This document shows positions 1 to 33,591 of a stretch of DNA of 33,591 bases, one piece after another (the first letter of the stretch is position 1; the number at the start of each line of letters is the position of its first letter). Source of the DNA: Candidatus Methanomethylicia archaeon. GTDB lineage: Archaea > Thermoproteota > Methanomethylicia > CALHIW01. A program made the translations under genes and the position numbers. The DNA lies in the NCBI GenBank assembly GCA_038845975.1, contig JAWBQF010000030.1, positions 1 to 33,591 on the forward strand, given 5' to 3'. The notes beneath the pieces were generated by a model. It had not been told where the DNA came from, did no database searches, and saw only the letters and a program-made list of their open reading frames with translations.

Positions 1-127
1 CCCAATAAGGAAAAGCCTATCTTCAAGATAAAACTCTTCATAAGGCTCTTCGTCCTATGGTACAACTTCATAAGGCCGCATCAAACCCTAGGAAGACCGC
101 CAGCAATACCGATAACTTGACAGTATC
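1..127 (+). mobile_element. 3' end of an IS6-family element, truncated by the window edge
   Basis: Nearly identical to the reverse complement of the 31172 end of the IS6 copy at 31172-31849. It ends in the same terminal repeat AACTTGACAGTATC (114-127). Confidence 0.8.
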
Positions 128-336
128 TATAAAACTAATAATAAAATAAATAACCAATAAAATACCTAAGTAAAAGCAGCAACAGAAATATCTAGAAAAC
201 ATAAATATATGAAAGTTACAGGCAACTAAGAAAAGCAGCTCTGAAATCTATTCAGAATGCTAATGAGCTACTAAGAACAGATTAAAGTAACCGAAAAATA
301 TTAGTTAATCCACCTTTTAAAGAATATTAATAGAGG

Positions 337-639
337 ATGTTAAAAGTGAATATACAAATACTAAAAATCAGTAATGAAGAATTAGTTTTTGAAATTGATG
401 AAGGACATACTATTTGCAATCTATTGTGCAAAAGACTTCTTGAAAATCCAATGGTAAAATTTGCGGGTTATAATATCAAGCATCCATTAACACCAACATC
501 AATAATAACAATTCAAACTAAAGATATAAATCCAATCAATGCTCTAGAAGAAACTATTAGTAAGATATATAGTGAACTTAATGAAATTAAATCAGTTCTT
601 TATGAGGTAAGCAGGAGTGAAAATGAGAAGACAAATTAA
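337..639 (+). CDS. rpoL: DNA-directed RNA polymerase subunit L (Rpo11)
   Basis: EGHTICNLL and V.FAGY.I.HPL motifs of the RpoL/RPB11 family; 100 aa. Confidence 0.93.
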   Translation: MLKVNIQILKISNEELVFEIDEGHTICNLLCKRLLENPMVKFAGYNIKHPLTPTSIITIQTKDINPINALEETISKIYSELNEIKSVLYEVSRSENEKTN

Positions 640-1015
640 GATAGGAGATATTACTATTACGAAACATTTATCTTCATTTGGAGATGTTATAGTAAATTTT
701 ATTTATTCATGTGCATGGACACTTATATGTAAGAAACCTTATGGATTTAAAGTTTCAAGTTGTAAACTTGCAAAAGCTATATCAATGGCTGGATTAAGAT
801 CGATACTACCATCAGGATTATCAACACATGATTTAGCAAACATATATGAGGCATTAGCAGCTTACGTTTTCTTAAGTGGAAGTATGAATGTTGATGAAAT
901 GATTAGGATTTTATCATCGAAGTGGAGGGAAATTAGTAATAAAAATGATGCAGACATATATTCACTTGCATGTCTATTAAGAGAAATATGTAAAAAAATT
1001 AGAATTTCATCTTAG
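617..1015 (+). CDS. archaeal ribonuclease III-like family protein
   Basis: L..FGD..VNFIYS and AN.YEAL.AY motifs; overlaps the rpoL stop, a position typical for this family. Confidence 0.7.
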   Translation: MKMRRQIKIGDITITKHLSSFGDVIVNFIYSCAWTLICKKPYGFKVSSCKLAKAISMAGLRSILPSGLSTHDLANIYEALAAYVFLSGSMNVDEMIRILSSKWREISNKNDADIYSLACLLREICKKIRISS

Positions 1016-1372
1016 ACTGTTTATATACTTATATTAGGTAGTTTGGACCTGACGACTTAATAAGTTGTATAGGTTCTATTGTTTATTTTTCATGTTGGTG
1101 TTAAGGGTTCATTATGGTATTGGAATTTTGAGGAAAATAAGGTTCTATTAGATGTTAATCTGGTATAGTATTCATGTAGATGTTAGTTTAATGGGTTTCT
1201 AAAGTATTATTTAGGTTTATAGGATGTTGTTGTAAGAGTGAGTAAGCTTTTGGGATAGGTATAAACATTATTAATAACAACGTCAACCAAATAAACTAAA
1301 TCATAAAACTATTCATACTACACTACAACCACATAGAAGATAAACTAAATTATCTTTTTTAAGTTTAAAATA

Positions 1373-1637
1373 CTTCTGCTTAATTAGTATGATCATCACG
1401 TCCATAGTTTTCTTCCTGTGAGTTTAAGCATGTTCTATTATCTTTTATTTAGTATTGTTTCTCTAAGAAATCCTTAGTATTTATCTTTTTATTGATTCAT
1501 GTTTCGTTTAGTAATATTATTAATTTTATAGCACGAGTACATGTTTACCATCATAATTCTCTTCATGATGGTATGTAATTGTTAAAAATACTCTTAACAC
1601 GTATTATTTACTTTAAATGCTTCTGCTTAATTAGTAT
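1373..1637. repeat. 18-bp direct repeat CTTCTGCTTAATTAGTAT (1373-1390 and 1620-1637)
   Basis: Exact match seen in sequence; both copies are preceded by TTTAAA-like sequence. Confidence 0.6.
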
Positions 1638-2050
1638 TCTATAGTGCACTATTCCATGTTTATGTATACACTAGTAATTTGTTATTTTGGAACTATGTAA
1701 CCTGTGAGAACGATGTAGATGTAAATGTATTTGTAACTTAATCCATATGTAAGCATCCTTCTAATAAAGCTTAAAAGCAACATATAGCACTACAGCATTT
1801 TAAAAGCCTTTGCAAGTGTGTAACTGTCAAAACATGTTAGTGTGGAAAACTTTTAGAATTAATTACTAGTTATTTGTTTAGCATGTACTATCAATTGTAT
1901 AGATCTAAGGCATAGCCTTTAGCAACATTAAGAATTTAAGACAAAACTTATACATCAAATCCATGCTTTAAGCTATTAAGAAATGAAAAACATTATTTTA
2001 GAGAAGTTTGAAGCCATTTCATAAAATAAAGTTAATAAAAGTTTAAGTTT

Positions 2051-2177
2051 TACTTTGTAGCTTAATTCTGAAATTCATAAATTTAAATTCACATAAGATA
2101 CAAGAAATTTTAATAGGATTCTATAATCGTAGTATTTAATGGATAGAAATGGGAAACAAGTATTAAGCTACAGAGCT
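2051..2177. mobile_element. MITE related to the IS5-family element at 8317-9277
   Basis: Ends TACTTTGTAGCTTAATT / TATTAAGCTACAGAGCT resemble the IS5 TIR AGCTTTGTGGCTTAATT. Flanks TAAGTTT/TAGGTTT match 6/7, fitting a 7-bp target duplication. A second copy lies at 23547-23635. Confidence 0.65.
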
Positions 2178-2246
2178 TAGGTTTATAAAACTGCTAAATC
2201 TATTTAAGATCTTAACTTTTAGATAATAGTATCTTAGGGATAACTT

Positions 2247-2726
2247 ATGATTGTAACTGATATTCAGAAAGTTAGGTCAATAGCAAATTATCAGTTTGGA
2301 AAAAATGCTGGAAGTATATTGTTTGATAACAATGTTAAGTTAGTTAAATCACCAAGTACGGGACGTATAAGATATATATATGATGAGTTAGGAAATCTTA
2401 TAGCATCCATAAGAAGTTATGATGGACTTTTGGCGCTTGCATTAGAAGGTGGGCGTAGGCTGTTAAAAATTTTTCCTTACCCAAAATTACGGGTAGTAGT
2501 CACCGACATCGCTAGGGATTATGTTCTTAGCGGAAAAGATGTACTTTCAAGATTTGTGGTTGATGCTGATGAACATATAAGGCCAAGCCAGGAAGTTATA
2601 GTTGTCGATAAATTTGATAACTTACTAGCTGTAGGCAAATCTATACTAACAGGTTATGAAATGAAATGTTTTAAATCTGGCATCGCTGCTAAAGTAAGAC
2701 ATTATCAGAGTAGTCTAAAATCTTAA
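2247..2726 (+). CDS. stand-alone PUA-domain protein (C2+PUA module like the archaeosine TGT C-terminus)
   Basis: IANYQFG, TGRIRYIY, DGLLAL...GG..L, IRP..EVIVVD...LLAVG and AAKVR motifs. Confidence 0.8.
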   Translation: MIVTDIQKVRSIANYQFGKNAGSILFDNNVKLVKSPSTGRIRYIYDELGNLIASIRSYDGLLALALEGGRRLLKIFPYPKLRVVVTDIARDYVLSGKDVLSRFVVDADEHIRPSQEVIVVDKFDNLLAVGKSILTGYEMKCFKSGIAAKVRHYQSSLKS

Positions 2727-2866
2727 TAAGTAAAAAATTTAAAATCAATAGGTGAAATATGATGAATATAGAATCATTAAAATTAGCTACCGAATTTTTA
2801 ATAGTAATTACATTAATATTAATATTAATTAGGGTATACTTGTCGATAAAGCAAGAATAGTTAGCT

Positions 2867-3664
2867 ATGTCCTCATTTAAATTAATTGATGAATTAATAA
2901 ATAAGCTAAAAGAAGAAAAGGATATTAAATTAACGAAAGAAGATATAATAGTTTTAATTAAAAACAAAGTTAATAAGCTTAAAATTATTGATGATGAAGC
3001 AGCTTTATTCATTATTGCAAAGGAGTTAGGTGTTAAACTAGTCGATCAACCTATCAGCGACTTAAAACTTAACATTATAGATCTAGTTAATGGGTTGAAA
3101 AATATTAATATAAATTGTTATGTTGAAGATATAGATTACATGTTTTATGACTGTCTAGATGAAACTAAATGCTACATCAAGCTTAAATGTTCTGATGATT
3201 CTGGATTAATCAATGTTAATATCCGAGGAAAAAATGCAAGGTTATTAATGGACGAAGGCATTTACCCGGGTATGCAGCTTACACTACGTAAGTGTTATGT
3301 AAAAAACAATGATGGTTTAATTGAGCTTTGCTTAAGAAAAAACGGTCATATAGATATTAATTTAACTGATATACACAAAGAGGTAGTAATCGGTACTGTT
3401 AATAAGATAATCGAGGTAAAAAATAAGAAAAAACTAATTAAATCAATATTAACCATTAGACAATTCAATTCAAGTAACTTCATTAGATTATTGCTACTTG
3501 GCAATTCTTTAAAAATATTAAGTGAAATTAAGTGTGGGCACTCTATTGAAGCTTATGGCACATATTCTTACAATGGATACTTTTATGTAACAAGATTGAG
3601 TGATCTACATATTCTGGGTTATGGTAATTGCTTTTTAAATCGTTACAGCAATAAAAGTCTTTAG
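2867..3664 (+). CDS. divergent RPA-like OB-fold single-stranded nucleic acid binding protein
   Basis: N-terminal I.DEAALFIIAKELGV motif, then I.DL..G..NINI and a DDSG.I.V OB-fold signature. Confidence 0.6.
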   Translation: MSSFKLIDELINKLKEEKDIKLTKEDIIVLIKNKVNKLKIIDDEAALFIIAKELGVKLVDQPISDLKLNIIDLVNGLKNININCYVEDIDYMFYDCLDETKCYIKLKCSDDSGLINVNIRGKNARLLMDEGIYPGMQLTLRKCYVKNNDGLIELCLRKNGHIDINLTDIHKEVVIGTVNKIIEVKNKKKLIKSILTIRQFNSSNFIRLLLLGNSLKILSEIKCGHSIEAYGTYSYNGYFYVTRLSDLHILGYGNCFLNRYSNKSL

Positions 3665-4039
3665 TTTACATAATTTAATTTACTTAGGTATTTTATTGGT
3701 TATTTATTTTATTATTAGTTTTATATCTTTAGAATTTGAGTAAGTTGGTATGTTTAGTTTTTATATTTTCTATGTATTGATAGCTATGGTCTTATTAGGC
3801 TACATTTATTCTCACAGTTCTTGATGAACGAAATATATAGGCATCAACTAGAGTAAATAGACGCTACTAACAAATCTAGCAACTTTAACCATACTGGCAC
3901 CACAAATAAGGAGTCTCCAAAATAAAGCTAAAGTTAACAAAACCATTAAAAAGGTAGAAAAACTTAAATAGTTTAAGATGGGTTCAGTAGTTTGTAGATG
4001 TGTTAGTGGCGAAGGAAATGACCCATATTAGGGATATTT

Positions 4040-6160
4040 ATGTTTAGAATTAATAAGATGGTCAGAGAGTCCTTATTGATACATTTCAAAACTGTTAATA
4101 AAGTTTCAGTATTAACAGCATTAATATTGATGCTAATTTGCTTAATATCCATTAGCTTAAGAGCTATGAATTCTATTTATGGATTATATCTTAATGAATA
4201 TGATCCGCATTTTTGGTGGAGGTGTACATCGTATATATTGGATAAGGGTTTTGGAAGTTGGTTTTCATGGATTGACGATAAGTCCTGGTTTCCAAATGGC
4301 AGAAATGTATCTTTAACATCTTATCCTGGAGTACCATTTACTGGAGCTATATTGTATATTGTTGCTAATACTATTGGAATTTCTCTACCGCTTTATAATT
4401 TTCTATCTCTTGTACCAATCATACTTTCAACAATAGTTGTGATCCTAATTTACTTAACCGTTCGCGATGTATTTGATGAGACTTCAGGCTTGATGGCTGC
4501 CTTATTAATGGCTACAAGTAGCCCATATATAGCTAGAACAAATGTTGGATGGTTTGATACAGAATCAGTTGGTATGTTCGCCCTACTTTTATCTATTTTC
4601 TTCTTAGTAAAAGCTATAAAGAGAGAATCTATGCTTTACGCCCTTTTCTCTAGTGTAGCTGGAGGGTACATGTCTGTAAGCTGGGGTGCTTATATATACT
4701 TATTTAATTTGATAGCTCTATACATACTTATCCTAGTACTTATAGGTAGAATTAATAAAAATCTTGCTAGAATTTTTACAGCATATGTAGGAATAAGTGT
4801 TTTAATTGCTGGTGTAATTCCATATTCGGGTACTTCAATTGTAAAATCTGTTGGAGTGGCTCCCATGCTAATGGTGTGCTTGTTGGTTATTCTATCCACT
4901 ATGGTAAGGCCATTCCTGAGTAGGAAGCTAGGTAAGTTATTATTTGTTATTGCTCTCATTCTATTTATTGCATTAATCTATGTCTTATACATTATTGAAT
5001 ATCTTAAACCTCTAACAAGCAGAGTTTTATCTGTTTTGAACCCAGCTTTACGTGGAGAAAATCCATTATTACAATCTGTTGGCGAGCATCTAGTTCCATC
5101 ATGGATAAGCATATATTCGGACTTTAGCTCTTTATTGATTTTTGCAGTTGTGGGACTCTGTATCCTGCTTAGAAGAGGTAAAAACAACGATCTTTTACTT
5201 GTTTTATACTTAGTGTCTGCTTCGTACGCTGCTGCTTCAATGGCTCGACTTAATATACTTGCTTCTCCAGCATTTGCAATGCTTAGTGGTATATGTATAA
5301 GTCATCTTCTTAAACCATTCGTAAAACTAATAAAAATGAAGAGGGTTTTAGTCAAGAAACGGAAGGCAAAAACACAACCACTAGATAAAGTATATGGTGT
5401 AATTATAATATTCCTAATTTTATTCCTTATATTTTCCCCTTTATCTAGTGGTATTAAAGTATCCGGTAGCCCCCAGCAAATTGTTTCTGGAGGATTATCG
5501 ACACTAAGAGAGGTTCCGGACTGGATGGAAACTCTAGTTTGGATCCAAGACAATACTCCTCCAGACTCAGTAATAATAGCATGGTGGGATTATGGATACT
5601 GGATAACATCATATACTAATAGAACAACATGTGCAGATAACGCCACTCTAAACTCAACACAAATTAAGCAAATAGCTAAAATGTTTATGAGTAATGAAAT
5701 AGAAGCTGTAGAAATAATTAAAAAATTAGTACAAAATAAACGTTTAGATAGAATATATATATTAATATTTTCTCCTCTTTCAGCGGTATTTCCGAATCAA
5801 GGAAGTAGTAAGTACACCTTGGGTGGTGATGAAGCGAAATGGTTTTGGATGGCAAGAATAGCTAACATCAGCGTTAATAGTTTAGTAGATAAAGACATAA
5901 TGAAATCTTTAGAAAATCTTGCTGTACGAGGTTTAAACTTGACATTACCAGACCGTGAAAGGACACTATTAGGAAAACTATTAATATATGGCAGTTATGC
6001 TGAAAACCATGATTCTGAATTTGCTACATGGTATAGTTATATGCTAGTATATTATGGCTATATGACTACACCGATAATTGTTAATAAACCAACATTCTTT
6101 GATTTAGTATATAGATCCTCCAATAGAATCGTTCTAGTTTTTAAATTAAACCTGGTATGA
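4040..6160 (+). CDS. aglB: oligosaccharyltransferase AglB (STT3 family)
   Basis: E.DP.F, GWFDTE, SVGEH, WWDYGYWI and ADNAT motifs; multiple TM helices. Confidence 0.95.
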   Translation: MFRINKMVRESLLIHFKTVNKVSVLTALILMLICLISISLRAMNSIYGLYLNEYDPHFWWRCTSYILDKGFGSWFSWIDDKSWFPNGRNVSLTSYPGVPFTGAILYIVANTIGISLPLYNFLSLVPIILSTIVVILIYLTVRDVFDETSGLMAALLMATSSPYIARTNVGWFDTESVGMFALLLSIFFLVKAIKRESMLYALFSSVAGGYMSVSWGAYIYLFNLIALYILILVLIGRINKNLARIFTAYVGISVLIAGVIPYSGTSIVKSVGVAPMLMVCLLVILSTMVRPFLSRKLGKLLFVIALILFIALIYVLYIIEYLKPLTSRVLSVLNPALRGENPLLQSVGEHLVPSWISIYSDFSSLLIFAVVGLCILLRRGKNNDLLLVLYLVSASYAAASMARLNILASPAFAMLSGICISHLLKPFVKLIKMKRVLVKKRKAKTQPLDKVYGVIIIFLILFLIFSPLSSGIKVSGSPQQIVSGGLSTLREVPDWMETLVWIQDNTPPDSVIIAWWDYGYWITSYTNRTTCADNATLNSTQIKQIAKMFMSNEIEAVEIIKKLVQNKRLDRIYILIFSPLSAVFPNQGSSKYTLGGDEAKWFWMARIANISVNSLVDKDIMKSLENLAVRGLNLTLPDRERTLLGKLLIYGSYAENHDSEFATWYSYMLVYYGYMTTPIIVNKPTFFDLVYRSSNRIVLVFKLNLV

Positions 6161-6163
6161 ATT

Positions 6164-6319
6164 TTATGAATATAGTATCTTTCTCCTATATTTAGCATAC
6201 TTGTCCTCAGGAGAGAATTTCGGAGGATGAGGTGAAATTATTTCTCCGCCGCAATATGGGCATGATTTTTGTTTTAGTGTATATTTTCCACATGCTACAC
6301 ACTTCTTCATAAGAGTCAT
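6164..6319 (-). CDS. nop10: H/ACA RNP protein Nop10 (missed by the ORF track)
   Basis: Manual translation MTLMKKCVACGKYTLKQKSCPYCGGEIISPHPPKFSPEDKYAKYRRKILYS; zinc ribbon plus PPKFSP.DKY; follows aIF2-alpha. Confidence 0.95.
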   Translation of the reverse strand: MTLMKKCVACGKYTLKQKSCPYCGGEIISPHPPKFSPEDKYAKYRRKILYS

Positions 6320-6358
6320 AATATTAACGAATTAGCTTTATGAATTAATACTAGTTTA

Positions 6359-7165
6359 TTATTTACTCTGTTTAATTCTTATAAACATTCCTGTTCCACC
6401 GCTTTTCTTGATAGTGCTTATTGCTATATTAACCATTTTAGACAGAGCTTCTTCAGCTTCTTTATAACTTTGTGCTCTTACATCTAGTCTATATTTTGGT
6501 GCTCCCAAAGTAAAAATGTTAACTTTAACACCACTATGTTTTTTCCCTTCTTCCTCAGCATTAATCAATGCTTCCTTAATTAATTTCACTCCATTCGGTT
6601 TATTAGATGATAATTGCAAAATTCCATAAACATGCACTTCAGGAAGTTTTATATTGTCTCTTGCTACACTAATTATTACAGGAATTAACTGTTTTGGGAT
6701 TCCAATTTTTTCTAAATTATATTCTGCTTGTTCAGTAATGGCTTTCTCAAAACCGCTAAGTAAATCGCCATAGTTTTCAATAAATAACCTAGATATGGTA
6801 AAATATACTTCTTGAAAATCCTTACCTATACGTTGAGCAACAATTTCAACCAATTTTTTTCCTTTTTGATTTCTTTTCCACTGAGTCATTTTTTCTTTTT
6901 TTTCAGCACTTGTTACCCTTCTCAGTGACAAGAAAATATCTCCATCCTTTATATCAATAACCTTAAAAACCGCTTTTTGTTTTTCTTTAATATAGTCTCT
7001 TATATTATGTACCCATGTTGATGATATCTCACTTATGTGTACATACGCTTCAATACCATTATACTCATCTAAAGTAATGTAAGCTCCTGTAGGTACTATT
7101 GATTTCACAGTACCAATAACAACTTCATTAGGCTTTGGTAACCTTTTTTCAGCAATGTCATTCAT
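6359..7165 (-). CDS. eif2a: translation initiation factor 2 alpha subunit (aIF2-alpha)
   Basis: S1 domain (LDEY..IEAYVHISEIS..WV.NIRD), LSLRRV and GAPKYR. Likely start is ATG 7165 (ORF track starts at 7177). Confidence 0.95.
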   Translation of the reverse strand: MNDIAEKRLPKPNEVVIGTVKSIVPTGAYITLDEYNGIEAYVHISEISSTWVHNIRDYIKEKQKAVFKVIDIKDGDIFLSLRRVTSAEKKEKMTQWKRNQKGKKLVEIVAQRIGKDFQEVYFTISRLFIENYGDLLSGFEKAITEQAEYNLEKIGIPKQLIPVIISVARDNIKLPEVHVYGILQLSSNKPNGVKLIKEALINAEEEGKKHSGVKVNIFTLGAPKYRLDVRAQSYKEAEEALSKMVNIAISTIKKSGGTGMFIRIKQSK

Positions 7166-7167
7166 TC

Positions 7168-7374
7168 TTAACCCCATGAATCCAGTTGTTTAACTATTTC
7201 TGCCTCTATTCTTCCTTTACCTCCACTTGGCTTTAACAGCACTCTCCCACACACTAAGCAATTAACAACACTTTTAGCGTGGCTGAAAATTACTTGTTCA
7301 TTTGAACAATCAGGACATTTTACCTTTAAAAATCTACTCCTAGGTTTTGGTATTAGCTCTATTTCCTTTTTCAT
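7168..7374 (-). CDS. rps27e: 30S ribosomal protein S27e
   Basis: [22 protein letters not shown]...V.C..CG..L..P.GGK. Confidence 0.96.
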
Positions 7375-7649
7375 TAAGCCACCTCTAACTTTTTAAGTCT
7401 TATTCCTATTCTCTGATATTGATGACCACATTTTTTACAAGTAACCTTTATTGCTTGTTTCTTAGTTATCTTTGCAAAACGTTTTTGAACGGGTTTTCTT
7501 GAACTTCCATATCCTTTTTTCTTTCTAGCATATCTTCTTGTTCCTTCAGCCAGTGTTCTTTCCTTTCCCTTTTTATATAATGATACCACATGCTCTGTAT
7601 GCATTCTACACCTTGGGCAATAAGTATTTATCTCCTTTGGTATTTTCAT
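7374..7649 (-). CDS. rpl44e: 50S ribosomal protein L44e
   Basis: MKIPK...TYCP.C..HT.H, RRY.RK..GYG and C..CG motifs. Likely ATG at 7649, after a GGAGAGGG RBS. Confidence 0.96.
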
Positions 7650-8316
7650 TTCCCTCTCCAAGTATGCACTTAAGCTAAAGGGGCTTAATAAATTTAATCT
7701 TTAAATTACTATGGTCATTTTGCAGATGTTGAAGTAGCTTTAAGGTTAGGAGCTTTTAACCGTTTAAAATATAAATCATCCTCTTGTTACTGAATATGAT
7801 TAGATATTCTTTTATACTATAAACCTTGAATTGCTATATCTCCTTCAATAGAATTAGAACATTGTAGCGTAACTTTCGGACTGGCTTAAGATATTAGGAA
7901 TACAACTTTTAAGTTATTGCCCATTACTATGATGCATATAGTATTTTGAAAATTTTTCGCTCTTACTAGTTATCTTGTTAAGGTTTTATTTTCTTTTCTT
8001 ACTTTAGTTTATGAATTTTCTTTAGTGGGATTTAGGCTACTTGGTTACTTAAGTTAGTTAAGTAGTTTAATAGCGATGTAAAGTTTACTTTAAGCCTTAA
8101 GATTGTTAAGACTAGTATTAGTAGGTAATGCCAACTTATAACTGTATTGTTATATTATCTCTTTCTTACCCATACTTAACCTACTAGTGGTTAAGAATAC
8201 TACCCATATATGATTATTAGTTTTACATAATCCTGTATGCTCTCTAACTATATGACGTCGCTAAACATCTTATTGCCATTTGTACTTACGCTCGTTCTTA
8301 TTAATTTTAGCTATGT

Positions 8317-9277
8317 AGCTTTGTGGCTTAATTCTTTGTTGTTTAGGTTTCTTCTCTGATTTTATGTTTTCTTTTTGGATTTTGCTTTATAGGTTTATTA
8401 GCATGTTGTATATGTGTGCTTTGGCTTCTAGTTCTTTCTCTATTCTATGTTTTTTCCATGCAGTATTCTCCATACTGGTGTTTAATGTTGGGAATGTTGT
8501 TTCAACAGCTCAACGTCTACTGTAGCCTATCATTCCCACCCACCCTTCATCACCTACCTTTCTGATAAGCCTAACCATCTACGTCTTTCCGGAGGTCCTC
8601 TATCATCTCTAGCATTATGCCTAGGCTTTATGACGGGTTTTCACTCATCTCTCTAAGGAGATTGTAGGCTTCAGAATTATTGTAAGCTCCATCCATAACA
8701 GCTTCACAAAACCTCCCTAGAGGCATCATTGATTAATGCTGATAGCTGAGTCGTGGGCATCATCAGTTGTTACATCCATAGCTAAAACCTCTCTAGTCTT
8801 AACGTTTACTGAGAAGTGGATCTTGATGTAGTGCTTCTTCTTGCCGTGTACGCACGTAACCCATCAACCAGACTTATGCTAACACAGCTCGAGTCAACAG
8901 CTATAGCGATAGGGCTGCTTAAGCCCCTCAGCGAATCGTGTGAAGATGGGTTAAGCGTTAACATACGTTTCCTAATCCAAGAATAGTCAACTGATGGGGG
9001 CTTAGGGATAAGCCTATTCAAAGGTGAAGCCTTCAAGCTATCTGTAAGGCATTGAGAAGGGATAACGTACAATAGTGAGGAATTCAACATACCTAACGGC
9101 AATCTTGAAGGGATAACCTACCTTACCACGATTCAAAGCCGTAAGCTCAGAATCATAGCCTTCAAGAAATTCCAGGCTAAGAAGAAGCTCGCCGCGCCTA
9201 ATCAAACACTCATCAACAACCCTCCAATCCATAAACTAAAGATTCAATAAACCAAAAATTAATTAAGCCACAAAGCT
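8317..9277 (-). mobile_element. IS5-family (IS903-like) element with a disrupted transposase
   Basis: Perfect 17-bp TIR AGCTTTGTGGCTTAATT (8317-8333 / 9261-9277) and 7-bp direct repeat GCTATGT (8310-8316 / 9278-9284). Transposase fragments (MDW...LIRRGELLL, DYSWI.KR, IAVDSS) are broken by stops and frameshifts. Confidence 0.88.
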
Positions 9278-9733
9278 GCTATGTTTAATAGCCTATCCTT
9301 ACTCTCTCTATATCTCTACTTTATTTTTCTCTAACCCTGTCATCTACTCCTTACTAGGCTACACCCTTTAAATAGATTATGAGGTTGAATACTGTATGAT
9401 TGAAGTTTTACGTTTAATTCTTGAACAATCGGCTCTATAGTCAACATATCTTACTCCTATACTTAGTTAAATTAACAATCTTCAGTAATATATCCTGTAG
9501 TCTATTAAAGATTTATAGCATGCATCAAATACATGCTTCAAAATACCTGAGCAAGTCCAGCAATAAACTTAGCCACTAAGTCTTCTAATGATAGCTTAAA
9601 CTCTAAGATATAGCCTAATATAAATTCAGGACACTGCAAAAACATTAGCTAGAAATCTAAAGCTTATAATGATCTAAGACGATTTAAAGGATAAATTTAA
9701 ATAACATTCATAATCTTAAAGATAGTGATTAAA

Positions 9734-10063
9734 ATGGAGTTTTGCCCAAAATGTAAGACATTGTTAATTCCGAGAAAAAGCGAAGAAGGAACACATTTAA
9801 TTTGTAAAAACTGCGGTTATAAAATGAAAGCAAGTAGCTTACAGTATAAAATAGTTAAATTGAAAGAAAAAGAATCAAAAGGTTCTTTAAGTGTTGTTGA
9901 GGATAAAAATGAAAATTTAATGCCAAAGACAAAGGTAGAATGTCCAACATGTGGAGGCATCGAAGCATATTGGTGGCTTGTTCAAACTAGACGAGCAGAT
10001 GAAGCGCCAACACGATTCTATAAGTGTACCAAATGTGGATATACATGGAGAGAATACGATTAA
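9734..10063 (+). CDS. tfs: transcription factor S (TFS / RpoM-like)
   Basis: Two zinc ribbons; QTRRADEAPTRFYKC..CG..WRE with the intact DE acidic tip. Start is ATG 9734 or GTG 9725. Confidence 0.95.
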   Translation: MEFCPKCKTLLIPRKSEEGTHLICKNCGYKMKASSLQYKIVKLKEKESKGSLSVVEDKNENLMPKTKVECPTCGGIEAYWWLVQTRRADEAPTRFYKCTKCGYTWREYD

Positions 10064-10159
10064 ACATATTGATTTTATGTCAAGTATCAATGTTATATTT
10101 TACTACTACTGTTGGAAAGCCTTATTAGGATTGCTAAATTAATCTCTAGGGGATTAGTT

Positions 10160-10906
10160 ATGTTTAAATTTACACTAAAAGATCCAAAATCATTAAAGAT
10201 AGCTATTAGTGCAATGTCTAGACTAATAACCGAGGCTAACATGTTATATAAACCAGAGAGCATTATTATTCAAGCTCTTGATAGCTCCAGAATAGTCATG
10301 GTTGATTTAAGTATGCCTAAAACATATTTTGAAGACTATATTTGTGATAAAGAAGAACTACTTGGAATCAATATAGAGCTGCTTGAAGATGTTTTAAGGA
10401 GGTGTAAAGCTGAGGAATTAGAAGTTTTATATGAAGATGGAAGTGGAAGGCTTAAAATAACCGCAAAAGGTAAAGGAGTGAGAACATTTAGAATACCATT
10501 ATTAACCACAACTACAGATAGAATAAGAGTTCCTAACTTTACTTTTAGATGTAGAGCTAATATATTAAGTGAGTCATTTAAAGCAACAATAGATGATGCA
10601 GCATTATTTAGCGATTATTTAAAAATGGTATTTGAACAAAATGCTATTGTAATAAGTGCGTCAAGCGAGAAAGGAGATCTTGAAACAAAATTAACAGTGG
10701 AAGATGGATCTGTAATAAATATTGAAGTTGATGAGCCGGCAAAAGCATCTTACAGCATTGAGTACTTAAATAATATAATGGCTGCTTCAAAACTTTCTGA
10801 CATAATGCTGCTTCAATTATCAACAAACAGTCCATTAAATATACAATTTATGATGGAAGGAGAGGCAAGAATTCAATATTACCTAGCTCCAAGGGTAGAA
10901 GAGTGA
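10160..10906 (+). CDS. pcn: proliferating cell nuclear antigen (sliding clamp)
   Basis: QALDSSRIVMVDL, A.YS.EYL and YYLAPRVEE motifs. Likely start is ATG 10160 (MFKF). Confidence 0.95.
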   Translation: MFKFTLKDPKSLKIAISAMSRLITEANMLYKPESIIIQALDSSRIVMVDLSMPKTYFEDYICDKEELLGINIELLEDVLRRCKAEELEVLYEDGSGRLKITAKGKGVRTFRIPLLTTTTDRIRVPNFTFRCRANILSESFKATIDDAALFSDYLKMVFEQNAIVISASSEKGDLETKLTVEDGSVINIEVDEPAKASYSIEYLNNIMAASKLSDIMLLQLSTNSPLNIQFMMEGEARIQYYLAPRVEE

Positions 10907-11955
10907 ATAAGATATATAAACATCAAAGCAATATAGTAAGTATATCTCTTCTTGCTCGTTATCCATTTTTAAGTGATGCAAGAAACTATATCTCCATGTT
11001 TAACATTAACATTGATGACTTAAGCAAGCCGGAACACAATGAAATACTACAAGAAGCCATGAGAGAAATTTATGAAATTATTAGTGGAGCTAATGAAGAG
11101 AGATACATTGACGACTATATTAAATTAATGGCTTTCCCAGTTATTCTAGCTATGCTCTCTTATATAGGTTCTAAGACATTGATAAATAAATATGCTATTA
11201 AAAAAGCTAAAGAAATTGAAGAAGTACTTAGACATGAAGATGATGATGTACTCTGTTATGTTGCAAGTAATGGATTTAACTGGACTATTAAACCTGTAGG
11301 AAAATCAATATTTGCTATAAACTTCAAGGATTACTTAATTGCATCAGCTATGTTTAATGACCAATCGTGGAAGTTAGTTAATCAAATTCTAATTAATGGA
11401 TTAGTATACTTATCTAAGAGTAAACTGATTAGATTAATGGCAGCTGAATTGCAAAGAAAAATAATACAGATTGAGCCGAAAAAGGAAGAACCGCCTGAAA
11501 GTATTAAGAATATAATACTAAAAATAAGGGAGGTAATAAAGAAAACAATATCTGAACGCTATGATTACTTAAAAGCTTCTGAACCTGTTAATATTAATTT
11601 CTTTCCACCATGTGTTTTAAGTATATATAATGATCTAATTTCAGGAAAATCAGTTTCACATATTGCTAGATTTATATTAACAACTTTCTTGATAAATATA
11701 GGATTAGACGTCGATTCTATTATTAATATTTTTCAAAAAGTAGCTGACTATGATCCAGCTAAGACAAGATATCAGGTTGAACATATAGCTGGAAAACGTG
11801 GAAGTAGAACAAAATATATAACCCCAAAATGCGAAAATATAAAAACCATGGGATTATGTCTAGGTAACTGTGGCGTAAAACATCCATTAAATGCATATAA
11901 AAGAAAGGTAAGACAGAAACATGAAAGAAAAAATTTTCTTAAAAAAGAAATTTAA
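10903..11955 (+). CDS. priL: DNA primase large subunit
   Basis: LARYPFL, FPPC, H.ARF.L.TFL and T.YQVEHIAG..G....Y..PKC with the C-terminal Fe-S cysteines. Confidence 0.93.
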   Translation: MNKIYKHQSNIVSISLLARYPFLSDARNYISMFNINIDDLSKPEHNEILQEAMREIYEIISGANEERYIDDYIKLMAFPVILAMLSYIGSKTLINKYAIKKAKEIEEVLRHEDDDVLCYVASNGFNWTIKPVGKSIFAINFKDYLIASAMFNDQSWKLVNQILINGLVYLSKSKLIRLMAAELQRKIIQIEPKKEEPPESIKNIILKIREVIKKTISERYDYLKASEPVNINFFPPCVLSIYNDLISGKSVSHIARFILTTFLINIGLDVDSIINIFQKVADYDPAKTRYQVEHIAGKRGSRTKYITPKCENIKTMGLCLGNCGVKHPLNAYKRKVRQKHERKNFLKKEI

Positions 11956-13162
11956 GGAGTATTATAACACTCTTGATATAGGAGAAATTAAAATTAATGA
12001 TTTAAGAAGACGGGAATTTGGATTTGTAATGTTCGAAGAGAGCGGGATGATTAGACATAAAGCCTTTAATAGTGCTAATGAGCTTGCCGAATTTGTAAGG
12101 GAGCATACCCCAGCTCATGCTTACTACTCATCAGCATATTATGAACATCCATTAGCAGAGAATATGACTGAAAAAAAGTGGATTGGGGCTGACTTAATCT
12201 TTGATGTTGATGTTGATCATATACCAACCTCCTGTAAGAATAAACATGATAAATGGAAATGTTTGGATTGCAATAGCATTGGAACAGGAATAGAATCTAA
12301 AGCATGTAATGTATGTGGATCGAAGAGAATAGAGAGCAAAAAATGGGTATGCCAGAAGTGTTTAGAAATAGCGAAGGCTGAGATAACAAAGTTAATTGAT
12401 GATTTCTTATTAAATGACTTCGGTTTTAATCTTAAAGACATTGAAATAGTATTTTCTGGACATAGAGGATATCATGTGCATGTATATTCAAAAGATGTGC
12501 TTACATTAGATCAAAATGCGAGAAGAGAGATTATAGATTATGTAAGAGGAAGAGGAATAGATGTATATTTTCTATTTGGAAAGTATTCATATGAAGAAAT
12601 TATTAGCTATGGACCAAGTATAAACGAGCCGGGATGGCTTGGACGCTGGTCAAGAGGGTTATACGATTATATTATTAATATAAAAGAAAATATGAAAGAA
12701 GAAATAAAAGTGTCAGAAAATTTTTCCTCACTATTAATCAAAAATATGAATAAAATTATTGAAAGTTACTCAACAAATAATAAACCGCTACTTTCACCAT
12801 TAGCATTATCACTAAAAAGTAGAAACCTAAAACTATTTGCTGAAAAAGTAGCTGAAGAATACGGTGTGAAAATTGATGAGCAAGTTACATTAGATGTTAA
12901 AAGATTAATTAGAATTCCAAATACTCTTCATGGTAAAACGGGATTAAAAGCAACAATTGTAAAATATGATTTGCTAGATTCATTTAATCCTTTAACAGAT
13001 GCTATTATTTTTAAAAATGGGAAAATTACAGTAAGAGTGGATGAGAGCCCCGAAATATACATGTTTAATAAAGACTTTGGCCCCTATCAAAATCAAATCG
13101 TTGATTTACCAGTATATGTTGCAATATACTTAATAGGACAGCAATCAGCAAAGTTACCTTGA
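11921..13162 (+). CDS. priS: DNA primase small (catalytic) subunit
   Basis: RREFGF, YYSSAYY..P, GADLIFDVD.DH, FSGHRGYH and D..VT.D..RLIR.P.TLHGKTG motifs. Confidence 0.95.
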   Translation: MKEKIFLKKKFKEYYNTLDIGEIKINDLRRREFGFVMFEESGMIRHKAFNSANELAEFVREHTPAHAYYSSAYYEHPLAENMTEKKWIGADLIFDVDVDHIPTSCKNKHDKWKCLDCNSIGTGIESKACNVCGSKRIESKKWVCQKCLEIAKAEITKLIDDFLLNDFGFNLKDIEIVFSGHRGYHVHVYSKDVLTLDQNARREIIDYVRGRGIDVYFLFGKYSYEEIISYGPSINEPGWLGRWSRGLYDYIINIKENMKEEIKVSENFSSLLIKNMNKIIESYSTNNKPLLSPLALSLKSRNLKLFAEKVAEEYGVKIDEQVTLDVKRLIRIPNTLHGKTGLKATIVKYDLLDSFNPLTDAIIFKNGKITVRVDESPEIYMFNKDFGPYQNQIVDLPVYVAIYLIGQQSAKLP

Positions 13163-13220
13163 TAGATTAAGAATTAAATATTTCATTTAAATAATCTTAT
13201 GAACATGTGGGCTATTTAAA

Positions 13221-13745
13221 ATGCTGAAAAAAATAATCGATACTTGGAAAAGAGAAATTAGCAGTGATGAAATCATTAGGATAGAAAATGAATTGCTTGA
13301 ACATATAATTGACTACTTTAAAACTAGCTCATTAAAAATAAATGATCCAAATACTACTGCACTACAGCATAAGCTTACTACTGAAGAAATAAATTTAGCA
13401 ATAAAGATTTTAAATAATTTCTACAAGTTTAGAAGAAGTAAAGTTTTCTTAGAAATTATAGATGAGGAAACATTAAATGTTAATGCTATATCGATGCCTG
13501 AAAAGGAATTTTACCTAGAAATACTTGACAAATTGAAAACAGAGTTTATAAATCTTGAAGAGCAAGTTAAAATCAGTATTGGAGATAAAGAATTAACTAC
13601 TGTTAGATTCATAAGCAGTATTCCGCAATTTTTAGGAATTGATTTAAGAACATACGGGCCTTATGAGGTAGAAGATGTAGCTGCAATACCAAGACGTAAT
13701 GCTATAATCTTATCTCAAAAGGGTATTTGTATAATACTTAAGTAA
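13221..13745 (+). CDS. GINS complex subunit (Gins15-type)
   Basis: C-terminal VRF...IP.F.G.DL.TYGP...EDVA.IP..NA motif; conserved position after priS. Confidence 0.85.
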   Translation: MLKKIIDTWKREISSDEIIRIENELLEHIIDYFKTSSLKINDPNTTALQHKLTTEEINLAIKILNNFYKFRRSKVFLEIIDEETLNVNAISMPEKEFYLEILDKLKTEFINLEEQVKISIGDKELTTVRFISSIPQFLGIDLRTYGPYEVEDVAAIPRRNAIILSQKGICIILK

Positions 13746-15016
13746 TGGAATTCTACTTTAAACTTTTTAGAATAGAATATAAAATCTAAGTTTTATATAG
13801 AAAGACGTAGTAACTTAAGAAGAAAGTTACAATACATTAAGTTGCGATGTTTATCTAAAATCTCTCTAATTATCTGTTTATGAAGACTAATAGATTTATT
13901 GAAATGATATCCCCTCGTAACTTAATATTTTTATCTGTATTGATCAAGAAGAACATCTAGAATCATTCATGTAGAGTCTCATAGTTACGATCAATATTTA
14001 ATATTCTACTCATCTTCAAGCTACAATCATAAACAAGTTAATAAAGCCTACAAATAGAATGATATTCTTAGCCTCTTAAATCCATAATTACTAACCATAC
14101 AAAATACAGAGTAAGAACACATGTGGAAGGATAAAAGCTTCCAAATTTGAAAGCAATTCTTGAATCTTTGTACATTAGATTTCATGTAATTTAGTATTTT
14201 GCCGTTACTTTGAATTGTAGTCTTTTGAAGAATATCCTATATCTTGTTTGGCTTCTCTATGTTTATGTATAATTTATTACAAAGACTATTCTATCTTTAT
14301 TTACATTCTTCTTTAGCAAGAATAGAAAACCCATTATCCATTAGTTTAACACAAGCTTCATGATTATGTATATTTAATAAAACATAAACATATGCTCATG
14401 CTCTATTCGGTAGTTAGTTTTGATTACTAGTTTACTTCCCCTTAATACTAGAATTCTCTTAATAATTGCTGTCATACTTCTTCTAGTTCATTTATGAAGA
14501 ATAGTTTAAAACTTAAACCCCAACTATTTTTTAAAAACTTGGAAGTGCCACCTCATCTGTTTTATAGTGTCCTAGTCCAGGCTTTACGAATTTATATTTT
14601 AAGCTTTAACTATTTGCCAATAATCTTAAATCGTAATTATACCATTCCTTTAGCTCACCATAATTTTAACATCTGTAGCCTGATAGTATTTCAAATCTCT
14701 AGCTTATTGAAGCCTTAAATAATAAGCTCTCAAAGTCTTTCTAGCTGATTTAGGCTTACCTCTTAAGGCTTCAACCTCTATCCAGAAACCCATACATGAT
14801 TTCTATCTAAGTTCCCACGCAGTATTCACCTCCTCCCTACACTTAATAGCTAAAGTTCTCCCCTACTCCTGAATTCCCTCACATACATAAACACTTAGAC
14901 CTCATCAACATCCCTACAAATAACAACAGGAGAACAATCCATTAAAAATAGTTAAAGCATAAAAATTCACGAACTAGTAATGTTAATTAAGGGGGTACGT
15001 CATATTAGCCGATAAA

Positions 15017-15024
15017 CTTAAATT
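15017..15024 (+). promoter_or_regulatory. putative TATA box of tRNA-Gln
   Basis: CTTAAATT after an A-rich BRE-like stretch, starting 28 nt upstream of 15045. Confidence 0.55.
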
Positions 15025-15053
15025 CTCATAAAACAATCTATATCAGCCCGGAA

Positions 15054-15140
15054 AGCCCGGTGGAGACTATCGCCGATTGTAGTGGCCAAGCATAGCAGGC
15101 TCTGGCCCTGCTGACGGGAGTTCGAATCTCCCCCGGGCTA
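15054..15140 (+). tRNA. tRNA-Gln(CUG) with a 14-nt intron at 10/11 (15064-15077)
   Basis: AGCCCGG/CCGGGCT acceptor, GCAGG-CT CTG GC-CCTGC anticodon arm, GGGAG-TTCGAAT-CTCCC T arm. Removing AGACTATCGCCGAT restores the D stem GTGT/GCAT; BHB central helix CGGT/GCCG. Confidence 0.9.
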
Positions 15141-15309
15141 CTATCTCATGATTTCTTTTAATGGTTTACTTGCCATAATAATTATTATGAAACTTTACTT
15201 TAGATAGTTAAAATTATGGTTTTTTAATTTCTCTAGAGAATCAAGACATCGTTTGTATTTATTTTAGTGACACTAATAATTAATAAATACTTACAACAAG
15301 TCTGTCAAA

Positions 15310-16281
15310 TTAAAAAATCCAGTTTTTATATTCAATATACTCATCTACATTTATGGCTTTTCTTAGAAATGCTGATTGTAAAGCTACTTCTGCAAGTATA
15401 TGTGTCATTAAAGCATCTTTCCCTGAGGGAGTAGGATCAAAATTGTTGATTATAGAATTTATGAATTGTTTTAGTTCATTACTTAAAGGCTCTTCCCATT
15501 CATGCTCAAATATATATCTATCATTACTGTCTTGAATTATTATTTCCTGTGTTATATAGTCAAGATCAATGATTCCATTAGTTCCAGTTAATGTAAGTTT
15601 TCTAATCTTTTTTGGTGTTAACCAATTAGTCTCTATAAATGCGCTTTCACCACTATTGTATAGCATTAAAATGTTTGCGTGGTCTTCAAGTCTATGAATT
15701 AATTTTCCTGCAGCTGCAAAAATAATACTGGGTTCTTTTTCATATAAGTATCTCGCTACATCAATTTCATGTATTCCATAATCCTTTATTACATCAACAT
15801 CTACAATTCTTATAGGATAAGCTGAGACTCTTTTTGCAGATGATAATATTAGCTTTCCAATTTTACCTTGTCTAATAAGCTTTTTTGATATTTGGACAGC
15901 AGGATTAAATCTTTCAATGAATCCAACCATTATTTTCACACCAGCTTCGTTAGCCTTATCAACTACCATTATAGCTTCCTCAATAGTAGACGTCATTGGT
16001 TTTTCAATAAACACATGGACTCCCAACTCAATTACTTTAACAGCTATGTTTGAATGGGTTGATGTTGGAGTGCAAATAGTTACTGCGTCAAGTTTTTCTC
16101 TTTTTATCATTTCTTCAAAATCAGTATACCATTTAACTTGATATTTTTTAGCAACTAATCTTGCAGTTTCAGTGTTTAAGTCACATATAGATAAAGCTTC
16201 AATATTATCTAGTTGTTTAAGCACTCTTACATGATTTTGTCCCCAATATCCTACACCTATAACGCCTACTCTAAGACTCAT
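15310..16281 (-). CDS. Gfo/Idh/MocA-family oxidoreductase (possible nucleotide-sugar dehydrogenase)
   Basis: GVGYWG..H, EKP, VGFIERFNPA and D.GIH.ID motifs; downstream of aglH-like. Confidence 0.85.
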   Translation of the reverse strand: MSLRVGVIGVGYWGQNHVRVLKQLDNIEALSICDLNTETARLVAKKYQVKWYTDFEEMIKREKLDAVTICTPTSTHSNIAVKVIELGVHVFIEKPMTSTIEEAIMVVDKANEAGVKIMVGFIERFNPAVQISKKLIRQGKIGKLILSSAKRVSAYPIRIVDVDVIKDYGIHEIDVARYLYEKEPSIIFAAAGKLIHRLEDHANILMLYNSGESAFIETNWLTPKKIRKLTLTGTNGIIDLDYITQEIIIQDSNDRYIFEHEWEEPLSNELKQFINSIINNFDPTPSGKDALMTHILAEVALQSAFLRKAINVDEYIEYKNWIF

Positions 16282-16315
16282 CCCCTATCTATAACCTCTA
16301 TTTCATGATCTAAAT

Positions 16316-16555
16316 TTATTGTTTTAAGCATTTCTTCATAAAGTATGTTTTTACACTAAGATTCCATATATATAACCATAACGTAAATAGGAAAACTGCT
16401 ATAAGTACCTTCAACAGTCCAGTTAAAAATGCACTAGGTAATTCACCATGAATTTCAAGAGGAACTATCATGCTAGATACTATATAAAACAATAGAATTA
16501 ACATCATCCAATTAAGAAATATTATGATTAGTACAATTTTTACTCTATTTAACAC
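16316..16555 (-). CDS. small membrane protein (2 predicted TM helices)
   Basis: Two hydrophobic stretches. Probable GTG start at 16555 overlaps the aglH-like stop. Confidence 0.6.
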   Translation of the reverse strand: MLNRVKIVLIIIFLNWMMLILLFYIVSSMIVPLEIHGELPSAFLTGLLKVLIAVFLFTLWLYIWNLSVKTYFMKKCLKQ

Positions 16556-17562
16556 ATACCCACCATGTACATTAAGTACATTGTAAGTAAAGCCAGTAAA
16601 GCTGAGAAAAGAGCAATTACTATATAACACTTTATTAATGTCTTTTCATCGGCAGGACCATTAATTAGGAATAAGCTAGCAAGAACTATAGGCGCCTCTG
16701 GATTCTTATTAATTTCAAGTTTATATTCTTCATTTATAATTGTCGGACGTATTATTTCAGCTCTCTCTCTTAATCCATGAATACTCATAAGGGTATGAAA
16801 CCCATTAAGTATGAATGGCATAAAGGCAATAAATGCTACAACTTCTGCTTTACAAATTATTGAAAGCACACCTATAAGAGCACCTACACTTAACGATCCA
16901 ATATCTCCAGGAAAAACTTTTGCAGGATATTTATTGTAGGGTAAGTATGCAATAAGCGACGCCATTACAACCAGGCATATTATTAACTCATTGAAATGCC
17001 CATTAATAATAGCTGTTAAGGCTATGCAAGTAAGCACTATTAGACTTGTTAAAGGCATAACACCATTAAATACATCCATCATATTGACGGCATTCGATGT
17101 TACAGCTATAGCTAGAGGAATAAGAAAAGGGTATACGTAATGAAGCCGAGCAAAACCGGCAAAGGGTAGTTTAATGTATGGGTAATAAGCTTTAAGAAAA
17201 AGTAAGGGAATCCCTCCAAAAAATGTTAGGACTGTTTTTTTGAATGCACTTAATGTTTTTAAGTCATCAATAAATCCTACTATAGCTATAATAATTAGAG
17301 TTAGTATAACTGATAAGACCTTTACTTTAAAGTTATTTTCCTGTATAAATGGAAAAAGAAACACTAATCCAACAATTATGCTAACAACTATACATATCCC
17401 ACCCATTTCGGCAACATCAGGTTGGTTTGGTTTATGTATGTCCTTACCAGTTATACCATGTAAAATCGCAAATTTAATATAGTATCTTAAGGAAATGTAT
17501 GTAGAAATAAATGAAAGTAATATTGCTAGTATACTAGCAATATATAAAATCATCATACTCAC
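16549..17562 (-). CDS. aglH: UDP-GlcNAc:dolichyl-phosphate GlcNAc-1-P transferase (AglH; MraY/GPT family)
   Basis: GKDIHKP..P.VAEMGG, GFIDD, NAVNMMDVFNG and YPAKVFPGD.G motifs. Confidence 0.85.
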   Translation of the reverse strand: MSMMILYIASILAILLSFISTYISLRYYIKFAILHGITGKDIHKPNQPDVAEMGGICIVVSIIVGLVFLFPFIQENNFKVKVLSVILTLIIIAIVGFIDDLKTLSAFKKTVLTFFGGIPLLFLKAYYPYIKLPFAGFARLHYVYPFLIPLAIAVTSNAVNMMDVFNGVMPLTSLIVLTCIALTAIINGHFNELIICLVVMASLIAYLPYNKYPAKVFPGDIGSLSVGALIGVLSIICKAEVVAFIAFMPFILNGFHTLMSIHGLRERAEIIRPTIINEEYKLEINKNPEAPIVLASLFLINGPADEKTLIKCYIVIALFSALLALLTMYLMYMVGMC

Positions 17563-17627
17563 CCAAACATTAGTTTACCTTGATGTTCGGTAAGATTTAA
17601 ATCTTTCTTCATTTTAACTTAAAATTT

Positions 17628-18410
17628 ATGCAAAACTATTTAGATAAAGTAAGCAAATTAAAATCCTTTTTCAGCAAAATTAAGGATGCTATTATACTGC
17701 TTGGTGGTGATATTGGAAGTGCTGTCCTAGCAAAAATAGCTAAAGACTCATTAGGTGATAATGTAATTGCTATAACTATAAATTCACCTATAGTTTCCCC
17801 GCTAAGAATATACAATGCGAGTAAACTAGCTACCCAAATTAAAATCTCACATATTCTAGTTAACTTAAATGAACTTCAAATTGAAAACTTTGCAAGAAAT
17901 TCCAAAAGTAATAGATGTCTTTTATGTGTAACATATAGATATGGAATGATTAAAAAGATAGCTCTAGAAGCAGGATTTAGTAAAATCATTGATGGGTCAT
18001 ATATTCAAGGAAGCATCTTTGAACAAAAACGGAATATTTGCATAAAGGAAGATATTTCTCAGCCATTTATAGAATTAGGATTTAATCATGATGAAGTGTT
18101 AAAACTTCATAAATTTATTGGATTAAAAGGTCCACAACATATACCTAAATGTATTGCGAACAAAATTCCATATAATACCGAAATCACTCTAGATAAGATA
18201 AAATATATTAGACTTATTGAAGCATATTTACATAAGCGCTACAAGGTATATGCTGATGTACACTATAATGGTGAAAGTATAATACTAGATGTAAAAGCTA
18301 CAACTAGTTGTGATATTAGCAAGAGTGAAATTATTAATTCAATCACTAAAACTTTTAGAAATGCCAATATTAAGAAGATAGAATGGACTTTACCGTCTTA
18401 TACTCTCTAA
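17628..18410 (+). CDS. LarE/TIGR00268-like adenine-nucleotide alpha hydrolase with a degenerate PP-loop
   Basis: Overall LarE layout (LG.NVIAIT..SP, N...RC..C, I.DG, P..ELG, C.A..IPY...IT), but SGGVDS reads LGGDIGS. Confidence 0.7.
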   Translation: MQNYLDKVSKLKSFFSKIKDAIILLGGDIGSAVLAKIAKDSLGDNVIAITINSPIVSPLRIYNASKLATQIKISHILVNLNELQIENFARNSKSNRCLLCVTYRYGMIKKIALEAGFSKIIDGSYIQGSIFEQKRNICIKEDISQPFIELGFNHDEVLKLHKFIGLKGPQHIPKCIANKIPYNTEITLDKIKYIRLIEAYLHKRYKVYADVHYNGESIILDVKATTSCDISKSEIINSITKTFRNANIKKIEWTLPSYTL

Positions 18411-18949
18411 ATAGTTATGGATGAATTGAATTGTAATTGTAGTTGTAGATTGAGTTTACGAGTATATTGATGATAAGAATATATTAATGTGTTAAAATTA
18501 TTAATTACTATATTGAAGCTATTAATACTATGCTATAACTTTACCTCTCAAAGAACTTAACAATCATAGATTAAACCTTCAATAAACAGATAGAATCACA
18601 TAATCATCATCAATAGAGAATTAGATATTCTCAGCTAATAATATAGAAAACTTAAACACTAAACCATCTATCAGGCAACACCTAAAGAAACAAGTCACAA
18701 CAACCATAAAAACTCCCTTGTTAACTTAATTATCGACTACACCTCTTATATAATATCTATTCTAAATTCATCCATCATACACCTAAATACAATCAAGCAA
18801 TATTCAGCTAAATATAAACATCCAATTAATAGAACTACCTCTACAAACCCTGAAGCTAGCAAAATTTCACACAATATCCTAAATTACTGCACCTGACATT
18901 ATTTAGAGTAAAATTTAAAAACCACAATACAAAATACGAAAAGATTCCT

Positions 18950-21052
18950 ATGTTCAGTATTTGGTTAGTAATAGTACTAGGTGCAGGTTTATCTGCAGTA
19001 ATATACGCACTAGCCTTAGCTATTTATGTTTTAAAGCAGGATAAAGGATCAGGTAGGATGATCGAAATATATAGCTATATTAAGGAGGGAGCTAAGACCT
19101 ATCTAGCTAAACAGTACATGATTATAATAATAGTTGTTACTATAATTGCCTTTTTAATGTATTTAGCGCTTAGAACTATAAACTCTGAGTATGCTATACG
19201 TAATGTTACCTCATATGTGATTGGTGCATTATCATCTTCTCTTTGTGGATTTGTTGGTATGTATGTTGCTGTAAATGCAAATGTTAGAACAGCAAATAGT
19301 GCTAAAAATAGCGGACTAAATAAAGCTTTAAAAGTAGCATTTAGTGGTGGTACCGTTTTGGGCATGTCTGTTGTAGGTGTCGGTCTATTATCTATATTGT
19401 TATTTCTATGGCTCTATAGTGGATTTTCCACTAATTTAGAGGTTATTAAAAACGCTATTAGAGATATTGTTTCCTTTGCATTTGGTGCTAGTACTGTTGC
19501 ATTATTTGCAAGAGTAGGCGGTGGAATATATACCAAGGCTGCTGATATAGGTGCAGACCTCGTTGGTAAAGTTGAAAAAGGAATCCCTGAAGATGATCCG
19601 AGAAATCCGGGTGTTATTGCTGATAATGTTGGTGATAATGTTGGTGATGTTGCGGGCATGGGTGCGGATCTTTATGAGTCCTATGTTGAAGCTATAATTT
19701 CAACAATGGTTATTGGAGTTATTATAACCTTAACTGTAAAATCTATAAATTGGATTATACTTCCAATGGCTATAGCTGGTATAGGAATAGTTTCATCAAT
19801 AATTTCCACTATTACTATAGGTTTAATTAAAGATCCATCATATGCAATTACAAGTACTACTTTCATATCTACAACTCTAACAGCGATTTTTTCATATTTC
19901 ATTTGTATTCAAATGCTTGGAAGCGAGGGTATAGGCATATTTATGGCTGTACTAGCAGGTTTAGTTGTAGGCATGATTGTAGGTATAACTTCCGATTACT
20001 TTACAAATAGAGATAGAAAGCCAGTTAAAATGGTTGCAGAAGCTTCCCAAGCAGGTCCAGCATTAACAATACTAACAGGCTTCTCTATTGGATTTCTCAG
20101 TACAGTAATACCGATGGTTAGCATAGCTATAGCTAGCATAATTTCCTATACTTTTGCTACTAATTATGTTACTAGTGTAGCTAATAAATTAGCTATTGGC
20201 CTATATGGTGTAGCTATATCAGCTGTTGGTATGCTTGCTCCAGCAGGAGTTGTTGTAGCTGCGGATGCTTATGGGCCAGTTACAGATAATGCTGCAGGTA
20301 TCGCTGAACAAGCTGGATTAGAAGAAGATGTACGTGCTATATGCGATAGACTTGATTCCATAGGTAATACTATGAAGTCAATATGTAAAGGATTTGCGAT
20401 AGGCTCAGCTGCCTTAACAGCTTTAGCATTAATATCTGCATATATCCAATCATTACCAGAACAAGTAACTAGTAGAATGTTAAGTGAACTGAATTTGATG
20501 AACCCGTACACGTTAGCAGGAATAATAATTGGTGCTAGTCTACCTGCAATACTTACATCTATTGTGATAATGGGTGTAAGTAGAACAGCATATAGACTTG
20601 TTGAAGAAATTAGAAGACAATTTAGAGAAATACCAGGTCTAATGGAAGGTAAAGCTAAACCAGACTATGGTAAATGTGTAGGTATAGCCACAGTAAGTGC
20701 TCTTAAAAACCTCATAGTTCCGGGTATAATTGCTTTGTCTTTACCAATAATTATCGGGCTATTCCTTGGACCCGTAGCTTTAGGTGGAATGCTTATTGGA
20801 GCTGTTGTAGTTGGTCTGCTACTGGGTCTATTTCAAGGTAATGTAGGCAATACTTGGGATAATGCTAAAAAGTATGTTGAGCTTGGTAATTTAGGTGGTA
20901 AGGGAAGCGATACTCATAAAGCAGCTGTTATTGGTGATACTGTTGGAGATCCAATGAAAGATTCAGCAGGCCCAGCTCAGAATATATTCATAAAACTCAT
21001 GTCGGTCGCTTCGTTAACATTTGCTACAATAATCGCCTTATTTTATTTCTAG
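18950..21052 (+). CDS. hppA: membrane-bound ion-translocating pyrophosphatase, K+-independent type
   Basis: GGIYTKAADIGADLVGKVE, EDDPRNP.VIADNVGDNVGD and GDTVGDP.KD; Lys in GNTMKS. Confidence 0.95.
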   Translation: MFSIWLVIVLGAGLSAVIYALALAIYVLKQDKGSGRMIEIYSYIKEGAKTYLAKQYMIIIIVVTIIAFLMYLALRTINSEYAIRNVTSYVIGALSSSLCGFVGMYVAVNANVRTANSAKNSGLNKALKVAFSGGTVLGMSVVGVGLLSILLFLWLYSGFSTNLEVIKNAIRDIVSFAFGASTVALFARVGGGIYTKAADIGADLVGKVEKGIPEDDPRNPGVIADNVGDNVGDVAGMGADLYESYVEAIISTMVIGVIITLTVKSINWIILPMAIAGIGIVSSIISTITIGLIKDPSYAITSTTFISTTLTAIFSYFICIQMLGSEGIGIFMAVLAGLVVGMIVGITSDYFTNRDRKPVKMVAEASQAGPALTILTGFSIGFLSTVIPMVSIAIASIISYTFATNYVTSVANKLAIGLYGVAISAVGMLAPAGVVVAADAYGPVTDNAAGIAEQAGLEEDVRAICDRLDSIGNTMKSICKGFAIGSAALTALALISAYIQSLPEQVTSRMLSELNLMNPYTLAGIIIGASLPAILTSIVIMGVSRTAYRLVEEIRRQFREIPGLMEGKAKPDYGKCVGIATVSALKNLIVPGIIALSLPIIIGLFLGPVALGGMLIGAVVVGLLLGLFQGNVGNTWDNAKKYVELGNLGGKGSDTHKAAVIGDTVGDPMKDSAGPAQNIFIKLMSVASLTFATIIALFYF

Positions 21053-21780
21053 CAATATTATTTCTGATAAATAGAATGGAATACCGATCAACAACTATGC
21101 GTATTAAGAATAGAAATATAGAGTCTCAGCAAAGTTATTTAAAAACTTTTACATTAGATTTGCACTATTATTTGTGAAAATATTTGGTTAATTGTCTGTA
21201 TTTTTATTTTGTGTATAAGAGAGTGCATGGTCTTTACTTATTTTATTGCAATCCTATCTATAGAGACTGCTTTTATTTTATATTTTAACAGTCTTACTAT
21301 GATGTCGAGGAGAATATAAGTTAAAAAGACTATATGTTATAGTATTTTTAAAGGCTTCACATTGATTACAGTAATTCATGAGGTTTCTATGGTACTATAC
21401 TCCTTTAAGTTTACGGTTTGCTACTATGCTGAATTTATAGTTTCTTAGAATTTCTATTAACATCCTAAAAAATACTATGGGATTTGGATGTTAACTTAAG
21501 TAATAGATTTCAGAAAGCTATAGAAAAAATAAAATTCATGAGCTACTATAGACGAGGTGTAAAACTTGATGGTATTTTCATTTTAGATATCAAGTCTATC
21601 TGGAAGCTCTTTAAGTGTTGTTAAGACTTGATTAGGTTAATAAGTTAACTACCAATAATTATGGAATTTTCAGATAGGCTCAAACATAACTATTAACTCC
21701 CATAGTCTTACTAACTATAGCTATAGCAGTCGTAAATATAGACAGACCTTAACTCATGAGATGTATAATACTACTAAGCA

Positions 21781-22830
21781 CTATAAAACGGGAATTTTGC
21801 TGTAGCTTACTATGTTTTTGATATTTCTCTTAAATGGCGGTCTTATAATTCCTTTCTCAGTTATGATCATGCTAACAAGTCTTGGAGGAGTAATGTCAAA
21901 AGCTGGATTCCATACATTGACGTCTGGAGGAGCTATTTGATATCCCATTATTGATGTAACTTCATTACTTTCCCGCTCCTCTATTATGATATCTTCAATG
22001 TTTGAGCTTATATCTATTGTTGTTGTAGGAGCTACCACATAAAATGGTATTCCATGTTCATGTGCTAAAACTGCAAGAGTATATGTACCGATCTTATTTA
22101 TTACATGTCCGGCACGAAGTATCCTATCAGCACCAACAATTACTTTGTTTATCATTCTTTTTTGCATAGCAAATCCTACCATATTGTCTGTAATAAGTGT
22201 AAATGGTATTCCTTCAGTCTTAAGTTCAAAAGCTGTTATACGTGAACCCTGAAGTAAAGGCCTAGTTTCTGTTATTATAACCTTAAATCGTTTTCCTTGC
22301 CGCCATGCCTCCATTATAGCTCCAAGTGCCGTACCATAATCAACAGTAGCAAGAGGTCCTGTATTACAATGTGTTAAGACTGCATCATTATCCTCAATTA
22401 GCTGAGAAGCTATCTCAGAAACTTTTTTACTATACTCACATTCTTCTATCATTATATTTAATGCCTCATTAATAATTTCAGATTTAAGTTTATTCACATT
22501 ATTACTTAAGTACCTATTAACTATGTTTTCAAGTCTATTCAAGGCATAAAAAAGATTCTTTGCTGTGGGTCTTACTTTTTTAACCTTATCTATCCAATCA
22601 GTTATTTCTTTAGCTAAATTTTTAATGTTTTCTGCCTTACTATGGTAAGCTATTAAAGCAATAGTGAGAGCTCCGGCAACACCTATTGAAGGCGCTCCTC
22701 TAATTCTTAGTTTTCTTATAGCATCAACTATTTCTTCAGGATTTTCTGTTTCTATATACTCAAGCTTTAATGGTAGTTTACTTTGATCTACAAATCTGAC
22801 TTTACCTTGATTCCAAGTAATAGCTTTCAT
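21781..22830 (-). CDS. mtnA: methylthioribose-1-phosphate isomerase (eIF2B-like family)
   Basis: IRGAPSIG, RPTA.NL, LTHCNTG.LAT..YGTALG, ETRP.LQG.R.TA, GADRI, NKIGTY and NPAFDITP. Confidence 0.92.
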   Translation of the reverse strand: MKAITWNQGKVRFVDQSKLPLKLEYIETENPEEIVDAIRKLRIRGAPSIGVAGALTIALIAYHSKAENIKNLAKEITDWIDKVKKVRPTAKNLFYALNRLENIVNRYLSNNVNKLKSEIINEALNIMIEECEYSKKVSEIASQLIEDNDAVLTHCNTGPLATVDYGTALGAIMEAWRQGKRFKVIITETRPLLQGSRITAFELKTEGIPFTLITDNMVGFAMQKRMINKVIVGADRILRAGHVINKIGTYTLAVLAHEHGIPFYVVAPTTTIDISSNIEDIIIEERESNEVTSIMGYQIAPPDVNVWNPAFDITPPRLVSMIITEKGIIRPPFKRNIKNIVSYSKIPVL

Positions 22831-22919
22831 GAAACATATATTGTTTAAAAGAATTTAAATTTTCTACAAGTTTCCTAAATATTAGTTATATTTACTTTAA
22901 CCCAATTTCTTTCCTCTAT

Positions 22920-23476
22920 TGTCCCGTCAACTTTGGATGTTTATTTGATGTATTTTATTCTGTATTGTATGATTTGTGATGAATTCTCTGGGAGGTTAAA
23001 ACATTATTTATATTTTATACTTCAGTTATTAACTTATTTCTCTAGATATGATTTAGAGAATATGAATAGATTATTGGCTATTATCTGTATATGAACTTAT
23101 AGACTTAGCGATTTATCATCAATTATTCATATTGATTAGGAGGCTTACGTTAATAAATACACTATTAAGATCAATCATAATATGAATGTATTCAAAAGGA
23201 AGAGAGAAGTTATACTCATTAATCATTCCCACATATCAATCATAATACATACATAAAAGCTTTAAAAGAGATATAATGTTAAAATCATTATTACTGATAA
23301 AATCTACATACAGAATAGATTAAGCTATTAAGATAATAAACACTTTAAACCCCATAGAAGAATAATCAATACATGCAGATAAAAACACACAAACAATTAA
23401 ACACCACATAGAAAATAAAAATCGAAAATTCTAAGAGCAATAATAAAATAATATAACATCTAAAGTCGACAGGACA
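22920..23476. mobile_element. non-coding element with imperfect terminal inverted repeats (TGT...ACA ends)
   Basis: ATTGTCCCGTCAACTTTGGATGTT (22918-22941) matches the reverse complement of 23455-23478 at 21/24. No ORF inside. Confidence 0.55.
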
Positions 23477-23546
23477 ATCTTTCGGTAAGATGCAATTTAC
23501 CTAATAGTTTAAAACGAAGCTGTACTCCATGAATTTATTATGAAAT

Positions 23547-23635
23547 TACTTTGAGACTTAATTCTGAAATTCGTAATTGTAATCATAGTATTTAATGAAT
23601 GAAAATACAGGAAATAAGTACTAAACCACAAAGCT
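23547..23635. mobile_element. second, internally shorter copy of the IS5-related MITE
   Basis: Shares CTTAATTCTGAAATTC and TAGTATTTAATG with 2051-2177; ends in CCACAAAGCT like the IS5 TIR. Confidence 0.6.
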
Positions 23636-23957
23636 TTAATATTGAATTAATACATGTCCTCATTCTAAGGAGGCTTACCCATAAAAATAATGCTGGAAAT
23701 AATCAGTAATCAAAGATTGTTAGAAGAATGATAAAGGGTAAAAACTTCATTGTAAGCAAAATGTAAAATTTTCACAAATCACTATATACAATACGGAAAA
23801 TTTATGCAAATACTAATGCTAACATGATGAAGAATTTTATGAAGCTTGTATTGTCACTCATTAGAGTTATGTAAACCTAAGATGTAGTTACACTTAGATT
23901 TATAGGACCATATTAAACTAGAAAAATTTATTAAAAGAACTTTTATCTTAATTCATA

Positions 23958-24500
23958 ATGGTGTTATTATTGTCTTCAAATCCTTATATATGTAAGTTAA
24001 CAATTGATGGCGGATTGATAGAAGATGTAGATGCTATAAATAACCTCTATCATAATGATTTCTATGGTGAATTATCCGAAGGCATTTTAAAGCTTTTATC
24101 TGTTGAGGTACTATATCTAGAGCAGAAAGGCGTACTTATTGTTATTAATAATAAGAACCTAACTCTCTCTTTTGAGGATCTTATTAACTTCTATAGAAGA
24201 TATGATGAGGTTATTTGGGAGCGTTATTCACTATATCTTGACTTAAAACAGAGGGGGTATATTGTTAAAGGAGGTTTCAGTAATCGACTAGAATTTAGAG
24301 TATACAAAAGGGGGGCGTTTCCTCTCCATGATCCTGCAAATTTTATAGTAGTAGGAGTATTAGAAGGAAGACCCCTCTCACTTGAAGAACTCGATAAAAT
24401 AACAAGACAAACTAGAATTTCAAACAAGGAGTTAATCTTAGCTGTTATCGATAGAGAAGGGGGAATTACTTACTATGAAGTTGGCCTCATTACACTTTAA
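23958..24500 (+). CDS. endA: tRNA splicing endonuclease subunit, probably the structural (beta) subunit
   Basis: E.LYL, Y.DLK.RGY.VK, FRVY.RG, K.LILAVID and DREG.ITYYEV. The KYG.DF motif and the catalytic His are not conserved in position. Confidence 0.85.
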   Translation: MVLLLSSNPYICKLTIDGGLIEDVDAINNLYHNDFYGELSEGILKLLSVEVLYLEQKGVLIVINNKNLTLSFEDLINFYRRYDEVIWERYSLYLDLKQRGYIVKGGFSNRLEFRVYKRGAFPLHDPANFIVVGVLEGRPLSLEELDKITRQTRISNKELILAVIDREGGITYYEVGLITL

Positions 24501-25301
24501 CTCTAAGTATTAGGGTCTTCCACATCTTTAATAAATGATTTAGTTCTTTAACCGATTACTTCTCTATTTGCTCCACATATTTACTGTAAAAAGTAATTTC
24601 TTGAAAACTGTCATTTTTATACTTCTTCTAATAATCTTAGTGCCGAATGTTTCTCATTATGTACTGAAACATTACTAGATTTCCAGCTGTAAATAAGTTT
24701 TCATTTATTAAAGAAGTAAGAGTAGTAATAAGGTATTCTCAGTAATTTTTGGTTTAATTATTATATTAATTATAATCTTACTACTTTGTTGGTTTTACTT
24801 GAAGCTAGTGGTTTAGGATGAGAGTTAGATCATAAACATTTTAGGTTAATTTGTTGTACCAAGCATATCATGTTCGATATTCAAAACATTGATTTAATAC
24901 AATATCTATGTCTAATATTACATACTACAATATTTCCTTATTGAATAATCAAAAACTATGTAGAAGATGAAGTGGTTAAAATAGAATTTTCCATATAAGA
25001 AGATTAATAAATAATACATTATAAAATTGATAAAATTTCGGTTAATATTAGGTGTGTCTAACTTATGGTAGTTAACCGCTAAACTTAAGGTATTTTGCTG
25101 GGGTATGTGTTCATGCTAGGGAAGTTAGCCTGTACTGCTACTAGAATCATATATAAAATTGTTAAAAGTCATTCCAAAGAATAGTTTAAAATAAAAGCCA
25201 CCAGGAAGCTAGTTTACATCTGGCAGTTAACTGCTTGGCCTATTTGAGTACGTCCATTAAGTAGTTAAATCTTATATATTTGAATAATAAGATAGTATCC
25301 T

Positions 25302-25387
25302 GGGCCCGTAGCGCAGTATGGAAGCGCGTCGGCCTCCTATTAATTGAAGAAAGCCGTTGGTCGTGGGTTCAAATCCCACCGGGCCCG
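25302..25387 (+). tRNA. tRNA-Arg(CCU) with a 12-nt intron at 37/38 (25340-25351)
   Basis: GGGCCCG/CGGGCCC acceptor, GCGC D stem, loop CT CCT A|TTAATTGAAGAA|A, GTGGG-TTCAAAT-CCCAC T arm. Confidence 0.9.
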
Positions 25388-25404
25388 TTTTAAGGGAGTT
25401 ATTG

Positions 25405-25728
25405 TTAAGGCTGTATATTTTTTATCAAATCTCTAATTGAATTAAAGTATGCCGTTTTATTCTTTAGCTTTAGTTTTACTTTTTCTATAGGAAAACTCGT
25501 TATAATATTTGATGGTGAGATGGATCCAAAAGCTTTCACCCACTCAATATAATTTTCATTTTTATCTTCGGCATGAATATACCTATTTATTACTAAAACA
25601 TAACGTGAATTTTTAAAAAATATGTAAACCTTGAGTTTTTTGCAATATATTAGTCTATGTAAGTATTTAATATCTATCTGCATATCCGTATATGTTTCCT
25701 TACAATTTATATTTAGCCCACTTATCAT
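25405..25728 (-). CDS. hypothetical protein
   Basis: 107-aa ORF convergent with tRNA-Arg; no recognised motif. Confidence 0.45.
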   Translation of the reverse strand: MISGLNINCKETYTDMQIDIKYLHRLIYCKKLKVYIFFKNSRYVLVINRYIHAEDKNENYIEWVKAFGSISPSNIITSFPIEKVKLKLKNKTAYFNSIRDLIKNIQP

Positions 25729-26127
25729 CTTAACTGTCAGAGAAGGCTTTATGTAGTGAGTGAATTCAGACTTAATTAACTGAGATAGGAGTTGTGTGGT
25801 TGGTATTGTTAGTTTACTTTAAGGTTTAATTGTAGTTGGCTCTTCTAGTAGTTTTTCAGTCAACTTCAATATGTGATTAATCATCTAGATATGATTCAGC
25901 AGTTAAGCCTGAATTACCACTTCCGAAATCATCAAATCAGCTTAATAATTTAATGTTTCATTAATTTTGAGATTAAATCTTATCATTAACTCATAAGCCT
26001 AATATTGCCTTCAAACTATTGATGCTTATGTGGTCTAACTTAGCTTTCAAATCACCTATCTTAGATTGCTGTTAGTGTTGGAAGCAAAACTTTTATCTAT
26101 CTAATAAAACTTTATTAGTCATAATCT

Positions 26128-26258
26128 GCGGGGGTTCCCGAGCCAGGATAAAGGGGCAGAATTGTTATGCCCAGGACTTAAGATCAATGTTATAAAGAGG
26201 TTGGATATACGAAATCCTGTGGCATAGGCCTTCGTGGGTTCAAATCCCACCCCCCGCA
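26128..26258 (+). tRNA. tRNA-Leu(UAA) with two introns: 29/30 (26160-26174) and 37/38 (26183-26213)
   Basis: GCGGGGG/CCCCCGC-A acceptor and a long variable arm. Intron 1 BHB helix GGGC/GCCC; spliced arm CAGGA-CT TAA GA-TCCTG. Confidence 0.88.
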
Positions 26259-27620
26259 TCAAATTGAAAAATTATAGAAGCCTCAAACCATGTATGACGA
26301 GACGTTTTCAAAATATTTGAACCCTATACCTCATGTGTACTATTATGTATGTAAAATACTACCATTTTCAGTCCCTCAAAATTAAGAATTACTAACTGAT
26401 CAAACACTAATTTAGTGAGAAATAGATTTAATTTAGATCAATTATAGCATGGCTATTATTATATTTATTATTCTCATAACTCAGCAATTTTATAGTATTT
26501 GGATATGCATGTTTTCAACATCTTACTATAAGGACAGAGCTTTTTATTATCCTCCCAAAATCTTTCTAAATTCATAGAGCTGTTTATTTAGGAATTTTAT
26601 AGTATTTCCAATTTCTTATTGTATGTTAGATTATTTGCTATTAATATAATCTAGTATTCTTTACCTTCCCTATTTATGATAAATTTATGGCTAAAGCTAT
26701 TAGGTTTATTAGGAATAGAGTTCTCATTTACTCTAGTTATTTATATATTTCGTTTGTTGTAAATACATTAAGAAGATTAAAGCTATCTATGGTTCTAATA
26801 TAATTGTATTAAGTGTATGCTCATTATTATATGAGGTAAAATACTGAATTTAGTGAAGTATATAGTTTAGAGATTAGAATTAGTAAAGAAAATACCAACA
26901 ATAGAAATAACTATTCGATAATTACATATTACCAAACTATAGTAAGATTTTTTTAAGAGGATTAGCAAATATGAGAAGCCATTCATATAGTGCTTTAAGG
27001 CTACTTAAGCTAGAGGGAAAAAACACTCTCATTAATACTAAGTTTATAGAGGCAAAATTTAGATAGGCTGTAAGGCTAAATACTCTACAGAGAAGATACA
27101 TAAACTTCCTACACATTGATTCAGCCAATAAGCATGATCCGACAATCATAGGAGGGAGAGCATAATTCAATTGATAAAAACTAGATTTTACACTAAATTT
27201 GAAGGGGAAGTAGTAATTTTAGAGTTAAACTTCTAGGCTTTCCTAAAAGTAGATGTAGTAAAGGATACAGGCATAAAGATAAGCCTATATTCATTGAAAG
27301 AGGAAATTAGAAAACGTATCAATCGACAAATGCAAATGGGAAAATATTAGGGAAGATGATTGAGAGAAGAGTTGAGCAGAAATCAAACATTATATAGATG
27401 AATTATTGTCATGTAGTATAAGCTAAGAGGATAAAATCAGTTATTAATAGTAAATAGCTCAAAGACAAGTGTACAAGAGATGATCTGCATATTGATAATC
27501 ATGAGAATAGATTTAGCATGAAGACTCTATTAATACATAGAGGAGTATTGAAAGATGACTTAAAGACGTGCTTAACTCATTCAAACTTAGAGGTCTATGA
27601 GCTCTAGGTATGAGAATATA

Positions 27621-28328
27621 GATACTGCTACTTTCAGGTTTATGTTATTGCTGGTGGTTTTCCTAGGTTTTGATGAGGTCTTATCCAGTTATACCAGAGT
27701 ATGAAGAAGTTTAGGAATAGGTTGATCTTTATGAGTTTCTTGTCTGAAGTTGTGTAGAATCTTTTGCTCGATCCTTAAGTGTTCGAAACCATCTCTCTAT
27801 CGTATTCCTAGCGAAGGTTTGACATCTCAATCTTAAACCATGGTTATACAATGCCTGGGGATACCAAGGCCCCTACTAGGATTAGAGGCTTATTAACACA
27901 TGCCTTAAGGACTTGCTTCAGGAAGAGATCTGCATCCAGTATGCTTCTCCGCCATGAAGCCCTTACTGCTAGAAGCTCTTGGTCTTAACGTCTATTGCAG
28001 CCCACACGTAGAAATGATGCCCAGCCTCCTCAGCTTCACCTCATCAATAGCTACCATCCCCTATTGGCTTCACATCAATCCTTACGCTTCAATCTTTTGA
28101 ACCCAACACCATACAGATACATGGCCCACATGACAACTCGGCAGACGTAAGCAATATCCCTATAGCTAAGCCCAGCCATGTAGAGAATACATGCTCTCAA
28201 CTTCTTTTTAAGCGAAACCTTATCTGAAAACTCCTTTATCTCTTAGGGCTTTGAGAAGCTTACCTATTAATATCACCTCCAAAGAATAACTTCTCAAAGC
28301 CCCTCAAAAATCTAAAAGTAACAGTATC
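27621..28328 (-). mobile_element. IS6-family element with a disrupted transposase
   Basis: TIRs GATACTGCTACTTT / AAAGTAACAGTATC (13/14) and direct repeat GAGAATATA (27612-27620 / 28329-28337). Fragments AIDEVK, YVWAAIDVKT, GPWY and IERWFRTLK. Confidence 0.88.
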
Positions 28329-28655
28329 GAGAATATAAATGGTCCATATCTTAAATTTGCAAGACGAAAACTTCATTAGGTAAATATATAATCCATTTAA
28401 AATAACTTAGTATTTTTAAGTTATTAATACCACGTATTTCGAGCTAAAATTTTTAAGCTAATAGCTATTTAAAGTAATAACAAAGATATTTCTATTAAAT
28501 TTAACATGAAAAAAAGGTTTTTTATAGAGTTTGAATTGCATTTTTCTATTTTCTGTATATTTTTTACTTAATCTTTATCATTAAATAATTAATATTCTGC
28601 GAAAAATTTAAAAGTTGGCTTTCATGATTTATAATAGTTCTAAGGTGATGATGTT

Positions 28656-29042
28656 ATGAGGGTGTTGGGGAAACACATTATTGCTGAATTGTATGGATGC
28701 CGCTCCAACATCCTCGATGATCCTGTCCAGTTAGAAAAAGCCTTAGTTGAGGCGGCTAACAGAGCTAAGGCTAAAATATGTGGGAAACTTTTCTACAAAT
28801 TTAATCCACAAGGAGTAACTGGATTTGTACTCATATCGGAGTCGCACATATCAATACATACATGGCCCGAATATAATTATTGTGCTATAGATATCTTTAC
28901 ATGTGGAGAATCAACAAAGCCTTGGCTTGCATATGATTACCTAATTTCATTGCTAGACCCGAGTAATATTTCAGTTATGGAAATTGGCCGTGGTCTCAAG
29001 TCTCAGCTAAGACCTATTAAAGTTAAAAAATTAAAAACTTAA
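28656..29042 (+). CDS. speD: S-adenosylmethionine decarboxylase proenzyme (pyruvoyl-dependent; an arginine decarboxylase paralog is not excluded)
   Basis: G.HIIAELYGC, F.PQGVTG, ESHISIHTWPE and DIFTCG. Confidence 0.85.
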   Translation: MRVLGKHIIAELYGCRSNILDDPVQLEKALVEAANRAKAKICGKLFYKFNPQGVTGFVLISESHISIHTWPEYNYCAIDIFTCGESTKPWLAYDYLISLLDPSNISVMEIGRGLKSQLRPIKVKKLKT

Positions 29043-29788
29043 CTTTCTGTTTGCAGTTCTTCTTCACTGAAATATAATAAATACTTAACTTTACCATTAA
29101 GATCCTTAATATTTCTCCATCTATCTCCAATAGCTATCAAAGTAAATATTCCAACGATTTCTGCTCTTGCCTTTTTAATAATTTTAAGTAATGCGTACTG
29201 CTGTGCTCCATCTCTAATTATATCATCAACTATAAGTATATCATCTCCTCTTTTCAGAAGTTCCTTAGGAATATATAACTCAAATTCTATTGCCGCCTCA
29301 TTAATCTTTACTACTTCTTCTATGAATTTTTTAATACCTACTTCTCTATTTTTCTTTGCATATACTACCGGTACGGAAAGTTCGCGCGCTACCTGAACAG
29401 CTAGAGGTATTCCATCTGCTGCTATAGTAGCTACTTTACTTATTCTCTTGCCTGAGTATGTTTCAACTACAAACCTTGAAATATGTCTTAGTAGTATTAT
29501 ATCGGATAGAATTTTAGAATTATCAATATATCCATCACGTGTTGTTAATTTATTCCTTAAAAGCTTATCTAATGGAAACATTTCAAGTAGTTTACTCATT
29601 AACTTTTCTGTCCTCATAGGATTTGGCATTATATCTCCTGAAGCATAACGGTTTAAAGTACTTGCCGAAATTTTAGTCTGTTTTGCTATAAAACTGTAAC
29701 TATATTCATTCTTAATTAAACGTAATAAATCTATAACATAAAGCTGCTTACACATCAAATCATATTTTTTTTGTTTCATTAAGATCAT
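29039..29788 (-). CDS. HTH-fused phosphoribosyltransferase (PurR/Apt-like regulator)
   Basis: N-terminal HTH (YS.IA..T.I..STL.RY..G...P), ADGIPLA and the PRPP-binding ILIVDDIIR.G motif. Confidence 0.8.
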   Translation of the reverse strand: MILMKQKKYDLMCKQLYVIDLLRLIKNEYSYSFIAKQTKISASTLNRYASGDIMPNPMRTEKLMSKLLEMFPLDKLLRNKLTTRDGYIDNSKILSDIILLRHISRFVVETYSGKRISKVATIAADGIPLAVQVARELSVPVVYAKKNREVGIKKFIEEVVKINEAAIEFELYIPKELLKRGDDILIVDDIIRDGAQQYALLKIIKKARAEIVGIFTLIAIGDRWRNIKDLNGKVKYLLYFSEEELQTES

Positions 29789-30239
29789 CTCAAATCAAAT
29801 TAAAGTAGTAATATCTCTTAGGTAACTTAAATATATGTTGCTTAAATAAATTGTCCTTAGCAATTCGTGAAATTTATACGCTTTTTATCCATGGTTTCCT
29901 GAAAATCCTATTGTTTAAGTTGACTATAAAATCCTATCTCTAAGGGTTTCAGATAGGTTAATAGAGATTGTGAACTTAGCATGTTTATATTTCTGACCAT
30001 ATTTCATCAAATCCCAATTTAAGGCTTGAATTAACTGTCAATATATAGAATACTAAGTCTCTTTGACTGTCAATTATCTCCACGAGCTAAATAATTAACC
30101 ACAATGCTTTTACATATAAGTCCACAAAGTCGCTCTAATAGACGTAGCAACTTAGCGCACTATAGTTTTCTTCTTAAGCTGCCAGGTCCGCTCTAATTAA
30201 CGATAAATTTTTAAACTCCACGTATTTAAATAATATAGT

Positions 30240-30410
30240 CCCCGGGTAGCTCAGTCATGATGGAGTAATGGTAGGGAATCCCAGTAAAGAGCGATCGGCT
30301 GTAGATAATTATACATGGACCTTGCCTACTCAGGCGGGATGAAAATGTATCAGCTGAAACCGATTGGTCGGGGGTTCGAAATCTGTAGTACGAAAATCCC
30401 TCCCCGGGGA
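30240..30410 (+). tRNA. tRNA-Tyr(GUA) with four introns: 15/16 (30255-30268), D loop ~20a/20b (30274-30286), 37/38 (30305-30358), 59/60 (30381-30396)
   Basis: C1-G72 acceptor CCCCGGG/CCCGGGG-A, GCTC/GAGC D stem, ATCGG-CT GTA G|A-CCGAT anticodon arm, GGGGG/CCCTC T stem. BHB helices GCTC/GAGT, GTGG/CCAG (3/4), CTGT/GCTG (3/4) and TTCG/CGAA. Confidence 0.85.
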
Positions 30411-30641
30411 CTACTTTAGCTAAATTAAGTTTTTTATAATAAGGGGCTTATTATTTTATCTTAACATAACTAACATAAGATCATGTTTAGCTCTTTAAAA
30501 GGTTAATTTTTATTTCCTTTTAATATCTTTTTAGTTTTCCATAAATGAGAGTTGCTATAAAGAAAACAATTTTATTTTCTTCTAAAAATCTTTGATTACT
30601 GAACATTTGTAATGATTATTTACACATCATTACTTATAAAA

Positions 30642-30745
30642 TGGCGCCCCGGCCGAGATCTATTCATAACTTTTGAACTCGGGCCTGGCGGGTGACAGCC
30701 GCCAATACTGAACCGGGCTATACTCGGCATTAACTCTACCGGGGC
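30642..30745 (-). tRNA. tRNA-Asp(GUC) with encoded CCA and introns at 10/11 (30723-30735) and 58/59 (30660-30672)
   Basis: GCCCCGG/CCGGGGC-G-CCA and GGCGG-CT GTC AC-CCGCC; BHB helices CGGT/GCCG and GTTC/GAAT. Confidence 0.9.
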
Positions 30746-30777
30746 TTGCCGGGGCAAGATAATGTTTTCCTTATGAA

Positions 30778-30785
30778 TTTTTAAA
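30778..30785 (-). promoter_or_regulatory. putative TATA box of tRNA-Asp
   Basis: AAAAG-TTTAAAAA on the minus strand, starting 30 nt upstream of 30755. Confidence 0.6.
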
Positions 30786-31171
30786 CTTTTCTACCTAAAC
30801 TCTTATCCTGCCAACTCTTGAAGTTTCTACTTGAAAGTATTCTAACTCTGTACTGGTTATGATTTGTGATGGATCATTTAAGAGAGTAGGAACACAATCA
30901 TATTTGTACTTCAAGTCCTACTAACTACTTCTTAAATGTAGTTTGAGAAAAACAAGTAAGCTTTTTAACTATAGTTGTGAGGATATACGTAAGTGAAATC
31001 ATAGATTTAGTGAGATTACATCGATTACTCATATTTGTCAGGAAATATAGTTGATAACTATACCACTAGATATAATCCATTCGCTGTATGGATATAGGTT
31101 ACATTTAAGAGTGTAGGAAAAATTGGTTTGCATTCATTTATCATTTTCACATAATGATCTCCATGCATACA

Positions 31172-31849
31172 GATACTGTCAAGTTGTTGGCATTGCTGGC
31201 AGCCTCTTTAGGGTTTGATGGGGCCTTATGAAGTTGTACCATAGGACGAAGAGCCTTATGAAGAGTTTATCTTGAATATAGACTTTACTGGAAGTTGTTA
31301 AAGAAGTGTCTAGTCCTAGCTTTCATTGTAGAACCATCGTTCAATACGGTTCCCCCGCGAAGGTTCTATGAATCCATTTAAGGCCTGAAGGGCTTCAGGA
31401 TACTGGGGCCACGAGGATGATGGCTATTCATACATGCTTCCAGAACCTTCCTCATGAAGGCTTCATGGAGGATATTCCTCCGCCATGAAACCCATAGCTA
31501 GAAGCTCACGCGTATCGACATCTATAGCAGCCCATACGTATCATCATTCCCATCAGCCTTAATCTTAGTCTCATCGACGGCTACCATACACCTAGGCTTA
31601 GCTCCAACGTTAACGGTCACGCGTTCCAGCTTCTAACCAAAGCCTTACGGCCTCGTAGCTGCACGGCACAAACCCCAGAACGTAGATTATTTCTCTGTAG
31701 CTCAGGCCAGCCATATAGCAGAACAGCCCTAACCCTCATCCGAAAACCTATCAATCCTAACAAACCACTATCCTCAAAGGCTTTAATAAGCCACCTAATA
31801 GACCTCCAAAAGCAGCTTCCCAAACCCCTAAAAATAACTTGACAGTATC
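31172..31849 (-). mobile_element. IS6-family element with a disrupted transposase
   Basis: Perfect 14-bp TIR GATACTGTCAAGTT (31172-31185 / 31836-31849) and direct repeat ATGCATACA (31163-31171 / 31850-31858). Fragments VAVDETKIK, YVWAAIDVDTRELLA and FVLWYNFIR.HQTL. Confidence 0.9.
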
Positions 31850-32028
31850 ATGCATACAAGTCCTAAAGATTTTATGGGAGAAGTAAGATGTTAAAATCGT
31901 CATTACTAATCATTTTATGATGTTATGTTTATGCTTATAAGACTAATAGATTAAAACGTTTATCAGGCTGATAAGTGTTAGTATTATAGTTTTTTAAAGG
32001 TTTGAGTATGTTGTTTTAGTTATTGAAC

Positions 32029-32812
32029 TCATATGAAAATTTTCAGCAGCATTAGTATGTATGCTACTTGTATTAATGCTAGTCTCTCTTATATCATGGT
32101 TATTCTTCTGAATGATACCAGCTACGTGAAGAATCTTTCAACAGCGCTTCTCATGCTCTTATACACTTTCTTATCGAGCCTGTATGGTCTTCCATGCTTA
32201 GGTTTACGTCTACTCTTCGGATCTCCTCTATATTTCGCTCTTACTCCTCTACACCTAAAGTATGCTTTAACCTCTTAGTATTGTATGCAGAATCATCCAC
32301 AACCCCTCTAGGTCTAGTTCTAGGCCTACCCTACCACATTCAACCATTACATTTTCTAGGAGTGGTATGAATTGGTTTGATTCGTTTCATTGAGTCTCCT
32401 ATTTGAATGTTTAACGGTAGGTCTCCACTTGATATAAGCACATGTATTTTCATACCTTTAATATGCTTATATCCATCATAGCCAACTAGCCCCTATCTTC
32501 CCTAGCCCTAATAGTTATGCTATCAACAGAAACTCTATCAAGGCTATCCATAGAGTATCTCCTATCTATTAAGGTTTTGAATAGATTAGTCCATACTCCC
32601 TTAAAACTCCAATGCTTAAACCTATCCAAGCATTCTTATAAGAACCATACTTATTGGACATATCCATTCAATGGCAACCAGTAACAAGCACATAAAGAAT
32701 ATCATTCAATACATGTCTATCATCAACCCTAGGCCTATCAGTCCTAACCCTAGGAGAAAGTAAAAGACCTAATAAGCTTCCACTCATAATCACTAATCTC
32801 ACAAAACTCCAT
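32029..32812 (-). pseudogene. IS5-family transposase pseudogene (DUF4096-type N-terminus)
   Basis: Fragments ISDYEWKLI, RPRVDDR.VLN.ILYVL.TGC, VSVDS.TI.A and RSAVERFF..L..FRRI, with many stops and frameshifts. Confidence 0.85.
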
Positions 32813-33217
32813 AATAAAAATAAAAACTTTACTCAGAAACATTTAAATAGTTTCCAGACTAATTCATTTTATATTGCATTTTGAGCTATAAGAGTTTAAG
32901 ACTTGTGAGAAAATTATTATTTATGTGAATAATGATCTATCATAATTAAGAGATATGGAAAACTTATATGAAATTTCAAAACACTAGTGGCAAAGACGAA
33001 CTATAAGAATATGAAGTACACATATAAGGTTCAAAATAGAGGATCATTTTAACTAAGAGTTATTAGATAAATGATAAAAATGGGGCTTTAAAGGCTCTAC
33101 CTTTATGGTAAACAATCAGCAACTGAAAGTTGTTATAAGAACGATAGAAGCTTTGCTTTTTATGGCAAGCAAATAAACATTCACTCACTGAAAGGGGTGG
33201 AAAGTGAAAAATTACTA

Positions 33218-33315
33218 CGGGCCCGGTGGGATTTGAACCCACGACCACTGGGTTTCTTCAGGTTAAAAGCCCAGCGCTCTACCTAACTGAGCATCCCGTT
33301 TAGTATTACGGGCCC
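33218..33315 (-). tRNA. tRNA-Lys(UUU) with introns at 9/10 (33293-33306) and 37/38 (33254-33263)
   Basis: GGGCCCG/CGGGCCC-G, GCTC/GAGC and CTGGG-CT TTT A|ACCTGAAGAA|A-CCCAG; BHB helices CCCG/CGGG and CTTT/GAAG. Confidence 0.9.
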
Positions 33316-33349
33316 CTCCCCCGAGCCCATCAATGTTATTATAAGCCTA

Positions 33350-33357
33350 AATATATT
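33350..33357 (-). promoter_or_regulatory. putative TATA box of tRNA-Lys
   Basis: AATATATT on the minus strand after AAAG, starting 29 nt upstream of 33328. Confidence 0.5.
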
Positions 33358-33591
33358 CTTTATGGTATTACTAAGGAGCTTGTGAACTTTAGCTTTATTT
33401 ATTGCTTCCCTTATTTATGGTAGTAGTATGAGTAAGGTCATAGGCTTATTATGGATGGAACTCTATTTGCTCTAGCTTTATGTTGCTATATATTTCTGTT
33501 CATGTTTGTCTAGTATGGTTTCAGATATTTTGTTTATTTTGTAGGGTTGTATTTGTTTTATGGTTTATCTTAAGCTTCTATTGAGTTTGAT

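What the first reader, a model, noticed from the sequence alone, without database searches (positions are those of the whole stretch)
15045..33328. Surrogate acceptor-strand leaders on every tRNA with an acceptor-proximal (9/10, 10/11) intron
Seen: three unlinked tRNA genes share one layout: a copy of the gene's own acceptor 5' strand, a 2-6 nt spacer, the true acceptor 5' strand, then an intron at 9/10 or 10/11. Gln: AGCCCGG-AA-AGCCCGG-TGG|intron. Asp: GCCCCGG-CAA-GCCCCGG-TAG|intron. Lys: GGGCTCG-GGGGAG-GGGCCCG-TA|intron. A TATA-like box starts 28-30 nt before each first copy, so transcription should begin about there. Arg (same acceptor stem as Lys), Leu and Tyr have no such intron and no copy: 3/3 versus 0/3. 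Established: archaeal splicing endonucleases cut a bulge-helix-bulge whose 4-bp helix uses the exon bases lying 3-6 nt before the cut, here nt 4-7 or 5-8, so the acceptor stem must open. Inference: the leader copy pairs with nt 66-72 as a placeholder and frees the true strand to form the BHB. After splicing, strand exchange restores the cloverleaf and RNase P removes the leader, which would force splicing to precede 5' maturation. I know of no description of this, but cannot search the literature.
Basis: partly seen in the sequence, partly recalled or inferred. Interest (0 to 1): 0.96.

Follow-up and report, generated by a model that had tools for sequence, protein, structure and literature searches.

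The report
Leader decoy strand for tRNA splicing
Archaeal tRNA genes whose intron sits next to the acceptor stem carry, at the very start of the transcript, a spare copy of the acceptor's 5' strand that most likely holds the 3' strand so that the real strand can fold into the splicing motif.

Summary
In the window, Gln, Asp and Lys each have a leader copy of their acceptor 5' strand, a 2-6 nt spacer, the true strand, then an intron at 10/11 or 9/10. Arg, Leu and Tyr have neither.

- **Whole genome:** 7 of 8 genes cut at nt 3-10 have a 7/7-pairing leader heptamer, against 0 of 31 other tRNA genes.
- **Elsewhere, in searches blind to the leader:** 97 of 101 distinct metagenomic Gln 10/11 genes score 6/7 or 7/7. 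So do 12 of 12 Glu/Asp 10/11 genes and 11 of 11 Lys 9/10 genes.
- **Intron-less controls:** 1 of 27 and 1 of 21 reach 6/7, none 7/7.
- **Substitutions:** changes inside the Gln copies are almost all C>T, which keeps G-U pairing with nt 66-72.
- **Promoter:** the TATA-like box keeps its usual distance to the copy, not to mature +1.
- **Folding of 88 precursors:** the splicing helix forms with the leader (median 0.83) and not without it (0.00).

The later steps, strand exchange and RNase P, remain inferred. No RNA data exist, and I found no published description.

The parts
15018..15023 (+). TATA-like hexamer of the tRNA-Gln(CTG) gene, 27 nt before the leader copy
15045..15051 (+). Gln leader copy AGCCCGG (surrogate acceptor 5' strand), identical to nt 1-7
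15052..15053 (+). Gln spacer AA
15054..15063 (+). Gln 5' exon, nt 1-10. Nt 5-8 (CGGT) form the central helix with intron GCCG
   Evidence: by hand; same geometry 4/4 in 101 of 101 related genes
15064..15077 (+). Gln intron at 10/11 (14 nt)
   Evidence: mature sequence inferred from 27 intron-less relatives
15078..15140 (+). Gln 3' exon, nt 11-73. The 3' acceptor strand CCGGGCT is 15133-15139
30778..30785 (-). TATA-like box of the tRNA-Asp gene
30749..30755 (-). Asp leader copy GCCCCGG
30746..30748 (-). Asp spacer CAA
30736..30745 (-). Asp 5' exon, nt 1-10
30723..30735 (-). Asp intron at 10/11 (13 nt). GCCG pairs with nt 5-8
   Evidence: by hand
30642..30722 (-). Asp 3' exons, with a second 13-nt intron in the T-loop (about 30672-30660, 58/59 by my reading). 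The 3' acceptor strand is 30652-30646; CCA is encoded
33348..33356 (-). TATA-like box of the tRNA-Lys(TTT) gene
33322..33328 (-). Lys leader copy GGGCTCG. It pairs 7/7 with CGGGCCC, one pair being G-U
33316..33321 (-). Lys spacer GGGGAG (GA in the same-genus genome G001)
33307..33315 (-). Lys 5' exon, nt 1-9. Nt 4-7 (CCCG) pair with intron CGGG, and nt 1-3 can pair with nt 11-13 as the outer helix
   Evidence: by hand
33293..33306 (-). Lys intron at 9/10 (14 nt)
33218..33292 (-). Lys 3' exons, with a 10-nt anticodon-loop intron (about 33263-33254). The 3' acceptor strand is 33225-33219
25302..25387 (+). Control: tRNA-Arg(CCT) with the same acceptor as Lys, an anticodon-loop intron only, and no leader copy (best 4/7)
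26128..26258 (+). Control: tRNA-Leu, no acceptor-proximal intron, no copy (best 2/7)
30240..30410 (+). Control: tRNA-Tyr with D-loop, anticodon-loop and T-loop introns, no copy (best 5/7)
23958..24500 (+). Gene for the second splicing-endonuclease paralog. It aligns to the N-terminal, structural repeat and weakly to beta-subunit models. The catalytic-type paralog lies on contig C1

Best explanation
The leader copy is a surrogate acceptor 5' strand.

1. Transcription starts at or within a base or two of the copy.
2. In the unspliced precursor the copy pairs with nt 66-72.
3. That leaves the true strand, which lies 0-22 nt downstream (mostly 1-3), free. [quoted passage not shown] The two-subunit splicing endonuclease cuts that motif.
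4. Without the copy, the 7-bp GC-rich acceptor stem would lock those bases away.
5. Removing the intron removes the hairpin that favoured this fold. The true strand can then take back nt 66-72, helped by the completed D-arm and tertiary contacts.
6. The copy becomes a single-stranded 5' extension that RNase P cuts off. Splicing therefore has to come before 5' maturation.

Shown here: the anatomy, the association, the substitution pattern, the promoter spacing and the predicted energetics. Inferred: transcription start, actual pairing, cleavage, strand exchange, RNase P removal and the order of steps.
For: **Association in G000.** 7 of 8 genes cut at nt 3-10 have a 7/7 leader heptamer, against 0 of 31 others.

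**Searches that did not specify the leader.**
- Gln 10/11 in metagenome contigs: 120 loci, 105 distinct, 101 with at least 25 nt of leader. The best heptamer is 7/7 in 51, 6/7 in 46 and 5/7 in 4.
- Glu/Asp 10/11 in a 401-genome phylum sample: 10 of 12 are 7/7 and 2 of 12 are 6/7, across 8 families.
- Lys 9/10: 10 of 11 are 7/7 and 1 of 11 is 6/7.
- A 3/4-intron gene in another family (G132) has an exact copy 22 nt upstream.

**Controls.**
- 27 intron-less Gln genes of class relatives: none 7/7, one 6/7.
- 21 intron-less genes with GGGCYSG acceptors, in the five genomes that hold Lys 9/10 introns: none 7/7, one 6/7.
- Lys(CTT) in G000 has the same acceptor, no 9/10 intron and no copy.

**Pairing partner.**
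- Within Gln copies, position 1 is free (A>C 32, A>T 17, A>G 8).
- At positions 2-7 the changes are C>T 13, then G>A 2 and G>T 1, both at the terminal position 7. One variant (ACCCGGG) looks like an indel and scores as G>C and C>G.
- C>T at positions 3 and 4 lies outside the CCGG palindrome and outside the intron-pairing bases. That fits G69/G70 of the 3' strand as partner.
- The Lys, Met and Pro-TGG copies in G000, and the Glu copy in G198, also differ only by C>T.
- Spacer length drifts from 0 to 11 nt among the Gln genes, and reaches 13 to 22 in single Glu, Lys and 3/4-intron genes. It is 6 nt against 2 nt for Lys within one genus, while the copy stays.

**The conflict is real.** Nt 5-8 pair 4/4 with intron positions -6 to -3 in 101 of 101 Gln genes.

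**Energetics.**
- Across 88 precursors at 37 C, with the leader: P(copy:66-72) median 0.99 and P(central helix) 0.83.
- With the leader deleted: P(true acceptor) 1.00 and P(central helix) 0.00.
- Copy helix plus hairpin beats the true helix by a median 8.9 kcal/mol before splicing. After splicing the difference is +0.2 and never favours the copy.
- The G000 genes behave alike for the six genes cut at 7/8 to 10/11.

**Promoter.** The TATA-like hexamer starts 26-30 nt before the copy in 64 of 73 Gln genes and 26-29 nt in 7 of 7 G000 genes. In ordinary G000 tRNA genes the same spacing runs to mature +1 (mode 29).

**Enzyme.** Two endonuclease paralogs, one catalytic-type and one structural-type.
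Against: - **No RNA evidence.** No RNA run holds the locus, so the start site, splicing and the predicted spliced-but-5'-extended intermediate are unseen.
- **Strand exchange is not predicted.** In spliced RNA with the leader, RNAfold still pairs the copy (median 0.94), partly through evident misfolds.
- **The local helices are isoenergetic** after splicing.
- **Central helix is only moderately likely in this thermophile's own genes.** It reaches 0.05-0.67 at 37 C and at most 0.45 at 75 C. It is about 0 for the two 3/4 genes.
- **Incomplete copies.** Trp (3/4) has no full copy, and 4 of 101 Gln genes keep only 5 bp.
- **RNase P RNA was not found** in the assembly. Rpp30 is present.
- **One-sided support.** The 3' strand never varies within a family, so the changes seen are on one side only. 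Across families the match could in principle come from copying the gene's own 5' strand.
- **The G-U-tolerant heptamer score is not very specific** among GC-rich strands.
- **Possible counterexample.** One Methanothrix tRNA-Lys has a 9-nt leader copy but no 9/10 intron. It came from a pattern that selects such repeats.
Confidence: 0.7

Rival explanations
1. The copy does pair with nt 66-72, but its job is not to enable the splicing motif. The exon-intron hairpin forms first during transcription anyway. The copy then gives the orphaned 3' strand a partner. That keeps a tRNA-like acceptor/T-arm top half for 3'-end trimming, CCA addition or protection from nucleases, or it hides the RNase P site until splicing is done.
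For: - The hairpin of nt 5-10 plus intron is local and stable on its own (median -10.1 kcal/mol at 37 C).
- The copy begins at the predicted transcript start, so the surrogate helix mimics a finished 5' end.
- In five Lys 9/10 genes the leader carries GGC upstream of the copy and the trailer reads GCC, so by my reading the pairing runs on into the discriminator and trailer.
Against: - At equilibrium the folds say the hairpin loses to the true acceptor stem when the leader is absent (0.00 against 0.83). The enabling role is therefore the simpler reading.
- This rival shares every observed feature with the main model and differs only in which step is limiting.
Confidence: 0.17
2. The copy is a by-product with no RNA role. 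It could be a relic of the event that inserted the intron, meaning a local duplication. Or it could be a DNA-level element at the start site that is kept because the promoter was displaced.
For: - The copies are direct repeats of the gene's own first seven bases, as a duplication would give.
- One gene has a copy without the intron (Methanothrix).
Against: - A relic should decay. Instead the copy is kept in 101 of 101 divergent Gln genes at 5 bp or more, while spacer and flanks drift.
- Position 1 is free, but positions 2-6 change only by C>T in the aligned copies (one indel-like variant aside), and position 7 changes in 3 genes.
- The intron does not lie between the repeats, so this is not a target-site duplication.
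- In the 27 class relatives examined, the Gln genes have neither intron nor copy.
- A start-site element would not depend on where the intron sits.
Confidence: 0.06
3. The copy pairs with the true 5' strand, using the palindromic CCGG or GGGCCC cores, or competes for the intron's 3' end. It would then act as a brake or timer on splicing rather than as a partner for nt 66-72.
For: - The Gln, Asp and Glu strands contain CCGG and the Lys strand GGGCCC, so copy and true strand can pair with each other.
- The Lys copy could also pair with the intron's CGGG. This is read by hand.
Against: - Bases outside the palindrome are conserved, or change only C>T. These are Gln positions 2-3 and the GCT of Glu in 12 of 12 genes. 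Only pairing to the 3' strand explains that.
- The folds put the copy on nt 66-72 (median 0.99).
- The Gln copy is followed by A or C, not T, so it pairs only 3 of 4 with GCCG.
Confidence: 0.05

Closest known systems
Archaeal bulge-helix-bulge tRNA introns at non-canonical positions (hBHBh', HBh', hBH, BHL). Source: Marck and Grosjean 2003, recalled. Passages were seen in PMC4090602, PMC6379350 and bioRxiv 10.64898/2026.10.13.758758 section 4.8.
   Same: The introns here fit that definition. A 4-bp helix joins the four exon bases before the 5' bulge to the intron bases before the 3' bulge, and there are two 3-nt bulges. Most of the metagenomic Gln genes also have an intron hairpin. A two-subunit endonuclease is encoded.
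   Different: Those descriptions, as far as I could read them, treat only exon and intron. None of the passages mentions a leader element that pairs with the 3' acceptor strand. The 2003 paper itself is not held, so I could not check it.
Split and permuted tRNA genes, and rRNA processing stems, in which leader and trailer pair to build the splicing motif. Sources: Randau 2005, Soma 2007, Chan 2011. Passages seen.
   Same: Flanking, non-tRNA sequence is needed to present the motif to the same endonuclease.
   Different: There the flanks pair with each other and carry the bulges, and the endonuclease removes them. Here the leader forms a plain helix with nt 66-72 and carries no cut site. It works by releasing another strand and is presumably removed by RNase P.
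Leaders that sequester the acceptor or 5' cleavage site and so control RNase P. One example is the engineered riboswitch-tRNA constructs of PMC8925977 (only the search listing and the start of the abstract were seen). Natural leader-trailer pairing is recalled.
   Same: A 5' leader competes for pairing around the acceptor stem and gates 5' maturation.
   Different: The engineered ones are ligand-controlled and unrelated to splicing. Here the switch would be thrown by removal of the intron.
Mutually exclusive helices in attenuators and riboswitches (general knowledge)
   Same: Two strands of like sequence compete for one partner, and an event elsewhere decides which wins.
   Different: No ligand, ribosome or terminator is involved. 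The outcome is the processing order of a tRNA.

Membership tests
Archaeal BHB-type tRNA intron | [quoted passage not shown] | tested here: met
   4/4 in 101 of 101 Gln 10/11 genes, with five different intron strands that all pair with CGGU. Window genes by hand: Gln and Asp CGGU/GCCG, Lys CCCG/CGGG.
Archaeal BHB-type tRNA intron | Two 3-nt bulges that hold the cut sites, giving a unique cloverleaf product | tested here: met
   The geometry fits: the 5' bulge is GG|A or AG|A and the 3' bulge AA|T or AG|T. The spliced Gln sequence equals the intron-less genes of relatives. Cleavage itself was not observed.
Archaeal BHB-type tRNA intron | At least one flanking helix of 2 or more bp (h from exon, h' from intron) | tested here: inconclusive
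   h' has 2 or more bp in 96 of 101 metagenomic Gln introns. In the window, Lys has h of 3 bp (nt 1-3 with nt 11-13, by hand). The window's Gln and Asp introns have neither h nor h' of 2 bp, so they are loop-type, relaxed motifs.
Archaeal BHB-type tRNA intron | The host encodes a splicing endonuclease of the broad-specificity two-subunit kind | tested here: met
   Two PF01974 paralogs are present, at 99.6 and 60.5 bits. One aligns to the catalytic C-terminal repeat. The other aligns to the N-terminal repeat and weakly to beta-subunit models. The crenarchaeal loop was not examined.
Archaeal BHB-type tRNA intron | The intron is excised in vivo | not testable with these tools
   No RNA run holds the locus.
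Split/permuted-tRNA type flank helix | Leader and trailer pair with each other and carry the two bulges that are cut | tested here: not met
   The copy is a continuous complement of nt 66-72 without bulges. The motif is built from exon plus intron.
tRNA (Rfam RF00005) | Match above the gathering score | tested here: met
   Gln 29.4 bits (model positions 9-63), Lys 39.4 bits (10-63), Arg 57.5 bits (1-71). Asp and Tyr are missed by Rfam and were found by my T-arm scan.

The most novel reading that the evidence does not exclude
A general and so far undescribed rule of archaeal tRNA gene design. Any intron whose 5' cut lies at about nt 3-10 needs a surrogate acceptor strand at the very 5' end of the primary transcript. 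The copy is tuned to be no stronger than the true helix: position 1 is free and G-U pairs are allowed. The intron itself then acts as the switch. While it is present the precursor sits in the splicing-competent fold. Its removal hands nt 66-72 back to the true strand and exposes the leader to RNase P. That hard-wires the order splice first, trim second. The rule would hold across many lineages in soils, sediments and hot springs. It would also explain why such introns can exist at all.
Probability: 0.55. Interest if true: 0.9.

Novelty: new variant of a known kind. Interest (0 to 1): 0.85.

Why it matters
- **It answers a structural puzzle that the intron catalogues I could read do not address.** The splicing motif of an intron next to the acceptor stem must use bases that the acceptor stem also needs.
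- **It predicts a fixed order of processing steps and a specific intermediate:** spliced, but still carrying an 8-30 nt leader.
- **It gives an easily scored sequence signature** for finding and correctly annotating such genes. ARAGORN took the copy for the acceptor strand and called the Gln gene tRNA-His. Rfam truncates these genes.
- **It is directly testable** with a recombinant endonuclease and short transcripts.
- **It also bears on how tRNA introns are gained and lost.** Intron and copy seem to come and go together.

Tried and rejected

- ARAGORN, with or without introns, mis-typed most genes, so I used it only as a pointer.
- A loose acceptor-pair scan gave 667 mostly false candidates. 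I replaced it with a stricter T-arm scan. T-arm and GC-island scans then found no further tRNA genes.
- RF00005 over 151 phylum genomes listed only the top full-length matches and was useless for finding truncated hits.
Only 5 archaeal loci could be used.

**Alternative gene models considered and dropped**
- The first copy as the true 5' exon with a tiny second intron. A 9-13 nt intron leaves no room for the motif, and copies with C or T at position 1 would mismatch U72.
- Pro-TGG read as a 7/8 intron starting from the upstream copy. The central helix would pair only 1-2 of 4, against 4 of 4 for the 3/4 reading (by hand).
- Target-site duplication. The intron is not between the repeats.

**Unresolved genes**
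- Glu(CTC) on contig C50 is not explained. Its intron at about 13/14 holds a heptamer that pairs 7/7 with the 3' strand.
- Two genes of G214 found by the 3/4 pattern have promoter-like sequence just before nt 4. I could not parse them and did not count them.
- L301 (G393) was dropped from the Glu/Asp count. A repeated TATAG makes the intron position ambiguous (10/11 to 15/16). L292, L304 and L307 were dropped as not being tRNAs.

**RNA evidence**
- No RNA holder was listed for the window.
- RNase P RNA: no hit with RF00373 or RF02357. The RF02357 search also rang in none of its control genomes.

**Literature**
- Searches, and passages read, gave no description of a leader copy. One search returned only off-topic hits.
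- Marck and Grosjean 2003 (PMC1370505) is not held. Sugahara 2008 and Tocchini-Valentini 2011 were not seen.
- Supplementary files were not consulted. Their tRNA tables or figures might show leaders.

Full report
**What is in the window.** The window is a whole contig (C30) of a 2.77-Mb, 33.7% GC, 93%-complete assembly. DNA matching it is held in hot-spring metagenome runs.

I read six tRNA genes in it.
- Gln(CTG), + strand: AGCCCGG-AA-AGCCCGG-TGG, then a 14-nt intron (15045-15077).
- Asp(GTC), - strand: GCCCCGG-CAA-GCCCCGG-TAG, then a 13-nt intron (30755-30723).
- Lys(TTT), - strand: GGGCTCG-GGGGAG-GGGCCCG-TA, then a 14-nt intron (33328-33293).

Rfam matches Gln and Lys only from model positions 9 and 10 onwards. 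Arg, Leu and Tyr have uninterrupted nt 1-15 and no copy. The anticodon names are my reading.

**The splicing motif and the conflict.** The motif is defined as follows (passage in bioRxiv 10.64898/2026.10.13.758758 section 4.8, after Marck and Grosjean 2003, which I could not read). The 4-bp central helix joins the four exon bases before the 5' bulge to the four intron bases before the 3' bulge.

For a cut at 10/11 these exon bases are nt 5-8. In Gln and Asp, CGGU pairs with intron GCCG. For 9/10 they are nt 4-7. In Lys, CCCG pairs with CGGG, and nt 1-3 can pair with nt 11-13 as the outer helix. These bases belong to the acceptor stem, so cloverleaf and motif exclude each other.

**Genome-wide test.** A T-arm-anchored scan plus Rfam gave 39 tRNA genes. 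The set is incomplete and the assembly holds no rRNA.

Eight genes have an intron cut at or before nt 10:
- Gln(CTG) and Gln(TTG) at 10/11
- Asp at 10/11
- Lys(TTT) and elongator Met at 9/10
- Pro(GGG) at 7/8
- Pro(TGG) and Trp at 3/4

Seven of them have a heptamer within 25 nt upstream that pairs 7/7 with their own nt 66-72. Trp has 6/7 and a shifted 5-bp match. The 31 others reach at most 5/7. The chance of this split is about 5e-7 by my arithmetic.

Three of the seven copies differ from the true strand, each by one C>T that keeps a G-U pair. Lys(CTT), Arg and Val share the Lys acceptor but have no such intron and no copy.

**Is it general?** I searched with patterns that specify only the exon on both sides of an insertion, never the leader.

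(a) Gln 10/11 in metagenome contigs.
- The best leader heptamer is 7/7 in 51, 6/7 in 46 and 5/7 in 4.
- Spacers are 0-11 nt, with a mode of 1.
- All 101 pair nt 5-8 with the intron 4/4, and 96 have an inner intron hairpin of 2 or more bp.

(b) Glu/Asp 10/11 in 401 phylum genomes. Of 16 matches, 12 are true genes from 8 families. Ten are 7/7 and two are 6/7. One match is ambiguous and three are not tRNAs.

(c) Lys 9/10. Eleven genes came from the phylum sample and the global scan. Ten are 7/7 and one is 6/7. In several, GGC upstream of the copy faces GCC in the discriminator and trailer, so by my reading the pairing runs on to about 10 bp.

(d) One 3/4-intron gene in another family has an exact copy 22 nt upstream.

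Controls:
- 27 intron-less Gln genes of class relatives: none 7/7, one 6/7. Only the same-genus genome keeps both intron and copy.
- 21 intron-less genes with like acceptors in the five genomes that carry Lys 9/10 introns: none 7/7, one 6/7.

Kin are not independent, so I give counts and no pooled test.

**Which strand does the copy pair with?** Among the 101 Gln copies, position 1 varies freely. At positions 2-7 the changes are C>T in 13 genes, and G>A in 2 and G>T in 1, all three at the terminal position. One further variant looks like an indel.

C>T at positions 3 and 4 lies outside the CCGG palindrome and outside the bases that meet the intron. Only G69/G70 of the 3' strand explains why nothing but C>T is seen there. 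The non-palindromic GCU of Glu is kept in 12 of 12 copies.

The free position 1, the drifting spacer and the drifting flanks argue against simple gene conversion or a decaying relic. The limit of this evidence is that the 3' strand never varies within a family. The support is therefore one-sided, and the G-U-tolerant score is not very specific among GC-rich strands.

**Promoter.** The nearest TATA-like hexamer starts 26-30 nt before the copy in 64 of 73 Gln genes where one was found. It starts 26-29 nt before the copy in 7 of 7 G000 genes (Trp was not scored). In G000 genes without such an intron, the same spacing runs to mature +1, with a mode of 29.

So the copy should be the very 5' end of the transcript. 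Variants with C or T at position 1 followed by G would fit a start at position 2. This is inference.

**Energetics.** Partition-function folding covered 88 complete Gln precursors at 37 C.

| Construct | P(copy:66-72), median | P(true strand:66-72), median | P(central helix), median |
|---|---|---|---|
| Unspliced, with leader | 0.99 | 0.00 | 0.83 |
| Unspliced, leader deleted | not applicable | 1.00 | 0.00 |
| Spliced, with leader | 0.94 | 0.01 | not applicable |

- The trend is the same at 70 C.
- Local energies: copy helix plus exon-intron hairpin beats the true helix by a median 8.9 kcal/mol before splicing. After splicing the two helices differ by +0.2, and the copy is never the stronger.
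- In the G000 genes the copy:3'-strand probability is 0.67-1.00 in 7 of 8 at 37 C. The central helix is 0.05-0.67 with the copy and 0.00 without it for the six genes cut at 7/8-10/11. It is about 0 for the 3/4 genes.
- The spliced result, where the model keeps the copy paired, comes partly from misfolds. The model therefore does not deliver the strand exchange. That step needs the D-arm, tertiary contacts or the pull of an irreversible RNase P cut.

**Enzymes.** Two endonuclease paralogs exist. One is of catalytic type, on C1. One is of structural type and lies in the window at 23958-24500. This matches the two-subunit enzymes said to handle relaxed motifs (passages in PMC6379350). The RNase P protein Rpp30 is present. 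No RNase P RNA was detected, which in a draft assembly is not evidence of absence.

**Verdict.** I put it at 0.7.
- The nearest rival is a variant: same pairing, different limiting step.
- Relic and other-partner readings fit the substitution pattern poorly.

I found no description of this element in the library (searches; passages). The key 2003 and 2008 catalogues and all supplements were out of reach.

Noticed in passing
window 23958-24500 (+): A 180-aa paralog of the tRNA splicing endonuclease lies about 800 nt upstream of tRNA-Arg. It aligns to the N-terminal, structural repeat. The catalytic-type partner is on another contig (G000 C1, about 60 kb).
   Followed up: partly
G000 contig C50, 11690-11791 (+): tRNA-Glu(CTC) has a 27-nt insertion at about 13/14 with no convincing splicing motif. 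The insertion contains GCTTTGG, which pairs 7/7 with the gene's own 3' acceptor strand. Rfam and ARAGORN both take that internal heptamer as the acceptor strand. It may be a surrogate strand inside an intron, or chance.
   Followed up: partly
L055 (Methanothrix MAG record), about 5034-5077 (-): A tRNA-Lys(TTT) gene has its first nine bases repeated 9 nt upstream but no 9/10 intron. It is a copy without the intron. The search pattern that found it favours such repeats.
   Followed up: no
window 15045-15141: ARAGORN calls the Gln gene tRNA-His(GTG), starting at the leader copy. In other words, it uses the surrogate strand as the acceptor. This is an annotation trap for such genes.
   Followed up: yes
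L153, L168, L171, L077, L082: In one group of Lys 9/10 genes the leader reads GGCGGG..., abuts or overlaps nt +1, and is complementary to nt 66-72 plus the discriminator and a GCC trailer (8-10 bp). The surrogate helix there extends beyond the tRNA.
   Followed up: partly
G000 contig C21 (- strand), tRNA-Trp: The 3/4-intron Trp gene has only a partial copy: GGGCC, five bp in a shifted register. Its leader GGGGT supplies the 5' half of the central helix. Pro(TGG) shares the same leader and intron design but has a full copy.
   Followed up: partly
window 30240-30410 (+), 30642-30755 (-), 33218-33328 (-): This contig is rich in multi-intron tRNA genes. Tyr has three insertions (D-loop, anticodon loop, T-loop). 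Asp has two and Lys has two.
   Followed up: partly
L333 and L337 (G214): Two tRNA genes begin their recognisable sequence at nt 4 (GCCG...), right after a promoter-like CGAAAAGTATATGAG box. They may be split genes or long 3/4 introns. I could not parse them.
   Followed up: no
G000 whole assembly: I found no rRNA-sized GC-rich island, no RNase P RNA hit and only 39 tRNA genes. His, Ile, Asn, Phe and several other tRNAs are missing from what I recovered.
   Followed up: partly

Follow-up and report, generated by a model that had tools for sequence, protein, structure and literature searches.

Organization of the tRNA-Tyr locus

The analyzed sequence, referred to here as the window, is the whole 33,591-nt stretch of DNA from an uncultured Candidatus Methanomethylicia archaeon of hot springs (GCA_038845975.1 JAWBQF010000030.1:1-33591). 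It carries a tRNA-Tyr(GUA) gene of 171 nt at positions 30240-30410 on the plus strand, and the sequence is as a first-pass annotation of this interval had described it. Four insertions interrupt the gene at Sprinzl positions 15/16, 20/21, 37/38 and 59/60. The 99 intron nucleotides (14 + 15 + 54 + 16) account for 58% of its length and separate exons of 15, 4, 17, 22 and 14 nt. The G+C content was 65% in the exons and 39% in the introns, while that of the genome was 34%. The parts of the locus are the following.

30199..30214, plus strand: A/T-rich TATA-like box AACGATAAATTTTTAA, likely promoter, centered about 30 nt upstream of the mature 5' end
30240..30254, plus strand: exon 1, 15 nt; acceptor 5' strand, U8, A9, D-stem 5' strand, A14 and G15
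30255..30268, plus strand: intron 1, 14 nt, site 15/16; relaxed BHB of the HBh' type
30269..30272, plus strand: exon 2, a 4-nt micro-exon, UGGU; U16, G18, G19 and U20; invariant in six homologues
30273..30287, plus strand: intron 2, most likely 15 nt, site 20/21; hBHBh' after removal of intron 1
30288..30304, plus strand: exon 3, 17 nt; A21, D-stem 3' strand, G26, anticodon-stem 5' strand, C32, U33, G34, U35, A36 and G37
30305..30358, plus strand: intron 3, 54 nt, canonical site 37/38; BHB, internally structured, conserved GAUGA motif
30359..30380, plus strand: exon 4, 22 nt; A38, anticodon-stem 3' strand, variable loop, T-stem 5' strand and U54 to A59; invariant in six homologues
30381..30396, plus strand: intron 4, 16 nt, T-loop site 59/60; BHB
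30397..30410, plus strand: exon 5, 14 nt; U60, T-stem 3' strand, acceptor 3' strand and discriminator A73; invariant in six homologues
30430..30435, plus strand: T6 run, possible archaeal transcription stop

The acceptor stem pairs CCCCGGG with CCCGGGG and is followed by A73; the 3'-terminal CCA is not encoded. Exon 1 corresponds to positions 1-15 of tRNA-Tyr in five relatives without a single difference, and it is also invariant in the six homologues. The G18G19 pair of the D-loop is supplied by the 4-nt exon 2. All five exons are collinear on one strand within the 171 nt, an arrangement different from that of a split or permuted gene.

The 16-nt A/T-rich box, which lies 26-41 nt upstream of the gene, was unchanged in all six homologues, compared with 18 variable columns among 45 in the 5' flank. 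Its position and composition make it a likely archaeal promoter. Conservation was poor in the 3' flank, where 20 of 30 columns varied. From 29788 to 33591 the window contains no ORF of at least 120 aa. Two degraded repeats, at about 27900-28100 and 31440-31570, resemble each other and lack long open frames; they look like decayed copies of one repeated element, possibly derived from a transposase.

Conservation among homologues

Six distinct homologues were compared: the window gene, the gene of the congener G001 and four genes on metagenome contigs. In G001, the sole congener in the collection (62% complete), the gene is 94% identical and likewise carries the four insertions. When metagenome contigs were scanned for the pattern, six loci were obtained, and four of these were diverged homologues that each carry four insertions. 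The other two, L140 (identical to the window) and L139 (a chance match in G+C-rich coding DNA), were set aside.

Of the 72 exon columns, only 1 was variable; the introns had 22 variable columns among 99, together with 3 indel columns, and the flanks 38 among 75. Fisher's exact test gave p = 2.6e-5 for exons versus introns and p = 1.1e-4 for introns versus flanks, values that overstate independence since the six sequences are related. Variable columns numbered 1 of 14 in intron 1, 4 of 15 in intron 2, 13 of 54 in intron 3 and 4 of 16 in intron 4, and all 3 indel columns fell in the hairpin loop of intron 2. The sole variable exon column is position 27 in exon 3, which changes from A to G in G001 and keeps its pair with U43. 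Likewise, the sole change in a central helix, A to G in intron 4, preserves the pair as U-G. All homologues keep all four splice motifs.

A further strain, found in two hot-spring runs, has an identical gene (171/171 nt) in flanks that differ by 7 substitutions and 4 insertion events. No joints of intron-less alleles were seen in the contigs of four DNA runs that share part of the locus. Of the sequencing runs listed, none annotated as RNA contained the locus, a result with no bearing on its expression.

Spliced product and alternative readings

The first-pass annotation had proposed introns in the D, anticodon and T loops, with 97 nt (14 + 13 + 54 + 16) removed to leave a 74-nt cloverleaf. 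All four insertions were confirmed, two of them in the D-loop, and ARAGORN calls the 74-nt product tRNA-Tyr(GTA). The lengths need revision, as intron 2 is likelier to be 15 nt and the product 72 nt. Removal of 99 nt (14 + 15 + 54 + 16) gives a product that ARAGORN also calls tRNA-Tyr(GTA), and in gap-free alignments with the mature tRNA-Tyr of six relatives, 64-66 of its 72 bases are identical. Thus, a canonical cloverleaf is obtained once the introns are taken out. The spliced products carry C1-G72, A73, U8, A14, G18G19, U33 and UUCGAAU with every stem paired, and C1-G72 together with A73 presumably represent the archaeal Tyr identity elements.

The boundaries in the D region were analyzed by enumerating all deletions between A14 and G22 that comprise one or two segments, each 9 nt or longer. 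D-loops of 7-11 nt with the form A-R-N(1-4)-GG-N(1-3)-A were accepted. One-deletion solutions numbered zero in each of the six homologues, so that an exit of both D-loop insertions as one intron, a case raised beforehand against the four-intron structure, would not leave a D-loop with G18G19. Among the 344 two-deletion solutions, the highest BHB score (15, with the runner-up at 12) belonged to removal of gene positions 16-29 and 34-48. This solution leaves the D-loop AGTGGTA and ranked first in all six homologues. The D-loop of six relatives is also 7 nt long, AGTGGTA in five and AGAGGTA in one. By alignment, the window gene is longer than those of the relatives by 29 nt in the D region and by 16 nt in the T-loop; since 29 is the sum of 14 and 15, a length of 15 nt rather than 13 nt is suggested for intron 2. 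Intron 2 most likely spans 30273-30287 instead of the 13-nt interval 30274-30286 given at first.

With that 13-nt interval, the product would be 74 nt long, its D-loop would be AGUGGUAAA (9 nt) and the micro-exon would measure 5 nt. Acceptance of this product by ARAGORN and a central helix that is likewise paired at 3 of 4 positions speak for it, and the bases on which the two versions disagree (A34 and A47-A49) never vary among the homologues, so conservation does not discriminate between them. We nevertheless regard the shorter intron as unlikely: it is not among the best 12 of the 344 two-deletion solutions, it is outranked by the 15-nt solution in 6/6 homologues, it places an A-A mismatch beside a G-G mismatch between the outer and central helices, and it requires a 2-nt insertion relative to the D-loops of all six directly compared relatives, to which the 72-nt product aligns without a gap. 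A three-intron gene would result if the segment 30255-30287 were removed whole or kept as an expanded D-loop. Both the motif-free spliced alignment to a relative's tRNA-Tyr and MAFFT do fuse the D-loop insertions, the former into a single 29-nt gap. However, no single deletion leaves a 7-11-nt D-loop with A14, R15, GG and A21 in any of the six homologues, and the sole fitting GG sits in the invariant 4-nt block that separates the two segments. We know of no working elbow whose D-loop has 29-33 extra bases, and we give a three-intron gene almost no credence.

The locus could also be a decaying or non-functional copy, with the working tRNA-Tyr gene either split elsewhere or located in the 7% of the genome that is unassembled. 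The incompleteness of the genome and the degraded transposase-like repeats nearby are compatible with such decay. However, exon columns are far more conserved than those of introns and flanks across several metagenomes, the upstream A/T box is invariant, the identity elements and tertiary-pair bases are all intact, and the four motifs are present in every homologue. Fully paired stems and the exon-flank contrast are likewise unlike a tRNA pseudogene, and the four search approaches described below found no second Tyr-like locus. We consider decay very improbable. The preferred reading, to which we assign a probability of roughly 0.8, is a functional and probably single-copy tRNA-Tyr(GUA) gene with four BHB introns that would be spliced by the endonuclease and RtcB.

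BHB motifs at the four predicted splice sites

The motifs were scored according to the geometry of the structural literature, in which the cut falls after the second base of each 3-nt bulge and the bulges lie 4 bp apart. The pairing at each intron was as follows.

Intron 1: central helix GCUC/GAGU, 4/4; no outer helix; inner helix 2 bp; bulges AGU and AAU
Intron 2, after removal of intron 1: central helix 3/4; outer helix 4 bp, the D stem; inner hairpin 2-3 bp
Intron 3: central helix 3/4, mismatch at U33; outer helix 5 bp, the anticodon stem; inner helix 1 bp
Intron 4: central helix UUCG/CGAA, 4/4; outer helix 5 bp, the T stem; inner helix 1 bp; bulges AAA and AAU

Full central helices at 15/16 and 59/60, with three of four pairs at intron 2 and at 37/38, had been claimed previously, and the scoring returned the same counts. 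In the primary transcript, intron 2 has a 3/4 central helix with 1 outer pair. All four introns are bounded by BHB motifs, that of intron 1 solely in the relaxed HBh' form. As a chance control, 20000 random genome placements of the same length were scored; 978, 25, 142 and 38 of them scored at least as high as introns 1, 2, 3 and 4, respectively. Three of the four motifs are therefore rare by chance, and the motif of intron 1 alone is not.

The inner helices vary between homologues. The 2-bp inner helix of intron 1 loses one pair in G001, and that of intron 3 has 4 bp in the four metagenome homologues. The canonical intron of the relatives has a central-helix mismatch at the same position as that in intron 3. 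Double compensatory changes within the BHB helices were not seen among the six homologues. Because the exon sides do not vary, support for the motifs comes from conservation rather than covariation.

One metagenome copy, L141 (4895-4950), lacks a G in intron 2 at the position of the central-helix mismatch, which reduces the helix to 2/4. L142, otherwise identical to L141, has this G, and its absence may reflect either an assembly error or true variation. For the anticodon region, RNAfold on the isolated anticodon arm and RNAalifold both favored a 7-bp helix between 30295-30301 and 30351-30357. It joins tRNA positions 28-34 to the last bases of intron 3, thereby rivaling the anticodon stem and the BHB register, and it is retained in both lineages through one-sided changes.

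Internal structure of intron 3

The 54-55-nt canonical intron of tRNA-Tyr is conserved across families (window 30305-30358; L014, L015, L017, L018 and L020). Four internal pairs of intron 3 show compensatory changes between the lineage of the window and another family. A conserved GAUGA lies opposite a GGA, AGA or CGA strand, with CUGA or CCGA 11 nt downstream (GGGAUGA-N11-CUGA), and this arrangement suggests a K-turn or a box C'/D-like element.

Archaeal pre-tRNA introns with a K-turn or box C/D element are known, as in the tRNA-Trp intron of Haloferax volcanii. The conserved GAUGA opposite a GA strand is reminiscent of that intron, a resemblance that we treat as a lead only. Unlike box C/D tRNA introns, intron 3 on reading contained no convincing 5' box C and no guide complementary to its own exons. 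A box C/D self-guide in intron 3 was not supported, and Rfam gave no match for the intron.

Two Arg-like tRNA genes elsewhere in the genome (G000:C21:2801-2904 and C10:25224-25319) have a long insertion in the anticodon region with a GGAUGAGGAAGAA motif. These insertions may represent another K-turn-like intron element.

Uniqueness of the locus and tRNA complement of the genome

It had been predicted that standard scanners would probably miss or mis-call this gene, and the two applied here, ARAGORN and Rfam, do miss it. ARAGORN found nothing at this locus, either in the window or in the whole genome with introns allowed. Rfam RF00005 found nothing here at its gathering threshold, nor at E<=10 on a 291-nt slice. 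ARAGORN reported two other tRNAs in the window and 26 genome-wide, none of them Tyr; the Rfam tRNA model reported 3 in the window and 29 genome-wide, this locus not included.

The window contains five more tRNA genes with non-canonical introns.

15054-15143: tRNA-Gln(CTG), non-canonical intron; named His by ARAGORN
25302-25387: tRNA-Arg(CCT), non-canonical intron; named Gly or Trp by ARAGORN
26128-26261: tRNA-Leu(TAA), two introns
30644-30745, minus strand: tRNA-Asp(GTC), two introns, one of them in the T-loop
33219-33315, minus strand: tRNA-Lys(TTT), two introns

The non-canonical introns explain why ARAGORN mis-names several tRNAs of the window. Rfam gave merely partial matches for two of these five genes.

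Whether this is the only tRNA-Tyr gene had been posed as a check. Four approaches, namely ARAGORN, Rfam, blastn-short with the spliced product, and a spliced-alignment census combined with a T-arm/acceptor anchor scan, found no other locus in the 93%-complete genome of 76 contigs. With the 72-nt product, blastn-short returned no second locus above 38/72 bases, and its partial matches were other known tRNAs. The census used 44 mature tRNAs of the relative G021 as references and found 43 loci; the Tyr reference was matched by this locus alone. Four of the 43 loci, over-extended beyond 300 nt, were dropped (C15:8359-8966, C21:19408-19735, C28:10262-11125 and C50:10708-11089). The dropped C21 locus overlaps a real tRNA called by both ARAGORN and Rfam, so the remaining census of 39 misses at least that gene. 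Of the 39 census genes, 38 were found again by the anchor scan, which also gave one unconvincing extra (C34:10371-10528) and is blind to genes whose T or acceptor stem is interrupted. Asn, His and Ile were among several isoacceptors not identified in the census and anchor scan. A scan for G+C islands produced 1063 islands and did not flag the tRNA-Tyr gene. The locus is probably the single-copy tRNA-Tyr of the genome, although at 93% completeness a second copy may lie in the missing part.

Insertions of at least 8 nt were common among the 39 census loci: 7 genes had none, 17 had one, 13 had two and 2 had three, about 50 insertions in total. These counts are approximate since the aligner sets boundaries without regard to motifs, and tRNA-Tyr is scored as three since the aligner merges its two D-loop introns. 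With such an intron-rich genome (39 loci, about 50 insertions), the splicing machinery would be in constant use. The next most interrupted gene found in the genome is an elongator tRNA-Met(CAT) (G000:C50:8071-8182, minus strand), with insertions of 14, 12 and 12 nt near 9/10, 20/21 and 37/38. In intron content, tRNA-Tyr has 99 nt and no other census gene exceeds about 51 nt.

Distribution of the introns in the class

To compare tRNA-Tyr genes within the class, 41 genomes were searched with the locus, and ARAGORN was applied to the retrieved loci. The relatives obtained belong to two other families of the same class, and their tRNA-Tyr has a single canonical intron of 54-60 nt. Intron 3 is homologous to this intron.

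The age of the introns was surveyed by BLAST with a relative's tRNA-Tyr locus against all 62 class genomes in the collection. In 17 genomes, from three other families, the match was collinear over the full length (127-136 nt), which corresponds to the one-intron architecture. In 28 further class genomes the 5' half was matched through the D arm without interruption, and the remaining 15, from other families, showed no match to the relative's locus. Intron 1 was absent in every class relative with a matched D arm, and intron 4 was absent in the relatives. Among the 62 class genomes, introns 1, 2 and 4 were seen only in the lineage of the window.

The 37/38 intron is old, common to families of the class and conserved in sequence. 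Given the 17 genomes of three families with the canonical intron alone, introns 1, 2 and 4 look like lineage-specific gains.

Splicing machinery and proposed precursor processing

The genome encodes two EndA-family proteins (PF01974), one of 183 aa on contig C1 and one of 180 aa in the window. The C1 protein aligns without gaps (E = 5e-51) to the catalytic subunit of the (alpha-beta)2 enzyme of Aeropyrum pernix (3P1Z_B). The alignment covers the catalytic Tyr/His/Lys residues and a lysine that matches K44 of the Crenarchaea-specific loop; in the available text of the source, this loop lysine is reported to confer broad substrate specificity (PMC5829648). The window gene is the following.

23958..24500, plus strand: second, divergent EndA-family gene, 180 aa; PF01974 at 60.5 bits, with matches to solved endonucleases

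Its product is 31% identical to the C1 protein and has a 10-residue gap at the specific loop. These features suggest that it probably serves as the structural (beta) subunit of the splicing endonuclease. A tRNA gene follows this gene at a distance of about 800 nt within the same tRNA-rich stretch. An RtcB ligase is also encoded in the genome (582 bits). By gene content, the endonuclease and the ligase are both present, and their activity is predicted.

From the arrangement of motifs and genes we infer that the locus is transcribed, cleaved, relieved of its introns in a preferred order and used as a tRNA-Tyr gene. The transcript would be a precursor of about 171 nt plus a short leader and trailer. 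An endonuclease of the (alpha-beta)2 heterotetramer type would cut both 3-nt bulges of each motif, RtcB would join the exons, and CCA would be added later. For introns 3 and 4, canonical motifs would already exist in the primary transcript, where the anticodon stem and the T stem, respectively, would form the outer helices. Intron 1 would be recognized through its relaxed HBh' motif, in which the intron segment GAGU replaces the 3' strand of the D stem. Its removal would allow the true D stem to form and to serve as the outer helix for the motif of intron 2. The motif of intron 2 uses the D stem restored by removal of intron 1, which would favor the order of intron 1 before intron 2. The 4-nt micro-exon would stay covalently bound on one side throughout.

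Significance and comparison with known systems

The locus indicates the extent to which a tRNA gene that is essential and apparently single-copy can be fragmented and yet be retained. Common finders (ARAGORN and Rfam, with 26-29 tRNA genes) leave the genome apparently without tRNA-Tyr, and missed tRNA genes of this kind affect inferences on completeness and codon usage in uncultured archaea. Since the close relatives have one intron and this clade has four, the gene offers a clean natural system for the arrival of BHB introns and their order of removal.

The maximum of three introns given in the first-pass annotation matches the available text of the 2014 review by Fujishima and Kanai, which also gives three as the maximum (PMC4033280). 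However, this figure is outdated. The part available of a preprint by Goswami et al. (bioRxiv, October 2026), a computational census, gives up to five introns per gene in Asgard families (10.64898/2026.10.13.758758). According to the available sections of Valentin-Alvarado et al. (2024), over half of the tRNA genes in three Asgard genomes have multiple introns (PMC11291895). The accessible portion of the tRNAscan-SE 2.0 paper mentions two or three introns, some so close together that one goes first (PMC8450103). Among the papers listed, our literature search for four-intron archaeal tRNA genes retrieved nothing relevant beyond a paper on a red alga that counts T-loop introns.

The multi-intron tRNAs of the Thermoproteales, as far as the available text of the sources describes them (Sugahara et al. 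2007/2008; PMC4033280, PMC4090602), are similar in their short introns of BHB, HBh' or hBH type at D- and T-loop sites. They likewise have several introns per gene, with close introns that need ordered removal (PMC8450103, available sections), and an (alpha-beta)2 endonuclease with the Crenarchaea-specific loop (PMC5829648, available text). The gene analyzed here differs in its four introns, compared with the maximum of three in the parts of those reviews at hand, and in its 4-nt micro-exon. It also comes from another, sparsely sampled lineage, represented in the collection by one congener and 62 species representatives of the class. It is perhaps the first four-intron tRNA gene from a Thermoproteota-type lineage.

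The Asgard tRNAs, as covered by the part of the preprint available (10.64898/2026.10.13.758758), share with this gene D-arm insertions that annotators miss and repeated lineage-specific gains at BHB motifs. The present gene belongs to another group of archaea: the H+-pyrophosphatase of the window is most similar (up to 59%) to those of Thermoproteota-type MAGs, and in the protein scan, with the record of the organism itself excluded, its matches were 45-59% identical and of mixed taxa. Furthermore, the present genome has one tRNA gene far more interrupted than the rest, with 99 nt of intron compared with at most 51 nt.

More tentatively, and at less than even odds, the gene may be the first documented TACK case from a hot spring in which a micro-exon needs sequential removal of the D-loop introns, with three dated, stepwise and independent gains in one essential gene and a conserved K-turn-like, protein-binding element in the 54-nt intron that may help folding of the precursor. 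The known mechanism is unchanged, given the tRNA genes with up to five introns reported for Asgard archaea in the available preprint text, and the tRNA-Tyr gene is a striking case of a known phenomenon with no new mechanism. The nuclear tRNA-Ile(UAU) gene of Cyanidioschyzon merolae is likewise interrupted in the D arm, at 37/38 and in the T-loop; it has three introns in a eukaryotic nucleus, and the accessible text reports ordered removal by RT-PCR (PMC3728597). In comparison, the gene described here is an archaeal tRNA gene with four introns whose ordered removal is predicted.

What the first reader, a model, noticed from the sequence alone, without database searches (positions are those of the whole stretch)
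30642..30755. tRNA-Asp: homologous 10/11 intron with its own gene-specific leader copy
Seen: intron AGTTAATGCCGAG resembles the Gln intron (both AG...GCCGAN, same CGGT/GCCG helix, same position), but the leader copy is GCCCCGG, matching Asp and not Gln. A second 13-nt intron sits at 58/59. Inference: the intron may have moved between tRNA genes, while each leader arose or adapted locally. Acceptor duplication could be a precondition for, or by-product of, intron gain at this site.
Basis: partly seen in the sequence, partly recalled or inferred. Interest (0 to 1): 0.78.

Follow-up and report, generated by a model that had tools for sequence, protein, structure and literature searches.

The report
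Decoy leader helps splice tRNA introns
An archaeal tRNA-Asp gene with two tiny introns carries, just upstream, a copy of its own first seven bases that can pair with the tRNA's 3' end, and the same arrangement recurs wherever an intron sits very near the 5' end, so it probably frees the true 5' end to form the splicing motif.

Summary
Window 30642-30755 (minus strand) is tRNA-Asp(GTC) with 13-nt introns at 10/11 and 58/59, preceded by GCCCCGG + CAA.

It is not a one-off:
- In this genome, 8 of 8 tRNA genes with an intron at or before 10/11 have a leader complementary to their own 3' acceptor strand. None of the 31 other tRNA genes does.
- The one sister genome keeps the element in all 6 orthologues found.
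- For the related 9/10 intron, 38 of 49 tRNA genes carry such a leader. They come from Bathyarchaeia, Hadarchaeota, an Asgard MAG and others. The 11 without it are DPANN or unnamed archaea.
- The element often also pairs with the discriminator and the encoded CC. 35 of 37 departures from the exact copy are C-to-T, which keeps G-U pairing.

It therefore behaves as an RNA helix partner for the 3' strand, not a passive duplication.

Best reading: a surrogate acceptor strand holds the 3' strand while the true 5' strand pairs with the intron to build the bulge-helix-bulge motif.

Homology between the Asp and Gln introns is not demonstrable. The shared letters are the ones the motif requires.

No RNA data were available.

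The parts
30749..30755 (-). Leader element GCCCCGG, a copy of tRNA nt 1-7. With the flanking t (30756) and c (30748) it can pair over 9 bp with G65-G73 of the same transcript.
   Evidence: sequence; MFE at 75 C pairs tgccccggc with GCCGGGGCG; duplex -21.2 kcal/mol; identical in G001.
30746..30748 (-). Spacer CAA between the leader element and tRNA position 1.
   Evidence: Identical in G001.
30736..30745 (-). Exon 1, tRNA-Asp nt 1-10 (GCCCCGGTAG). Nt 5-8 (CGGT) form the 5' strand of the central helix H.
30723..30735 (-). Intron 1 (13 nt, AGTTAATGCCGAG) at 10/11. GCCG pairs with nt 5-8 and the last AG plus T11 form the 3' bulge. There is no intron-internal helix, so this is a relaxed motif.
   Evidence: (MFE pairs CGGTA with TGCCG). 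G001 has AGTTTAACGCCAAA.
30673..30722 (-). Exon 2, nt 11-58: D arm, anticodon arm with GTC at 30694-30696, and T stem 5' strand plus TTCAA.
30660..30672 (-). Intron 2 (13 nt, AAGTTATGAATAG) at 58/59. GAAT pairs with G53-C56 (GTTC). The bulges are A57 A58|A and A G|A59.
   Evidence: sequence; pairing read by eye against the motif definition quoted.
30642..30659 (-). Exon 3, nt 59-76: T stem 3' strand, 3' acceptor strand CCGGGGC (30646-30652), discriminator G73 and encoded CCA.
30778..30785 (-). Promoter-like box TTTAAAAA, 40 nt upstream of position 1. This is about 10 nt further upstream than in tRNA genes without a leader element, so the element should be transcribed.
   Evidence: boxes start 36-45 nt upstream in the 8 leader-element genes and about 29-33 nt in most others, read by eye. 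The box-to-start distance is recalled, not tested.
15045..15139 (+). tRNA-Gln(CTG) built the same way: leader AGCCCGG (15045-15051), spacer AA, exon 1 at 15054-15063 and a 14-nt intron at 15064-15077 (10/11).
   Evidence: (the MFE pairs the leader with the 3' strand and CGGTG with CGCCG). (contigs of another organism read ...AAGCCCGGTGG directly before 15078, matching the exon junction).
33219..33328 (-). tRNA-Lys(TTT): leader GGGCTCG (33322-33328, C5 to T), spacer GGGGAG, exon 1 at 33307-33315 and a 14-nt intron at 33293-33306 (9/10). There is a second intron in the anticodon loop.
23958..24500 (+). One of the two splicing-endonuclease (EndA) paralogues of this genome, the enzyme expected to cut these introns.
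   Evidence: PF01974, 60.5 bits at window 24213-24473; the second paralogue is at C1:60193-60450, 99.6 bits. The ORF is listed.

Best explanation
The upstream 'copy' is a cis-acting surrogate (decoy) acceptor strand in the 5' leader of the precursor tRNA.

[quoted passage not shown] In Asp these are nt 5-8, CGGU, pairing with GCCG. That 4-bp helix competes with the 7-bp G+C-rich acceptor stem.

The leader element pairs with the 3' acceptor strand instead. In Asp the pairing runs over 9 bp, including G73 and G65. The 3' strand is thereby occupied and the true 5' strand stays available for the motif. The two-subunit splicing endonuclease then cuts, and the ligase joins the exons. Afterwards the native acceptor stem must replace the leader helix, and the leader must be removed, presumably by RNase P.

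Shown: the sequence anatomy, the strict association with 5'-proximal introns, the conservation, and the RNA-type (C/U) variation.

Inferred: that the helix forms in vivo, that it is needed for cleavage, and how it is released.
For: 1. Association within this genome. Of 39 tRNA genes found, all 8 with an intron at or before 10/11 have a leader partner for their own 3' strand: Gln-TTG, Gln-CTG, Asp, Lys-TTT, Met-CAT, Pro-GGG, Pro-TGG and Trp. Duplex energies are -12.2 to -21.2 kcal/mol. None of the other 31 does (-6.8 or weaker). Those 31 include genes with introns further inside the D arm, and the isoacceptors Lys-CTT and a third Pro.
2. The element tracks each gene's own acceptor sequence: GCCCCGG, AGCCCGG twice, GGGCTCG, GGGCCTG, GGGGCCG, GGGGCTG.
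3. Sister genome G001. All 6 orthologues found keep the element while spacers and introns change. The Lys spacer is GGGGAG versus GA, the Pro-TGG spacer AA versus AAGAG, and Trp has GGGCCAG versus GGGCTAG.
4. Generality. The pattern for a 9/10 intron hit 11 sites in 8 of 401 genomes of the phylum, against 0 for the reversed control. All 8 hits outside the genus have a leader abutting +1 that complements the 3' end. Adding the all-species scan gives 49 distinct genes, of which 38 carry the element.
5. It is a pairing partner, not just a copy. Many leaders read GGCGGGCY, which complements G67/68-C72 plus G73, C74 and C75. The base before the element pairs with N73 in 26 of 31 genes, against a shuffle mean of 23.3; 77 of 2000 shuffles reached 26. 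35 of 37 departures from CCC are T, which keeps G-U pairing.
6. Thermodynamic models. MFE folds pair the leader with the 3' strand in all 6 precursors folded, and the 5' strand with the intron in Asp, Gln-CTG and Lys-TTT. The probability of the central helix is 0.000-0.007 without the leader and 0.05-0.62 at 37 C with it, in 6 of 6 genes.
7. Promoter-like boxes lie about 10 nt further upstream in these genes, so the element should be transcribed.
8. Two EndA paralogues are present, as in archaea that cut relaxed motifs.
Against: - No RNA evidence exists. No RNA run was listed, so neither the precursor, nor the splice junctions, nor the 5' end was observed.
- The element is not indispensable for a 9/10 intron. 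11 of 49 genes lack it (5 Micrarchaeota, 3 Aenigmatarchaeota, 3 unnamed archaea).
- In the 2D energy model the leader helix still wins after both Asp introns are removed: P(copy-C72) is 0.98 against P(G1-C72) 0.015 at 37 C. The release step is therefore unexplained.
- Shuffled leaders, which keep the G+C-rich letters, sometimes raise the helix probability as much as the native leader. Lys-TTT at 37 C gives 0.05 native against a shuffled mean of 0.16, and Asp at 37 C gives 0.256 against 0.257.
- At 70 C the native probabilities are low for Gln-TTG (0.025) and Pro-GGG (0.006).
- Asp intron 1 has no flanking helix (C4 faces A12) and so falls in the relaxed class, which arises easily by chance according to the preprint read.
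- In G001 the Asp intron has GCCA instead of GCCG, which weakens the central helix.
- The Trp element is degenerate.
- Pairing at position 75 shows no signal: 16 of 31 against a shuffle mean of 17.0.
- The lineages counted are related, so the counts are not independent events.
- No RNase P RNA was found in the genome, although Rpp29 is present.
Confidence: 0.6

Rival explanations
1. Neutral by-product. The element is a leftover tandem or slipped duplication of the 5' acceptor strand made when the intron was gained or moved, and it has no role in processing.
For: The copies are exact in Asp and both Gln genes. One Bathyarchaeia-type gene has a perfect tandem GGGCCCGT GGGCCCGT (L051). Spacer length varies between G000 and G001. 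DPANN genes manage without the element.
Against: - Many elements include GGC complementary to G73-C75, which a copy of nt 1-7 cannot supply.
- 35 of 37 differences are C to T and so keep pairing with the 3' strand.
- The element is retained across Thermoproteota, Hadarchaeota and an Asgard MAG, and in 6 of 6 G001 orthologues while neighbouring bases drift.
- No leader-only gene was seen among the 31 others.
Confidence: 0.13
2. The leader-3' end helix is functional, but for another purpose. It might shield the encoded CCA or 3' end, or block RNase P, RNase Z or aminoacylation until splicing is finished. That would make it an order-of-processing check rather than an aid to forming the splicing motif.
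For: The helix often covers G73 and C74-C75. The Asp and Gln-TTG genes encode CCA. The 2D model keeps the leader bound even after splicing, as expected for a block that needs active removal.
Against: It does not explain why only tRNAs whose intron uses acceptor nucleotides have the element (8 of 8 against 0 of 31). Genes with introns elsewhere lack it, including other genes with encoded CCA (for example C43:385-505 and C50:7844-7953). Gln-CTG and Lys-TTT have the element without an encoded CCA.
Confidence: 0.17
3. Alternative exon use. The upstream copy is the real 5' end of the tRNA, and the second copy lies inside a larger intron, or two isoforms are made.
For: By sequence alone either copy could supply nt 1-7. 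In Asp, leader CGGc plus the spacer could form a perfect 4-bp helix with the intron's GCCG, with bulges aa|G1 and AG|T11 (read).
Against: - Using the upstream copy removes nt 8-10 and breaks the D stem in Asp and Gln (read).
- The extra 'intron' (CAA plus a copy, 10 nt) is too short for the motif.
- The alternative helix is not possible in either Gln gene, whose spacers are AA and GA.
- Copies with T would place G-U pairs in the mature stem.
Confidence: 0.04
4. Chance resemblance in G+C-rich tRNA flanks.
For: Seven bases is short, and CCGG-type strings are partly self-complementary.
Against: The flanks here are A+T-rich (genome 33.7% G+C). The split is 8 of 8 against 0 of 31, Fisher P = 1.6e-8. 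The reversed-pattern control gave 0 hits in 401 genomes. For most of the 35 genes with the element, the true leader beat about 97-100% of about 290 random 30-nt windows from the same locus.
Confidence: 0.01

Closest known systems
Non-canonical bulge-helix-bulge (BHB) introns of archaeal tRNA genes. Marck and Grosjean 2003 and Sugahara et al. 2008 are cited through the review PMC4090602, section 4, read. The motif definition comes from passages of preprint 10.64898/2026.10.13.758758 read.
   Same: Short introns of 13-14 nt. A 4-bp central helix forms between the four exon bases before the 5' bulge and intron bases before the 3' bulge, with 3-nt bulges. Several introns occur per gene. The genome has a two-subunit endonuclease. 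Introns as far 5' as 3/4 are on record for Thermoproteales.
   Different: The texts I could read describe the motif only within exon and intron. None mentions a leader segment that pairs with the 3' acceptor strand. Positions 9/10 and 10/11 are not in the list of positions given in that review section. The two primary MBE papers were not readable here.
Complementary leader and trailer sequences of split and permuted tRNA genes in Nanoarchaeum equitans, Caldivirga maquilingensis and Thermofilum pendens. Sources: passages of PMC4090602, PMC4033280, PMC4390854 and PMC3218864.
   Same: Non-tRNA flanking RNA base-pairs to give the precursor a shape that the splicing endonuclease can use.
   Different: In those genes the flanks pair with each other and form the BHB itself, and they are cut off by the endonuclease. 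Here the leader pairs with a mature part of the same tRNA (the 3' acceptor strand) and lies outside the motif. The Pro-TGG and Trp leaders are a partial exception, because their GGGGT also supplies part of the central and outer helices.
tRNA intron transposition in Thermoproteales (Fujishima et al. 2010). Seen only as a reference entry and in review passages; the content is recalled.
   Same: Similar short introns sit at the same position in different tRNA genes of one genome. Asp and Gln have them at 10/11, Lys and Met at 9/10, and Pro-TGG and Trp at 3/4.
   Different: Only the Pro-TGG and Trp introns are clearly alike beyond the constrained bases. For Asp and Gln the similarity is confined to positions the motif dictates.
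Processing stems of archaeal rRNA precursors, in which a leader-trailer helix carries a BHB. [quoted passage not shown]
   Same: A 5' leader pairs with the 3' end region of the same transcript before endonuclease action.
   Different: There the helix contains the cut sites. Here it is proposed to act only as a competitor for the acceptor stem.

Membership tests
tRNA (tRNA-Asp, anticodon GUC) | Cloverleaf with a 7-bp acceptor stem, D arm, anticodon arm with GUC, a T arm with a TTCAAAT-type loop, and discriminator G73 | tested here: met
   Exons joined in a script give 78 nt, called tRNA-Asp (gtc) by ARAGORN.
tRNA (Rfam RF00005) | A match of the genomic sequence at or above the gathering score | tested here: not met
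   There is no RF00005 match at 30642-30755 at the gathering threshold, or at E up to 10, or in the whole-genome search. This is expected for a gene interrupted at 10/11 and 58/59. The spliced form was not submitted to Rfam.
Archaeal BHB intron, canonical classes (hBHBh', hBH, HBh') | A four-pair central helix between the four exon bases before the 5' bulge and the intron bases before the 3' bulge | tested here: met
   Intron 1: C5 G6 G7 U8 with GCCG (one G-U). Intron 2: G53 U54 U55 C56 with GAAU (one G-U). Read.
Archaeal BHB intron, canonical classes (hBHBh', hBH, HBh') | At least one flanking helix of two or more contiguous pairs (h from exon or h' from intron) | tested here: not met
   Intron 1 has no h (C4 faces A12) and no h', because a 6-nt loop closes the central helix directly, so it is only 'relaxed'. 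Intron 2 has a 2-bp h (A52-U60, G51-C61). The 9/10 introns of Lys and Met have a 3-bp h (G1-G3 with C11-C13), and those of other phyla have a full hBHBh'.
Archaeal BHB intron | Actual cleavage and ligation at the predicted sites | not testable with these tools
   No RNA run was listed. The only indirect support is that contigs of another organism carry AGCCCGGTGG directly joined at window 15078 for Gln.
Two-subunit (alpha-beta)2-type splicing endonuclease host | Two distinct EndA paralogues in the genome | tested here: met
   Two PF01974 matches, of 99.6 and 60.5 bits. Which one is catalytic, and how the subunits assemble, was not tested.
Split or permuted tRNA genes | tRNA parts encoded in separate or reordered pieces whose flanks form the BHB | tested here: not met
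   All parts of tRNA-Asp are collinear on one strand within 114 nt.

The most novel reading that the evidence does not exclude
Archaea outside DPANN use a general, so far undescribed cis element. It is a 5' leader that mimics the acceptor 5' strand and pairs with the 3' acceptor strand, discriminator and CCA. It acts as an intramolecular folding switch that makes introns next to or inside the acceptor stem (3/4 to 10/11) spliceable. Where a lineage can evolve this leader, the otherwise 'forbidden' 5' end of the tRNA becomes open to intron gain. DPANN endonucleases would do without it.
Probability: 0.4. Interest if true: 0.8.

Novelty: new variant of a known kind. Interest (0 to 1): 0.72.

Why it matters
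Reviews explain where archaeal tRNA introns can sit by whether exon and intron can form the BHB motif. For introns that borrow acceptor-stem bases, this finding adds a third player: the 5' leader.

If the leader is a decoy strand, three things follow:
- It explains how a 4-bp helix can compete with a 7-bp G+C-rich stem.
- It predicts an obligatory order of processing: splice first, then refold, then trim the 5' end.
- It gives a sequence signature (leader complementary to the 3' end) that annotators could use to find the 5'-proximal introns they now miss. ARAGORN and Rfam missed or mislabelled 5 of the 8 such genes here.

Lineages with the element (Bathyarchaeia, Hadarchaeota, this genus) can be compared with lineages without it (Micrarchaeota, Aenigmatarchaeota).

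Tried and rejected
- RNA evidence. The look-up of sequencing runs listed no RNA holder, so nothing can be said on expression.
- Read laying. I spent the single call on an 18.7-kb stretch with four hot-spring DNA runs. The tables were cut and gave no usable variation at the Asp gene. Only the loose end at 15078 was of use.
- RNase P RNA. RF00373 and RF02357 gave no match in the 93%-complete genome. The RF02357 control rang in no genome, so that blank means nothing. Rpp29 is present. I dropped the idea that the organism lacks RNase P and that the endonuclease makes the 5' end.
- A second BHB at -1/+1. Leader CGGc with the intron's GCCG works for Asp only, not for the Gln genes, so I rejected it as a general mechanism.
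- Class-wide pattern AGCCCGG N1-9 AGCCCGG. It matched in 7 of 62 genomes, but the 5 outside the genus are coding-like chance matches, and the reversed control gave 3 hits.
- Asp-type 10/11 pattern in 401 genomes of the phylum. Only G000 matched, so no independent lineage was available for this exact position.
- Control tRNAs in the foreign loci. Only 7 usable controls came out, of which 3 Asp genes had moderately strong but non-adjacent leader matches (-10.5 to -15.6). I used random windows of the same loci instead.
- Discriminator covariation script. It mis-picked one 3' strand (L052) and skipped elements with a mismatch, so its counts are rough.
- In one search the coordinates given for Trp and Pro-TGG were wrong. 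One search repeats them correctly.
- Promoter-box distances. The automatic pick is noisy in this A+T-rich DNA, and the figures I give were read by eye from its output.
- Literature. Five searches and passages of six papers (PMC4090602, PMC4033280, PMC4390854, PMC3218864, preprint 10.64898/2026.10.13.758758; PMC4090602 section 4 in full) turned up no description of a leader copy or anti-3'-strand leader. Sugahara 2008 and Fujishima 2010 (MBE) and Marck and Grosjean 2003 are not in the library. Supplements are closed. They could hold such an observation.
- Rows dropped from the 9/10 count. 80 of the 120 loci were dropped: 79 with bacterial titles and L160, which is coding-like. They have no T arm or 3' strand.
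- The 39 tRNA genes do not make a full set. His, Tyr, Asn, Ile and others were not found.
Full report
**The gene**

The window is archaeal. It encodes AglB/STT3, both primase subunits and an H+-pyrophosphatase. It is contig C30 of a 2.77-Mb assembly with 33.7% G+C and 93% completeness, and the same DNA occurs in hot-spring metagenomes.

On the minus strand of 30642-30755 lies a G+C-rich island. It reads, 5' to 3':
- GCCCCGG, then CAA
- GCCCCGGTAG (exon 1)
- AGTTAATGCCGAG (intron 1)
- 50 nt with anticodon GTC (exon 2)
- AAGTTATGAATAG (intron 2)
- ATCTCGG CCGGGGC G CCA (exon 3)

Joining the three exons by coordinates gives 78 nt, which ARAGORN calls tRNA-Asp(gtc). ARAGORN and Rfam both miss the uninterrupted genomic sequence. 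So is its 'Gln' gene: ARAGORN's 'His(gtg)' at 15045-15141 is tRNA-Gln(CTG), with leader AGCCCGG + AA and a 14-nt intron at 10/11.

**The introns**

I used the published definition of the BHB motif as quoted. It requires four exon bases before the 5' bulge paired with intron bases before the 3' bulge, 3-nt bulges holding the cuts, and flanking helices h or h' of at least 2 bp.
- Intron 1 has the central helix C5-G6-G7-U8 with GCCG and the bulges A9 G10|A and A G|U11. It has no flanking helix, so it is a relaxed motif.
- Intron 2 has G53-U54-U55-C56 with GAAU, the bulges A57 A58|A and A G|A59, and a 2-bp outer helix.
- Both are minimal 13-mers of one design: 1 base, a 6-nt A+T loop, 4 pairing bases and 2 bases.

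The genome has two EndA paralogues, one of them inside this window at 23958-24500. From recall, that fits the two-subunit enzymes that accept relaxed motifs; abstracts in the listing say the same.

**A rule, not a single case**

My own scans used T arm plus acceptor pairing, G+C islands, and T arm alone. Together with the 29 Rfam matches they give 39 tRNA genes. Eight have an intron at or before 10/11:

| Gene | Intron position |
|---|---|
| Gln-TTG, Gln-CTG, Asp | 10/11 |
| Lys-TTT, Met-CAT | 9/10 |
| Pro-GGG | 7/8 |
| Pro-TGG, Trp | 3/4 |

All eight, and none of the other 31, have a leader segment that can pair with their own 3' acceptor strand.
- Seven have a 7-of-7 partner: GCCCCGG, AGCCCGG twice, GGGCTCG, GGGCCTG, GGGGCCG and GGGGCTG.
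- Trp has a shifted 5-bp partner.
- Duplex energies are -12.2 to -21.2 kcal/mol for the eight and -6.8 or weaker for the 31. Fisher exact P = 1.6e-8.

The 31 include genes with introns deeper in the D arm, and isoacceptors of the same amino acids (Lys-CTT and a third Pro).

For Pro-TGG and Trp the motif rules place exon 1 at the last GGG before the intron. The leader's GGGGT then supplies most of the central helix (GGUG with CACU, completed by G1) and the outer helix (GG with C5 C6). The more distal GGGGCTG or GGGCCAG faces the 3' strand.

**Relatives**

Only one other genome, G001 (62% complete), shares the family, and the class holds just 62 genomes. Six orthologues were found in G001, and all keep the element while the DNA around it changes:
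- The Asp element and spacer are identical, but the intron differs at four positions, including GCCG to GCCA.
- The Gln-TTG spacer is GA in G000 and AA in G001.
- The Lys spacer is GGGGAG in G000 and GA in G001.
- The Pro-TGG spacer is AA in G000 and AAGAG in G001.
- The Pro-GGG intron changes GCTT to GCCT, turning a G-U into a G-C opposite nt 2-5.
- The Trp element is GGGCCAG in G000 and GGGCTAG in G001.

Orthologues of Gln-CTG and Met-CAT were not found in that incomplete assembly. The exact Asp-type 10/11 pattern occurs in 1 of 401 genomes sampled from the phylum, G000 itself.

**Other phyla**

I wrote a pattern for a 9/10 intron in tRNAs that begin GGGCCCGTA. It matched 11 sites in 8 of 401 genomes of the phylum, while the reversed control matched none. 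All 8 sites outside the genus have full hBHBh' motifs. All 8 also have a leader abutting position 1 that complements the 3' end: GGCGGGCTC, GGCGGGCCA, GGCGGGCCT twice, GGGGCGGGTCT, GGCGGGCCTA, GGGCCCGT and GGGCCCGC.

Eighty were dropped: 79 carry bacterial titles and one is coding-like, and none has a T arm or a matching 3' strand. Forty are archaeal-type tRNA genes.

Together the two sets give 49 distinct genes.
- 38 carry the element. They come from Bathyarchaeia, Hadarchaeota, a Hodarchaeaceae (Asgard) MAG, a Methanobacteriota-labelled MAG, one contig binned as Acidoferrum, and this genus.
- 11 lack it: 5 Micrarchaeota, 3 Aenigmatarchaeota and 3 unnamed archaea (names).
- For most genes with the element, the true leader beats 97-100% of about 290 random 30-nt windows of the same locus.

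**A helix partner, not a passive copy**

- Many elements begin with GGC, which faces G73, C74 and C75. Those bases have no counterpart in the 5' strand.
- The base before the element pairs with N73 in 26 of 31 genes, against a shuffle mean of 23.3 (77 of 2000 shuffles reach 26). The next base pairs in 21 of 31, against 17.5 (24 of 2000). The third shows nothing (a rough parse).
- At the three positions facing G67-G69 the letters are 77 C, 35 T, 2 A and 0 G. So 35 of 37 departures keep a G-U pair. The selection rule of at least 2 pyrimidines biases this somewhat, and the lineages are related.
- Within G000 and G001 every difference between copy and exon, or between the two species, is again C/T opposite G. 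The Trp element is the exception: besides its C/T difference it is a degenerate, register-shifted copy.

**Mechanism proposed**

The central helix needs acceptor bases that the 3' strand would otherwise hold in a 7-bp G+C stem.
- In partition-function folds, the mean probability of the four central pairs is 0.000-0.007 when the RNA starts at position 1. With 25 nt of native leader it is 0.05-0.62 at 37 C and 0.006-0.44 at 70 C. This holds in 6 of 6 genes tested.
- MFE structures pair the leader with the 3' strand in all six. They pair the 5' strand with the intron in Asp, Gln-CTG and Lys-TTT.
- Promoter-like boxes start 36-45 nt upstream in the eight genes and about 29-33 nt upstream in most others. 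The element should therefore sit at the 5' end of the transcript (read by eye; the usual box-to-start distance is recalled).

I therefore read the element as a surrogate acceptor strand. It is made first and stays free while the 5' strand-intron hairpin forms. It then captures the 3' strand when that emerges.

**Weak points**

- No RNA was seen.
- DPANN genes show that the element is not indispensable.
- Shuffled leaders sometimes do as well as the native one in the model.
- After in-silico splicing, the 2D model still prefers the leader helix in Asp, 0.98 against 0.015. Release must therefore depend on things the model lacks, such as tertiary folding, proteins, or an irreversible RNase P cut of a minor conformer.
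- No RNase P RNA was detected, although Rpp29 is present.

The gene-specific leader is confirmed, and 'precondition or facilitator' is favoured. Movement of one intron between Asp and Gln cannot be shown, because the shared bases are the constrained ones. Only Pro-TGG and Trp share clearly alike introns and leaders. Leader-only genes were not seen, and intron-only genes occur only in DPANN or unnamed archaea.

**Novelty**

Five full-text searches and the passages read mention leaders only for split and permuted tRNAs. They mention 3/4 introns without saying how the acceptor stem is handled. The primary papers on Thermoproteales introns and all supplements were out of reach. I therefore rate this as a new variant of a known kind, with a fair chance that the rule is undescribed.

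Noticed in passing
window 30237-30412 (+): A tRNA-Phe(GAA) gene about 230 nt from tRNA-Asp on the other strand. It seems to have three introns: one in the D loop, one of about 55 nt in the anticodon loop, and one in the T loop. Its flanks extend the acceptor helix to 10 bp (AGTCCCCGGG with CCCGGGGACT). The 7-bp acceptor would then start with C1-G72, which is unusual.
   Followed up: partly
window 23958-24500 (+): One of the genome's two splicing-endonuclease paralogues (PF01974, 60.5 bits) lies in the same window as five intron-rich tRNA genes. The other is at C1:60193-60450.
   Followed up: partly
G000 whole genome: No archaeal RNase P RNA (RF00373) was found in a 93%-complete assembly, although the protein subunit Rpp29 is present at C28:24062-24304. 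The RNA may be divergent, interrupted or unassembled.
   Followed up: partly
window 15045-15141, 25301-25388; genome-wide: ARAGORN mislabels tRNA-Gln(CTG) as His(gtg). With introns allowed, it calls several interrupted genes Trp, SeC, Asp(atc) or Pro(agg). Standard annotation of this genome would be badly wrong.
   Followed up: yes
window 31374-31742; also C2:56852, C21:41755, and C4, C8, C9, C11, C20, C33, C56, C61: G+C-rich repeated segments occur on many contigs. One family contains ...GGGTGATGAAGG.TGGGCGGGGATG.TGGGCTACGGTAGACGTTGGG.... Another, next to tRNA-Asp, contains ...CGTAGCTGCACGGCACAAACCCCAGAACGTAGAT.... They are probably mobile-element genes and were not examined.
   Followed up: no
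G000 C49:1183-1206 (+): An isolated T arm plus 3' acceptor strand resembles the tRNA-Cys 3' end, with no upstream tRNA body. It is possibly an integration-site remnant.
   Followed up: no
G000 C50:8471-8788 (L012 1471-1788, -): An archaeal SRP RNA (RF01857, 129.8 bits) lies about 290 nt from the tRNA-Met(CAT) gene that carries a leader element.
   Followed up: no
window 26128-26257 (+): In two of the four runs laid (X11 and X14), contigs replace about 63 nt of this two-intron tRNA-Leu gene with about 30 other letters (joint 26156 to 26220). Either intron content differs among strains or a paralogue was laid here.
   Followed up: no

Follow-up and report, generated by a model that had tools for sequence, protein, structure and literature searches.

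The window, by which we mean the whole 33,591-nt stretch of DNA analysed here, belongs to an uncultured Thermoproteota archaeon that is known from hot-spring metagenomes and has an A+T-rich genome (33.7% G+C). A tRNA-Lys(UUU) gene lies on its minus strand at 33315-33218 and carries two introns, one of 14 nt between positions 9 and 10 (9/10) and a canonical one of 10 nt. Immediately 5' of a short spacer stands a near-repeat of the 5' acceptor strand of the same gene. The parts of this locus are as follows.

33328-33322, minus strand: leader copy GGGCUCG, the proposed surrogate strand (direct reading; identical in the sister genome G001)
33321-33316, minus strand: spacer GGGGAG, from leader copy to tRNA (direct reading)
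33315-33307, minus strand: exon 1, positions 1-9, GGGCCCG UA (BHB scan, i=61, j=75)
33306-33293, minus strand: intron 1, 14 nt, position 9/10, whose CGGG pairs with C4-G7 of exon 1 (BHB scan)
33292-33264, minus strand: exon 2, positions 10-37, with G10 at 33292 and the anticodon UUU at 33267-33265 (Rfam alignment and reading)
33263-33254, minus strand: intron 2, 10 nt, canonical 37/38 position (Rfam insertion after the anticodon loop; boundary set by hand)
33253-33218, minus strand: exon 3, positions 38-73, with the 3' strand CGGGCCC at 33225-33219 and the discriminator G at 33218 (Rfam and reading)

Exon 1 is made up of the true 5' strand GGGCCCG (33315-33309) followed by U8 A9 (33308-33307), and the leader copy begins 13 nt 5' of position 1. 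The gene has the features expected of a tRNA: a 7-bp acceptor stem, GGGCCCG/CGGGCCC, that pairs at 7/7 positions; U8 A9; a UUU anticodon; and an anticodon loop that reads CUUUUAA once the 10-nt intron is taken out. In that second intron GAAG pairs with C32-U35, with bulges UA|A and AA|A by hand reading. The Rfam model RF00005 matched the gene at 39.4 bits (cut-off 29) over model positions 10-63 only, and ARAGORN missed the gene; both the partial match and the miss are what one expects of a gene with a 5' intron. Assignment to the split or permuted tRNA class was ruled out, as the parts lie in order in one contiguous gene within 111 nt (33328-33218) and the BHB is built from exon 1 and the intron.

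We scanned for splice motifs with the published BHB definition as quoted in the available text of a preprint (10.64898/2026.10.13.758758). At the 9/10 junction, the central helix is formed by CCCG (C4-G7) with intron CGGG (4/4 Watson-Crick pairs), two 3-nt bulges, UA|A and AU|G, are placed such that the cuts yield U8 A9 G10, and an outer helix h of three pairs joins G1-G3 to C11-U12-C13. The motif is of the type hBH and not a full hBHBh', as h' consists of one pair and the class asks for at least two contiguous flanking pairs. A preliminary description of this DNA had claimed that the true 5' strand is sequestered in a BHB with its outer helix, and the scan upholds that geometry.

The same description was correct about the leader. 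GGGCUCG differs from the true strand at a single site (C to U at position 5) and pairs at 7/7 positions with the 3' strand by way of one G-U pair. A random 31-nt stretch contained a 7/7 partner of a tRNA 3' strand in only 0.29% of 200,000 trials (33.7% G+C, G-U allowed), and hence a chance origin of the Lys copy is unlikely. As GGGCCC is its own reverse complement, both the true 5' strand and intron CGGG are further possible partners of the Lys leader, so that a 7/7 match with the 3' strand in this gene alone leaves the partner unfixed. A hairpin between leader and true strand was considered and ruled out; it depends on the palindrome, its loop in G001 would be 3 nt long, and AGCCCGG and GGGGCCG offer no counterpart.

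The window contains a second instance of this arrangement.

15045..15140, plus strand: tRNA-Gln(CUG) (sequence reading, Rfam, BHB scan)

Here an exact copy of the acceptor strand, AGCCCGG (15045-15051), is separated by a spacer AA from the true strand (15054-15060), and a 14-nt intron lies at 10/11 (15064-15077). ARAGORN called this gene tRNA-His; we rejected that call, because the Rfam-aligned anticodon loop, CUCUGGC, is that of Gln.

A T-loop scan of the genome, covering tRNA genes with usual T loops, gave 41 candidates, from which 5 without a 5' strand were dropped as non-tRNA, leaving 36. In seven of these genes an intron borrows the 5' acceptor strand for its BHB, and this intron is located at 3/4 (two genes), 7/8 (one), 9/10 (two) or 10/11 (two); the 9/10 introns are in Lys(UUU) and a CAU-anticodon tRNA and the 10/11 introns in Gln(CUG) and Gln(UUG). 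Six of them carry a leader partner that matches the 3' strand at 7/7 positions and lies 5' of the true strand, or of the BHB leader segment, at a distance of 2-7 nt. Three of these partners are exact copies (AGCCCGG twice and GGGGCCG) and three are one C-to-U change away (GGGCUCG, GGGCCUG and GGGGCUG), while the leader of the seventh gene, GGGCCAG, pairs over 5 bp in a shifted register. In the other 29 tRNA genes, no 7/7 upstream partner was found in the 200 nt before the T arm (neighbouring tRNA 5' strands discounted). The leader partner is thus associated with the acceptor-sequestering intron (6/7 versus 0/29; Fisher p = 3.6e-6). One gene, tRNA-Glu(CUC) on contig C50, has a second 7/7 partner inside its intron; no strict BHB was found for it, so it was left out of the seven and counted among the 29 ordinary genes. 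The copy tracks the acceptor sequence of its own gene, being a version of GGGCCCG, AGCCCGG or GGGGCCG here and of GCUCCGG in another genome (G153).

Comparison with one genome of the same genus (G001, 62% complete), in which five of the seven genes have orthologues, indicated that the copies are better conserved than the spacers. Across the five pairs the leader copies agree at 34/35 positions; the one exception, GGGCCAG here and GGGCUAG in G001, is a C-to-U change that leaves pairing intact as G-U. None of the five spacers is the same in the two genomes, owing to substitutions or indels. The Lys spacer is 6 nt (GGGGAG) in this genome (G000) and 2 nt (GA) in G001, a 4-nt difference which shows that its length is unconstrained; the other spacers differ by plus 3 nt (one 3/4 gene), 2/7 substitutions (the 7/8 gene), 1/2 (Gln) and 1/2 (the other 3/4 gene). 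The Lys leader copy is identical in G001, and the Lys locus itself provides no covariation; Lys intron 1 has one substitution, in the loop part. Among metagenome contigs from runs X6, X13, X14 and X15, the leader is covered by those of X13 and X15 only, with no change in 33316-33328; X15 shows a single A>T, at 33293 within the 3' bulge of Lys intron 1.

We then relied on sets of genes chosen by the intron alone. The 401 genomes of the phylum were searched with patterns anchored only on the true strand and the intron, which replaced earlier scans that demanded a copy and favoured exact or G-U copies. Matches from those earlier scans were largely false: 7/10 Gln tandem matches in the class were coding sequence, and the matches to GGGYYYG..GGGCCCGTA in the phylum were mostly a 23S rRNA segment or tRNA 3' ends. 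The new search found 9/10 introns in 13 genes from 8 genomes and 4 families. A leader partner of at least 6/7 was present in 13/13, at a spacer of -1 to 6 nt; it was 7/7 in 11 genes (four exact copies, GGGCUC(G) in three genes of two families, GGGCCU(G) in three and GGGUCU(G) in one) and 6/7 in two (GGGCCA(G) and GGGCCUA). The Gln 10/11 introns gave 33 matches in 27 genomes and at least 10 families, and all 30 of the genes that were fetched have a partner of at least 6/7, located 1-12 nt upstream. Among these 30 leaders, 22 are exact (AGCCCGG), five are GGCCCGG (A1-to-G, turning A-U into G-U), and the remainder are one CGCCUGG, one UGCCCGG and one copy shorter by one base. Spacers in the Gln set vary from 1 to 12 nt, and the intron interiors (13-30 nt) share little sequence outside the 3' element and bulge. 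Among 14 distinct Lys(UUU) genes without a 9/10 intron, from other families of the class, none reached 6/7, no upstream partner being better than 5/7. Two further genomes (G174 and G153), swept by T loop, contributed a Glu gene that has both a 5' intron and an exact copy, as well as an 8/9-intron gene with a 6/7 copy. A copy-like heptamer also precedes an intron-less tRNA (L224) in G153; it comes from the sweep of a G+C-rich genome, where chance matches are more frequent.

Changes in the leader copies were mostly C-to-U (positions 4, 5 and 6) or A-to-G (Gln position 1), all of which preserve pairing with the 3' strand; in the Gln set, A1-to-G occurs in five genes and C5-to-U in one. No G-to-A change was found in the intron-chosen sets, though G is the commoner base of the heptamers. 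Changes that break pairing are at the helix ends, at Gln position 1 (two genes) and at position 6 or 7 of the 9/10 set (two genes). We give this bias without a p-value, since kin are not independent and the events are undated. Positions 2-4 of the Gln leader (GCC) are unchanged in 29/30 genes and have a partner in the 3' strand and none in the intron, which favours the 3' strand as the partner of the leader. It had been proposed from the Lys gene that the copy keeps pairing rather than sequence. This proposal holds for the family of cases and would not have been secured by the Lys gene alone: the leaders of the intron-chosen sets do show mostly pairing-keeping changes, but at the Lys locus a single C-to-U shared by two genomes is uninformative by itself. 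The accompanying argument, that selection rather than simple tandem duplication explains the copy, is likewise strengthened by an identical Lys copy in G001 despite the loss of 4 nt from the spacer and by the 13/13 and 30/30 retention.

When the leader was included in folding models, the partition function at 37 C gave a probability of 0.96-1.00 for the helix of leader and 3' strand in 5/7 genes and of 0.67 in Gln-CUG, while in the seventh gene a shifted register appeared in the minimum-energy fold; the true acceptor helix had a probability near 0. When the leader was removed, in the five genes with an unsplit true strand, the true acceptor helix rose to 0.98-1.00 and the BHB central helix was at 0.00. 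With the leader present, the BHB helix reached 0.40-0.67 in three genes, 0.05 at 37 C and 0.44 at 70 C in Lys, and 0.00-0.01 in the 3/4-intron genes; these low values in several genes weigh against the surrogate reading set out below. The nearest-neighbour model handles 4-bp helices between bulges poorly, and short BHB helices are in reality stabilised by the splicing enzyme. Shuffled leaders gave a Lys BHB probability of 0.49 versus 0.05 for the native leader, a control made uninformative by the G-rich composition of the leaders. The models thus predict that the leader copy draws the 3' strand off the true strand, which would be a precondition for the BHB motif.

Our results suggest that the 7-nt leader element is probably a conserved, functional surrogate of the 5' acceptor strand. 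Two roles would fall to the true 5' strand in the primary transcript, with C4-G7 in the central helix of the BHB and G1-G3 in the outer helix. A G+C-rich 3' strand, if left free, would capture the true strand at the expense of the 4-bp BHB helix. By taking up the 3' strand, the leader copy would create a pseudo-cloverleaf with the BHB hairpin at the site of the future D-arm, which the endonuclease could cut. After ligation, the 3' strand would leave the leader copy and pair with the true strand in a shift of register, and RNase P would then cut the leader away irreversibly. We infer that the RNA includes the leader, that this pairing exists in the cell and is required for splicing, and that the final register shift takes place in this manner. 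Whether this scheme extends to a rule for the Thermoproteota, such that an acceptor-borrowing intron comes with a leader decoy that holds the 3' strand until splicing and a register shift then passes the tRNA to RNase P, is in our opinion evenly balanced.

The register shift is the step for which the folding model offers no spontaneous route from the leader helix back to the true helix. With the 5' intron deleted in silico, the leader helix kept an advantage of 2.1-7.9 kcal/mol over the true acceptor helix at 37 C across the seven genes (6.3 in Lys), and at 70 C it was still preferred in 6/7 genes; these energies take no account of tertiary structure, of modification or of the fact that RNase P cleavage is irreversible, and these factors presumably drive the shift. 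The suggestion that a slightly weaker surrogate helix favours its own displacement after splicing finds no support in these figures, as the leader helix stays ahead in all seven genes. Indeed, exact copies, which carry no such weakening, are common (3/7 in this genome, 22/30 in the Gln set and 4/13 in the 9/10 set).

Enzymes that such a pathway would use are encoded in the genome. There are two paralogues of the splicing endonuclease, with PF01974 matches of 99.6 and 60.5 bits; the first is on contig C1 (60193-60450) and the second is in the window.

23958..24500, plus strand: ORF with a tRNA-splicing endonuclease catalytic domain (PF01974, 60.5 bits at 24213-24473)

The two paralogues presumably form a heteromer and, by analogy, would fit the broad-specificity heteromeric enzyme described in the available text of PMC4090602 and PMC4033280. 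The RNase P proteins Pop5 and Rpp30 are also encoded, and a search of the genome with model RF00373 gave no match to an RNase P RNA.

It is possible, although unlikely, that the leader copy acts in the RNA through some other partner or for another purpose, such as tuning of the splice site, blocking of RNase P or of 3' exonucleases, or provision of an alternative 5' exon. The intron could pair with the copy in place of the true strand and give the same central helix: in Lys the copy can make a BHB-like motif with the 3' element of the intron (CUCG with CGGG, outer helix of 4 bp), which would be a route to mis-splicing, and in the CAU-anticodon gene CCUG can pair with UGGG. In the gene with the 7/8 intron, use of the leader copy as exon would even give an identical mature sequence. 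However, with the leader as exon the spliced tRNA would have G8 G9 (Lys in G000), G8 A9 (Lys in G001) or A8/G8 (Gln) and not U8. U8 is near-universal in tRNA. We therefore rejected the leader as a real 5' exon, its products being without U8. The copies in this genome cover positions 1-7 exactly and never 8-9, which also argues against an alternative partner or exon, as does the conservation of Gln positions 2-4, for which the intron holds no partner. An alternative pairing of leader GCUC with the freed D-stem strand GAGC had also been put forward; the match exists and the pairing is possible in Lys, but it is not general, since GGGCUC occurs in only 3/13 leaders of the 9/10 set. On the pattern of conservation, another RNA partner, whether intron or D stem, would appear to fit less well than the 3' strand.

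A second alternative, which we consider quite improbable, is that the copy is a promoter or initiation element acting in DNA, such that in Lys the TATA box would lie upstream of the copy, transcription would start near position 1, and the copy would be absent from the RNA. We searched for promoters with a 10-mer PWM (consensus AAATTTATAT) trained on the 29 ordinary tRNA genes, which replaced a position-profile test that was too low in information. In 19/29 ordinary genes the PWM box is 31-37 nt upstream of position 1. The Lys gene has two candidate boxes.

33351..33360, minus strand: candidate promoter box AAGAATATAT, BRE/TATA-like (PWM 5.6 bits)
33339..33348, minus strand: second candidate promoter box AGGCTTATAA (PWM 8.4 bits, the best for Lys in G000)

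Use of AGGCTTATAA would leave the leader copy untranscribed, and its distance of 33 nt from true position 1 is the modal spacing of ordinary tRNA genes, which speaks for a promoter role of the copy. This box has decayed in G001 to AGGCTTAATT (1.4 bits), whereas AAGAATATAT, 32 nt upstream of the Lys copy, is conserved there (5.6 bits, 34 nt from the copy). The spacing of AAGAATATAT is in line with the six other leader-copy genes, all of which have their best box (8.1-10.2 bits) 30-33 nt upstream of the copy and 40-47 nt from position 1; with this placement, the predicted transcripts of those six genes would begin at the copy. As the sole box to survive in G001, the weaker AAGAATATAT is favoured for Lys, and the choice between the two boxes is ambiguous on sequence grounds. 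A promoter element would also leave unexplained why the copy has the acceptor sequence of its own gene and why it is linked to acceptor-borrowing introns.

A functionless relic of tandem duplication or of intron insertion is very improbable: the copies do lie directly upstream and sometimes abut the true strand (spacer of -1 to 1 in 9/13 genes with a 9/10 intron), integrating mobile elements are known to leave partial duplicates of archaeal tRNA genes (available text of PMC3293823), and two Gln genes of family f35 (L267 and L268) have kept the copy with an intron in the D loop in place of the one at 10/11, but a relic would not be expected to be retained in 30/30 and 13/13 genes over at least 10 and 4 families amid divergent spacers and intron interiors, to be conserved at 34/35 positions next to five changed spacers, to change with a bias towards pairing, or to be followed by a spacer unlike the sequence that follows the true strand.

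If the surrogate-strand reading is true, the leader is a cis-acting folding switch that sets the order 'splice first, trim second' and would explain how introns in or beside the acceptor stem, from 3/4 to 10/11, persist and are tolerated. Non-canonical archaeal tRNA introns are usually described by their local splice motif alone, and the available text of the reviews searched does not take up the question of how a 4-bp helix competes for one strand with a 7-bp G+C-rich acceptor stem; a stand-in strand would answer it. The tandem acceptor heptamer also offers gene finders an extra signal for tRNAs that are missed or mislabelled, as with the Lys gene missed and the Gln gene called His by ARAGORN. 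In vitro transcripts and recombinant endonuclease would permit a direct test of this idea.

We class the arrangement as BHB intron processing with a leader-encoded folding aid. In the literature searched, comprising the available text of PMC4090602, PMC4033280, PMC3218864, PMC8450103 and preprint 10.64898/2026.10.13.758758 among others, a copy of the acceptor strand in the leader is nowhere mentioned, and we provisionally regard it as so far undescribed. The splice motif itself resembles the relaxed-BHB introns (hBH/HBh') of Crenarchaeota and Thaumarchaeota, with a 4-bp exon-intron helix, two 3-nt bulges at the cut sites and an outer helix in the exon, according to the definition of Marck and Grosjean 2003 as quoted in the available text of the same preprint. 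Those accounts, in the portions available, involve an intron and a BHB alone and do not say what keeps the 3' strand away from the true one, whereas here a second acceptor copy is found in the 5' leader. There is also a likeness to the split and permuted tRNAs of Nanoarchaeum, Caldivirga, Staphylothermus and Thermofilum, in which, as far as the available text goes, a complementary sequence outside the tRNA is required for a processable fold and is then discarded, and for which a G-U versus G-C difference between species was in one case taken as selection on pairing (PMC3218864, available text). In split and permuted tRNAs, however, leader and trailer form the BHB and the pieces are separate transcripts or permuted, while in our case the gene is contiguous and the leader lies outside the BHB (except with 3/4 introns) and mimics a mature strand. 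Finally, the 5' leader of a bacterial pre-tRNA can pair with the 3' end, which extends the acceptor stem and slows RNase P (PMC9433436, available text). On that account, bacterial leader pairing is similar in that the leader binds the acceptor region on its 3' side and influences the sequence of processing steps. It differs in that the bacterial leader extends the true stem and has no link to an intron, whereas the archaeal leader described here would replace the 5' strand.

The leader copy, a near-copy of the 5' acceptor strand that lies upstream of tRNA position 1 and is proposed to act as a surrogate acceptor strand, is considered here in relation to the following features.

15045-15141, plus strand: tRNA-Gln(CUG), identified by its Rfam alignment and A1-U72 acceptor AGCCCGG
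23958-24500, plus strand: ORF (180 aa) that matches the tRNA-splicing endonuclease catalytic domain PF01974 at 60.5 bits
25301-25388, plus strand: tRNA-Gly(UCC), whose intron is canonical and which lacks a leader copy
Contig C50 of the same genome, around 11690-11791, plus strand, outside the window: tRNA-Glu(CUC)

The tRNA-Gln(CUG) gene combines a 14-nt intron at 10/11 with an exact leader copy. ARAGORN labeled this locus tRNA-His(GUG), an assignment ruled out by the alignment and acceptor. The tRNA-Gly(UCC) gene, a neighbor of the ordinary kind, provides an internal contrast to the leader-copy genes in the window. The endonuclease-domain ORF sits amid intron-bearing tRNA genes and is one of two such paralogues in the genome, the second being on contig C1 (60193-60450).

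In tRNA-Glu(CUC), an intron of ~27 nt near 13/14 comes after the true 5' strand, GCUCCGG. This intron holds a second heptamer, GCUUUGG, that pairs at all seven sites with the 3' strand, and hence the copy in this gene is intron-internal and downstream of the true 5' strand. A search of this gene for a strict bulge-helix-bulge motif found none. The arrangement is conserved in the sister genome of the same genus.

Among the 29 ordinary tRNA genes of this genome, 19 have a promoter-like box 31 to 37 nt from position 1, a very uniform distance. No RNase P RNA was detected in this genome, notwithstanding the presence of genes for the RNase P proteins Pop5 and Rpp30 on contig C38. Ordinary pre-tRNA leaders may, therefore, be very short or absent.

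Immediately upstream of the candidate tRNA-Lys promoter, positions 33380-33430 showed a summed depth far above that of the flanking sequence in hot-spring metagenome contigs, with many small insertions and many contigs diverging on both sides; these features suggest a short repeated or mobile sequence.

Exact leader copies, with the spacer AC, also occur in tRNA-Gln loci of two other Thermoproteota genomes (L267 in G212 and L268 in G147), where the intron is in the D loop and not at 10/11. The leader copy in these loci may be left over from a 10/11 intron that has since been lost, or it may hint at an additional role.
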